From assembly GCA_010093605.1 (NCBI GenBank), contig MU004185.1, positions 1,013,334 to 1,077,333 on the forward strand: a DNA stretch of 64,000 bases. Reading direction: 5' to 3'. Shown here piece after piece: positions 1-64,000 of the stretch (positions are counted from its first letter, which is position 1; each line of letters opens with the position of its first letter). The notes beneath the pieces were generated by a model, which worked only from the letters and a program-made list of their open reading frames with translations, did no database searches and was not told the origin of the DNA. The position numbers were made by a program, and so were the translations under genes. Source of the stretch: Lophium mytilinum. Lineage: Eukaryota.

Positions 1-996
1 CCGCAAGAAATACCAAACAAGTACCTCCGGCGTCTTCAATCTATTTATCAAAGGCTCGGAGACGCAAAAGCTAGTCCGGGCAACCATGGAGAAGCATATG
101 AAAGACCAGCTCCAAGATCCCGATCTGGAAAGCAAGCTGATACCAAACTGGAGCGTTGGCTGCCGAAGGCTGACGCCCGGGATCAAGTACCTCGAATCCG
201 TCAAGAAAGAAAAAGTCAATCTGGTTATAAGTTCCGTGACTGAGTTTACGCCAACCGGATGCAAATGTGAAAATGGAAACGAATACGCTTTCGACGTACT
301 CGTCTGTGCGACGGGATTCGATGTGTCGTTCCGCCCCCGATTTCCGCTCCTAGGGCGGGATGGGAAGAACCTGCAGGATATCTGGAAGGACGACTCGAAG
401 GGCTACATGGGTGTCGGGGCTCCGGATATGCCGAACTACTTTGTTATGCTCGGGCCAAATTGTCCCATCGGCAATGGGCCTATAATGGCAGCTATCGGTA
501 AGCACCTTTGCTACCTGAGAAGTGAGCATTGAAACTAATCTACATTGCAGAAGCACAAGCCGACTACATTCTCAAATGGTGCGATCGTTGGCAGACAGAG
601 AACATCCGGTCATTTACGCCCAAGTGGGAGGCCGTCGAAGACTTCGTCTCACATTCAGATCGCTACATGCAGTCGACCGTTTGGACTGAGAACTGCAGCT
701 CCTGGTATAAGGGCAACAGTGTCACTGGGCGTGTGTCGGCTCTGTGGCCGGGCAGCACGTTGCACTATCTTGAGACCTTGGCCCAGCCTCGTGCGGATGA
801 CTACGACGTCGTCTACAAGGGCAATCGGTTCAACTGGCTTGGGAATGGGTTCAGTCAGACAGAAACGGATTTGACTAGCGATTGGGCTTATTACATCCGT
901 GAAAGCGATGATTCGGAGTATCTGAGCAAGAAGAAGCAAAGGCAGATCTTGACGAAGAGTGGAAGCAAGAGTGGTTCGGAGTTCAAGGTGATTTAG
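1..996 (+). CDS. FAD-dependent Baeyer-Villiger-type monooxygenase (StcW-like), 5'-truncated by the window
   Basis: ORFs 86-532 and 529-996 are joined by a GTAAGC...CAG intron (~498-550). Motifs GCRRLTPG, DVLVCATGF, PNYF..GPN and C-terminal C.SWY..WPGS are typical of fungal BVMOs. Confidence 0.85.
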
Positions 997-1676
997 ATTC
1001 CTGGTTAATAAGATTGAGCGCCCAGTGGCGTCATTGCAAGACCAGAAGAGTGTGTTAATTTCGAAGAAACATCTATCCAGACTTCACATGCGAGTCACGT
1101 GCAAAGACATGTGCTTGACCTACAGCAGTAATCTTCGTCAAGATAGCAGGTACTACCGAACCGGGTCTCTACGCAATTTAGCCTCCCCGACGACCTGGAA
1201 TCAAACGACTAGCCCTACGATCGTCCCAAGATCTCGTTAGCCTCGCTGTAGCTCGGGGGTTGGACAGAAATCCCGCAGACAAACGTGCACTTGCGCATGA
1301 ACCGACGGCTACTCCACCGCTTCCTCGCAAATCAGGCCGAATTCAGCTTTGCATGAACCTGATGCAACTGATTTGTTCAGCATCTTTGAGTCGCATTGCA
1401 AACATGATACTTGCTGGTTCTAGCATCTTTCACATGTATACGAGATTATTTCTACGAATATAAATGCGTTCTACGGTGCAGTGAAGGTCAGAGTCATCGA
1501 ATAGCAGCACAGCGAAAGACGGCGAGTAAAGCGTACTTTCGCAAAGGACAAAATCCAGTATATGTTTCACATCTACGCCATAGAGCTCTACATCTGCGAT
1601 AATCTGGCCGGACTGGAGTGTCATCAGCTCCAAATCTACTTCAGACCCCCTGGAGTAGCTTCGGTCGCAGTGGTGA

Positions 1677-3594
1677 TCAAGTAGAATGGGCGACGTCGTA
1701 CTCAATGTGAGTTAGGTCTTCCTTCTCTCCAGCTCCCATTTTTTCCGTGCCTCCTTCTGCAGGTCGCTCGTCCACATCATCTCCCACAACCTCGTCACCG
1801 AAGACCGTGCTTAACTGTTCTAGCGTGTAGCCCTTCGTCTACCAAAGCTGTTAGATCTCTGATCAAGATGGGACGTTTTTCAGAACTCACCTCAGGAAAC
1901 AAGAAGAACACGGCCAAGATCATCATAAGATCCGTAGCGATAAAGACAATGTAGAATCGCCATCCAATGTTCTTGAACGCAGGAGCCGCAACTGCAGTCC
2001 AAAGAATGGAGCTCAAGAACAGTCCCTGCATTCCGAAGGCGACTCCCTGCGCACGAAGCTGGGTGGGGAAGATTTCGGAGGTGAATACGAAGGAAGCAGC
2101 CTCAATACCCATGGTGTAGCTGTCACTGGGCGTCAGCTTAAGCTTAGAGTTTGTCGGGTACCTCACTTACACGACGATGATCCCGAAGATGAAGAATACT
2201 GCTGCTCTACTCCCTGCAGATTCAGTGCCGGCGTAGAGTTTGGTAAGTACTGTTGCACCAATCAAGCAAACAAGCACACCGATGTAGCCACCCACTGCAA
2301 TGCTAGAATTAGCAACTAACGTCTTGGTCTGCATTCGAAGACATGGAACCAACTTACTCAGCTGGCGTCTTCGCCCTACCCTATCGGCGATGATCGCTCC
2401 GCCCAAGTTTCCAAAGCCATTGAAACTCGACCAGATAGCCGCCATGATGTTGGTCATGAAGGGAGAGAATCCGAGGCCTGCGTATATTGTTGGAGAATAT
2501 GCTACCAATGATTAGCTTCAAACCCCAAGCCGCTGATGCGCGATTCAACGCGTAGGGGATGTACTCAAGAGCACAAGCAATCCGCTGCACTGCGTTCCCA
2601 TCATCGCGAGGAAGCCCAGCATGAACCTCTTCCGGATTGACGGCACTTTCAACGCCTGCCAGGTAGTCATCATGCCCTTCTCCATGTCAAGGTCTGTCTG
2701 GGCCTTGATGATGGAGAATTCGTGGCGCGCAAAGGTATCGGATGGGTCGTTCTTGTCCTTGTGAAGTTTGATTAGAGTCGTCAATGCGCGCTCTTCGTGT
2801 CCGTTGGCGTAGACTGGTAGATCAAAGTCAGTTTACGAGCTACTGATACTTGCTTGCGATGCTTTACTTACGCCACCTAGGACTTTCAGGCATAATGAGC
2901 GTCAAGCCGAACAAGATGGCCGGCCACAAACATTGTATAGCCAGAGGACCACGCCACGCCACCTGTCCACCGGAGTAGAAGAACGCGCAGCCCATGAATT
3001 GCGCAAACATGTTTCCAAAACCGAGTGCAGCGCCTGAAGAGATCCCGTCAGACCGATACAACCTTAGACACAAAGATAACGCGGACTCACCATGTAAACC
3101 TACCAACAGACCTCTCGAGTGCGGCGGTGCTACCTCAGCCTGGTAAAGGGGGATAGCGGGCAGCAGCATCCCAATGCCCACGCCGACAATGACACGAGAC
3201 ACTGCGCACATAGCTATGTTCACGCAGCCTGCCTGAAGCGCACTACCAATGAAGCTAAAGACGCAGCCGACGACCATAGGAGTCTTTCTGCCAAATCGAT
3301 TCGATATAAAGGAGTATGAGATACCTCCTATTACAGCCCCGACGTAGAGCATGCAGTTCCACACGGAAATCATCGAGTTTGCGAAGTCGGCACCGGGGCC
3401 AACCACGTCCAGGCCCATGTAGGTGAAGAACTGGGCCTTTCCGAGAACCGTTGCGAAGATGGAGATGGCATTGCCGTACAAGAAGCTGCCGACACAGGCG
3501 GCGAGAACGATCTGGTACCGTTAGTAAGGAGTCTTTCTAGGGTTGAGTCTTGAAGTGAGCGAACCAAGAGATTGTAGCGTGATTTCTTCTCCAT
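1677..3594 (-). CDS. MFS sugar-porter family transporter (multi-exon)
   Basis: Exons contain RFGRK, YQAEVAPP..RG, PESPRW, DRVGRR, SEIFPT..R and PE/TKG sugar-porter motifs. The last exon reads TKGYTLEQL...HST* ending at 1677. Confidence 0.9.
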
Positions 3595-4060
3595 AGTGAC
3601 GAAGTGTCTAGATGCAGTACGAAATTATGAGAAGGCCTGTAAAGAGATGCAGAGACACTTTAATATCCGAGGAGATACTTCAGTTCTGACCGAAGATATA
3701 TGCATCAGGCACCCCAACGCGAGTCTCGATCCCCACGGGGACCCCATGGGGATGGTGGCGTCGAATGACTCGAATGACTCGTATAGAGAGCGAGAGCAGA
3801 GTGTACCTAGATCCAAAATGTAGACTAGAATAGTCAGCCACCTCAGTAGCTCTCATTCGGTGAACGCCGGCCTCTCACTGGCACCTGCCGAGCCTGTCCC
3901 CCGCATCTCCACCCCAGGACTTTCTGACCAGGTTGTCGGCTAAGTTTAGCGGTTAGCGGAGACTAAGAACTGAAATAGCCACTCGATGCTTTGATAGCAA
4001 TAATCGTATGGTAAACGCCAGAAACTCCTTCGTAAACATCCCTAACTTCATTTTTCCACC

Positions 4061-5385
4061 ATGCCTATGAAAGAGTATCAGGATACGGGTCCCCTCAAGA
4101 TAGGCCCTGATCTGGACTTAAGCAGCCTTCCAGGAAAGTCTGTAATTGTGACTGGAGGTGAGACTTTACGTCAGCTGCAAACCACCAATTCCAATCGTAG
4201 TAACCAGTTTACTAGGGGCCAGCGGACTCGGTAGAGCTTATGCGGAAGCATTTGCGAAGGCAGGGTATGTTGCTTTGGGCCTTGATTTGCTCCTCTCGAT
4301 AACTGACTGTGGCTTTGCTAGTTCATTCGTAACTATCGCCGACTTCAATGATACTGCTGGCAAGGAAGTGGTCCAGAACCTTGCCGGGTAAGTCCGAAAA
4401 CGTGTCCTAGAATCCTGTCGCTCATTCAATTAGCCTGAGGCTAATGGTTTACTCTTTACAGTAAAGCTCAGTTTGTCAAGTGTGATGTTCGCAACTGGGA
4501 CGATCAGGTGCGCGTCTTTGAGGCGGCAGTGCAAGCTTCACCTCACAAGAGCTGCGACATCGTCATTGCAAATGCAGGTATTGTTGGAAAGGATGACCTC
4601 TATACACTGCAAGGTATCAAAACGATCCGTCTCGAATTACCTTACTCGTTTAGTAACGATGTGATCAGATCCCCAGGGTCCGCCGGTCAAACCAGATCTT
4701 CGTATCGTCGAAATCAATTTGATCGGAGCGATCTATACTGCAAAGCTAGCTATGCATTATATGCGCAGACAGCCATTGGAAGACTCTCGTGACCGTTGCT
4801 TGATCATCAAAGCAAGCATCGCTGCGTACATTGATAATGCTGGCTCTCCACAGTACAACATTTCCAAGTTCGGGGCCAGGGCTCTGATGAGGAATTTGCG
4901 CCGGACAATCTGGGAGGAGAATATTCGAGTAAATCTTGTTGCACCCTGGTAAGCTTCTCCACACTTAGTCTCGTACGTTAAAGAGCGGGATGCGAACCCA
5001 AACTAACCACTCTAGGTATGTGCGCACACCAATCCTAGGCCAGAAAGTCCAAGACTACCTTGATGGCCAAGGCGTTGGCTTCGCCTTGACTGAAGATGCT
5101 GCGACGTGCATGCTGAGGATCGCATCAGATACTTCAGTGAACGGTCAGTGTACCTGATCATTCTCGATAGTACGAGCTGACTTCTACAGGACGGGCTCTG
5201 GGTATCGTTCCGCGGGTCACAGCTTCGGAGGGATACATGGATCTTGACAAAGATGACTATAAGGAGGGAGACATCGTCAAGACCTGGCAAGAAATTGCGC
5301 TCGCGACTACGCGATTTCTCGTGGTATGTGGCTAAATGAAGATAGACCGTTGCTATTGAAGCTGACCAAACAATTGCAGGAGTGA
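4061..5385 (+). CDS. Short-chain dehydrogenase/reductase (SDR), multi-exon
   Basis: ATG at 4061. The TGG/ASGLG Rossmann motif is split by an intron. Also VIANAG, the catalytic YNISK motif and IRVNLVAPW. Confidence 0.85.
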
Positions 5386-5677
5386 TTCCGTAGTTGGATG
5401 TCTACCTTGAGGTACTGATGAGAAGAGATGCATGGTAGTTAGATTATCCTTAGTAGCACCTCCAGTAGAATATAAATGCATGAGATCCAAGCCCACTGTT
5501 CCGTAACAAGGCCCTTGCTTGGCAGTCGAAAGAATCTGGAGTTGAAAATTTATACCGTCTCATATTTATTGTCTAAAAAAACATGCGGAGACGACTCGTC
5601 GGCTAGGTCGGAGCAGATTGGAAGCATTCAATAGCTCCTTCTATTGCTTGAAATCCCAAAACTGGTCTCTATTTGCC

Positions 5678-7681
5678 TTATTCGACCCATGAGATTGGAT
5701 TGTCCAGGAACTTCACCGGTATATCCACAGTCTTACTGCGAATGTACTCGGCAACACCTTTGCCCAGCATATCGATCCTTGTGCTACTGGCGCCTCCGCC
5801 TCCAAGGAAATCTAAAAGACGGTAGTGTACCGCCATGATCTGTGGGAATTCGCAACGCTCAACGGAGACAGACTCTTTCCAATCCTCTCCAAGTAACTCT
5901 TTAATGCGGGGAATGGTCAAGAAGCTTTGCAACCAGCTGTACTCTTCGGCATTACGAGCGAATAATCCAACATTGCAGTTATCTCCTTTATCACCAGACC
6001 GGCCGTGAGCAACCGCTCCCAACGGGGCTGCTTTAGTAGGGCCAAAATCTTCCAAAGGTATGGGTTTGGCGGTCTCATTGCTAGGCCTTTTACCGAGCGC
6101 CGGCTGAGTGATTCCGTGGTGTTCAATACTGATGGTTTTATCGGGGAACACCACTCGGTGAGGAAGCTTGGTATAAGCGACGAGGCCAGGGAATAGCTGC
6201 ATGAACATCTTAGGGACCATGGTGCGGAAGTCAAGCGACATGTGATATCCTATACGACCAAGTTTAGTCAAGGGCAGATCAGTGAGGGGTTATGCTCCGT
6301 GCTTACCGGCGTAAAATTGCATCCGTAAAGCATAAAGGTGCTGTCGGAAGACTTTTTCGTCAATGTCCTCTCTTTTCTTGCCTTTGACGAGCACCCGAAT
6401 AGACACTGTGCCTGATGCCTGATTGCGGGGATTCACTGCGGCAGTACCGTATCTCTCGATGCTCAGTTCGGAGAAGTTGGCATCCCGAAAAGCATATTCC
6501 AGCTGCTGACGCATGAATTTCTCTTTCAAGTCGATATCAAGTCCGTTGATGTAGAATGTCGCCTCCGCCTGGTAACCTCCGATTGCAACTGTGATAACTT
6601 TGGTGGTTGGCGGTGGAGGACTTCCCGTGGCGCCAGAAACGCGGACGCGATCCTTCTCGCCTGTATCTTCAATCCGCACGTTTTCAATATCTGCCGTGAC
6701 ATCGGAGTTGATGTATTTAGTGCCTTGGATCTCGTAAAGAAACTGGGCGCGCACGTTGAGCTCTTCAACGTACCCGGCAGCACCTGGATGTTTGGTGATG
6801 ATAGTCGTTCCATCGTGTGCAATCTCTGCGATGGGAAATCCGAGATCAACGAGGCCGTCAATATGAGTCCGTAAACCCGAGAAGTTCGCGCCAGTAACAT
6901 ATGGTCCACATTCAACAAGATCTGAGTGCATGTGTTAATGAATGCCCGAAAGAATTTTATGTTTCAACTCACGGCCGGCGATGAGAGCTCCTGCCAATGC
7001 ATCCCAAGCATCGTAGCTCCAGTTATGCCACCAAGCTGCCAGAGCAATGACGGGGCTAGCATCCGTAACGCGGCCACATACGACTATATCGGCACCATTT
7101 CGCAACGCTTCCACGATGCCCCAGGCCCCAAAGTAAGCTACGCCACAGTACGGCTTCTCGTCCCACGAGTCCAACTTCTGCTCTTGGTGGTCCAAGTGGA
7201 CAATGCCTCCGATCTCCTGCATTTTCTTTGCGTTTGTCACGTATTCAGAGATGTCGTCTCCCTCAATATACGCAACTTTGAGATGGCCGTGACCGTGCTT
7301 CTCGCAGATCTCTCGAACTTTCTTCGCGCATTCCGGGGTGTTGAGAGCACCCGCATTGCTCACAAGCTTTATCTTCTTCTCCGCAATGATGTCGATGCAA
7401 TCGTCCAGTTGTTCTAGAAAGCCTACTTCGTACCCTTTGGTTGGATCATCGTGCTTCCTGATGGCGTTCCACGCGATGTTCAATTCGGACAGCCAGTCGC
7501 CGGTGATTGCGTCCAAGTAACCCTCAGTCACCATACGATGCCTAAGTCCATGTAAGTCACGGATTACGGAAAGTTGAAACTGCATAGATGCTCACATCGC
7601 ATACGGGCAGTCTTCCATTGCCCCGGCGACATTGCCAATGATGATGGGCCGCTTAGGCTCCGAGATTGTTGCTGCAGGCAT
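5678..7681 (-). CDS. DUF1446 / AtuA (acyclic terpene utilisation A) family protein
   Basis: N-terminal PIIIGNVAGAMED, then DAITGDWLSE, GADIVVCGRVTDAS, ECGPYVTGANF, GFPIAE, QFLYEIQG, and C-terminal AHGRSGDKG..CNVG and RIDMLGKG. These are motifs characteristic of the family. Confidence 0.88.
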
Positions 7682-8296
7682 GGTGAGAACTAAGAGTGAA
7701 GAGGGCAATCAGACAAAAGTGTACCGTAAGTTTGACTGTCAAGTGCATCGAGAATATAAACCCGGCGTGCTACCCACTGTGCCAAGGGTTCAGACAGCCG
7801 AGGAGACCTAGCAGTAATGTGCTATATCCGTTGCATACCAATAAGCTCCATAGACCATGGGTACCGTTTTGCAGGTCTCGGACGGAACTTTGCCGCGGTC
7901 AGTGACGGAGGGAGGGGGCTTTGACGCGAAGTCATGCGCTTGGACGGCAAAGGCCGAGAGGATGCGTCTAGCCTTTACGGGAGCGGGACGAATTCGGCAC
8001 GCAACTTGTAGATCGACAGTATTGTACAGGGTATCAAGTCAGGAAATAGTAGAGCGGTTAACAATACATTGCTGGCAGCTGAATGTAGTATTGGTGCTTC
8101 AAGTTAAACGTCACGTGACGTCACTTGAGCCGAAACTTGGTTTAAAAAGTAGCAAAGCTGATTCACTCATAGACAGACTTGAAGTCTCATCTAAAAACCC
8201 TTTTGGGACTGCCCAAGCCCCTGTGATGGACGTTCAACGATCGAATAAGTATTTCGTACATGCATGCATGGCAAAAGCCACCTCCTCCTCCCTCAC

Positions 8297-10198
8297 CTAC
8301 GCGTTCATACTGTCTACAGTTAGCAACATGAAGCCCCCTCAGCAGAGCAAACTTACTTTATTAGAACCGTCTTTGGTTCCGTGAAAGCTCTCAAGGCCTG
8401 TGCAAAGAGCTGATTAGCATAGGCCTGCCGCAGGAATCAGGTCACCTTACGTATTCACCAAATTCTCTGCCTATCCCCGACGACTTCTTCCCTCCAAATG
8501 GGACTTGGAGGTTCATCTAATCAACATCAGCAAGAGGAACATTCGCCGTCGACCGCAGTAGACTCACGACGCTTATACAGTTGATCCCGACCACGCCCGA
8601 CTCCACTTTCGCGGAAACCCGCAGCGCACGGGTGATGTCCCTTGTAAAGACACCTCCCATTAGCCCAAATTCCGTGTCGTTTGCAAGCGCTAGGACTTCT
8701 TCCTCTGTCTTGAACGTCATGACCACGGACACGGGTCCAAAGACTTCTTCGAGTAGGATCTGGGCGTCAGGTTTTGGGTTCACGAAAACCGTCGGCTCCA
8801 TGAAACAACCGCTGTCGCCTTGTTGATTGCCACCCGCAAGCAGCTCGGCCTCAGTTTTGCCGCGTTCCACCATGGCTTTTACCCTTTCAAAAGAAGCTGC
8901 ATCAGCAAGAGGCCCAAGAGTGGTCTGAGGATCTTGTGGGTTTCCAAGTTGCTTTGCCGCTGCTTGCATCCTCTCCTTGTAGGCTTGAATGAACTCGCCA
9001 GCTATGCTTTCTTGCACGTAGACACGCGAAGCTGCGACACAGACTTGACCTGATCGCGCTAGAATGCCGTTGATAGTCCTACATGTTTAGGTACAGTCAG
9101 TAATGTTACCATCACAGGTTTCCGCGAGACTGACCAAGTTAGAGCGTTTTCGATATTAGCGTCTTCGAAAATAATGGCAGGACTCTTCCCCCCTATTCGT
9201 AATCAGATCAGCTAGGCGCAGTTCACATTTGCGATTGAGACTTACCGAGCTCAAGAGTGACGCGTTTCAGGTTACTTTGTGCAGCCATGATCTGGATTTT
9301 CTTTCCTGTGGACACACTGCCTGTGAAACTAATCTATACACGGTGAAGTCAGCAATATGGACGTCTTAAAAATGCAAGAGGACGCTTCTGACCTTTCTGA
9401 CTCTCATATGCTTGGACAGCAGTGCTCCAGTCGCTCCACCCCCGCTGAGTACCTGGACGACACCTTTGGGAAAGCCCGCTAGCTCGAACAAGGGAGCAAC
9501 CGCGAGGGAGCCCAATGGTGACTTTTCGGAGGGTTTGACTATGAGGACGTTGTTAGTTGCCAGGCATGGTGCCGCCTTGATAAATAAAGATGCAACTGGC
9601 GAGTTGTAAGGGTTGATGGCAACGCAAACGCTGTTGGACCGCTGTTAGCAAACTAGCGGCTGCAGAAATAGGTAGTGGAGCAAGAGCATACCCAAGAGGC
9701 TCATGCCTTACGAGTTTCACGAAGCCATCGTCGGCCGGGAAGTAGTCACCCCTCTGCTTGTCCGTCCATCCCGCTGAACTCAAATGTCAGGAAAGATACA
9801 AATATGCGGGTAGGGTCTTGAGCCAAACCGTAATACAGAAGGCAGTTTTTGATATAGTTTTTCTCGCGCGTTGGTATGATAGAGACGGGGTTTCCAGTCG
9901 TCAACGAGTCTAACGTCAGTATTGGTTCAAGATAGTCTTCCAACAAGCTGGCTAGCTTCAGCAAACATTCTGCTCTCTTTGCTCCTGAAAATCCACTCCA
10001 TGGACCATTGAACGCAGCTTCGGCAGCAGTAACAGCTCTATCCACGTCTTCCTCTCCAGCGATAGGCACGTGACTTGTTACGACGGTGTTGTCCTTGGGA
10101 TTGCGGAGCTCAAGCTTCTCCCCAGAGCGGGACTCGACGTACTCTCCGTCGATAAACAGTTTGGTGTACTCGGTAGCTGATTGAACAGTATACATCAT
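8297..10198 (-). CDS. NAD(P)-dependent aldehyde dehydrogenase (multi-exon)
   Basis: Motifs LFIDGEYV, HEPLG, FTGS, TLELGGKSP, GQVC (catalytic Cys), EEVFGPV, PFGG.K.SG and terminal FTEPKTV. Confidence 0.93.
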
Positions 10199-10874
10199 GA
10201 GGTGATGTGTTGGCTATGCGACAGAACGCGTCGACGACAGACTATCAAAACGTTTTCAGCCACCATCGATGACGACCACAGGGATCAAACTGGAGACCTC
10301 GGTGCAAGGCGTCCCGATCACCTTGGAGCTCCCCGCCATGGCAACGCGTTAAGATGTGGAGATACCCAGACGGCAGGATGGCCGAGGATTGAGGGGCAGA
10401 CGCTAGGCGGTTGCCGACGACCCTGTCCAGCACTTCTGCATACTCCACTCTTCTCCACCCTACCCCGCGAGACGCGTCCCGGGAAGAAATCCGATGCACA
10501 GAAATGCGTGTGAATCGCGTGGAGATACCAGCCATGTGCTGCAGGGGTAAGCCGCCATCATGACGAAAGCCATCATGTGGCAATCCGATCCACTTGTTTG
10601 GCGCTAGTAGTGGAGCGAACACGGCCCAAGTTCCCGCTGGTTCTTCACTTTCTTCATCACGGGACGATGCCTGCATCATGGAGACGGAGGGGCATCCAGG
10701 GGTACCCGACTGCGCGGATTTCGACTCCCTCGCAACTTATCAGAACGCGCCACCACGTCTTCGCCCATCTCAGAACCGACACTGTTGATCTGCGGGTACC
10801 CAATTGGAATTTCTAGAGCTTCAATCGATTCTCAGCATACATTGACCATTTTCTGACCCTCGAGCTTCGCCAAC

Positions 10875-12212
10875 ATGACTATGAAGGCAGTGGTGTTCCA
10901 CGGCGCTTTTGACGTGAAGGTCGAAGATCGGCCCAAACCCACCATCAAGGATGATACAGACGCATTGGTGAAGGTGGAGTTGGCAGGACTGTGCGGCAGG
11001 TATGTTTCTTGATCAGTCTTCTGCTATGAGGACCAATGTTGACCATTCTCGATCATAGTGAACTGCATATGTTCAGAGGCCATCAAAAAACGAAGACCGG
11101 ACATATCATGGTATGTGAAGCTGCATTGAGGCATAGGTGGCACTATCTTATCCAATATGCGTACAGGGCCATGAGTTTGTTGGCGTAGTTGATTCCGTGG
11201 GCCCAAAGGTGACCAAATACAAGCCTGGGGACCGAGTTGTGTCTGTATTTGCGACAGTATGGTGAGCTTCTACCACCAAGTACCCAGGATCGAATTCTAA
11301 GAAGACGCCATAGTCAAACCTGCTGGTTCTGTCAACGAGGACTCGGAAATCGCTGCGCCAACTCTCTCGCGTTCGGTACCCAGCAACTCGATGGCGGCCA
11401 GGCGGAATACGTTCGAGTCCCATTTGCAGAAGGCACATTACAACACGTTCCACCAAACCTTGATGAACGTCTTCTGGTTATGATGTGCGACATATTCCCG
11501 ACAGGATATTACGGCGCAATGAGAGCGATCGAATTTATCGGTAAACCTCTGCTACCCCAGGCAGTCCAGAACGGGTCAGGCCACGAGAAGCGAGCCGCGA
11601 CTTTTGAGCCCCAAGCGCTGAAAGACACGGTATTCGTAGTTCTAGGATGCGGACCTGTGGGCATATGCGCAGTTCTTACAGCCTTGTCGAAAGGTGTCGG
11701 CACTGTATACGTAGTAGATGCTGTGGACGAGCGACTAGCAGAAGCGGAAGCTGTGGGTGGAAAACCTCTCAAGCTTGGCCGCGACGATATTCAAGAAATT
11801 GTAATGAAAGCTACAGACGGCCGTGGCGCCGACGCAGTAGTTGAGGTGGTAGGCAATAAACCGGCTCTGAAGTCTGCTATCGATCTAGTCCGAGTATGCG
11901 GCATCATTTCATCGATAGGATTCCACCAGAGCGAGCTTCCTTTTACAGCATTCGAAGCCTACCAGAAAAACGTGACGTAAGTTCTCAAGATCATTTGCTT
12001 TTGAGTTTGTACCAATGGCTATCCTATTCCACAGGCTCAATTTCGGGCGGGCACCAATCAGTACGCTGTTCCCAGAGGCGCTTGAGTGCCTGAGGGAAAA
12101 CAAGGAGAAGGTGGCAGCTTTCATTTCCCACGAGATTCCGTTGGCGCAGGCACCGCATGGATACGACATTTTTGAGAAATATCAGGCTCGCAAGGTTGTT
12201 TTCAAAGTATGA
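10875..12212 (+). CDS. Zn-dependent alcohol dehydrogenase (MDR family)
   Basis: Motifs [19 protein letters not shown], structural-Zn [23 protein letters not shown] and GCGPVG. Ends RKVVFKV*. Confidence 0.92.
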
Positions 12213-12836
12213 ATTCAGCAGCCCTACAATTCAGGTAATTAAGGCGCCAGGATTGGAGTGCCTGCTTCATCCAAGTGTCACACTCCCTAGCCACTCAGAT
12301 GCTTAATCATCGCATCAAGATATGTGCTGCGTAAAGGTGGATCTACAAGAGCTACAGGGATGCCAGTAACTATGAACTTAGTCGTCTAGTGACTTCCGAG
12401 GCTTCGCAATTACGATAGCGATCTATAGAAGTTCTATCTCGATATAGACCGATCAAAATACGCAACCTGTCGTGATATTTGACTGAAACATGATTTTCAT
12501 GGAGTTTCGTTCAGTGAAGGTGGATTTAAGGCCTCGCAGTAACAAACAGTTTCCTGACAGAGACTAGCTTGACCATTGCGCGGTGGAAGGTGATCTTTGA
12601 AGAATGGTCGAGACTTTGGCAGACTTGGCAGTCTAGGGGGCGCTATTGAGGAGCGGGGGATGGTCAGAAATTGCGGGGATCAGGCAATCTGCCGACTACA
12701 TAGTCCAACCTTAGTCCAACGACGACGTGAAAGACCCTCGGACCTCCACACACCACTTCCATGCATGTTCCATCTCTATTCGGCCTACCACCCCGACACG
12801 TCACCCAACTATTGAAGACTCATTGGGCTCTGAAAC

Positions 12837-15291
12837 ATGCAGGCCTGCGATCGCTGCCACTCTCGAAAGACGCGCTGTGACCGCCGGTTACCAAGTTGTA
12901 CAGCTTGCGAAAAGGCTGGAGCTCAATGTCTGCACAGGGATAAGTTGAGGCAGCGGCACATGCCCCGTGGCTATGTTGATGGAATCGAGAGCAGGCTGCA
13001 AACCACTTCGGAAGAAAACGCCAGACTGAGGCACGAACTAGCTACACTGCGCAGTTCTGTTGGTCCTGGAAACAGTGGAAGTTCGCAAGCTACCATTAAC
13101 TCTCCTAGAGCGCACAGCTGGGACCAAGGCTCCTACAGTGTCAATCCTGTCATGAGCGATGGCCAAACCGACACGAGAAGATTTGATGCCGGACTCAGTG
13201 GAAGCCCGCAAGGCGCCATCAACTCTAACAACGGAAACGGATGGAACCAGGGCTCTTATAATGCCAACCCCGTCATGAACGAAGAGCGGACCGACGCGCG
13301 AAGATCCACCGACAGTCCTGCGGTTGAGCCACCAACGAGCGCAGAAAACACCCCAGGATCGGCCGAAGATGCAGTCAGCACTGAAGTGGGCTATCTGTCA
13401 CTTAAAGCCACAGGCGAGACTCGCTATGTCGGGTCTAGCAGCGGCATCGGTCTAGCCAGCATCATCAGTCATATGGTTGATGAAGGCGCAGGGCTCACAC
13501 TGCTGCCCACGGACATGAGAGATGCGAATCCTCCCGGTCCTCTCAACACCGCCGGCCCTTGCTTGGATAGCTCACTACCCCCACGACAATCGGCGATGCC
13601 TTTCATAGAGGCATACTTTCAACATACGCACATCACTTTCCCGTTGCTACATCGTACAAGCTTTCTCCGTACTGTCGACCAGATATATAGCGATCCAGAC
13701 TATTACGCATCACACACGTACGACGCATACGTATTCGACATGGTCTTGTCAATCGGAAGCTCTAACTTCAATCGATTCGGGGATGCATCAGCTAGCTCGG
13801 CAACCCATTATTCTCGGGCACAGTCGAAATTGCCTGCTGTATTGGGGATGCCCAGCTTGAGACCACTTCGGGCAATCATCCTCTTGTCACAACACGGCAT
13901 ATTTAGCAATCTCAAAGACACCAGCGCTAGCATATGGCATCTAATCGGAATAGGTGTGAGAATATGCTACGAGATGGGGCTTCATCTCGAACCGCGATAC
14001 CCTGGTAACTCGGGAGATGCGCAAAGTCGGCCCGTGACGTTCGAAGAAGAGATGAATAGGCGGTGCTTTTGGTGCCTCTACAACCTCGACCGGTAAGTTA
14101 CCTGAATTAAATATGGGGGCACCACGCTACTGATACTCATTCTATAGGGTCGTAAGCTTCACTTTAGGTCGTCCGGCCGCCATCAAAGACGAGGACATTG
14201 ATGTCTCGTTACCTGCGTATTTCGATGATTCTGAATTCGGTCCTGGTAGACCTCTCCCTCAACAGCTGGCCACTGGCTTGAGATCGTCTCCATTCTTGCA
14301 TCTAATTCGCATCCGTCGTCTGTCCGGAGAGATTCTCGTGGCATTTTATGCTGCGAGGCAGAATCCCAATCTATCTTATGACGAAAAACGAAAGCTTCGA
14401 CAGAAACTACACGAGCAAGTCGTCAAATGGAAGGACGACACAGTGCATCTCAACTTGGTTGCAAAACCCGAACACAACGGGTCTTTCAAATCCTGCTTCT
14501 TGTCTGAGGAGTGGTACACAGCTGTGTTCAACAACGCCATGCTTCTCCTCTACCGGCCTTCGCCATCATTCCCTCATCCCACCAACTCGGCAAATCAGAG
14601 CAACGAAGAAGGGGATCTCTTGCACCTGTTCACTGCCGCCAAAAGCACTATCAATGCATACGCGGAGCTGCATAGCAAAAGGCGTCTCAATTATTCTTGG
14701 ATAACGTTGCACGGAGTCTTTCTCGCTGGCCTTGCATATGTATACTGCGTCGGTCGGGCCCTGAAGGATCCTACGCCGCTTTTACCAGTCCCAGCATATC
14801 TAGAAATCATTGACGATACCCGCGCCTGCTCGAACGTTCTAGTGGCTATCTGCGAGCGATGGAATGTCGTCCGTCGATCTTGCGAACTTTTCAACCGGCT
14901 CAGCAACGCCGTCATTCGTGACGCCGTCAATGACGCAGCCAAACAGCACCATAGGACATTTACCCAAACATATACTCCGGACCAATCTTCCAGGCCGGTG
15001 CAGAGTCAAGCAACTCCGACTCAAGGTAGCGCACAGCAACATAGCACGGCGCCATCCAATTTCAACGACTTTGGCATGGCCATGGATCAAATACCCATGG
15101 GAGACCACTTCTTCGTGGCCGACGAGTTTAGACAGTACTCGGAAACGTTTGATGGCATGTTTTCAGACGACCAAACTTTTCCGAGTGAGCTTGTGACGGG
15201 CTTTTCTCAGGATTGGCCGTTCGATGACACCTTTGTTCAACAACCAACGTACGGGATGCCGATGCAGCATGAAGACAACCTGCAGCATTGA
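12837..15291 (+). CDS. Zn(II)2Cys6 fungal transcription factor with Fungal_trans middle region
   Basis: ACDRCHSRKTRCDRRLPSCTAC..C binuclear cluster followed by a coiled coil, then YFQHTH..FP and RRCFWCLYNLDR. One intron at ~14093-14147, and an acidic C-terminus. Confidence 0.95.
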
Positions 15292-15400
15292 CACCACTGA
15301 GAGCGACTATCTTCATGTGTTTAAATTAATTCACTGTATCTGTACAGAGGCTGTATTTTACATTACGACTGGCGACTTGACCATCTGAATGAAAATTTCT

Positions 15401-17821
15401 TCAAAGTTTGCTTGTTCGCGTGACAAGCTTCTCCTCCCCGTCGACAGGGAGCTTCTGGTACTTCTCATACTCATCCAAGCTGTGTGGATTTGCCACTGTG
15501 CCGCTTACAGCTACCGTCCGTCCGCTGACTAAATTCTTGACGTTGATTTCGCACTTCTTCCCGTTCACCGTATACGGAATATCAGCAACCTCAAAAACGA
15601 ACTTCGGGACATGGCGAGTTGAGTACTTCTGCCGTATAGCCTGCTTTACTCTCGTCGCCAAGTCCTCGCTAAATTTTTGGCCGGTCTTCATCTTCACAAA
15701 TAGAAGGACACGCTCGTCGGCGTCAATCTCTCTTCTCTGACCAACGCAAAGGCTGTCTTCAATCTCAGAAAACAACTCGGTTACCGCATAGATCTCCGCT
15801 GAGCCGAAGCGAACGCCAGATGGATTGAGAACGCCGTCCCTGTTTCGTCAGCATTTGATCGAAGTTGCGCTTCAGCATGCACTCACGATCTTCCTAGCAT
15901 AATGAGCCCCTGCGTATCTTCCTCCACTAGAATGAAGTCCCCTTGGCACCAGATCTTGTCGCCAAATCGCTCAAAGTAGGACTTGCGGTACCTTTCGACG
16001 CCTCCGGCCCCAAAGAATTGAAGGGGCTGGCTCGGGAACGGTCTGGTGCAGACTAGTTCGCCGGGCAGCCCCGCTGATTTGACAGGTACACCGCTATCCT
16101 CGGAGGCGTCAAAAATTTCTACGGCCATACCTAACGCTTTGGATTGGATCTCGCCTGGGAACACAGGAAGTAAGGGCGTTCCTCCCACGACTGGACTAGT
16201 AAGCGACAAGTTCCGCATTTGAGCATGTGAGAGCTGGACTTACAGCTTCCCGCGATATCTGTTCCCCCACTCATAGAGACCAGTTGAGCGCTTGGTGGGA
16301 ACGCTGTCTCATAGAACCAGTGGTACATATCAGCAGAAAGAACCGCACCCGTCGAAGTCACTGTCCTCAGGTGCTTTAGATTATAGGACTCTCCTTGAAC
16401 GAGTTAGTAGGGAAGCTGAACGAGATATCTAGCGGATGATTACTGGGCACGATGCCGCGAGCTCTGACCTCAGCCAAATATCTAGGCGAAGTGCCAAATA
16501 CAGACACTCTGTATTATGTTAGCTAGCGCTACAACATTGGTTCAGGAGGTCATTACCCAACATCTTCTGCGAGCTTCAGGAGGACTCCGGGTGTTGGATG
16601 GAACGGCGATCCATCGTACAGCATCAACGATTTAGCGGAGCAGAGGTTGACGAAGTTCAACACCCACATCACCCATGCAGTCTGCTTCATCATCAGAAAC
16701 GCGTTTTGTTGATTGTTTTGCCAGATCTTACGGTTGTGTATTGAAACGCTATGTCCGTATCTCGCATATCGTGCTGCAGAACGGAATCGGTTTTCACTTT
16801 GAGCAAGACTCCCTGCGAAAAATGTCAGTCGAGCGTAGTGTCGGCATGGAATGGTTCAATCACCCCTGCGGAATGAACGATGCACTTGGGTGCACCCGTC
16901 TGCGAAAGAGTTAGCGCTGACCCTCTTGATCCAACCCGGGAGACCCACCGTTCCGGAAGAAAAGAGTATAAAAGCTGGATGGCTGAAAGGCAGATAGTTA
17001 AAGTCAAGATCACGGCCGATTCCACCCCTAATGAATTGCTTCATCGTCTCACCACGATGAACGCTACCAGTATCAATCCCCAAATCGCAATACGGCACAA
17101 TCACCACTCCACTCAGATTCCCACCCGCTAGCCGGTGCGACCAGTCCTTAATTCTGTCGCCCAGGCGTATCAACTTGCCCCCGTAAATATACCCATCGTC
17201 TGCAAACACAAGTTTCGGCTTCACTTGCGAGAAGCGCTCCACAATAGCATCTGCACCCAGTTCACACGACGCGGACGACCACAGCGCGCCAATTGACAGC
17301 GCAGCAAGGCAAATCACGAATGCGTCTACTGAGTTCGAGATGGCGGCCGCGACGACGTCGGAAGCTTCTACACCATGGCTAATCATTGCGTCGCGCATTG
17401 CGCGCACCCGCCCGCGCAGCGCGCCCCAGCTGACTCTTTCTACGCCTGCCACGCCTTCCCGAACGAAGTGGATGGCGGTCTCATCGTCTTTGCCGTTGCG
17501 GAGCAGGTATTCGGCGATATTCAGCTTCGCCCGGGGGAAGAACTTGGGAGGGGGGAAGAGAGCGGTGTGGGTGTCTTCGAGCGCGGGTCCGGGGTCTTTG
17601 CTGTGCCCTTGTGGCGCGATATCGAAGAAGGTGTATGCGTCTATCCAGAAATCCTGGAAGGTGGAGGGGTTGATGGACCAGCTGTGTAGGTCGCTGTAGG
17701 ATTCGAGCTGGAGACCGCGTTGGCTGTTCGTTCTTTGGATGAATTTTGCGGCTGGTGTGTTGGATATCGTGGTCGGAGTTGGTTGCCATACGGGCGTCTT
17801 CTGTGGTGGAGATATGGGCAT
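15401..17821 (-). CDS. Acetoacetyl-CoA synthetase-like AMP-binding ligase with C-terminal PTS1 (SKL)
   Basis: Motifs FFPRAKLNIAE, ILFSSGT, SMSGGTDI, GELVCTRPFPSQP, WCQGD, GRSDGVLNPSGVRFGSAEIY and PYTVNGKKCE match the AACS family. Ends ...RTSKL*. Confidence 0.9.
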
Positions 17822-18503
17822 GGCGTGAAGCTGGGAAAGGTACACTCTAGGAGAGAATGGATGGGTTGATAGAGATATTCTAGAGATAGAACTATGGGAG
17901 TCGAGCGTGGACTTGAAATAAAACGCGGCTGCTTTCCTCCGTGACCCACTCTACTATTGTTTTCAGGTCCATGTCAAACGAAGGCACGTCTGAGTACGCC
18001 GAGTCACGGGTATTCAGATTGATGCTGACGTTGCCGAGTACCCGGGTCCGTACCGGAGGTTTCGGTGGAGGTTCCGGAGTAGACCGACGTAGTTAGTTTA
18101 GATACGATTCAGGGGCTAGTCCGGAGCTTTCTCTCCCGACCAGCGGGGTGCTTAAAAGCTCGTCTCGGCGACCGCCGACAACACCACAATCTTGCCAGAG
18201 CTTCCCTCGCGTGCTGGTGTGTTTCTGATGGCGTTCGATGCAAGGAAACTCGGGGGCAGCCCCGTTTGATCCTTTTCCCCGCACCCCAGATATTCAGCTC
18301 TGCTTTACCCCACACAACACTATGGCCGCTCAGCGAATCAGCTTTACAGAAGCCCTCCACCTCCATCGAGCAGGGTGCTTTTTCTGTGAAGAGGGAGAGG
18401 AATGAAGGATATCAATACCCCTATATGAACTCAATCCTCTCAGCATTTCTGTGACCACCTCAGACCTGATAATCCCGCTGCAAATAACTCGCACTGATTC
18501 AAC

Positions 18504-20437
18504 ATGGCGGTTATTTTGTCCCCCTTTGAACTCCTGAAAGCCTACTCTCTGCCTCTCCTTGTCCTTCTCCTAGTTACTCATTTCATCATCAATCGCTATG
18601 GAACGGGCCTGCGAAAGGTCCCCGGTCCTTTCCTGGCCTCCTTGACGGACTTTTGGCGCTTATACCACTCCTACGCGAGCAAAGGCCACAAAGACTACCT
18701 TCTACATCGACAGCACAACTCCCCCATTCTCCGCACAGGCCCAAATACAGTAGCAATCGCAGACTCAGAGGCAATACGGGTGATCTATGGCTGGAAGCCC
18801 GTCTTTCGCAAGGTTGGCGCGCTCCTGGCGCATCTCCGGCTTCTATCAACTCACTGATACTTTGCTTCCAGTCTCAGATTTACACTACACAGGCGCAGCT
18901 CAGTCCACAAGGACAGCTTGTCGATAATCTTGCCTCCACTATGGACGAGCAAGAGCATACGAGAATCACCAAGCCGGTAGCGAATTCGTACAATATGAGC
19001 ACGATGGTCGAGTTTGAACCGCTTGTTGACTCCACATCGCAAGAGTTCGTGCGCCAGATGACTGAGAGGTTTGTGAAACCTGGACGAGAGTGCAGGCTTG
19101 ACCAGTGGCTTCAGATGTATGCCTTTGATGTCATGTAAGCTTTTCCAGTATTCGGCTATAACTCTGGGCACATGTATGCTACTGCTGGGACGCCCCTAGA
19201 GGAAGCTGGATACCACTGTCAGGGGCAGCTTTGTTGACACAAAGCCGTTCCGTCAGAAAGCAGCTCAGAGTACACTGCGCAAAGTACGACATTGCGCCTA
19301 GAGTACGGAAAACTCAAAAGGACAACCCTAGCAGTAGCAGACTAGTATGCATAGACTTATAGCCAGTCGCTATCTATCCTCGCCCCGCCTCCATTCAAGT
19401 TCTGACCAAGATAAAGCGGCGAGATTACGTTCAGCAAGCGTTTTGGTTTTCTAGAGACCGGCCAGGACATCAACGATATGATGCACCACACTGCCAAGTT
19501 CATGACATACACCGGAACCGTAAGTCTGAACCAGGCTCCAAGTCAGACTGACCCTAAACTCTGAACCGCGCAGATCGGGCAAGTCCCCAACCTCGACTGG
19601 TACTTCCGCATCAAAAACCCACTACTCCACATCTTGCGGCCAACAAGCAACATCCTAAGCTTCACCCTCAAACAAATCCAACAACACGAAAAATCCCCCG
19701 AGAAAAACAATCGCGACCTTCTATCCCGCTTCATCGAAGCGCGCCACAAGTTCCCCCACATCGTCGACGACGACCTCCTGCACGACTACACCAACACCAA
19801 CGTAGCAGGCGGCTCCGACACCACCGCGATCATGCTCCGAACGCTCGTCTTCAACATCTCAACGCGGAAGCACGTCCTCGATAAACTCCTCGCCGAGATT
19901 AGCGCAGCCATGCAGGCGCGTCCAAGAGACACCGACCTCGACGCCCCAATCACCTGGGCCGAGGGGCTAAGCATGCCATACTACCAAGCCTGCCTCAAAG
20001 AAGCCATGCGCTACCACCCACCCACCGCTCAGATCCTCCCGCGCGTGGTTCCGCGCGGCGGTGTCGAGTTCTGCGGGTTCTACCTCCCGGAAGGCACGAA
20101 TGTGGGATGCAATGCGTGGACCGTGCACCGCGATAAGAAGCTGTACGGCGACGATGCCGACGAGTTCCGCCCGGAGAGGTGGCTGGAGGCTTCGAGCGAG
20201 CGGGCGAAGAAGATGGAGGCGTTGCTGTTTACGTTTGGGGCGGGGAAGCGGGCGTGTATTGGGAAGAATATCGCGTTGTTGGAGATGACTAAGTTTGTGC
20301 CGGAGTTTTTTAGGCGGTTTGAGGTAAGGGTTGTGGATGAGGGGCGGTATAGGATTACGAGTTCGTGGTTGGCGGTGCAGAGTGGGTTGGATGTTTATTT
20401 GACGCTCCGTCCGACGGAGTCGCTGGTTGGGGGGTAG
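18504..20437 (+). CDS. Cytochrome P450 monooxygenase
   Basis: N-terminal TM segment and PGP hinge, AGGSDTT (I-helix), EAMR (ExxR), PERW and FGAGKRACIG heme motif. Three introns, including a 282-nt one at 19135-19416. Confidence 0.95.
19182..19334. mobile_element. Putative MITE relic inside P450 intron 2
   Basis: TA|CTGCTGGG...CCTAGCAG|TA gives short imperfect terminal inverted repeats flanked by TA. It would explain the unusually long intron. Confidence 0.4.
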
Positions 20438-20744
20438 AAGGGCTTAGAGGTTATGGGGATTAAGAGCTGACTAGTGATACGACTCCAAATACGATGTCAT
20501 TTTCGATGTAGTGGATATTGGGCTACCTTTGGTCGGGCCACCGACCTGCCAGCCGAGACACTCCTCACAGTGGTGTCAAGCGAGCAAGATTGGAGCCCCA
20601 GCAGTGAGATATCCGCGGACCCAAACTTATGATCTAGTGCTAGGTACAGATTGAAGAACTAGATGTAGCTGCAAGGACAAAGTCGCGTGAAGACTGCGCG
20701 TAAGGACGTGTAAAAGCATATATGAGACCATTTAGTGACTAAAC

Positions 20745-20898
20745 AACCGGGGTTCGGTTTGCAGGGTCGGGTACAAATGTATCGTTCTGCACGTGGAATT
20801 CAGGCTTCGATCTTAAGCAGCGGTTGATAGGCTCTGGAGTCCTTGGAAGTCTTAAGTGTAGGTGAAAATAGGATTAGAATACATTGCTATCTACAGTA
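20745..20898. repeat. Dispersed repeat family C, copy 1 (inverted homologue of 25691-25845)
   Basis: Its reverse complement (ctactgtagatagcaatg...ccctgcaaaccgaaccccgg) aligns collinearly with 25691-25845 (ctactgtagattgcaaaac...ccctgcaaatcagaccccgg). Confidence 0.75.
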
Positions 20899-21154
20899 GT
20901 GCAGGGGTTATTCTATAGGGAAGCGTATCAAAAGCGTGAAGTCGTACTGGACATAAGATCGTCGCGCCAATTTAGAGGTAGTCGTGCCAATTTAGAGGTG
21001 CCGAATAAGTACATATGGAGCAGGATCATGTAAAATAGTAGGAATATGTCCTAGATGTGGGTAATGGGGTGGCCTGAAGGGTAGCACGTGTCGCAAGTAC
21101 CCACACTACGTGATGTATTAGCCACCAAAAAGCGCACGTTAAGGGTAGTATTAC

Positions 21155-21841
21155 TTACTGAGACAGAATGTTTCCACATAAACGGCATCTCCCCTCCGAT
21201 GAGCACCGTCCTTGGACTTCGGGTGGCGCAGTATGGTGTCTCTGTAGAATCCGGGGTGCCTCTGCTTCCGCGAATGATGTAAAAGAGCGCGATATGTAAC
21301 CCGGAGTGCGTGGTGTAGCTGACGCTTCGTTCGAATATTTGTTGTAAATGGGCCGAGGCTGGTAATTTTGGGAGAAAGTGTACGCCGGGTGCTGAGGTGC
21401 CATATGGCTATACGCTGAGGGTTCACTATAGGTACATAACGTGGCAGAGCTGGCGGTGAAACTGCCGTTCTGGTAACCCTGTGTGTAGATGGGCCGACGT
21501 GGGGTAGGAGGGGTATGAAACCACTCGGCTTGGGGCATGGATGCAGTCGCAGTGTTGCCATAAGGTGTCGAAGACCAACTTCCACTTTTGTTGCTCGATG
21601 TGTCGAAGGACGCGTAGTAGGAAGCAGATTCGCCAGAATTTGAGCCGTTCGCTGGATGTTGAGACTGGAATCGGAGCCATGCGTGGTCTGGTGGCTCTTC
21701 GTCTTGATGCAAGTAGGTTGAGTCTACTTTCTGATCGGCCGCTCTTTCGAGCAGGATCGTGGTGGTGTCGCTGTGAGTGCGCTTTGTGATTCCGAGCAGG
21801 GTGATGGTTTTGAGTACGGTTTTGGTTGGGCGACGCATATT
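21155..21841 (-). CDS. Hypothetical Ser/Thr/Pro-rich protein
   Basis: Long open frame with a probable start at MRRPTK and a C-terminal C-x6-C-x2-C. No family recognised. Confidence 0.4.
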   Translation of the reverse strand, partial: NMRRPTKTVLKTITLLGITKRTHSDTTTILLERAADQKVDSTYLHQDEEPPDHAWLRFQSQHPANGSNSGESASYYASFDTSSNKSGSWSSTPYGNTATASMPQAEWFHTPPTPRRPIYTQGYQNGSFTASSATLCTYSEPSAYSHMAPQHPAYTFSQNYQPRPIYNKYSNEASATPRTPGYISRSFTSFAEAEAPRILQRHHTAPPEVQGRCSSEGRCRLCGNILSQ

Positions 21842-22438
21842 GCTTTGATGAGAGTGTGCATGTATGGAGTCGATGAAATTTCGGCGATAGTTTGGCTGTT
21901 GGCTCGATGACGAAAGCTCGAAGTGGAAGAGAGAATGATTGACTGGGTGGGTGGATGCTCTGAGAAGATGATGAGAGAAGGAGAGAAGGGGACAGCCCAC
22001 GGCCTAAATGTATAGCCATACTCTCCAGCTGGCTTCTGCTGCCCGTGACTGTCAATGTATGAGTCTTTGAGGTCTGGATGGTAGACGAACTGGGCTTAAG
22101 AACGGTGGAACGGTGCCCGACGCCCCTGACGCTGTGCTTCCTTGCTAAACCTATACCATAGCACTTAGCACGAGTCAGTGGGGCTACGCATGATTAGCGA
22201 AAGCTGGAGCTGAAACAAGTACTACCCTTCGCGCTAATGGGTTGGTCTTCTTGTCTTTTCGTACTCCATGAAACGTACGCCATGTAGCATTGGAAGCAAA
22301 CAACCCCACAGCCTTGGGGGCACAGCCTCGATGACCACGGACAAGGATGCTACAGTGCCCGAAGCCCCTGAAGACAATGGCTGAGCTGGCTCCCACCACG
22401 TTTCAGGCTGCAGTCCTTCTTTGACTCCAACATCTTCA

Positions 22439-23412
22439 ATGGCACTGCCAGTTCCGGTCACTGCCGGCTTGCCTTTCTCTCTGGGGAATGCTGCACCAGT
22501 GGTGCCAGGCAGAGCTACCTCCCCTGACCCGGTCGACGACAAACGCAAGAACGAGCAGACTTGGAAGTATCAAGGCTACAACGAGTTCTCCAAATGGATG
22601 GCGTCAGACGATGACTTTTTCGTACTCAGGCGATTTGGCAAACTCAACGCCTTGGCGATCCTTTGGCTACAGTACCGCATCGTGAATATTGAAGATGAGC
22701 TGGAGGCCATACATGAGACAATCGCAGACGCGGCGCTTGAGACCGGAAGAAAGAACAGCAGCTTCAAAGCTGATGAAAAGCAAGAAGTAAGAAGGGCCAA
22801 GCTGATGGGTGACCTGTTAGACCTTTTGCAGAAATACAGTGAGGTTGACAGCGATGATTGAGCAAAGGAGAGCTGCTTACCGTAGTAGATGAGTATATAA
22901 CGACATATTCGACGATACGAGCCCGCAGAAGAGCGTCAACCAGACAGATAGCCAACGTCAAGAATTGGGCCACTCGTAAGGCGGTTACGACGAACGAAAT
23001 GAGATATCTCAACCACCCAGGCGACCTAATCTCTATCTCCGACAGGCCCCGGCCGGTCATCCACGCCCTCCTCAACAACCGCCTATTACGCAAAAGCCCG
23101 ATTTTCCGCAAACGTCGTTACGAAGACACCCATATCGACTCCGAGTCCACCTCCTACGCTAGCAATAATCGCCTAGAAGCATTTAGCAATTCCAGCATCA
23201 TCTTCTTAGGGTTTGGCATGCTACTTGGGCCTATGTGGTGGTTGAATTTTGTCACAAATAACACCAAGAGGCTCAGCATTATAACAGGCTTCGTGCTGCT
23301 TTCGATGGTAATAATGTCGTTGGCGACAGTGAATAGACCGCTTGAGGTGGTAGCGGCGACGGCGGCGTATGCGGCAGTATTGACGGTTTTTATGCAACTT
23401 GGGGCGAATTAG
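22439..23412 (+). CDS. DUF6594-like membrane protein
   Basis: GY.EFS.WMASD.DFFVLRRF..LN motif, then C-terminal TM helices ending ATAAYAAVLTVF. One intron at ~22839-22888. Start uncertain. Confidence 0.75.
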
Positions 23413-23915
23413 GGGTGCGCAAGACGTGGTGCCATATCCAGGCTTCAGATTGGACTTTCTTCGTATGCGTTTTGCAAGCGATGAAAAATATTCGAGGCGC
23501 TCCCGAGCGTATGAAGCATTATTGGAAATGAAGTTTCCCAGGGCCCGACTTTGGCTTGTTCGGTACTATGCACTGTCCCGGCGCTCGATTCTACCTACCT
23601 CTCGGGAGGTAGGAAGACTGGCCCTCGAAATTGGATGCTGCACGATATCATGTTGCGAGGGTATTGAAGGTGCGGGAGCACTTCGAGTACTTGGAGGCCA
23701 TGTTATTTCTTCACAGCCGAGGTCCTGATTTAGGGTGGTCAGTAATACACATCGCCCGAGAGTCTGATTTTGCCCCAGATTCATGATCCTAGTCGCGGGA
23801 CGCCCTGAATCAGACCTCAAAACAAGAGTTCCTGTAAACGTGAATGCAGTGTTGAGGCCCTTCAGACAGTGGCTTGTATATGGCAAAACTCCAAGAAAGC
23901 ATGTTAGATTTGTAA

Positions 23916-24959
23916 TCACCTCTCCTCTTCGAGTACTTCCGCACCCGGATCTGGCCCCCACATAATCTCCTTCTCATACTTCTGCATCAAGTATCCCGTG
24001 GGATCATCTCCTTCAACATGCGCCCACGCACCAGCGAAGTGAATTACGAATGTTCCTCTCTCCCAAGCTTGCTCGGACTTATCAAAACAATGAATCTCTT
24101 CAGGAAATGCATTGATTTTCCACTGCGGGATCGCGACCGCATGCTTCACGAAGGGGTCGTTGGTCTTTAGAAAATCTCGCATGGATTCTTGGTCGTTGAG
24201 GCCGTTGCCTTTCTTGTCTTCTACGTCGTGGAGCTTGCGTACGCGGTTGAGGAACTCGATGGAGCGAGGTGACGAACGGACGATGAACGAACCGTCATTG
24301 AGGCCATTACTATAAGAATATAAGAGCCTAGACTTCCTTTGAAACTTTCTAGGAAAGACCAACAAGGAAACACGTCGAGCAGGTATTGATATAGGAAAAA
24401 AGACTTCTTACCAATCATCGGTTAGCAAGAAATCAATATCAGCAGGCGTCGTTACATTCGCTAAGCTGTCATTAATGATGTCCGCGACTTTGATATCCGT
24501 ATTCGTAATCAGTGTATCAAAGTCCATCCACCAGATCCAATCATGCTGCTTTTCCTTGATGAGGCGTTCGACCATATCGAATTTCAACCATGTAGTTCCA
24601 CGCTCGGCATGCGATTCATAGTCAACAATTAAATCGTATCCATATCGCTGGGCATAGCCTATAATGGTTCAACATCGTATTCTTGAGCTACATAAAAGTT
24701 ATTTCCGAGCTTAGGGTTGCTTACGTGATTTGTTCTTCAACGAGAGGTGGATATACGACTTCTGACTCGTGATGAATGTGATAATCGCGATACGCGGACC
24801 TTTAGCGGGAGCTCCTTTAGCGGAACTCGGTGGATTTGCAATTGCACCGCCATTGTGGTATTGCTCTGATGTCCAGTCGAATCTCCAGAGCAGAAAGATG
24901 AGGCCGAGGAAGAGAACCGTGGCTGTCGTCGTGGCGTTCGGCAGGCCCCGGGATAGCAT
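23916..24959 (-). CDS. Glycosyltransferase family 34 (GMA12/MNN10-like)
   Basis: Type II TM anchor with YAQRYGY, W.KF, WIWWMDFD (DxD), GLNDGSF, DQ and FVIHFAG motifs. Two introns. Confidence 0.85.
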
Positions 24960-25385
24960 CTTCGGGGGCTTTCTTCTTCAATGATTCAAGTAAGGCTGTT
25001 AAGATGGCATGGCAGGATTCAAAGAAAGATGGTTGTTCCCGTGAAGCTGGGAATGGTGTTTCTACGGAAGGGTGTAAGGGGGTTCAGCTGAGTCGAGACC
25101 GTCGGGGACATGGTGGCGTTTATAGCGTCAATATGCAAGGACTAACTGCCGAACGATGGACCGAACTTAGACTTACCATGTTCTGCTATATATTGAAGAA
25201 GAGCACATTCATTCATAAAGGAATCGAGCTACGGCTTCATGTCTCGTGTAGAATTGAGATGTAGGACCGAGCAGAAATTCGGCCCCATTTTGGCCTAGTG
25301 GCCCTGGCTCCTGCGCTAATCAATTTTGGGACATTGGCTCTTAACAACCACCCGAAATTAGGTCGCTAAAAAACGTTTGTTAATC

Positions 25386-25650
25386 CAGGCTGCCGCCGTT
25401 TGAAATAAGTCAACTCATTATCGCATCATGCCAAACTGTAACAACATCGACAAATTCCAGGAGGCCCCCTAGCATTGTCATCGGCTCCCCTAGAATACCT
25501 GATTTGAACACTAGACCCTCTCTCCTTTGACAAAACCCCCCCAAATCAGACCTCCTCCATCACTCAGTACACTTAAGCTGCCGTCGTCTAAGGTACCTTA
25601 ACTCGTTATCATAGTGCGCAAAGCCCAAGCAACGAGGATTCATAATCAGA
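25386..25650. repeat. Dispersed ~180-bp-unit repeat family A, inverted copy (~1.5 units)
   Basis: caggctgccgccgt...ttatcgcatcatgccaaac...gctgccgtcgtctaaggtacct is the reverse complement of 42620-42875. Confidence 0.85.
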
Positions 25651-25690
25651 CGTTGAACTTTTCCATTGAACCAAACCGCCTTAGAGGAGC

Positions 25691-25845
25691 CTACTGTAGA
25701 TTGCAAAACATTCCAACTCTGTTTTTGCCTACATTCAGGTCTTCCCAGGACTCTAGTGTCCATCAAAGGTTGCTCGAGATCGGACCCCAATTCCCACGCG
25801 ATGAAAGGTAGACTTGTAGCGAACCCTGCAAATCAGACCCCGGCT
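25691..25845. repeat. Dispersed repeat family C, copy 2
   Basis: Collinear match to the reverse complement of 20745-20898. Confidence 0.75.
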
Positions 25846-26232
25846 TTGAGTGTTTAGACCGAGTGCTAAAAGCGCTGGGGGACTTCGGAACGTATCAAAA
25901 ATGTCTGCTTATATAGCGCGTAGCCCAGCGGCCTCTTTCATTACAAAGTGCATTAGCGAGAAAGCGATGTGGAGCAAGACATTTACCCCTCCTTCATATG
26001 ACGGAAAACTCCGACCTCGGAGAACTACCCCTCCATAATCTTGGGGTATATAATCCTGTTTTCAACTGACTCACGGCCGACATCCTGTATTCCACGCACG
26101 CTCTTCATCATTTCGCTCAGCCAATTCTACCGACCCAAATCGCCCCAACAGATACCAGCTGGTACGGTGACAAGGAACCATATCTATCGCGATGGAGATA
26201 TCAGAGGATCAAGAAGGTACCGTCTCGTAAAT

Positions 26233-26386
26233 GCATGACGGGTGTTCAGCCCCTACCATGGCCTGCCAGTGTCTTGATGCGCGGGTCTTCTAGACCTTCG
26301 TTTCAAGCCACTGGAAGTCCAGGAAAGGGCTGATCTGAGATTATACCGTCGAACTTGATCTGGATAATTCCAGCGAAAGAACATGC
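26233..26386 (+). ncRNA. TPP riboswitch in the 5' leader intron of NMT1/THI5
   Basis: P1 pairing GCATG/CATGC, GGGTG at the P2/P3 start, a long P3, and the conserved core CTGAGATTATACCGTCGAACTTGATCTGGATAATTCCAGCGAAAG. It lies directly upstream of the THI5 ATG. Confidence 0.95.
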
Positions 26387-26434
26387 TTCTTCCCCCTCCT
26401 CCCCCTTCGCGGAGTTACTCACAGCTACAGCATC

Positions 26435-27738
26435 ATGTCGACCGACAAGATCACGTTCTTGACCAATTGGTACATAGCGGTCTTGATGTGTTTGGCGGGA
26501 GAACAGCTTACTGATTGAACGCAGGCACGCCACGCCGTATCACGCTCCGCTATACCTCGCGCAGGCCAAGGGCTTCTTTGAGGATGAAGGTATCAAGGTC
26601 GCTCTGCTTGAACCGAACGACCCTAGCGTGAGCATGTCCGATCTGCTGCAGAGACCAGGGCTGATAATATCTTGCAGGATGTGACCGAGATCATTGGAAG
26701 TGGTAAAGTGGACTTGGGTTTCAAAGCCATGATTCATACGCTTGCAGTCCGTCTAAAGACCCCTTTTTTCACTAGTACCTTCCGAGCTGACAGCTGAAAG
26801 GCCAAAGCCCGTAACTTCCCCGTGCTCAGCATTGGCTCCCTTCTGGACGAGCCATTCACCGGCGTCGTTTATCTCAAGGATTCTGGCATCACTACGGATT
26901 TCCGTACCTTGAAAGGCAAGCGCATTGGCTATGTAGGCGAGTTTGGAAAGGTAACTGCTCACTATTCTAATCCCCTCCATCACTTGAATGCTCGGATTCC
27001 CACCTTTGGATCTCTCACGCAAAATTTCACTGAAACATCAACTAACAGCGGATATAGATCCAAATCGACGAGCTTACTTCCCACTACGGCATGGCCCCAA
27101 CCGACTACACCGCAATCCGGTGCGGAATGAACGTCTCCAAGGCTATCATCTCCGGCACCATCGACGCCGGCATTGGCCTCGAGAACGTGCAAATGGTTGA
27201 ACTAGAGGAGTGGCTCGCCGGCCAAAACCGTCCCAAGACCGACGTCCAAATGCTCCGCATCGACGAGCTTGCCGAACTCGGCTGCTGCTGCTTCTGCTCG
27301 ATCCTCTACATCGGAAACGAAAGCTTCATCGCCCAGAATCCCGAGAAAGTGAAGGCGTTCCTTCGTGCCGTGAAGCGTGCGACCGACTTCGTGCTCGCCG
27401 AGCCCGAGAAGGCGTGGGCGGAGTATGTCGACTTCAAGCCAGTCATGGGCACGACGCTCAATCGCAAGATCTTTGAGCGCAGCTATGCCTACTTTAGCAA
27501 GGATTTGAAGAACGTAAAGAGAGACTGGGAGAAGGTGACTAAGTATGGAATGAGGCTTGGTGTTCTCGATCAAGGATTTGAGCCAAACTACACCAATGCA
27601 TTTCTGGGATGGGAAATGGAGGGTGAGAGTGCGGATCCAACACAGGACCAGAAAAAAATGGTAGAGTTGCAGAAGGATATTGCTGCCTGTGGTGGATTCC
27701 GCAGGTTGAACACTTTGCCGGCCACTGTCAAGGTTTGA
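26435..27738 (+). CDS. NMT1: HMP-P synthase NMT1/THI5 (thiamine pyrimidine biosynthesis)
   Basis: Spliced N-terminus [25 protein letters not shown], plus [12 protein letters not shown] and the diagnostic [11 protein letters not shown] motif. Confidence 0.97.
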
Positions 27739-27889
27739 GCGGTTATGCTTATACGCTCGGCTGCGCACGACAGTGACAGCGTTACGAGATGTATGCAATG
27801 AACAAGGATAGGGAGGATGATGCCTGGCCATTCACTCACTAAATGTTTACCAGTCAGGAGACGCAAACACAGAAATGAACTCGCCCAGC

Positions 27890-27916
27890 GAGCTGAGCTG
27901 AGCTGAGCTGAGCTGA
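27890..27916. repeat. (GAGCT)n pentanucleotide microsatellite
   Basis: About five tandem GAGCT units between the convergent NMT1 and DUF6594 3' ends. Confidence 0.9.
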
Positions 27917-27940
27917 ACTTGAATTGCGTGATGTTTTCAT

Positions 27941-28953
27941 CTAATCTTTGCTACTGGACACGAAAACTACAAGTATCGCAACATATCTTCGACAAATCAG
28001 CAACAGGCAGAGCCTTGGAAATGAAGAGCTTACCCAATAGTCCCCATCATAACCTCCGATTTTCTGGCACCAGAAAGTGCCATCATGGACGCCACAAGGA
28101 ATGTAAACATTCCTATAAGTCCAAGACGAACTGGTGCACGCTTCTCATAGCTAAGCGCCACTACAGCTGCTACTGTCAAGATGACCGCGAAGAACACGGC
28201 GATAGCTGCAACTATCTTATCGACCTTCTTACCAGGGAAGAAGATGATGAAATTCTTTCCGTCTTTTAGGTAAATTATGTCTCGCTATATATAGTAGTCT
28301 GTGTAAGCTAATTCTCCGTCCCTAAGGTTTGAGGATCAGATCACTTACGAAGATCAGGAATTTCAACAATGAGCTCCGGAGAACCTTTCCAAGTTTGCTA
28401 TCTACGTTTTGGTCAAGGCTCACGAGATCCATAGTCTCAGGGTACACCTTGCGGTGCTTAATATCACCCTCGGGTATCCGCTTCTCGAGATAATCGCTAG
28501 CATTGTCGATTATGGGGTCCGTCTCTTGCAGCCAGCGTTGCAAGCCACTGATACTACTCGGGGTAGGACTTTGCATGTGCAGTACTTGTTGATACTGGAT
28601 CAGGGCATTATCTAGGTGATCACTTGAGCATACGGTAGTAGATGCTCCAAGATATGCTTACTATACTTCTCCAGCGCATTGCTAATCCTCTCAACTAGTC
28701 TCAGCCTTTCGGGATCCGATCCGAATGCCGGCCAGGATCTAAGATCATCGACAGAGGACTTTTCCAAGGTTTCATCAACCCTGAGAAGCTGTGTTTCAAG
28801 ACTGGTAACCTCGCTCTGAAGGTATATCAGGTTTCTGCAATTCAACATCTGGAATTTGCGGAAGATCGCATGCTCCTTATCCATGCTGATGAAGGCTGCC
28901 AGCCTCGGGTAGCCGGGTGGGGCATTTTGGAGGAGAAGTGGAGTCCTTGACAT
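27941..28953 (-). CDS. DUF6594-like membrane protein (second copy)
   Basis: GYPRLAAFI..D..IFRKF..LN.RNL.YLQ.E motif and DLVSL. The terminal exon reads YVAILVVFVSSSKD*. Confidence 0.8.
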
Positions 28954-30854
28954 GGTGTGATTCCACCGAGAGTTGTAGATGGGAAAAATGCGTGGTTTCT
29001 AGATTCAAGAAGCAGGAAAGCAACCGCCACGAAGGCTCCCTGGCTCGTTGGCGTTGCCTCCTCAGCCTCGCTTACTTATGCTCACTTCACTTCTTCGAAT
29101 ATCACTATCGACTAGCCTTGCATCATTAATATCAGGTAGTCTGCCTATCGAATGAACATAGCGAATGGAAAAACCCGCGTGGCAACGCCATTGACGAGGC
29201 TGAAGCAAATTCGCCGTCCGGCTTTCTGCAAGGCGCAAAGCAACTTACAGCCTTGCAGGGGCTATGCGAATGTTCTTATCTATAAAGATGGCTACTTTCC
29301 GCGTTCTTTCTACTCTCAAACAATTGATCTTTACAACAGTATCTTTCTTCTCAATTCACATCACCTTTTCGAACCATCGCGGTATTGAAGTCCTTGATGC
29401 GATATATCCCGAACCGGACGCTACGAATCTAAGAAGACTTCCTTAGCAACAGATCTCTGGTGTCCACGCCAATCTAGACAATAACTAGCAGAGTCTCACG
29501 GCAACGCACATTGTTACGGTGCTTCCTTTGGCTTCTCCATCGTCAACCTCGGAGAAACATATGCGAAGGTAGGGTCCACCTTCAACGCATTTGCATGCTT
29601 GCGATTCTTATCAGTATCGTAGTCTCAAGCCAAACGATATGTGGATATGCTGCCCTAATTGTGGCCATATACGATGTGGTTTACGAGCGGACGGCGGGTA
29701 ACAGGCGGGGTTCGGCGTGCTGGGGTGATGGTAAGGACGTACTCTTCATATGTCGAATTGTAAGCACTGACACGGCTAGTCTTCTCAATACTTTCTACGG
29801 GGGTGCATCTGATATTTGGGCTCTCGTTTACTTGCACACTTGACTTGATATCGCCACTATTGCAACCTATTTTCACAACCACATCAAGATTGCGGCTCTT
29901 CTGCGAAGTTCTTCTATTGGAACGGTCCTTATTATTGAGATTTCATGTTCTTCCTTTCGAACCTGGTCCACTTTAGAAACACTACTTGATGTTTTCTTCG
30001 CACATCTTTTGAACACTATCTCGTGTACACCTGTCCGCCACCCGCTTGAAGTACCTCAACAAGTTTCCGTACGGACCAAAGTAAAGAGCTTCCATCTTGC
30101 TTACACTCCTAAAAATGCATCGAGGCAGCCCAAGCAGTGTCATACACGCGTACTCATCCATCGCGCCCTAAATGAAAATAGGAGTGCTACCTTTTACGTT
30201 GTCCGGCGTGCTGTCGTGGTGTAATCAAATGCCTCGCACTCGGAGTCAGTCTCCGTTAAACATATATGAAGCAGCAGTCCGCAAAGCCATCGAACCCACC
30301 CACATTGTCCCTTTCTAACCTTTCATAACGCACGAGAGGACATCACAAAACACTACACAGCTGTATAACAAGGCCTATCGGGAGTGTATTCCTCAAATAT
30401 TTCGATACGTTCCTTAGCACTTGAAGCTTTCCGGTTGCACCCTTATTAGTAGCGTACAGCCAAATGCGACGGGTCAAGGGATGCATCCACCTGCTCTAGG
30501 GTTATATATGTACACTCACCTGGCACTGGTTGAGGGCTCTTGGGTTGTTATTGTGGATCGGGAAAAGACGGTTTTGACACGTCTGGTAGCTCATCGGGCC
30601 AGCTCATACGGCGTCAGGACAAACTGTCGGGTTTTGGTCAATGAACCTTGGTGGATGCCCCCTGCATACTTGAGCAAATGGTTGCTTGTACGAGGCTGAG
30701 ATTTGGCCCGAGTCAGGCTCCGTTGAACGTAAAGTGGCAATACATTTTAGCACCGTCTGACGTGGCCTAGTGAGCTGTCAGCCTTGTCAAAATCTAGTTT
30801 CACAGGTTGGGTTGACGTACCGGAGGCCTTCAGACAGTCCGTTTCCGTAGTGTT

Positions 30855-31301
30855 TCATGCGTGTAGATCGTCCTCAGGAGTCTGGCCATCTCCTTTCTCT
30901 ACATCCTGCCCCGAAGGAGCTTCTTCTTCTTCTCGTACCTTCCGTCGGAGCCGTTGGAAGCGATCTATTTCAAAGAACATCAAGCCATAGAACGAGATCG
31001 TCCAGTGCAAGCAGCAGCTTTCAAATGTGCTTTCTTGATGTTTGTCGGCAAAGAGTCCAGCGAGGAGGGTGGCTATCGACAGAAGAACTACGTAGGTGCC
31101 TGACGGTATCCTCTTGAAGCGGTTGTGTATTACTTGAATGTTTGCGCCGATGAATAGGATGAAGAAGCTGAATATGAAGAGAAGCGGTGGGTTTAATTTT
31201 ATGGCCTGGTAAACTGCGGTAGATAATACGGCTAGTATGAAAACGCCAGGCAGATGCACCTCTAGACAAGCAGGTCGGAAGAGGGGGTTGGAGGATGGCA
31301 T
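30855..31301 (-). CDS. Hypothetical small multi-pass membrane protein
   Basis: 148-aa ORF with about four hydrophobic segments and an acidic DVEKG-type tail. Confidence 0.5.
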   Translation of the reverse strand: MPSSNPLFRPACLEVHLPGVFILAVLSTAVYQAIKLNPPLLFIFSFFILFIGANIQVIHNRFKRIPSGTYVVLLSIATLLAGLFADKHQESTFESCCLHWTISFYGLMFFEIDRFQRLRRKVREEEEAPSGQDVEKGDGQTPEDDLHA

Positions 31302-31549
31302 AATAGACTTGGAACTATTGTATTTCGAGTCGAGTTTTTGAAGGGGTGTCGTGGGAAGCGGAAAGAAGTGGAGATATATGTAGGTAGGTACTCCCGGCCT
31401 AGACTTCTCCTTTTACCACTAGTGCGCATTCGAACCTGGGTACTGTGGGCTATTTGCGGTAGCGATATAGTGCCACTTTACATTCCCCCTCAACTATCAC
31501 TTACACAGTTGAATCTAGATGTTGCAACACGCAATGCCGATATTTCGTA

Positions 31550-31908
31550 GTGGTGTTGTATCAAGACGGTGACAATACATCCAAGCCGATAGGGGCTCTG
31601 CACTTAGTTCAGCTTATTAGAGAAGTTGAACACCTCATTCTATATCCTTGTCGCTGGGGTTTTGCGCCCTATAATAGTGACTTGAGGTACCTTAGATAGT
31701 GGCAGAATAAGTCCAAATAAGCGATGCAGGAGGTCTAATTCAAAGACGGGTATTAAAGGAGAGATAAAGAATAAAGAACTGGGTAGGAAAGCTAACGAGA
31801 TTACTAGAGGCCCTAAATCAGGTTAATAACACCATAGAGTTGCAAAATGCAATAATACATTAAGGTATCTTAGACGGCGGCAGCCTGTGGTAATACACTT
31901 CTTCTAGT
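31550..31908. repeat. Repeat family A, RIP-degenerate copy (~2 units)
   Basis: gaggtaccttagatagtggcag (31684) and aaggtatcttagacggcggcagcctg...cttctagt (31862) match 42669 and 42848-42897, with CpA>TpA and TpG>TpA changes. Confidence 0.8.
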
Positions 31909-31951
31909 AGCCTGATATCGGGTGGCGGACAGGTCCCCACTCATCGATGCT

Positions 31952-33493
31952 CTAATTGTACTGCATATACGTCGCCGTGGAGTTGAACTTCAGATTGCCC
32001 TTGATGACCTTGTCCACTGCAGCCAAGAAGTCCTTCTCTGTTGCGACCTTCCTCCGCGCCCTGATCGCGAACATGCCTGCTTCGGTAGCCACACTCCGGA
32101 GTTCAGCACCCGTGCTGTTCGGGCACAACCGCGAGATCAGCTCCCAGCGGATATCGCGCTCGACGCTCATGCTCTTAGCGTGGATACGTAAAATATTCGC
32201 ACGGCCCTCCATATCCGGGAGGGAGAACTCGATCTTGCGGTCGATACGGCCGGGACGCATGAGGGCGGGGTCGAGAGTGGAGGGTCGATTGGTAGCGAAC
32301 ATGACCTTGATGTTGCCGCGGGAGTCGAAGCCGTCCAGCTGCGTGATGAGCTCCAGCATAGTCCGCTGAACCTCGTTATCGCCGCCCGCGCCGTCGTCGA
32401 AGCGCGCGCCACCGACCGCGTCGATCTCGTCGAAGAAGATGATGCAGGCTTTCTTCGTGCGGGCCATCTCGAAGAGTTCGCGCACCATGCGCGCGCCCTC
32501 GCCGACGTACTTCTGTACCAATTCGGAGCCGATGACGCGGATGAAGGTGGCGTCCGTACGGTTAGCAACCGCACGCGCGCAGAGGGTTTTGCCGGTGCCT
32601 GGGGGGCCGTAGAGGAGGGCGCCTTTTGGCGGGTCGATGCCTAGGTTGACGAAGCGCTCGGGGGAGAGGAGCGGCATTTCGACAACTTCGCGGAGTTTTT
32701 CGATTTGCTCTTTGCAGCCGCCTACATCGCCGTAAGTCACGTCGGGCTTGTCTTCTACAGTCATCATGGTGACTGAAGGGTCGATCTTGGGCGGTAGGGG
32801 GAGGAGAATCTGGTACTTGTTCCGGTCGACGCTGTGGGGATCTTGTTAGCCATCATACTAGACATTTTGAGAGAAGGATTCCATACCCAACCCGCATGCC
32901 CTCCTCGATATCCGTCGGACTGACCCTCTCGCCTAGATTGACGACGAACTTGGCGATTTGCTTAACGTTGATGACATATTTGCTCTTCTCCGTGTCCTTC
33001 TCGTCCTGGATGATCTTTGTACACCGTGCAACCTGAAGAGGCTGCTCCTCTTGCATCCGTTGCCTATCCGCAGCGATATCCCATAGATGTGGTGGTGCGA
33101 GACCGGTGTCTGATTCCTATATGACTAGTTAGAAGATATGATTGTGGTGCTCCTTGGAGAGATCGAGTGTACCTTTACGCCTAATCGGAGGTTAGCTTGT
33201 GATTCACGACGGAATAAACTCCTACGACTCACCTATCTTCTCGTTTACACTCTGCTGCTTGTCCTTGATCTCCTTCTCCAGCTTCTTCAGCTCCGCAGCA
33301 TACGGCGCGGCCCCGTATGTCTTCAGTACTTGGATATCTCTGCGTACTGCTTAGTCCAAGGACCATGAGACTGCCCACGGAGAGCTTCGGAGACGTACTC
33401 ATCTGTCAGAGGCGTGATCTTCTTCTCTTCTACCTCATCGTCGGCAAAGGTCTTGTTGTACTTCTCCCAGTTCTGGCCGGTGGCACTGGGCAT
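31952..33493 (-). CDS. RPT1: 26S proteasome AAA-ATPase subunit Rpt1
   Basis: [12 protein letters not shown], Walker A GPPGTGKT, Walker B IIFFDEID, and C-terminal ATYMQYN. Confidence 0.97.
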
Positions 33494-33818
33494 GTTGACT
33501 GCGGCGACAGGCTGTCGCGGGGGCTAGCGGGGATGAATGAAGGGCGGTCCTCTGGCGAACTTGACGAGTGTTGTAGCGGCTGGTTTCTTGTTGAAGGGAG
33601 AGGTGAAGCGTAGTCGTGAGCGAGGTCGATGAGGTGTTGATGGACAGCTCGTAGGTAGATGTTCGGATGATGAATCCACGCCCGAGCTCAATGCCAAGGC
33701 TAGATTTACACGCTAAGCATTTCACAAACTCGCGTTCAGGCCTCCAAAAGTTTATGCGCGGGGCGAGAGGAGAGTAACGACACGACAACACGAAACCCAA
33801 ATACTCTTCACCCACACC

Positions 33819-35517
33819 ATGGCGACCCAAGTAGCAAGCAGCAATGCCGGAAACGCAGCATTCAGGGTACTGATTCTGTCTTGGGAGCTTTACAGCAACT
33901 GGACTGACATTTTATAGGACAAGGAAAAGCCCAGAGCTGTCCGAACAGCAAATATTCTTGCGGCGAGAGCTGTTGCCGATGCTATTCGAACCTCCCTAGG
34001 TCCCAAGGGCATGGACAAGATGATCCAGACTGGACGCGGCGAAACCATAATTACCAACGACGGCGCCACTATGCTCAAGCAAATGAGCGTGATGCACCCT
34101 TCCGCAAAGATGCTCGTAGACCTCGCACATGCACAGGATATCGAAGCTGGAGACGGCACTACTTCAGTAGTAGTCCTCGCCGGGAGCCTTCTCGCGGCCG
34201 CAGAGCGGTTACTATCAAAAGGACTGCACCCTACAGTCATATCAGAAGCATTCCAGCGCGCTGCGGCGGCAGCAATAGATATTCTAGATGAGATGTCCAT
34301 CCCAGTCTCCCTCTCCGATCGATCCGCCCTTCTCAAGGCCGCTTCTACCTCTCTCTCCTCGAAAATCGTCGCACAAGAGGCCAAACTACCCATAATGGCA
34401 GTGGACTCTGTACTCAAAGTCATCGACCCCAAGACCGCAGACAATGTAGACTTGAAGAGCATAAGGATTCTGAAGAAGGCGGGAGGAACGATCGAGGACA
34501 GCGAGATGGTGGATGGGCTGGTGCTAAACCAGCAGGTAGTCAAGAGCGGCGGGGGACCAACGCGAATTGAGAAGGCTAAGATCGGCCTGATACAGTTCCA
34601 GCTCAGCCCGCCGAAGCCTGACATGGAGAACCAGATCGTCGTAAACGACTACCGACAGATGGACAAGATCTTGAAGGAAGAGCGGACGTATCTGCTGAAC
34701 ATGGTGAAGAAGATCAAGAAGGCGAAGTGCAACGTTCTGTTCATCCAGAAGTCGATTCTCAGAGACGCTGTCAATGACCTGAGTCTACATTTCCTAGCCA
34801 AGCTAGGCATACTATGCGTCAAAGACATCGAGCGGGACGAGATTGAGTTCATTTGCCGAGTAAGTCATATTACATGATTCAGCTTGGATGAAAAAGTGCT
34901 GACCAAAACAGAGCACCGGCTGCAAACCAATCGCAGACATCGACTCGTTCACCGAGGACAAACTTGGCTCGGCCGACCTCATCGAGGAAGTCCAAGCCAA
35001 CGGTGCCCGCATCGTTAAGGTCACTGGCGTCAAGAACTCCGCTCAGACCGTGTCTATCATCTGCCGTGGCGCCAACAGCCTCATCCTCGAGGAAACTGAG
35101 CGCTCCCTCCACGACGCCCACTGCGTGATTCGCTGCCTCGTCAAGAAGCGCGGTCTCCTCCCCGGTGGCGGCGCTCCCGAGATTGAAATCGCACATCAAC
35201 TCTCTAAACAGGCGCGTGAGCTTACCGGCACCGAGGCTATATGCTGGAAGGCGTTCGCGGATGCCATGGAGGTTATCCCGACCACCCTGGCCGAGAATGC
35301 TGGTCTGAATTCCATCAGAGTCGTGACAGAACTCAGGCACAGGCACGGCCAGGGCCAGCAAAACGCTGGTGTCAGCATCAAGAGCGGTGGTGTCAAGAAC
35401 GATATGGCTGAAGAGAACGTGCTGCAGCCTCTGTTGGTCAGCACAAGTGCGATTGAGTTGGCGGCGGAGACCGTCAAGATGATTCTGAGGATCGACGATA
35501 TCGCCCTGTCGAGGTAG
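33819..35517 (+). CDS. CCT4: T-complex protein 1 subunit delta
   Basis: [35 protein letters not shown] and LRIDDI. Two introns. Confidence 0.96.
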
Positions 35518-35684
35518 GCGATGTATGATACAATAGGAACCTAGAGTGTATGCTCTAGACTCGAAAGTAGAATACCACGGCTGTGCAAGTAATGCAATCA
35601 ATGAAAGCGACCAGCTACCAGCCGATCCGCATATGATATCTTGAAGATGCTCAGAGTCCATGATTATCTATGATCTCGCACTGA

Positions 35685-37998
35685 CTAAATTCCCCTCCCA
35701 AACCTCCCCGTCTCAATCGCCGCCCCAACAACCCCATCCCCCTTAACAATCCCCGTCGTACAAATCAGCAGCTTCTTCCCCCCCGACTCCGCCAACTTCC
35801 TCGCCACAAACCTCATCGCAGCCACTTCCGCTCGACAGATCCCCCCCAAGAAGAACACAACCACCGTCTTCCCACTATCCGCATGCCCAGACCCATTCAG
35901 CATCTGCCGCGCCTTGACCGCTTTCTCCTCCCCACTCTGCGTCTCATTAAACGTCGCCCCGCGAATATTCTTCGCTGCATCCTCAAACAACCGCCAGCCC
36001 TGCGCGGCCGCCGCGGCCTGCTGCCCCGCCGGCTTCACGAGGCTCGCCAGCTGCTGCTTCTGCACGATGCTCTGCACCAGCCGCACGCTCAGCGGCGCGT
36101 AGCCCGAGAAGGCGTACGAAATATCATTCGGCTCGGCCTCGTTGACCTCGTCGTCCCAGACGCGGAGGTTGCGGCGCAGGGGCGCGTAGTTAGTCACGGA
36201 GCCTGGCTTCGCAGCCGCACCGCCGAGGCCGCCGCTGCGGGCCGTCAAGAGGCCCATTTTCTCGAGTGAGGCGAGCGTGATGAGGTGCTGGTGGCCATAA
36301 GCGTGGAGGATGGCGCGCTTGAAGTTCTCGAGGTCTTTGGCGCGCATGCCGGCGCTCGTGCAGCTTTCGAGGCAGAGGAGGCGCAGGACGGTGGGCAGGG
36401 GCACGCCGCGGTCGATGAGCTCGTTGATGGTGTCGTGCTGCGTGCTTGGGTCGGCGCCGGACATGACGTTTTGCTGGACTTCGAGGGTGCGGAGGAAGGT
36501 GTCTGTTCGGGTGCGTTTTATGATTTCTTCGGCGAGGCTGGTGTGGAGTTTTAGGCTGGCTTGCTCGGCTTGGTAGCCGGGGAGTTTGGCGACGAAGTCG
36601 CGGAGCTCGGCGGTGGTTTTGTTGGCAATTTGCCGGCTTTCGTAGGAGGTTTGCAGGCGGCGGGCTACTTTGTTGAGGAGATTGCCTACGATTGCGAAGT
36701 TGGAGTCGCCTAGGGTGCTGTAGAGGGTGTCTTTTGCGTCTATGGCGATTTTGCGTTTCAGGGTCTGTGATTGTGTTGCTGCGGAGCCGGAGTTTTGGCC
36801 AGGTTGTTGCTGTGAAGCTGCGCCCACGATTGAGGAATCGACTTCTGTTTGGTTTGATTGGATACCGAAGAACTCGTCTATCAGACCTTCATATGTGAGT
36901 TGGGAAAGGAGAACAGTGGGGTAGTCGACTTCGCGATCTATGACGATCAAGGTGTCCATTGAAGAACTAGGGGTGAGCCCGAGGAAGGACGGTCCATTGG
37001 TACTCGAACTTTCGCCTGCCGTAACCTCCGTGCGCATTCGTATTAGCAAATCGGCAAGACGTTTAGCGTTGTCACCTTTGCCAATGATTCGCGGGAATAG
37101 GCCATGTTTCTGTTGCATGAGCATGAGAGCCTTCGCAGAGAGATATATCGAGGTCGGGTCTTTGGACTAATGTAGATTAGCATCATATCATCTTTTCTCG
37201 TAGAGAAAGTCCTTACCAGGTACAGATCACTGAATGCATCTTCAAGTTCTAGAGATAATAGATCGTCTGCGAGAGGGACGAAATACAATGCAAGCTCGGA
37301 GACGCTCACTTCCCCTAGCACACCGGCTTCCTCGAGAATCTGGTCTGAGACCATCGTCCTTCGAGGCGACCAGAAGATGGAGAACTCATGGTCTATCTGG
37401 CTACTCCGGCGGAGACGCTTGATTTGATCTAATCGAGATGTAAGCATATAATGATGGACATACTTCGTATAGCACACGAAGAAGGAACCCAATGAGAAAA
37501 TGCTCGTCCCGTGGACGTTTTCAATGTAGGGATCGAAACTGACTATGTAGGGTAGGAGTGTAGTCTACATGGCCTCTTTATGATCCCACGGTTCTAATAC
37601 TGAAATTATGAAGTAGGGGTAGGGGTACGCTTCTTGATGGACTCTTTCTTGGAAACAATCACTCACCAGCCACAGCCATAACCGTCCTAGCCTTCTCCCC
37701 GCGCACTAGAAACACGACATTCCTTTGAGAGGAGTCGATATTATCATTCTCCAAGAAGAATAGCTTGTCCACGCCATATTCTTGGAGCGTGGAGACCTTG
37801 ACAAGAAGATTCAACGGTCCAGCAAGCGCTTTTTCTAGCACCAAGTTCTTCTTTCCTCGTACCTGCGGAGGTATTGTTAGTTTTATGTTAAATCCCAAGT
37901 AGCTTCTTAGCTTCACTTACCCCTTCAAGGAGTAGGAGGAGATCCCGACGGGCTTTCTCGCCGATTTCAGACGTGCTCAATGTTGTCTGAGGAGCCAT
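35685..37998 (-). CDS. VPS33: Sec1/Munc18 family HOPS/CORVET subunit Vps33
   Basis: LLEGVRGKKNLV, LSLEL, IDR.VD..T.LLSQLTYEGLIDE, YAFSGYAPLSVRLVQ and VFFLGG. Confidence 0.93.
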
Positions 37999-38252
37999 GA
38001 TGGATTATCGTCACGGTTCAAGGTGTGCATTAGTAGCCTTCGAATCCATCGTGGTGGCTAACTCCCATATACGGTTGCCTGCAATGGTATCTCGGAGGAG
38101 TCGATGTTGACGTGCGGAGGTTAATAAGTAGTTTTAGCGCGCCGAATTGATTTATTCGGAGCAGCGAGGATTTTCCGTGCGTCAACTCTAATGACTCTTT
38201 TAAGGACCCCACCAACGATTTCTAGTACTCAACACCCCGCTACATCTATTGT

Positions 38253-40163
38253 ATGCAGCTCCTCTTCCTCGCCCGAGCCAGATCTACGAGGTCTATTCAA
38301 CGCGTTATCTGGACTGCTACCCCCACGAGGAAACCCCAGACGTCTGCGAACGGCTGTAGAACATTCACACAGCAAGTCCTTCTAGAAGACGCCGAGATGG
38401 GGAAGAAAGAGAAATCCTCGTTTCAGCTGAAGACGCCCAAGGTAGCTATTACCGCTCCATATATTAGACATTCACGGCTAACAGATTTGCACAGGGCACG
38501 AAAGACTGTAGGTCCCCTCGACCCTGCCTCTCAGACTTTACAATTGAGCCCGCCTAATACTGTGATTGCAGGGCAGGGGACTGATATGGTCATCAGGGAC
38601 GGCATATTCAGCAAGATTAGCGAAGTCTTCAAGCGCCATGGAGCGGTGACAATTGACACGTGCGTCACTCTCCTCTGAACTCTCGACAGGCAGCACCCTG
38701 ACCTTCACAGACCCGTCTTCGAACTGAAGGAGATATTGGCGGGGAAATACGGGGAGGATTCGAAGCTCATCTACGACCTCGCGGACCAAGGTGGCGAGCT
38801 ATGCTCCCTCCGCTACGATCTCACCGTCCCATTCGCGCGCTGGCTCGCCATGAACTCGTCTGTCAAACACATCAAGCGATACCACATTGCCAAAGTCTAC
38901 CGCCGGGACCAGCCTGCTATGACGAAAGGACGAATGCGCGAATTCTACCAGTGTGATTTCGATATCGCCGGCGAGTACGACAGCATGATCCCAGATGCGG
39001 AGATATTGCGGATTACGAGCGAGATCTTCGAGTCATTGGGATGGCAGGGCAAATACACTATCAAGATAAATCACAGGAAAATACTGGACGGAATATTCGA
39101 GGTCTGCGGCGTACCAACGGACAAGCTGAGGACGATCAGCAGCGCGGTGGACAAGCTCGACAAGGTAAGCACCTTTGGGACCAGAATCCAATGATCTGAG
39201 GTAATCCAAATCCTTTCCAAATCAGTCGCTAATTGCATACAGTCGCCCTGGGATGAAGTCCGCCGCGAAATGACCGAGGAAAAGGGTCTCGATCCAGAAG
39301 TCGCAGACAAGATTGGCCAATATGTCAACTTCAAAGGCGCACGCGACCTGTTAACGAAACTGACCGAAGATACCACTCTCTATGGAAACGCTTCTGCAAA
39401 GAAGGGACTCGACGACATGGCAACCCTATTCGACTACCTAGAGGTCTTCGGGGTATTACCTAACGTTTCTCTCGACATGAGTCTGGCTCGCGGACTCGAC
39501 TACTACACCGGTGTCATCTACGAAGTGGTCACGGAAGGCTCAGCAGGCGACTCCACAGCCAAGAAACCCGCGAAAAAAGACAAAAAGCCAGCAGATGCGG
39601 ACGAAGATCGGTCTTCGGACCCTTCAGTAGGCGTGGGCAGCGTGGCTGCAGGCGGCCGATACGATGAACTTGTCGGTATGTTCAGTGGCAAGGGCCAGAT
39701 TCCGTGTGTTGGGATATCCTTCGGCGTCGACCGGATATTCAGCATCACAAAAGCACGCATGGCGAAAGAAACAGAGCTACGGCCAAACGAGGTCGATGTG
39801 TACGTCATGGTCCTGGGGAGCAAAGGCGGCCTACTCAAAGAACGCATGGAAGTCGCAACATTGCTGTGGGATGCAGGCATCAAGACCGAGTTCTCGTGGA
39901 AGGTCAAGCCAAAAGCGCCGCCACAATGGAAGGCGGCGGAGAACGGCGGCATCCCCTACGCAGTCATTCTTGGAGACGATGAGGTCAGAGACGGAAAAGT
40001 GACACTGAAGAAGTTTGGCCTTCCTGAGGGCCACCCGGAGAAGAATGGCGTGTTGATCAATCGGTCAGACCTATTGGCTGAGCTGAAGAAGAAGCTACGG
40101 GCGCTTTCTGAGCCTGAGCTGGAGGAAAAGGTTGCGGAGCTGACGGTGCAAGACAGCTCCTGA
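38253..40163 (+). CDS. HTS1: Histidyl-tRNA synthetase (in-frame ATGs at 38253 and 38397)
   Basis: [52 protein letters not shown], and a C-terminal anticodon-binding domain. Confidence 0.97.
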
Positions 40164-40615
40164 TTCGCGCAAGCTTTCTCTTCTTGATGTCGTTATGCTA
40201 TAGCTTCAAAAGCTATTTCACTATCTTGGCGACGGATTGATATCCGGCTCGAAATAGACGAGTCTGTTGACTGCTTACACTTGCTTGATGTCGTTTGAGG
40301 TCTTCTAGTATGGTTTAAGAGTCAGAACATCATTTTCGTTGCTTGACAAACTTCTGACGCGTCTAGTACTGGAGGGCAGCATAGGCCATTTACCTCTGGA
40401 ATAACCACCAAAATAAAGATAAGCTTGCGAAAGACCGCACGGAGATGACGGATCCTGATAGGATGGCACAGACCAGAGAGCAAGCGGCCGAGAAGCCCGC
40501 CATCCCTTTATAATCCTAGTTCGATTACTTATTCGCGCGGCATAAATACCCCCATGCGTCCTGTCCCGAGAACTTCATCTATTCTCACCATACCTATAGC
40601 CCTTTCTTTGTGGCA

Positions 40616-42177
40616 ATGTCGACAAAGATGACGAAACTGAGAGCGGCAGGTAGCTTTTAACCTTATAAGTATCTTTTCTACTAAAACTGCACTGACTTCA
40701 ATTTCCAGGCAAGACGGAGCGCCGTTGTATTATGCGGCAAGAACTAGGCTACTATAACAATCTTGCAATCACGGCAAAATACAGCCTCGACGCACCTGAA
40801 GGATCCAAAGTGACCCCTGAGACTTTCTTCCCGGCATTAAAGCTCTGTATAGCTAGGCATCCAATTCTAAGCTGTACTGTCTCCGGCCCTGAGACGGAAG
40901 CACCCGTATGGATTCGACCAGAGACCGTCGATCTTCGCAACAATATCAAGATCATTCAACCAGAATCGTTGAAATCAGATCCAAAAGATGAGCTCTTACA
41001 GCTCCAAGAAGCCCTCGCTGAAGAGCTCAACGAGCACTACCCCTTTCTCCCCACCGTCCTGCCCTGGAAAATCGTCGTCCTCCCCGTGGCGCAACAGAAA
41101 GGGGAATTCTACATCATCTTCTCAACCTCGCACGCCCACGCTGACGGCCAATCCGGACTCGCCTTCCACGAAACCTTCCTCCGCGGCCTAAACGCCTCCA
41201 CAACTCCTGACTTGGATCCTTTAGTCACAACACCCTCTGACCCCCTGTTACCACCTCTAGACGCCACCCCAATGCCCATCTCCTGGTCCTTCCTCCTCGG
41301 CCCCCTATTGGGCACCTACCTCCCCTCCTTCATCACCACCCCCCTCGGCATCCCCCGCGAAATCAACCCATCCTCCCCCGACATGTGGCGCGCCACCCCC
41401 TACACCTACACCCCCTCCGCCTTCCACACCGGCCTCTCCCTTACCGTGATCCCATCCTCCACCCTCACCGCCGCTCTCCGCGCCTGCCGCGCCCACGACA
41501 CCAAGCTCACCGGCCTCCTACACCAACTCGTCGTGCGCGCCCTCAGCGCCGCGATCCCCGACGCCCCCTCCACCGGCCACCCCGCCGGCTCCTTCGGCGC
41601 CCAAAGCGCGATAAGTCTACGCCGCATGATCCCCTCTATCTCGAACCACGAAATGGCCGTCCTCACCAATGCCGCCTTCGAGATCTTCCCCCGCGTGCCC
41701 CCATCTGAAGCTAAATCCCCAAACAGCGGAGAAAGCGTCGTCACGGATGCGATGTGGGCTGCAGCAAGCAACACGTCGAGGAAGCTCGCGGCCACCGCGT
41801 CGACGCTGGCGGACCAGCCTGTGGGGTTGTTGAAGTATTTGGCGCATTTCCGGATGTGGCTGACGAAGCATCTGGGTAAAGAGAGGGACTGTAGTTACGA
41901 GATTACGAATGTGATGGCTTTTGACCCGGAAGAGGGGGCGGCGGAGGGGGGGAGGTGGACGTTGGGGCGGACGTTGATGGCACAGCCGGCGAGTGTGACG
42001 GGGGCGCCGGTGAGTTTTGCGGTGGCGAGTCGGAAGGGGGGCGAGATGGTGGTGGCGGCGTCGTGGCAGAAGGGAGTTTTGGGGCTAGAAGAGGATGAAG
42101 AGGAGGTTGTGAAGGGGATAGGGGAGAGGGTGAGGGGGGATTTGGAGAGGTTGGCGGAGGAGCAGGATGGAGGCTAA
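40616..42177 (+). CDS. Alcohol acetyltransferase / N-acetyltransferase (ATF/SLI1-like)
   Basis: LR.AGK.E N-terminus split by an intron, HP.L, and the catalytic HxxxDG motif (HAHADG). Confidence 0.75.
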
Positions 42178-42897
42178 ATGAGTGCAATTTGGGGGCTGTG
42201 GCAAAGGAGAGGGGATTGAGGGTTGAAATTAGGGAGGGGAATTGATGATATTGCTAGAGGTCCTGAAGTAGGTCAATATCTTATCGTTTTGTATGCTGCG
42301 ATAATGAATTGAGGTACCTCGGACGGTGGCAGCATGAGTCTAAATGAGTGATGAAGGAGGCCTGATCTGGAGGCTGCGGCAGAGATGAGGAGATCGAGGA
42401 TCGAAATTAGGTAGGGGAGTTGATGATATTGCTAAAGGTCCTGAAATAGGTCAATATCGTAATGGTTTTGCTTGATGGGATACTGAGTTGTGATACCTCA
42501 GACGGCGGCAGCAGGAGTCCAGATGAGTGATGCAAGAGGTTCAATTTGGAGGCTGTAGCAAAGGAGAGGGGATCAAGGGCGAAAATTAGGCAGGGGAACT
42601 GATGACATTGCTGGAGGCCCTGAATTAAATCAACGTTGTTATGGTTTTGCACCATGCGATAGTAACTTGAGGTACCTCAGACGGCGGTAACATGAGTGCA
42701 GATAAGTGAGGGATGAGGTCTGGTTCAGGGCGGTTGTCCAAGGAGAGCAGGGCGGGGGTGGAAATCAGGTAGGGGAGCTGATGATATTGCTGGAGGTCCT
42801 GAATGAGACCGATATTGTTGTAGTTTGGCATGATGCGATAACAAGTTGAGGTATCTCAGACAGCGGCAGCCTGTAGTCAACGAACTACTTCTAGTGA
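42175..42897. repeat. Repeat family A, tandem array of ~4 x 179-bp units
   Basis: The anchor gaggtacctc(a/g)gac recurs at ~42311, 42490, 42669 and 42848, and tgatgatattgct(a/g)gaggtcctgaa recurs with the same period. Confidence 0.92.
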
Positions 42898-43097
42898 CCT
42901 ACTATCGGGTGGTTGCACCTCAGCGGGGTAAGGGATATCAAACAAGAAAATGGGTTATTTTCCTTTCCACTACATGGCGGCACGCCCACCCGACCCAGTC
43001 TAACATCCTCCCATGCCCTGACAGACGGCCGGCTTTATACGTACAGATGCAAAGAAAACACCACACCCGCGTACACATCCAAGCGATACACGTCCGC

Positions 43098-45409
43098 TCA
43101 ATATACTCTAAAAAATGGTCAGCCTGTAGTTTTTGCTTAAGGGAGGGGTCTGCTGACCGTTTGAAAGGCGGCACTTTCGCACACTCGGCCTCGTCCAGCG
43201 TCGTCGACACCACGGCCCTGTACCCGAGCTTCACATCCCCGTGCGGCTTCTTCTGCCAACTCAGCGTGTGCTTCATCCAGTTCTCATCATCACGGTCCGG
43301 GTAGTCCTCGCGGGCGTGCGCGCCACGAGACTCCTTGCGGTTAACAGCGCTTTCGGCGGTCTGCACGGCGCAAGTGAGTAAGTTGCGCAGCTCGAGGGTC
43401 TCAACGAGATCCGAGTTCCAGATCATGCTGCGGTCCTTGGTGCCCACGTCATTGAAGGTCTTGTCAACCTCGTGGATCTTGCGAACGCCCTCTTCGAGGG
43501 ACTCTTGCGTGCGGAAGACAGAGACGTCGGTCTGCATGGTCTTTTGCATATTGAGGCGGATCTCGGCGGTGCTCTTGGGCCCGTCGGCGGTGCGGATCTG
43601 GTCGAGGACGGAGATGGAGTCGGCGCCGGCGTCGGCGGCTATGGGGTCGTGCTTCTGGCCAGGCGTGAAGTTGTCTCGGATGGTGTGGCTGACGGCGCGG
43701 CCGAAGACGATGAGATCGAGGAGAGAGTTGGCGCCAAGACGGTTGGCGCCGTGGACGGAGACACAGGCGGCTTCACCGCAAGCGAAGAGGCCGGGAACAA
43801 CTGCGTCCTTGCCGTCTTCAGTGACGGTTAGGACCTCGCCGGTGTACTTGGTGGGGATACCTCCCATGTTGTAGTGGACGGTCGGTAGGACGGGGATGGG
43901 TTGCTTGGTAACGTCGACACCTGAGAAGATAGCGGCGGTTTCCGAGATACCTGGGAGACGGTCATGGAGAACTTCTGGGGGAAGATGGCTCAGTTGCAGG
44001 TAAATATGGTCCTTGTCCGGTCCAACGCCACGGCCCTCACGAATTTCCAATGTCATTGACCGGGAGACGACGTCACGGGAAGCTAGATCCTTTGCAGTTG
44101 GGGCGTACCGTTCCATGAACCGCTCGCCCTCAGAGTTGAGCAGATATCCGCCCTCTCCTCGAGATCCTTCCGTAATCAAACATCCTGCTCCGTAGATACC
44201 TGTGGGATGGAATTGGACAAACTCCAGATCCTGATTAGGGAGACCTGCGCGGGCAACCATTGCCATTCCGTCACCAGTACACGTGTGAGCAGACGTGCAG
44301 CTGAAGTAAGTCCGCCCGTAACCGCCAGTAGCAAGAACAGTGTTCTTAGCTAGGAACCTGTGGAGAGTACCGTCTTCTTGATTATACGCAATGACACCCT
44401 TGCAGACGCCATCTTCCATTATCAAGTCAGTGGCAAAAAATTCGATGAAGTATTTGGTGTTGTGTCGCAGCGATTGGCCGTAAAGGGTGTGAAGAAGAGC
44501 GTGTCCAGTCCTATCAGCGGCAGCACAGCAACGGTATGCTTGCCCACCTTTGCCGAACTTCTGAGATTGTCCACCGAAAGCACGCTGGTAGCTACGCTTC
44601 TCATTAGTACAGTCCGAGGAATGCACCAAGTTGGACCCACATCTTGCCGTCGTCTGTTCTCGAGAATGGGCAGCCGTAGTTTTCAAGCTCGATGACACTC
44701 TGAGGCGCCTCTCTTGTCATGTAATGGATAGCATCCTGGTCACCCAGCCAATCCGAGCCTTTCACTGTATCGTACATGTGCCATCGCCAATCGTCCTCGT
44801 GCATGCTGTTCGCGTATTAGCTTCCCCGCCACCTTTTCATGACTTTGCGCCGCACTTACTTTCCAAGCGCAGCATTGATGCCACCCTGTGCAGCTACAGT
44901 GTGAGATCGCGTGGGGAAAAGCTTCGATATGCAGGCAGTGTTGAATCCAGCTTCCGCCAACCCGAAGGCAGCGCGCAGACCCGCGCCACCAGCTCCAACA
45001 ACAATGGCGTCATACTCGTGGTCGATCACAGGGTACTTCTGGCTGATGAATGGCGAGGCTTCCTTCGCCCTCAGAGGCTCAGAGGCAAAGATGCGGGCGG
45101 CAGGTCTTGTCGAGGAAAAGGCTCGCGAGGGCGTCCTGAGGCTTTTGGAGAGCTGTTCGGCAGATGCACGGTTAGCAATCGGTCTAGAGGCGGTGGTTGC
45201 AATTGATAATTGTGCAATGCAAGCTTCTGGGAGCTATCTGACACATGAAAGGCTTTATGGGGGCGAATGGTGTATATTATGTCTCTTTCGCGGGGTGGCT
45301 AATCGGGGTTGCGGAGCGCCTCGGGAGGCTCAATGGGCAGGCAGGAGTGTGGAGGAGGGGAGCTCACCTGGCTCGCAAGCTGGAGGCGCCTCGATCGGAG
45401 GCAACTCAT
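43098..45409 (-). CDS. SDH1: Succinate dehydrogenase flavoprotein subunit
   Basis: Mitochondrial presequence [27 protein letters not shown] (covalent FAD His), [13 protein letters not shown], and a spliced end PPFKRVY*. Confidence 0.97.
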
Positions 45410-46061
45410 GATGGGCAACGATAGAGTCGAGAGGTGCGGCGATGCTGCGTGCGAGAGGAAGTTGTGGTCGGGCGAGGAACTAGGGCTTGGGACGAGGCTC
45501 GATTACGTCTGCTGTGATTCGTCTACTAGAATGCGTTACCTCGGGAAGAGCAGGAGCGGCGGAACGTGTTCGAGAGTGCGCAATATCGATAATCCCGGCG
45601 CTGGCAGACTGGGCCGAGTATCATTGCCTAGCCTACGGTCTCCATCGTGGCGATACTGCTGTTGTAGCGTTTGCTTCATTATTCTCTCAAGTCACACCGT
45701 CATGCATTTCCGCCAGGCGAGAAGACCACCTCGTGATCATTCAAAGTGTTCCCAGCGTAGCAACGCTACAACATCGGTCTAGTTATTGGTTGCTACTGGA
45801 ATAATCAGGGAAGTCCAACGTCTTCAGACCCCGAGCAAGACTGTATCATTCTCTCTCCCCGGATCAGAATGTGATCTCACGTCTTGCAAAATGCTACAAG
45901 TGCTTTGAAGCATCTCAACAGAGGACATACAGCATGTCGTGGCACCAATGTGATCGTTCAACTTTTCCATTGAGGTTTCAGTCGAAAGCTAGAGGAAGAC
46001 AACGCCAGAGCTACCCTCCACGGAACCTTGAAATACACACACCCGGAACAGAACCACCAAC

Positions 46062-47528
<1,467 letters not shown>

Positions 47529-47892
47529 TCACAATCCAAGTTGACCCCACCGCCGCTCTCCACGCAGAGTCCCAAGGTACAATCACCACCACAGCTTTGT
47601 TCCGACATATCACGATCCCGCCCCTCGCGCCCCCAGTCCATACCCTCCCGCGGCCGCCCACTGCCTTTTGCGAATTCACCCTCTCGAGAGCCCGCTCTGC
47701 GCCCGCCACCCGCAATCGCCGCCCTGCCACCTCTTGCCCCGGCCAGCCTCGACGTCGACGGCGCCAACCGGCGGTCCATATTCCCAACACTATCCTTGCC
47801 CGGACTCTTCAACAAACACCCACCTCTCTCCTCTCCCTAGCCCCCGCTCTCGGATTGTGGCTTGAGCTTCTGCTGGCCAAGTTGCGACAATC

Positions 47893-49778
47893 ATGGCAGA
47901 AGCAGAAGGGAACCCGACGACGTGGAAGTTCACTCAGTCAGTACTCCCTCTCGTCTTTCACCGCGTTGGAGCTTTCTTCTCACTTTTCTTATGTGTTTAT
48001 CTGCTTCTATTCGGTCGTTGTTGCTGCCCCAGGAGTTGCTGCTGTCTATTTCATTCAGCGCATGCCGAAGCGGTGAACTCGTACTGATGATTCACTAGAT
48101 GCTTCGGTGACAAAGGAGATGTAGAAGATATCACAGAAGGTACGTTTCATCGACTCACCTTACCCCCACCATAAACCCACTCTGCTCCAAGAATGTCTCA
48201 AAAGTGGAAGGTTGTTAAGCGTTACCACACAGCGGACATTATCTCCACCGTCGAGTTCGACCAGACAGGAAACTACCTTGCCACGGGCGACAAAGGCGGC
48301 AGAGTAGTACTCTTTGAGCGGAACGAAACAGTATGTCGGCACTTCACCTGCTCAGCTCCCCAACATGAGGAGGCACTTAATTGATGTATCTAGAAAAAAA
48401 CGTGTGAATACAAGTTCCATACCGAATTCCAATCCCACGAGCCAGAATTCGATTACCTCAAGTCCTTGGAGATAGAAGAGAAGATAAACAAGATCAAGTG
48501 GTGTCGACGACAGAATGCCTCGCACTACCTCCTCTCTACGAACGATAAAACGATAAAGCTCTGGAAGGTCTTCGAGAAGTCATTAAAGGTCGTCGCGGAG
48601 AATAACCTGTCGCATGAGTTGACCCCGGGCAGCGGCGTGGCTCCTGGAACTGGAGCTGGGGGCCCCGTCCGCAATCCCAACGCGCATTTCCGTACTGCCG
48701 CCGATCTTAAGCTGCCCCGCCTCACGCACCACGATACCGTGGTTGCCGCTGTTCCGCGGAAGACCTATGCTAATGCGCACGCCTACCATATCAACAGCAT
48801 ATCGGTAAACAGTGATGGCGAGACATTCATCAGCAGCGACGACCTCCGTATCAACCTATGGAACCTCAACATCCAGGATCAGAGCTTCAATATCGTGGAT
48901 ATCAAGCCAGCGAACATGGAGGAACTCACCGAAGTTATCACTGCCGCCGAGTTCCACCCGCAGAGCTGCAACTGGTTCATGTATGCCAGTTCCAAGGGCA
49001 CCATCAAGTTGGCGGATATGCGAGCGAGCGCCCTTTGTGATTCACACGCCAAGCGTAAGTTTTAAAGAAGCTGGATATTGCATCGCTATGCGCTAACATG
49101 TTCTTCAGAATTCGAGCAAGAAGAAGACCCATCCTCTAGATCATTCTTTTCCGAAATCATCTCATCCATTTCCGACGTCCGCTTCTCGCATGACGGTCGG
49201 TACATCCTTTCCCGAGACTACCTTACGGTGAAGATATGGGACGTGAACATGGAGCGTCAACCGATTAAGACCATTCCTATCCACGAGCATCTTAGGCCAC
49301 GGCTGTGCGATACATATGAAAACGACAGTATATTCGACAAGTTCGAGGTGGTGTTCTCAGGAGACGCGAAAAATGTTATGACGGGGAGCTACAACAATAA
49401 CTTCATGATATATCCTTCTGACCCAGAGAAGGACACGGAGGTGGTGCTGCAGGCAGACAAGTCGGCTTTTAAGGCGAAGAAGGTGGGAATTCCCACACCC
49501 ATGAATTCGTCAACAAGCCCTACCGGAAACAAAAAGGGAGGATCACGGGCCGGCAGTCCAGCAGCAGGGGCCGTTGGGCAAGGCCAGCGCATGCGCAAGG
49601 AGACGGATGCGGATCAGATCGACTTCAACAAGAAAATTTTGCATATGAGCTGGCATCCATTCGAGGACAGCATTGCAATTGCGGCTACGAACAATGTGAG
49701 TTTCACTCCTTTCCAAGTATCACTAGTGAGAGTTCTTGCTAATCCGTCCCCTAGCTCTTCGTGTTCTCAGCATTGTAG
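47893..49778 (+). CDS. CDC55: Protein phosphatase 2A B55 regulatory subunit (Cdc55/PabA)
   Basis: [51 protein letters not shown] and AATNNLFVFSAL*. Confidence 0.96.
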
Positions 49779-50590
49779 AGGGAGCCTCGGTCTTGGCAGC
49801 GTCGCATCTGGAAGAGCATCGACGTTCTTACGGCTTGCCGTCCCTGGATTCTTTCTTAGTGCATATAAGGTTCGGACACCCTATCAACACATCCATCTTG
49901 CTTGCGTTCTCGTAGTCGATTTGGCGGCACTGGCTCTGATAGATGGGTCTCTTCATGGCTGGCGGGCATCGGCGAAGATTGTGGTGGGCGGACAGGCTGG
50001 GCTTATAGGCAGTGCATAGTCGAAATGCAGATAGGACGTGGCCCGATCATGTGGATGCGGATGGTCGTCGTGACTGTGATGTCTAGGGCGTGGAGTATGC
50101 ACTGAAAGGCGTTTGATGCGTTCAGGTGAAGTAGGAGAATGGAGTGATCTGTAGTATGAATAATGAGGAATATGAGCGTATGAATTTGATCAGACAGTGT
50201 AATGCCATTCGTAAACTGGCAAACACTTACCCTGTACTTGCCGCTCTTCGACGTTTCGACTAGCTGTCAGGATTAGCACTGCAAAACCCCTGCAAAGCTA
50301 ATCTGACGTTCCTAGCCCGTCTCAGCCCTACGACCGATTTATTGTCTTGCTGGCGACACGCGACGATCTCCACCACGTCAACACTGCTGCTTCTACATCC
50401 TGGCTCTTTCACAATTATTGCACACGATGCTATAGATTTTGGCATTGCTCTTCCATATAAACGACCGGCGCTGTACGGCTCTCGTTTTCCTGCTGCTCAC
50501 TTTTCTTCTTGCCACCCTCTCTTGGCAGCCCCTTTCTCGAGCCAGTGTCGTTGTCCCCTCCAGACAGTATTATCGCCCAAGGCAATCACT

Positions 50591-51803
50591 ATGTTCTCTG
50601 CTGTCGCTCCCCTCGCTAGCAGCTTTGCATTGATATTTGGAGGCTGTTGCTCGAATGTAAGTGGTTCTCTGCGCGCTCCCTTCCTCTGCCCTGCTAACCC
50701 ACCTAGGTTTATTGCCTAGAAGCAATCGTGAAGTACGTCATCTGAACGACTTTAATGAGTACCTTAATACTCACATTTGGCAGGCATGAGCCCGACAGTG
50801 GTCTTCTGATTACGTTGTTTCAATTCATTTTCACCACTCTTTTCAGCTTGGGTAACCAACTCGACATCAATGGGAAATACTTCATCAAAGATACCCCCGT
50901 TCCCATGCGGAAATGGGCCTACAGCGCACTTTTGTTCTTCACTGTCAATATGCTGAACAATTGGGCTTTCGCATTCAATATCTCAGTGCCGGTGCATATC
51001 GTTCTCCGAAGCTTCGGTAGCGTCACGACAATGGCGGCCGGATGGCTGCGCGGGAAAAGATATACTACACTTCAGGTCCTGTCGGTTGCTCTACTTTCAG
51101 TCGGAGTCGTGATCTCAGCTTGGGCAGACGCTTCATCAAAGGTAAGACAGCCATTTATTCCCTATATGCGCGAACCGCAGCTCACGGATCATCATAGGGA
51201 AAACCAATGGGCACAACCTCCATCGACTTCAAAAGCGCGTCCTTCGAGACTGGGCTAGCCGTTCTTCTCGTCGCGCAGCTTCTCTCCGCCTACATGGGCG
51301 TCTACGTCGAGGACATCTTCGCCCAGCACGGTAAAGACTGGCAATCGAACCTCTTCTACTCGCATGCTCTCAGTCTTCCCTTGTTCATCCAGTTCTACCC
51401 CTCCATCTACTCACAATACGAGCGCCTAGCCGCCTCCCCCCCATTCCCCGTCTCGATGTCTATGGCGCGGACGCTTCCAGTGGTACTGACGAACTCTCTC
51501 CTTTCGACGCCCGAGGCTGTCATCTATCTCACCGCGAATGCTGTCACGCAGCTGCTGTGCATTACCGGGGTGAACATGCTCAGCGCGAATACTTCGGCTG
51601 TTACGGTCACAATTGTGCTGAACATTCGGAAGCTAGTCAGCTTTTTGGTCAGTGTGTGGCTGTTTGGGAACCCGATGAGCGATATGATGAAGCTGGGTGC
51701 GGCGGTTGTGTTTGGCGCCGGGGCGCTGTATGGATATGAGACTACATATCGGATTCCGTCGAAGAAGAGGGCGGAGAAGGAGAAGGTGAAGAAGGCGAAT
51801 TGA
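50591..51803 (+). CDS. YEA4: UAA-family nucleotide-sugar transporter (YEA4/SLC35B4-like)
   Basis: LIFGGCCSNV, NNWAFAFNISVP.HI..RS, LFYSH.LSLP, LNIRKLVS, and a C-terminal dilysine-like KKAN. Confidence 0.85.
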
Positions 51804-52560
51804 GGGGGATTCAATGGGAAGTCTGTTGGTGGATGAGACGCGTAAGTCCAGATGAGACAGGTTCACTTTCTATCAAAGATTGAGGAGTTTTGTCGCTAGT
51901 AAAAGGGTCTTTTAGGGCTTAGAATTGATAGATATTGGCGTTACGCAGGCATACATAGACACTATATCGTCGCCGATCAAAAGCCCTCGCTTTAGAGTCA
52001 ACTTGTCCTGTGTTTTGCATGATATCTCGAATCAGGCCTCCGCATTAAGTCAATTGTTGCGGAAACGACATGATTGAAGCACTCCAGGCTCTACCTAAAT
52101 AGATAAAATTATTGGATAGCTGCATTGAATTAAATAGTGCTCCTCAACACCTCCGCGCCGGCTTGGAAGGAGATGGAGACCAGAAACCAGATAACGCATT
52201 TTGTAGAACAACCTGTGCCGACAAAAAATTGCCAGAATAGAATCCATCCAATACCGGCAACGTACGCTCGTTACAAAGTACGTATAAAAAGGCCATGGTG
52301 GAGCTCAGGGGTGCGGGGACTAGAACTGACAGGGCGGCGCAGGGGCGTGCGTGGCGCGTCTCCCTGAGAAAGTGGAACTGACCACATAGCCTTTCCGTCC
52401 TTAAACATTCACATTCACCACCCTCTCCCTTCCATCCCACTTGCTGTTCCTGGTCCTGGTATGTACTTCTCTCCAGCCTCTATCTCTTCCGTCAGTACAT
52501 CAACTAACCGCATTGACTTCCATTCAGCTTCCTAGGAGCTGCGGCGCAACCCACTGCACC

Positions 52561-55135
52561 ATGTCTTCTCCCGCCAACGTACGGCAACGGGGCCCAAAGA
52601 ACAAGCGGCCGACCACGCCGAACCCAGAGGCAATTGCGAAAGACGATCTCGAGGTCATTAAAAAGGCCAAGCAGGAGTTCACGACGCCCTCCCATGGCTC
52701 TGAGTGGGATTACAAGCTTGCTATTTCTATAATCACTGTCCTGGCCTTTGTGACCAGGTTTTGGGGCATTCAGCACCCTAACCAGGTGGTCTTCGACGAG
52801 GTGCACTTCGGAAAGGTATGGTTGTGTTCTCTTGCCATATGCGGCTTGTGGCTACAATCCTGCCAGGCACCGTATGAAGTCTTCACGAGCTCCGGCTGAC
52901 ACATAGTAGTTCGCCTCGTATTACCTCCAGCGGACCTATTTTTTCGACGTACACCCTCCCTTTGGAAAGCTCCTCTTTGCCCTCGCCGGCTGGCTGGTGG
53001 GATATGATGGCTCATTCCTGTTTGACAACATTGGTGACTCGTACATCACCAACAATGTTCCTTATGTTGCATACCGGTCGATGCCCGCGCTTATGGGCGC
53101 CCTTACCGTTCCAACTACATTCATGATCATGTGGGAGTCTGGATACTCGTTACCAGCCTGCGTCACGGCGGCCGGCCTGCTCCTGTTCGACAACGCCCAT
53201 ATCGGCCAGACCCGCCTCATACTCTTGGATGCAACTCTCATATTCTTCATGGCCTTGAGCGTGCTCAGCTATGTCCGATTCTACAAGTTGAGGCATATCC
53301 CTTTCACCCGCAAGTGGTGGAAGTGGCTTCTTTTAACTGGAGTCTGCCTAAGCTGCGTCATCTCCACCAAATACGTCGGTGTCTTCACATTCTTTTCCAT
53401 CGGTGTACCCGTCCTGATTGATCTCTGGGATCTCATGGACGTCAACCGCCGGCAGGGAACACTGACTCTTAGAGAGTTCACCAATCATTTCCTGGCCCGA
53501 GCCGTTGCTCTGATAATTGTCCCCTTTTTCTTATATCTTTTCTGGTTCCAGGTCCACTTCACCATTCTCTCTCGTTCCGGTCCAGGCGATGACTTTATGA
53601 GTCCTGAGTTCCAAGAGACTCTGAGCGATAACATTATGACGACCCAGGCCGTTCCCATTGATTACTACGATTTCCTTACCCTGCGGCACAAGGAGACCAA
53701 AGTCTATCTTCACAGCCATCCTGACAAGTATCCTCTTAGGTACGACGATGGTCGCATTTCTAGCCAAGGACAGCAGGTGACCGGCTACCCACACAATGAC
53801 ACCAACAACCAATGGCAGATTGTTCCGACCAAGGACCTCCAAGGCACTGGCCACCGCGTCAAGAATGGAGATCTCATCCGTCTAAAGCACCAAATTACAG
53901 ACACCTTTCTGATGTCGCATGATGTGGCATCTCCATATCACCCAACCAACCAAGAATTCACGACTATCGGCATCGAAGAAGGTAACGCAGATCGTTACAA
54001 CGACACGTTATTCGAGCTCAAGATCGAGAACGGCAAATTGGGACAGGAATTCAAAACTATGTCTTCCCATTTCAAACTAATTCATTTCCCTTCTAAGGTT
54101 GCTATGTGGACCCATACTACGCCCCTCCCGGACTGGGCATACAAGCAAGCTGAGATTAACGGCAACAAGAACCTTCAGCAATCCAGCAACATCTGGTTCG
54201 CCGAGGAGATCCCATCACTCGCACCTGGTGTTGAACGCGCCAAACATGAGGCGAAGAAGATCAAGCACGTGCCTTTCTTGAAGAAATATTTCGAGCTCCA
54301 ACGTGCGATGTTCTTCCATAACAACGCTCTCACCAGCAGCCACCCCTACTCCAGCTTCCCTGTCGCATGGCCTTTCCTCCTCCGTGGCGTGTCCTTCTGG
54401 ACCGACAACGACACGAGGCAGCAAATCTACTTCCTCGGCAACCCCCTCGGCTGGTGGTTAGCCAGCAGTCTCCTCGCCGTCTTCGCAGGTATAATCGGCG
54501 CCGACCAGCTCGCGCTCCGCCGCGGCATCGACGCTTTAGATGAGCGTAAGTCAACCCCTCTCTCCTTCTTCTACTACTCGTCTCGTCGTTCCAGTTGTCG
54601 CTTTTTGGGCTTGTTTACGTTTCCGAATGCTGTCGCTACTCGTTTCAATCGTCTTTATCGTCCGCGACCTACAATCACATATCTGACTCATCTCTGGAAT
54701 CCAGGCACGCGCTCCCGCCTCTACAACTCGACGGGCTTCTTCTTCCTCACCTGGGCTGCCCACTACGTTCCGTTCTTCATCATGGGGCGTCAGCTGTTCT
54801 TGCACCACTACCTCCCTGCGCATCTTGCGTCTGCGCTTGTAACAGGCGCGCTGGTGGAGTTCATCTTCAACATCGAGCCCATGATCGTCGATGGCGAGAC
54901 GCTCACGACCGACGGCAAGAAGGGCAAGAAGGCGGAGAAGCGAAGCCGGCCCGTGCGCGAACGGTTGGGCACGCAGACGCTGTTTGCGAGCTGGGCCGCT
55001 ACTGGTGTCATCATGGCGCTGGTGATCTGGAGTTTCCTGTTCTTCGCGCCGTTGACGTATGGGAAACCCGGGTTGACGGTGGACCAAGTGGTGGCGCGGA
55101 AGTGGCTGGCGTATGATTTGCATTTTGCGAAATAA
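52561..55135 (+). CDS. PMT4: Dolichyl-phosphate-mannose protein O-mannosyltransferase, PMT4 subfamily
   Basis: [27 protein letters not shown], MIR domains and RQLFLHHYLP. Introns at ~52817-52908 and 54546-54704. Confidence 0.9.
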
Positions 55136-55674
55136 GAGGCTTTGACGAAGATTGTTGACGTGCTGCAGCAGATGGGAAATGCCTTGCCGTCAAGGGGGTA
55201 GATGGGGAGAGAGATGGGGGCGGTGTACTGAGATGGCTTCTGCTTAGAGTGGTTGTTGGTGTTGGGCGAGGGTCTCGTGCTACTGTTCTGGACGGTTGGT
55301 TCTCTAGGGCGGGTGCTATTTTTCCTTGAGTTTGATTAAGTGCAGTAGGAATGGTTGGGTTTCAGGTGGGTGGTTGTACCATAGGCATTGGAGTCTGATG
55401 AAGAAAAGCGCTTGAACTCTTGGATCTTACTTCTTGCATATCCTGCTCGTGCCGTACCAATCCTTGGAATCCTTCACTATAGCATGATCTGCCCAGAGAT
55501 ATGTTCGCCAGTGGGTGTGAAGCAGGACAGAGCGGAGTTTCCAGTCAAGTTGTTGTAGATGTGGTGTGGTTGGAACAAATCAGTCAATGGGCAGATGTGT
55601 GTCATAGGACTGTAGCGGCGGCGCCTAGGGGGCTATAGTAAGTGTAGAATGTATTATAGGTAGCAGCTTAGTTA

Positions 55675-56138
55675 TCACCCCCGTTTCTTTATGTATAAGC
55701 CCCCTATATTTGGCTTAGTTCCGGCTTGGAACGACTTTGTCACACTAATTAGAAGCTGACTTACAAATCTTTATTGTGGAATCTACATTGACCTACCTCC
55801 TTACTGTACACCTCCAAGCTCCCCTTCAGGGCCGCTACGCATCTATAGAGGAGAGGATGGAGTCGACTAGCTTGTGGTGAAGGACCTGGCATGAGAAGTT
55901 TAGTCACGCTTGGAAATTCTAGCTTTAGAAGTAGCTATGTAAGCACTTTTCATCATGTTGGCAGCCTGTAAGTGGCGGGCGTATAGGCGTACCTATAAGG
56001 CTAGAGTAGAAGGGCTGGCTTAGCTGTTGATTATGGGTCGTGGTGTGGGCCTAACGCTTTATTTGTGGAACAAAGTTGTTATGGCCGTAGCCAAGCCAAA
56101 TCGAAGGGGGGCCTAATACATAAAGAAAAGGGTGGTGA
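55675..56138. mobile_element. MITE-like non-autonomous DNA element (~464 bp) with long imperfect TIRs and TA flanks
   Basis: The left end tcacccccgtttctttatgtataagccccctatatttggctt matches the reverse complement of the right end, tcaccacccttttctttatgtattaggccccccttcgatttggctt, over ~85 bp. TA on both sides and no ORF. Confidence 0.75.
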
Positions 56139-56477
56139 TAATGCAGGTGCTCCTGCTATGGAGATAGAGAGGCAGGCGGTGTTTATTCAAGTTCGCAGCT
56201 CCCTATATAGAAGGAGCGATTGGAATTAGTAAATAAATTAAGGGGGTAAGTTGGAAGCTCAAGAGCAGTAATCCAAGCCAATTAGAAGGTGGAAAGTCAC
56301 CGGGGGCAGGCGTAGTACCTGGCGTGAAAAGAGGGTATAATTGTAGTAATCAAGGGGCGTATATTTGGTAGCGCCCGGATAGAATGAGGTTTTGCTCTTG
56401 TCATCATACGTTAATGATCCCATTTTAGACTCGTCCCTAAAAGCTTACGCGAAAGCTTAGAAACGCTAACTTCGGCG

Positions 56478-57854
56478 CTATGATTCCTTCATCGTTGTCT
56501 TCATCCTCTCCACATACTCATCCGCGTCTTCCCCAATAAGCCTAAACCCCAACCTCACCATTTCGCGCGTCAGCTCCTCTCCCATCCCATCAAAAACAGC
56601 AATCTTCTCCAGGGCTGCGTATATCCTTGACGCAGGTCCATCCAGCGTCTCCGCGATCGACCTTTGCAACGGACGCCCTTTGCCAGCCAGAGCTTCTTCC
56701 GCCGCCTCAAAGCTGTGCCGGTAAGACGCCCGTGCTTTCACGTGACGCTGCACGTTCCGATGCGCCACGCCGCCCGGACTGCTCAGGATCTGTTCAATCT
56801 CCGCATCGGATGAGATGAGTGGGAACGGCATGGGATAGTGGTTCACCTCCACCGGAGCGGACTGGGCGAATTCCCAGTCAATGACAGCAAGAAAGTTGAA
56901 GGCATCGTCGACGAGGATGTTTTGCGTGCCCATGTCCATGTGGTTGAGGTGGAACGGCCCCGTGTTGCCGGGACCTTTGAACAAGTCTGTATGCTGGACG
57001 ATATCGCGGAAAATGAAGGGGCCAAGGACTGTATAGATGTCTGCCTCTTCTTCGTCGTCGTCTTCAGCACTCTTAGATGCCTCGAGATACCTGGCATTGC
57101 CAACAGCTGTGAAATACTCGTGGGCGCTGAGGAATGGTCCCGCGGCCTCGAAGCCCTCGGCGGCGGCTGAAGCCAATTTTCCAATCGTAGGTCCGGTTTC
57201 TGCGGTGAATTGGGCGATTGAGCCGATTGTTGGGAAGGAGAAGCTCGCCAGCTCTGCTTGGATTGATGTCCATTGAGTAAGGATATGCTCTTGATCTTGA
57301 ATCTATATACCGAAACATTAGCTACAGAAGTGCCAAGAAGTTTCCGAACATAATAGTCTTACGGGAAGATCGCAGATGTCGAATTTCACATCCTGTAATG
57401 TATTCCCATAGAAGCCCTCAATCAGCATATAGCATGCACCAACATCAGTAGCTTGCTGAGAGCCCGGAGTTGCATACGCGTATAAGCAGGGGGACGGCAC
57501 GCTCGTGATTCGTTCGTGCACGAATTGCATAGTTGCGACTTCGCATTCAATGGCATACAGCTCGGACTCGTCGCTGACACGTTCATTACTCTCTGGATGC
57601 CGTGGAAGTCTTACGCGAGCGATCACGAGGCTTTCATCCGATAGGATAAACTCGAAGCAGCACCAAAACTGGCCGGCAGAAAAGGGTTCGCTCATTGTTG
57701 TTGCTTTGCCCGTGACTTGCTCGACATGCTTCAGCAGCGCGGATTTGTCAATGCTGCTCATGAAGAGTTCCAGCCGCTCTTTCATTCCATCATAGTCCCA
57801 TGAATCATATGACGTCCAATTTGTGCTAGGGCATCGCTTTGTGATGGGTGCCAT
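56478..57854 (-). CDS. Aminoglycoside phosphotransferase-like (APH / kinase-like) protein
   Basis: IARVRLP, EVATM, P.P.LY, a Brenner-type HMDMGTQNILVD motif and VIDWE. One intron at ~57303-57362. Confidence 0.82.
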
Positions 57855-58688
57855 CTTGGAAATAGTGGTATCAAGAGATGTGAGGGTTTGGCAGGTGAAA
57901 ATGTTGAAGACAGGTGCAAGGTGTCGGAGGAGACTCATGCAATGAGAGGATAAATGCACGGTCCTTGCCCTTGCTTCGCCTCACTTTCTCTCTTCATTCA
58001 GCACTTCCACACAAGCCTCACAACCTTGAAGCTGCGGCCCCATTTACCTAACCTTAGGCGCCCAGGCATGCAAATTGAGGTCTCGGTACATACTCTAGGC
58101 GAAAAATTCAACCGTGTGACCTCCAAGGCAAGTACAAGACGCGCCGCATTCTCTCTTCCAGCGGTTATGATAGACCCATATTTCTGTAATCACTCGTTCA
58201 TTCTGTTTTTTTGGGCCCACAAAACTGTGCCTCAATATGAAGAGGGGTTTCGCAAGCGTTTTTCCGAGACCTCATTTTCCAATCAATCCTCAGAGCATGA
58301 CGAGTCGCAAGTAAGGTTTGCTGTGCCGCAGCGGCTGCCCACGTATCTGACACTACGACCCCCGTATCAAGCGTACCATTCGGTAGGCGGAGCCCTTCAT
58401 TGGGCTACTAAATACGTCCTCTCCAGTCTTTCCTGCACGCGCGCGCGCTCTTATCACGCTTCGCTATCTGTTGCTCTCGAGGCGTAGTTCACTTTGCGGC
58501 ACAGTGATAGCATCAGGAGGGTGGTGACTACGATCTGTTTCTAGGCAGCAAACCCAAATGTATATATATGTCCCTCACAGACTCCCATAAGTGTCAAGCC
58601 AGACAACGATCAACTGCACACTCTTCAATCAAATCCCCAGCCCAAAATCTTTACAATCATCTCATCTACTACACCAGCAACAACCACC

Positions 58689-58902
58689 ATGGCCAACCAA
58701 ATCCAAGCTCCCACTGCCAATACTGCTGTGGTCCAAGTCCCCGCCGTTGGCTTGGGCAAGTCCTCCAACAACCAGAGTTGGTGCTCCAAATGCAAGACCG
58801 CGTACGCCAGGGGAACTAGCCACACTTGCAGGTGCGTAGGATCCTGCCTCTAGCGAAGATTTCTATGTTTGAGATGCTTACAAGTCACACTACAACAGTT
58901 AG
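58689..58902 (+). CDS. Candidate 48-aa microprotein with CxxC-x9-HxC motif
   Basis: TATATATA at ~58561, an ACCACCATGG start context, and an intron GTGCGT(58832)...GCTTAC...ACAG(58898). Translation: MANQIQAPTANTAVVQVPAVGLGKSSNNQSWCSKCKTAYARGTSHTCS*. Confidence 0.55.
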
Positions 58903-59769
58903 ATTACCTCTGTGGATGGGAAGTCACCTTTTCATATCGATTTGGTGGCTAGCCTACAACTGGGCGAATGACCATGAAGGCGGAGATTGCAGAGAGAATG
59001 CCGCAAAGGTAGATGAGGAATTGGACGTTAAGAGGCATGCAGGCCTATGGAAACCCCACGCTCGCTCTTTAATTTTACCGTTTCTTGCTATGTGTGCTTG
59101 TATTAGCATTTCTATCACTCCAGTACTTCAATTATCACTCCTGCCTTGCGAAGGAGCTCGAGCCTGGCAGTCTTGCAAATCGCTTCAATTGCAGTGATAC
59201 ATATCTTGAGTCACAGTGACACGGCTCCCTTTCTCTCTCATCATCACCGTAGATCTTGACATCAAGATCTCGACAGGGTGTATTAGCTACTATGATCATT
59301 AACAATGATCCAGCTATGCCTACTGCGTGCGGATGCATATAACAGTACATAATAAAAGTAACTGCCCGGAGACTTCTCCAGTCTCTCCGAGCTAATTAGA
59401 AGTGGTAAAGTGCCCCGGGAAGGGGCCAAAAGGAGAACACGCTGGGAGTTGGAGGGGACCGGAGGTAGCCAGAAAGGGAAGACTAACCCAAGGGGAAAGG
59501 GGTTGTTTGTTCCTCCCGAGCTTAGAAAAGACTGTTTAAGGATTCTTCAAACCTGATTACAGGCATCTTACACGGCAAACACGTGGCCTCTGCAAGGTGC
59601 GATTAATTTTCAACCCACAAAACATATGTCTGGGCCGAAACCGCTATCTCGTCCCCCTCATGCCCTTCTCCGTACAAGACGAACTACTATCACATGGCAA
59701 GTTTCCCGCTCCCGAATCTTCCCGACGAACAAGCGGTGTAGAGGGATGGTTGAGGCATGTGAGGCATTA

Positions 59770-62700
59770 CACGTCACTCGTCACACGCTCGACTGCTTAC
59801 TCACCCTCCGATTTCCTTTCTCCCCAGGGTATATAACCTCGTCTCCCGCCGTTCTGGACTTCTTTCTTCAGGGTGGAGAGGAGAGGGGATAGGGGGATCA
59901 AAGCATACACCGCAATGGTTGATGCGGAGTTGGGGGATCAAACCCATTTTTCGACGTTCATATGGGTCTGATCAACTCGATGCCGTATTCATTTCGATGG
60001 TGCTGTGTCTCGGTCCTTCTCTGCAGATTCAAAGGCTCTGGCCTGGAATGGAGGTGGAAGTGGAGGTGGAAAAGGATTTGGAGGAGGATGGGGGATCAAG
60101 CAATGACCTGGAATGTCTAATGTTGGGTTAGAGGTTCAAATCCGCTGTTCGGCCTTGACATAAGGGTCTGGTCAACTTTGGAGAAGGATTCCGATTATGG
60201 CGCTGTGTCTTGGTCTGTCTCTGCAAAAGAAAGAACTCTGACTTGGTTTGGAGGTGGAGGTGGAAGAGGGTTTGGAGACGTGTGGATCAAAGGAAGAGAA
60301 AACTCTACTGCATGGGGAGTTTGGGGATCAAACCATTAGGATGACCATCCGATGAATCCTGTCAACATCGTCATCATCAATGCGGGGCTATGGCGCTGTG
60401 TCTCGGTCCTTCCCTGTAACACAGTAACGTATCTACCACGAATGGAGATATAGGTGGATCTGGAGAAGGATTTGGAGGAGGTTGGGGGATCAAAACATAC
60501 ATAATGCATCACCATGGGGAGTTCGGAGATCAGATCACTATGGTATCCGAGAGAAATGAGTTTTGTCAACACCGTCATCATCAATTCTGGGACATGGCTA
60601 TGTCTTGGTCCTCTTCTTCAAAACCTGCATATCCAAGGCGAAATGGAGGTGGAAGGGGGAAGTGGAAGTAGAGGCGGAGGAGGACGGGGCTTCAAAACGC
60701 AGACAAGAGGATATTATGGGGATTTAGGGAATCAAATCGGTGTGGGAAGAAGAGTATGAGTCTTGTCAAGATCTCCCGCAAAGCTTTCGATGGCGCTGTG
60801 TCTCGGGTCCTCGTCTGCAAAAACAAAATGCTATCGAAATGGCATGGAGGTGGAGGTGATTTTGGAGAAAGACTTCCAGGAGGATGGGGGATCAAAACAT
60901 TCCAGTTATACAGCTGATGAGTCCTGTCGACCTTTCTCTGGACTGATTTCCATGGCGCTGTGTCTCGGTCTCCATTTCCAAAACCGTCGCCAGAACTACG
61001 ATATGGCTGTGGGAAGCGGCTTTGGGAGACGATGGGCGCCTAGAACAACGGCAGAAACAGCCGCATAGGGAGGTGCGGTATCAAACGTACCTAGATTCCA
61101 GCCCATGAGTCTCGTTAACAGCGGTTTCAGCTCACACCGACGGCGCTGGGTCTCAGTTCTCGTGTCCAAAAATGCTACTGTAAACTTTCTGATGGGAGTA
61201 GAAGGTGGCTTTGGAGGACGATGGGAGTCAACCGCCCGGGAAAAGCGTTTGTATGGGGAGATGGAAGATCAAGTCAGAAATCCTTTCGGTTGCATGAGTC
61301 GTGTCAAGAAGTGCATTTCGACTTCGAAATGGCGCTGTCTTGGTCCTCGTCTGCAAAACAACGAGATACTACATCCGATGGGTGTGGGAGTTGGTGTTTG
61401 GAGGGCGATAAAAAGTCCAAATCAAGGGCAATACGGAGAAGATAGCCTTCGTATGGGGAAGATGGCGATCAAACCAGTCATGATACTCAATCTATGAGTC
61501 GTGTCAAATTACGATTAAACACCTTGTAATGCCGCTGTGTCTCGGTCCTCGTGTTCACAATCGCTAGCTGAGCGAGTCTATGGGGGATCGGAGTGGGGTT
61601 GGAAGACGGAGCGTTATTCAAACTCCTTCCATCTCGTTCTTAAATGGAGTGTGGCGGAGAGTCCTGGTTGAAAGAAGGAAGGGGGTTTATTAGTGTGTAC
61701 AAGGAACTAGGAGGCGGTCGAAGCCATGCGGCTGCATACTCACCCTGAGTTCTTCTATCCTTTGGGATAGAGCTTTCAGCGCAATGCTCTAGAACTCTTC
61801 TGTTCATCATAGGAGGGAGGAGGACGGAGGATTGAAATAGAGTACTCTGATTCAGTAATGTGCGTCGTCGGAACTCTCGGGTGGCGAATCCGATGGTGCT
61901 GTAGCTCCGTCCTCGTGTTCCAGCGCTGCATGGAAAAATGGCCTATGTGGAGGTGAAGTTGGAGGACTGACATATTCACACCCATCCCACCCCAAGACTT
62001 ATGGTGCGGAGCTCGAAGTTGGAGAACAGAGAAAGGAGAATAAAATGAGTATGCAAAGGATGCCGTGCGCACAGGATGTATCGCGCCTCGAAGCTTGGTA
62101 AATGGCCCGACTTTGGTTTATCTTCTGAGACATGAGAGCTCTGTAGCAACAGTTGTAAGCTTTCTTTCTCATGGGAAAGCAGAATTGAAGGAAAACCAGT
62201 TTTAAATGGGCAGATGGCAGCTGCATGGCTGCACTGTCAAAGCAAGGCCAAAATCCGGGCATGGCTCTGGAGGTGGGATTTTGTGTTCAAATAGGATCTT
62301 GCAAGAAAATTATGTGGAGGTAGAGGTGAGATCAACAACCTCAGCTGAAGAATACGATGGTGCGAGCAGTGTGCAGCATCGTAAACAAAAAGGAGTGGTT
62401 CATTATGTGAGCTGTAACGCGCAGACTCGTGCGGACTCATGGAAGCTTTCTGGGGAGAAAAGCCAAGAGTTTGATATCTGTTATGGTATTCTTCCTCGGG
62501 GGAACCTCTTCGGTTGGCGTGTCAAAAACCTCTACGTCTTTGCCGAATGGGTGCGTTGTCAAATATGAGATGGAAGTCTAGAATGGATCTGTGGTCTGGT
62601 TGGCGTGTTCAACACAAAGATGGGAAACGTGATATGTAGAGCTGGGGGAATGAAGTCTGGTGCCGAGAGCAAAGCATGGTGGAGAGGGAGGAAGAAGAGG

Positions 62701-64000
62701 AGCAAATGTGATTGGCAACGACTTGTTTCGTGAGTGCTTAGGGGAGCAAAGAACACGAGAGCTATCACACGCCAAAGCTCGCTGACTCGCCCGATATGTA
62801 CCTATCTTCTTAGATATGAAAGATCTTCGTCGGTGGCTGGACTTCTCTTTTCATGGGAAGAAGAGAGGCTGGATGGGTGGCATCAAAATAGCTCGAATAC
62901 GAACATGATGGGGAGAACTTCGAAACCAACATGCTCAAGCTAAAGATGCATGGCTCTGATCTCAGTCGTGGTCTTCAAACAAAATTGCGTTGACGTCGAA
63001 TGTGGAGAGAAGGGGGAGGATCAACAAACACTAAGTTATAGGGAAATAATGGTGGAGTGGTGATGACATCTACATTAACTACGGAGCTGAAGAGGCAGTA
63101 CGTGAGAAGTCACGAGCTGATGGTTGCTTACTCACCTAACTTCCGTTCATCTTCTGAGTACAAAAGCTCTTACACCGCAGCTGGACTTCTGTCTTCAGTG
63201 CCAAAGAGGGAAGTGGGAGTTCGAAAAGATGTGACGAAGTCAGTCCATGGGAGGGGCTTTAAAACCACTCCCACGGAGAATACGATGGCTTGGTTGCTGT
63301 GTTCAAAGACCATATGGACACGACCTGATGCGGAGGGGAAGAGCGGAGAATCAACAACATTCACCATGACAGATTTATGGGCCGAAGACTATGACAGGAA
63401 CCTTTAGCGGCCATGGCGAGCTATATCATGGTTGAGAAAAAGCAGAGAATCATGGGAGCCGGGATCTTTGAAGGACTATTCTAGGGTACGTAGGGCATCG
63501 AGTCTGCTTACTTACTCTCCAATTCTCCATCCTCCAAGGTATAAAAGCTTCAAACTGCTCTCCGCTCCCTGAACCCTCTCTTCCTTCATGGGAAGAGACA
63601 ATGAAGGATAGAAAATTCTCTTCACCGCCTCCATGGATCTTGCTTAGACAGTGTCCGCAAGCATGCCATGGCTCTGTGTGGTGTATCAACAAGTCTTGGG
63701 GGGCGGAGACATGGCGCGGCGAAAATCGAGACGAGTGTAAGTGGTGATGACGAGCGGCAAGATACACAACAGCAGAGAAGTGTGAGGTTAGTAACTGAAG
63801 CACGTGAAGTATCACGCGTCTGCTTACTCATCTTCCCTTTTCCTTTCCCCCGGCGGTATAAAAGCTGCCTCGCCTACATCCTAGACTTCTTTCTTTCCTC
63901 ATGGGAATGGGGAAAGGGTTTCGAATGGATATGAGGTCATGATTGATGTGGCCTGTGGAAAATTCGAACCGTACCAAACAATGGCTCTGGCTCGGTCGCT
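59770..64000. repeat. Two-tier degenerate tandem repeat array (family B, ~190-bp and ~350-bp periods), runs off the window
   Basis: An ATGGCGCTGTGTCTCGGTCC-like anchor recurs at 59997, 60197, 60390, 60594, 60790, 60952, 61140, 61329 and 61529. It then recurs at 61893, 62261, 62583, 62950, 63285, 63668 and 63981. Confidence 0.88.

Follow-up and report, generated by a model that had tools for sequence, protein, structure and literature searches.

A candidate catabolic gene cluster around an AtuA/DUF1446 protein in the fungus Lophium mytilinum

Genes and boundaries of the locus

The DNA analysed here (the window) is a stretch of 64,000 nucleotides from Lophium mytilinum (GenBank assembly GCA_010093605.1, contig MU004185.1, positions 1,013,334 to 1,077,333 of the forward strand), whose first 20,437 positions carry nine contiguous genes. 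Spliced gene models searched against Pfam and NCBIfam bore out the families, order and orientation given in a preliminary description of this DNA. All of the reading frames were open after removal of GT-AG introns, all nine genes were intact, and a motif check on the translations found catalytic motifs in them. The genes were as follows:

1..996, plus strand: 3' part of the gene for a type I Baeyer-Villiger monooxygenase (BVMO; protein of 581 aa), with the gene start at L003:9015, left of the window
1677..3594, minus strand: sugar-porter MFS transporter, 506 aa, 7 introns (gene model, Pfam/NCBIfam)
4061..5385, plus strand: short-chain dehydrogenase (SDR), 303 aa, 7 introns (TGxxxGxG and YxxxK motifs)
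5678..7681, minus strand: AtuA/DUF1446 protein, 613 aa, 3 introns (PF07287 and PF23544)
8293..10198, minus strand: aldehyde dehydrogenase (ALDH), 485 aa (catalytic Glu and Cys motifs)
10875..12212, plus strand: zinc alcohol dehydrogenase (ADH), 370 aa (catalytic and structural Zn ligands)
12837..15291, plus strand: Zn2Cys6 transcription factor (TF) of Ppr1 type, 799 aa (Pfam; intron seen in an RNA contig)
15401..17821, minus strand: acetoacetate-CoA-ligase-like enzyme, 690 aa, C-terminal SKL (NCBIfam; motifs; all 7 introns in RNA contigs)
18504..20437, plus strand: cytochrome P450, 512 aa, second intron of 282 nt (motifs; all 3 introns in RNA contigs)

The BVMO was assigned to its family from the exon L003:9316-9711 and from P0205, the 581-aa protein encoded at the window, because the two exons inside the window had no Pfam match; its motifs GxGxSG, FxGxxxHxxxW and GNGxSG were all intact. 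The three divergent promoter pairs reported previously, MFS/SDR, ALDH/ADH and ligase/P450, were confirmed. The suspicion that the cluster runs on to the left was also correct, as it extends leftward with a second, intact BVMO (576 aa) divergent to the one cut by the window; beyond this lie an SDR, a TF-like gene and a GST.

Nothing resembling a PKS, NRPS or terpene synthase turned up among the ORFs of the window, where the longest stop-to-stop frame measured 741 aa; the 12 ORFs right of the cluster that were scanned against Pfam belonged to other families or to none, and the rest were assessed by eye only. No backbone gene was found in the window or in the 30 kb to its left. The reported lack of a biotin carboxylase and an acyl-CoA dehydrogenase likewise held, and neither these nor a hydratase were present among the nine genes, the four left neighbours and the right neighbours scanned. 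There was no lactone hydrolase or esterase among the nine genes, and an Rfam search gave no RNA in the window. DUF1446 proteins occur commonly in fungi, and the L. mytilinum genome contains 10 such loci.

Splicing was seen in RNA contigs for four of the genes (AtuA, TF, ligase and P450). The contigs come from one run, X1, which was taken as RNA by guess and from its spliced joints, and they carry no ranking or timing of expression; cover of the MFS, SDR and BVMO genes in this run was low and was given no weight. One contig held a joint for an additional intron:

7672..7724, minus strand: 53-nt intron at the AtuA 5' end

Removal of this intron deletes the annotated AtuA start codon, and no in-frame AUG lies upstream in the spliced form, which ruled out an in-frame alternative N-terminus. 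The searchable supplements of PMC5595782, PMC4368105 and PMC3680317 gave no match to published expression data.

Conservation of the core and its candidate regulator

Unlinked orthologues, the outcome that the preliminary description had named as speaking against a cluster, were not what other genomes contained. The AtuA and Zn2Cys6 TF orthologues lay five or fewer genes apart in 18 other fungal species, with varying gene order, and were directly adjacent in 11 of these, so that in those species ADH and ALDH do not lie between them and may be absent. A metagenome contig (L030) carried the core TF-ADH-ALDH-AtuA-BVMO, in which the BVMO adjoins AtuA; its ALDH was 68-100% identical per exon and its ADH 67-73% identical, and there was no hydrolase in this core. 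An SDR orthologue (52-82% identity per exon) was located about 7 kb from AtuA in L031/L032. The ligase orthologue was head-to-head with AtuA in L034, the sole independent locus for ligase linkage, where its match scored 229 bits versus 86-115 bits for the three ligase paralogues of Lophium itself. Orthologues of the BVMO linked to the cluster were present in three named genomes and L030, the AtuA clade comprising 33 clusters, and the three full-length BVMO orthologues of >66% identity among the matches listed were all 4-5 accessions from the cluster TF. Among database proteins, close relatives of the BVMO carry names of sterigmatocystin/MoxY enzymes.

The nine-gene unit of the preliminary description thus stood in part: TF, AtuA, ALDH, ADH and BVMO recur, the ligase and the SDR were each found once, and no MFS or P450 orthologue was seen in loci L030-L035. 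A place in the pathway is suggested for the P450 only by the shared promoter, and is no more than possible for the MFS. No carboxylase, acyl-CoA dehydrogenase or hydratase was recognised in L030-L034.

The AtuA and TF orthologues of Grosmannia clavigera (EFX06350/EFX06280) are on one contig and, by accession arithmetic from PMC8120277, would be CMQ_6671 and CMQ_6601, a number block shared with the limonene BVMOs CMQ_6956 and CMQ_7007 and the acetoacetyl-CoA synthase CMQ_6959. This possible link to a monoterpene cluster was not used as evidence: CMQ numbers are apparently non-positional, and the 120 BVMO matches listed included none from G. clavigera.

The promoters of the cluster contain the pattern CGG-N6-CCG, the site of Ppr1/UaY-type regulators. 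Within the window the candidate TF sites were:

3858..3869, no strand: CGG-N6-CCG in the MFS/SDR promoter; the same 12-mer is upstream of AtuA in L030 (position 9500)
7945..7956, no strand: CGG-N6-CCG upstream of AtuA; the same 12-mer is in the BVMO promoter (L003:8695)
18075-18086 and 18166-18177, no strand: two CGG-N6-CCG pattern matches in the ligase/P450 promoter

The pattern was found in four of six promoter regions of the cluster itself and in five of nine from other loci. There were 13 sites in all versus 2.3 expected, a number reached in none of 300 shuffles, and N6 was the highest of 16 spacings. A refined motif, CGG-N2-A-N2-GCCG, was derived from the same data, and the statistics rest on the plain N6 pattern instead. 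The ALDH/ADH promoter of the window had no exact site. The closest solved DNA-binding domain to the cluster TF is that of Ppr1 (1PYI), which aligns with it without gaps across the zinc cluster and linker. The TF nevertheless forms an orthogroup of its own, seen only in genomes most of which also have this AtuA clade, and it presumably binds the CGG-N6-CCG sites. With AtuA and TF linked across species and shared promoter sites enriched, the earlier view of a self-regulated catabolic cluster is supported.

The AtuA protein and the ligase

The AtuA gene model was identical letter for letter to the database protein P0001. PF07287 scored 241 and 227 bits on two of its exons (cut-off 22.8), and the ferredoxin-like domain PF23544 scored 72 bits on the last (cut-off 27). 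The preliminary description had treated the biochemical role of AtuA as unsettled. This no longer holds for the family, as one of its proteins has been deposited as citramalate lyase (PDB 9ERQ/9EVF), and the available portion of bioRxiv 10.64898/2026.01.16.699985, in which the Raoultella planticola enzyme was used, describes Cml as splitting free citramalate into pyruvate and acetate. For AtuA itself, the loss of acetate from a tertiary-hydroxy intermediate had been predicted, according to the accessible text of PMC13689101. We found no reaction in the literature for any fungal DUF1446 protein.

The predicted model of the cluster AtuA (pLDDT 96) matched the fold of citramalate lyase CmlAB (PDB 9EVF). 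Foldseek aligned it with 9EVF_A (E 1e-18, TM 0.72 by target) and with the small subunit 9EVF_B (probability 1.0, TM 0.74), and VIA gave Z 31.5 against chain A over 408 aligned residues at an rmsd of 3.3, the next match having Z 9.5. Sequence identity to CmlA was 16%; a wide profile (A2) matched 9ERQ_A at E 8e-9, and a clade-only profile from a narrow alignment (A1) did not find CmlA, or anything useful, among PDB sequences. The close kinship to CmlA by which a strict citramalate lyase would be recognised is not present in this protein; a much closer CmlA-CmlB fusion (E 7e-57) is encoded elsewhere in the same genome (L051). Atlas searches added nothing.

Residues D44, E48, R186, D189, G218, E222, C223, Y281, E282, R507 and S508 were invariant or near-invariant in 150 homologues and have counterparts in motifs of CmlA/CmlB, the pairing of D44/E48 and R507/S508 being our own reading of the alignments. 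The motifs in common are GR-x-x-D, G[KH]-x-x-EC, LYE and RS, and they may have a catalytic role. A loop near the N terminus is specific to the clade, reading GAMED versus GATGD and GFYGD, and for this reason the substrate of CmlAB is not transferable to it. Based on fold and motifs, the best reading of the AtuA protein is as a single-chain equivalent of a CmlA-CmlB fusion. A shared fold at 16% identity does not by itself show the reaction, and we consider it likely that the protein is an acetate-releasing C-C lyase of this type.

Recent transfer of the AtuA clade from bacteria is not claimed. The 580-aa members P0025-P0033 grouped with Talaromyces and Aspergillus proteins (FastTree, reduced sequence set), L031/L032 contain Zn2Cys6 genes, and a GTDB scan gave one relative, at 38%.

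The best families for the ligase on all three exons tested were TIGR01217 and PRK03584, with TIGR01217 scores of 183, 146 and 85 bits, to be read against a cut-off of 520.9 bits that applies to the whole protein. The enzyme reads WVMWV where the solved acetoacetate ligase has WMMWN, and the Asn of this stretch is absent from all three own paralogues too. With three other copies in the genome, the cluster ligase is free to be specialised. Its C-terminal SKL signal predicts a peroxisomal location.

Proposed route, alternatives and comparison with known systems

The cluster, whose core recurs in many distant fungi, probably encodes an undescribed breakdown route. We tentatively propose that it is inducible and built around the acetate-releasing lyase, with an order of steps that is plausible rather than probable. 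The Ppr1-type regulator would switch the cluster genes on at the CGG-N6-CCG sites. Where they occur, the P450, SDR and BVMO would convert a branched tertiary-hydroxyl compound to a lactone or ester, exposing a primary alcohol; the cluster has no hydrolase for this lactone/ester step. ADH and ALDH, whose enzyme classes are observed, would then take the presumed primary alcohol to the acid level and so yield a 3-hydroxy-3-alkyl diacid. From this AtuA would split off the free CH2-COOH arm in the form of acetate; the carboxylate would probably first be activated transiently with the help of a nucleotide, as the ADP in the title of 9EVF suggests. The peroxisomal ligase would activate the remaining 3-oxo acid for thiolysis. 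A route of this kind needs no carboxylase, which would explain the missing biotin carboxylase. The lyase route is supported by the fold, the conserved motifs, the TF-ADH-ALDH-AtuA-BVMO linkage and the ligase beside AtuA in L034; against the proposed reading stand the low identity to CmlA, the ligase linkage from one locus, the adjacency of AtuA and TF in 11 of 18 species, the lack of an esterase or lactonase in the cluster, the ALDH/ADH promoter without an exact site, the altered WMMWN stretch and the frequent company of CoA-ester enzymes around bacterial long-type AtuA. In the simplest case, mevalonate would pass via mevaldate to 3-hydroxy-3-methylglutarate and then to acetate and acetoacetate, the latter becoming acetoacetyl-CoA. 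That ascomycetes burn mevalonate or related tertiary alcohols by such a CoA-independent route, using a lyase that has the citramalate-lyase fold and depends on a nucleotide, is doubtful. If true, a eukaryotic DUF1446 protein would have a reaction assigned to it for the first time, HMG-CoA lyase chemistry would have an alternative, and there would be reason to regard bacterial AtuA as the lyase that releases acetate in the Atu pathway.

The steps could also run in reverse, with AtuA acting first on a 3-hydroxy-3-methyl or 1-hydroxycycloalkyl acid to give acetate and a ketone, which the BVMO would turn into an ester or lactone for ADH, ALDH and ligase to finish. Such an order would get round the block that a beta-methyl group poses in isoprenoid acids, with no need for carboxylation, and comes closest to the terpenoid idea of the preliminary description. 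It draws on ketones being the normal substrates of BVMOs, on the three BVMO orthologues (among the matches listed) near the cluster TF, on the BVMO beside AtuA in L030 and on the departure of the ligase pocket stretch from the solved acetoacetate ligase. We judge it unlikely, as such BVMO orthologues were found for only three named genomes and L030 versus 33 AtuA-clade clusters, the ligase was closest to acetoacetate-CoA ligase on every exon tested, and the cluster has neither a hydratase for the 3-hydroxy acid nor an esterase. Rather improbable is a true fungal Atu route, in which unlinked carboxylase, dehydrogenase and hydratase would make a CoA ester and AtuA would perform an EC 4.1.3.26-type step on 3-hydroxy-3-alkylglutaryl-CoA derived from citronellol or geraniol. 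The Atu pathway does include an acetate-releasing step on this type of substrate (available text of PMC4097962), the ligase could first make the CoA half-ester, and in 12 of 29 actinobacterial long-type AtuA loci (a count that leaves out L062) a gene for an acyl-CoA dehydrogenase, enoyl-CoA hydratase or biotin carboxylase lies no more than 1.5 kb away, an indication that the substrate in those bacteria is a CoA half-ester. The genes concerned were, however, recognised in neither the cluster, the flanking genes scanned nor L030-L034, and the earlier label of an Atu-like route does not fit this gene content. In the accessible portion of PMC13399572, moreover, the atu homologues of Verticillium dahliae are unclustered and an AtuA deletion, the one fungal deletion that we found in print, behaved like the wild type, growing normally on citronellol-supplemented medium; this was a tolerance assay on rich medium, with a gene outside our tree that may not be of this clade. 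Nothing ties the cluster substrate to citronellol; a terpenoid substrate is possible.

A tailoring or detoxification cluster without a backbone gene, modifying a fungal or plant metabolite and sending no carbon into central metabolism, would accord with the P450, two BVMOs, two SDRs, GST and MFS in or beside the cluster and with the sterigmatocystin/MoxY names of the BVMO relatives. This is decidedly improbable given a conserved core of TF, AtuA, ALDH, ADH and BVMO that does without P450 or transporter, the lack of a backbone gene in the window and the 30 kb to its left, and a peroxisomal acetoacetate-type ligase and lyase fold that point to carbon recovery. Very improbable indeed is a non-enzymatic or unrelated role for AtuA amid a loose collection of neighbours. 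It has a precedent in the proposal for mitochondrial VdAtuA3, reported in the available text of PMC13399572 to bind a complex I subunit and affect mitochondrial function, but would leave aside that AtuA stays linked to a single TF orthogroup across 18 species despite changing gene order, the shared promoter sites and the match of conserved residues to lyase motifs.

For DUF1446 the cluster defines an orthogroup and brings together partner enzymes, a template structure and a regulator of its own with a candidate site. If the lyase route is correct, fungi would dispense with biotin carboxylation in removing tertiary-alcohol or beta-methyl branches. This would bear on the use of branched plant compounds by wood- and plant-associated fungi, and would make the single-chain lyase a candidate for biocatalysis.

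The chn cluster for cyclohexanol in Acinetobacter comprises ChnA (SDR), ChnB (BVMO), ChnC (lactone hydrolase), ChnD (Zn-ADH) and ChnE (ALDH). The fungal cluster likewise combines SDR, BVMO, Zn-ADH, ALDH and a regulator, which suggests a sequence from ketone via lactone and hydroxy acid to diacid. It differs from chn in having no lactone hydrolase beside the BVMO and in possessing the proposed AtuA lyase and the acetoacetate-type ligase, from which a skeleton with branches and hydroxyl groups would follow. CmlAB (9ERQ/9EVF), composed of an AtuA-family subunit A and a DUF4387 subunit B, has the whole fold of both subunits in common with the cluster AtuA. The latter is eukaryotic, a single 613-aa chain at 16% identity with its own N-terminal loop, and has oxidative enzymes and a CoA ligase for neighbours in place of glutamate-fermentation genes. 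With the atuABCDEFGH/liu genes of Pseudomonas, as presented in the accessible part of PMC4097962, the cluster shares a long-type AtuA, alcohol and aldehyde dehydrogenases and an acyl-CoA ligase. Both have a regulator of their own, a putative Zn2Cys6 activator in the fungus versus a TetR repressor in Pseudomonas; the fungal cluster lacks the geranyl-CoA carboxylase, acyl-CoA dehydrogenase and hydratase, and has a BVMO instead. VdAtuA3 of V. dahliae is also a fungal PF07287 protein, but in the available text of PMC13399572 it is unclustered, mitochondrial and without a citronellol phenotype, and it may be of another clade. Finally, although it belongs to a separate orthogroup, the cluster TF resembles the Ppr1/UaY-type regulators (1PYI) both in its ungapped match and in the N6 spacing, the same one that is most enriched in the promoters.

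Gene content, left flank and transcription

All nine protein-coding genes of the preliminary description (BVMO, MFS, SDR, AtuA/DUF1446, ALDH, Zn-ADH, Zn2Cys6 TF, acetoacetate-CoA-ligase-like enzyme and P450) were found intact and in the order it gave, with open frames after removal of GT-AG introns. The gene models were assembled from such introns and the families were confirmed per single exon. The BVMO gene is truncated by the window edge and starts in the sequence to the left (L003), the full protein having 581 aa; the other models have 506 (MFS), 303 (SDR), 613 (AtuA), 485 (ALDH), 370 (ADH), 799 (TF), 690 (ligase) and 512 aa (P450). The AtuA model was identical to the database protein P0001, and catalytic motifs were intact in all eight of the other proteins. 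The ligase, which has SKL at its C-terminus, has three further paralogues in the genome.

Features beside the nine genes
L003 2675-8466: left extension with further genes
Window 7672-7724, minus strand: 53-nt intron holding the AtuA start codon
Window 19135-19416: P450 intron of 282 nt
Window 26700-27750: NMT1/THI5 gene

The left extension includes a second intact BVMO gene (576 aa, 10 introns), divergent from that of the window, beyond which lie in order an SDR, a TF-like gene with no Pfam match and a GST.

Contigs of X1, a sequencing run taken as RNA, had 15 joints displayed (18 further ones were not), and 14 of these match predicted introns, which were skipped: three in AtuA, one in TF, seven in the ligase and three in the P450 gene. 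The run therefore contains spliced transcripts of all four genes, although its contig depth cannot rank genes. The intron holding the AtuA start codon was removed in one RNA contig; in that form an upstream AUG (7748) is out of frame and the first in-frame AUG is Met22. The spliced form could thus be an isoform that is unproductive and serves regulation. The 282-nt P450 intron, confirmed by an RNA joint, is roughly five times as long as is typical here and had no Rfam match. At the NMT1/THI5 gene, no TPP riboswitch was identified at the Rfam gathering score.

Linkage in other fungi and a candidate regulatory site

The AtuA orthogroup stood well apart from its relatives: it comprised 33 clusters with identities of 63-100%, all others being at 58% or less, and in a 59-row FastTree it made up a whole side of a branch supported at 100. 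The TF orthogroup was small (41 hits). In 18 other species AtuA and TF lie at most five gene positions apart, with distances read from locus tags and accession numbers, the spacing of the latter being a proxy for gene order.

AtuA-TF distance in other species
Three apart, like the window: Mytilinidion resinicola, Claussenomyces sp., Phialophora macrospora, Xylariales sp. AK1849, Fusarium solani, Neocosmospora mangrovei
Adjacent: Cladophialophora immunda, Fonsecaea nubica, F. multimorphosa, Exophiala xenobiotica, Thozetella sp., Cylindrodendrum hubeiense, Fusarium torreyae, Thelonectria olida, Dothideomycetes sp. NU459, Dactylonectria macrodidyma, D. estremocensis
Five apart: Clonostachys solani

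Leaving P0001 aside, 26 named AtuA representatives were counted by cluster, and 13 of them have such a TF link. Grosmannia clavigera, one of the remaining 13, has AtuA and TF on one contig, and the other 12 may or may not be linked, each cluster being listed by its representative only. Among the 120 BVMO matches listed, three were full-length rows at 66-78% identity, all of which sit four to five accessions from the cluster TF.

Six metagenome loci were compared (L030-L035), L031 and L032 being the same sequence and L033 too short. L030 has the arrangement TF-ADH-ALDH-AtuA-BVMO (50-100% identity per aligned piece), L031/L032 carry orthologues of SDR, TF and AtuA, L034 has AtuA head-to-head with a ligase orthologue, and L035 is a sister-clade gene. 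Orthologues of the sugar-porter MFS and the P450 were identified in none of the six, and the second BVMO, SDR and TF-like gene of the left extension, which may belong to the cluster, were not seen in L030. Nine further AtuA loci of the same genome have different neighbors. Because of the linkage in other genomes and in the metagenome loci, the core of the cluster is TF, AtuA, ALDH, ADH and BVMO; the ligase and SDR recur once each, and the MFS and P450 are candidate members. The AtuA-TF linkage in 18 species and the five-gene core in L030 bore out the earlier claim that these genes form a cluster. In some clusters a second, different Zn2Cys6 gene lies directly 3' of AtuA, as in L034 (4559-5761) and in Ilyonectria robusta, where model P0476 has absorbed it.

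The solved DNA-binding domain nearest to that of the TF was yeast Ppr1, which aligned gap-free across the linker that determines how far apart the half-sites lie. The Ppr1 site is CGG-N6-CCG, a pattern first noticed in our scan of 48 spacings, prior to the Ppr1 comparison. Candidate sites were found in four of six promoter regions of the window's cluster and five of nine regions of other loci, with 13 sites versus 2.3 expected, a number reached in 0 of 300 dinucleotide shuffles, and this spacing was the top of 16 inverted spacings. Four of five AtuA promoters carry the site, the exception being L034, where a different TF adjoins AtuA, and the common promoter of the second BVMO carries two. No site was present in the window's ALDH/ADH promoter, in the BVMO promoter of L030 or in any of the three TF promoters. 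The candidate sites in the ligase/P450 and MFS/SDR intergenic regions are the only evidence that the MFS and P450 may belong to the regulon.

Fold and probable chemistry of AtuA

The best structural match of the AtuA model (built from 150 sequences; pLDDT 96.2) was PDB 9EVF, titled 'Citramalate lyase - ADP - pyruvate complex', whose depositors assigned cmlA (chain A) to the AtuA family and labelled cmlB (chain B) as DUF4387. The model matched chain A with E 1e-18 and TM 0.72 (Z 31.5 over 408 residues, next chain 9.5) and chain B (105 residues) with probability 1.0 and TM 0.74, and a wide AtuA profile reached CmlA by sequence (E 8e-9). The near-invariant motifs of the long AtuA family (GR-x-x-D 185-189, GH-x-x-EC 218-223, YE 281-282, RS 507-508, D44 and E48) have counterparts in CmlA and CmlB. 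Based on the modelled fold, the window's AtuA protein is probably an acetate-releasing lyase.

In published work, Cml of Raoultella planticola converts citramalate directly to pyruvate and acetate (2026 preprint 10.64898/2026.01.16.699985), acetate release was expected of AtuA once a hydratase has set the tertiary hydroxyl (2026, PMC13689101), a review tables ThnQ/ThnS as 'AtuA-like lyase' (PMC12016498), and the Atu pathway includes an acetate-releasing step at present assigned to LiuE (PMC4097962). Of 29 actinobacterial long-type loci (30 fetched, one omitted), 12 have a gene for an acyl-CoA dehydrogenase, a hydratase or a biotin carboxylase within 1.5 kb. In Nocardia aurantia (L029 6986-11749), a single case, a long-type AtuA gene is head-to-head with an acetate-CoA ligase gene, which would fit acetate as the AtuA product.

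Proposed pathway and known systems

The enzyme classes, core linkage, candidate sites and fold were observed; everything that concerns substrates is inferred. We tentatively propose the order BVMO, ADH/ALDH, AtuA lyase, ligase. The BVMO would expose a primary alcohol from a ketone, the ADH and ALDH would oxidise it to a tertiary 3-hydroxy acid, and the lyase would cut the free CH2-COOH arm off that acid; a 3-hydroxy-3-methylglutarate-type acid, if this were AtuA's substrate, would give acetate and acetoacetate, the latter being what enzymes of the ligase's family act on. Each gene has a place in this order, which requires no biotin carboxylase and is workable too in genomes without the BVMO. 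However, the cluster has no esterase, the ligase departs from the solved enzyme 4WD1 at the WMMWN stretch, as do all three paralogues, and linkage of ADH, ALDH and ligase was each directly seen in one other locus only.

The reverse order, with the lyase acting first and its ketone passing to the BVMO, is unlikely, and a CoA-ester Atu route employing genes unlinked to the cluster is more doubtful still. The preliminary description had proposed an Atu-like catabolic cluster: the catabolic cluster stands, but the pathway assigned to it was correct only in part. We consider a function in tailoring or detoxification only to be improbable, and a non-enzymatic role of the AtuA protein would be very surprising.

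Other AtuA and BVMO groups of the same genome
G000:C2 ~912000-931000 (L036-L038): two AtuA genes flanking MFS, SDR, two AMP-binding ligases, enoyl-CoA hydratase and MaoC hydratase
G000:C10 ~849000-865000 (L049-L050): AtuA gene whose neighbors (ALDH, TF, SDR, Zn-ADH, FAD monooxygenase, amidase) are not orthologues of genes in the window
G000:C5 ~58000-88000 (L006-L008), window's contig: two BVMO-like genes, SDRs, Zn-ADH-like gene, MFS, TF and P450-like gene, identities judged from ORF translations alone
G000:C4 ~1528700-1530900 (L051 6722-8864, minus strand): fusion gene, E 7e-57 to CmlA and 3e-13 to CmlB

The group on C2 is, by its predicted gene content, a second, CoA-dependent AtuA cluster of the genome.

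No description of this cluster was found in the mostly open-access, partially available literature on DUF1446, AtuA, acyclic terpene utilization and the family identifiers, and published G. clavigera terpene supplements could already list orthologues as terpene-induced. In these sources, Verticillium dahliae atu homologues are unclustered and AtuA deletion gave no citronellol phenotype (PMC13399572), two fungal AtuA genes are merely annotated (PMC12148953), an Aspergillus nidulans DUF1446 gene appears in an expression table (PMC5371717), DUF1446 is noted in an enterobacterial glutamate cluster (PMC4682846), and the Pseudomonas atuA promoter responds to acyclic acids (PMC11495318). Together, the data point to a real, conserved fungal catabolic cluster that is centred on a probable acetate-releasing lyase and apparently undescribed so far. 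Such fungi commonly harbour orphan catabolic clusters; one assay would supply the first reaction for a widespread eukaryotic DUF.

The fungal fusion gene on C4 is, from its sequence matches, a candidate eukaryotic citramalate lyase. The presence of this far closer CmlA-CmlB fusion elsewhere in the genome argues against a direct transfer of CmlAB function to the window's AtuA, as do the latter's 16% identity to CmlA and the N-terminal loop, GAMED, that is peculiar to its clade.
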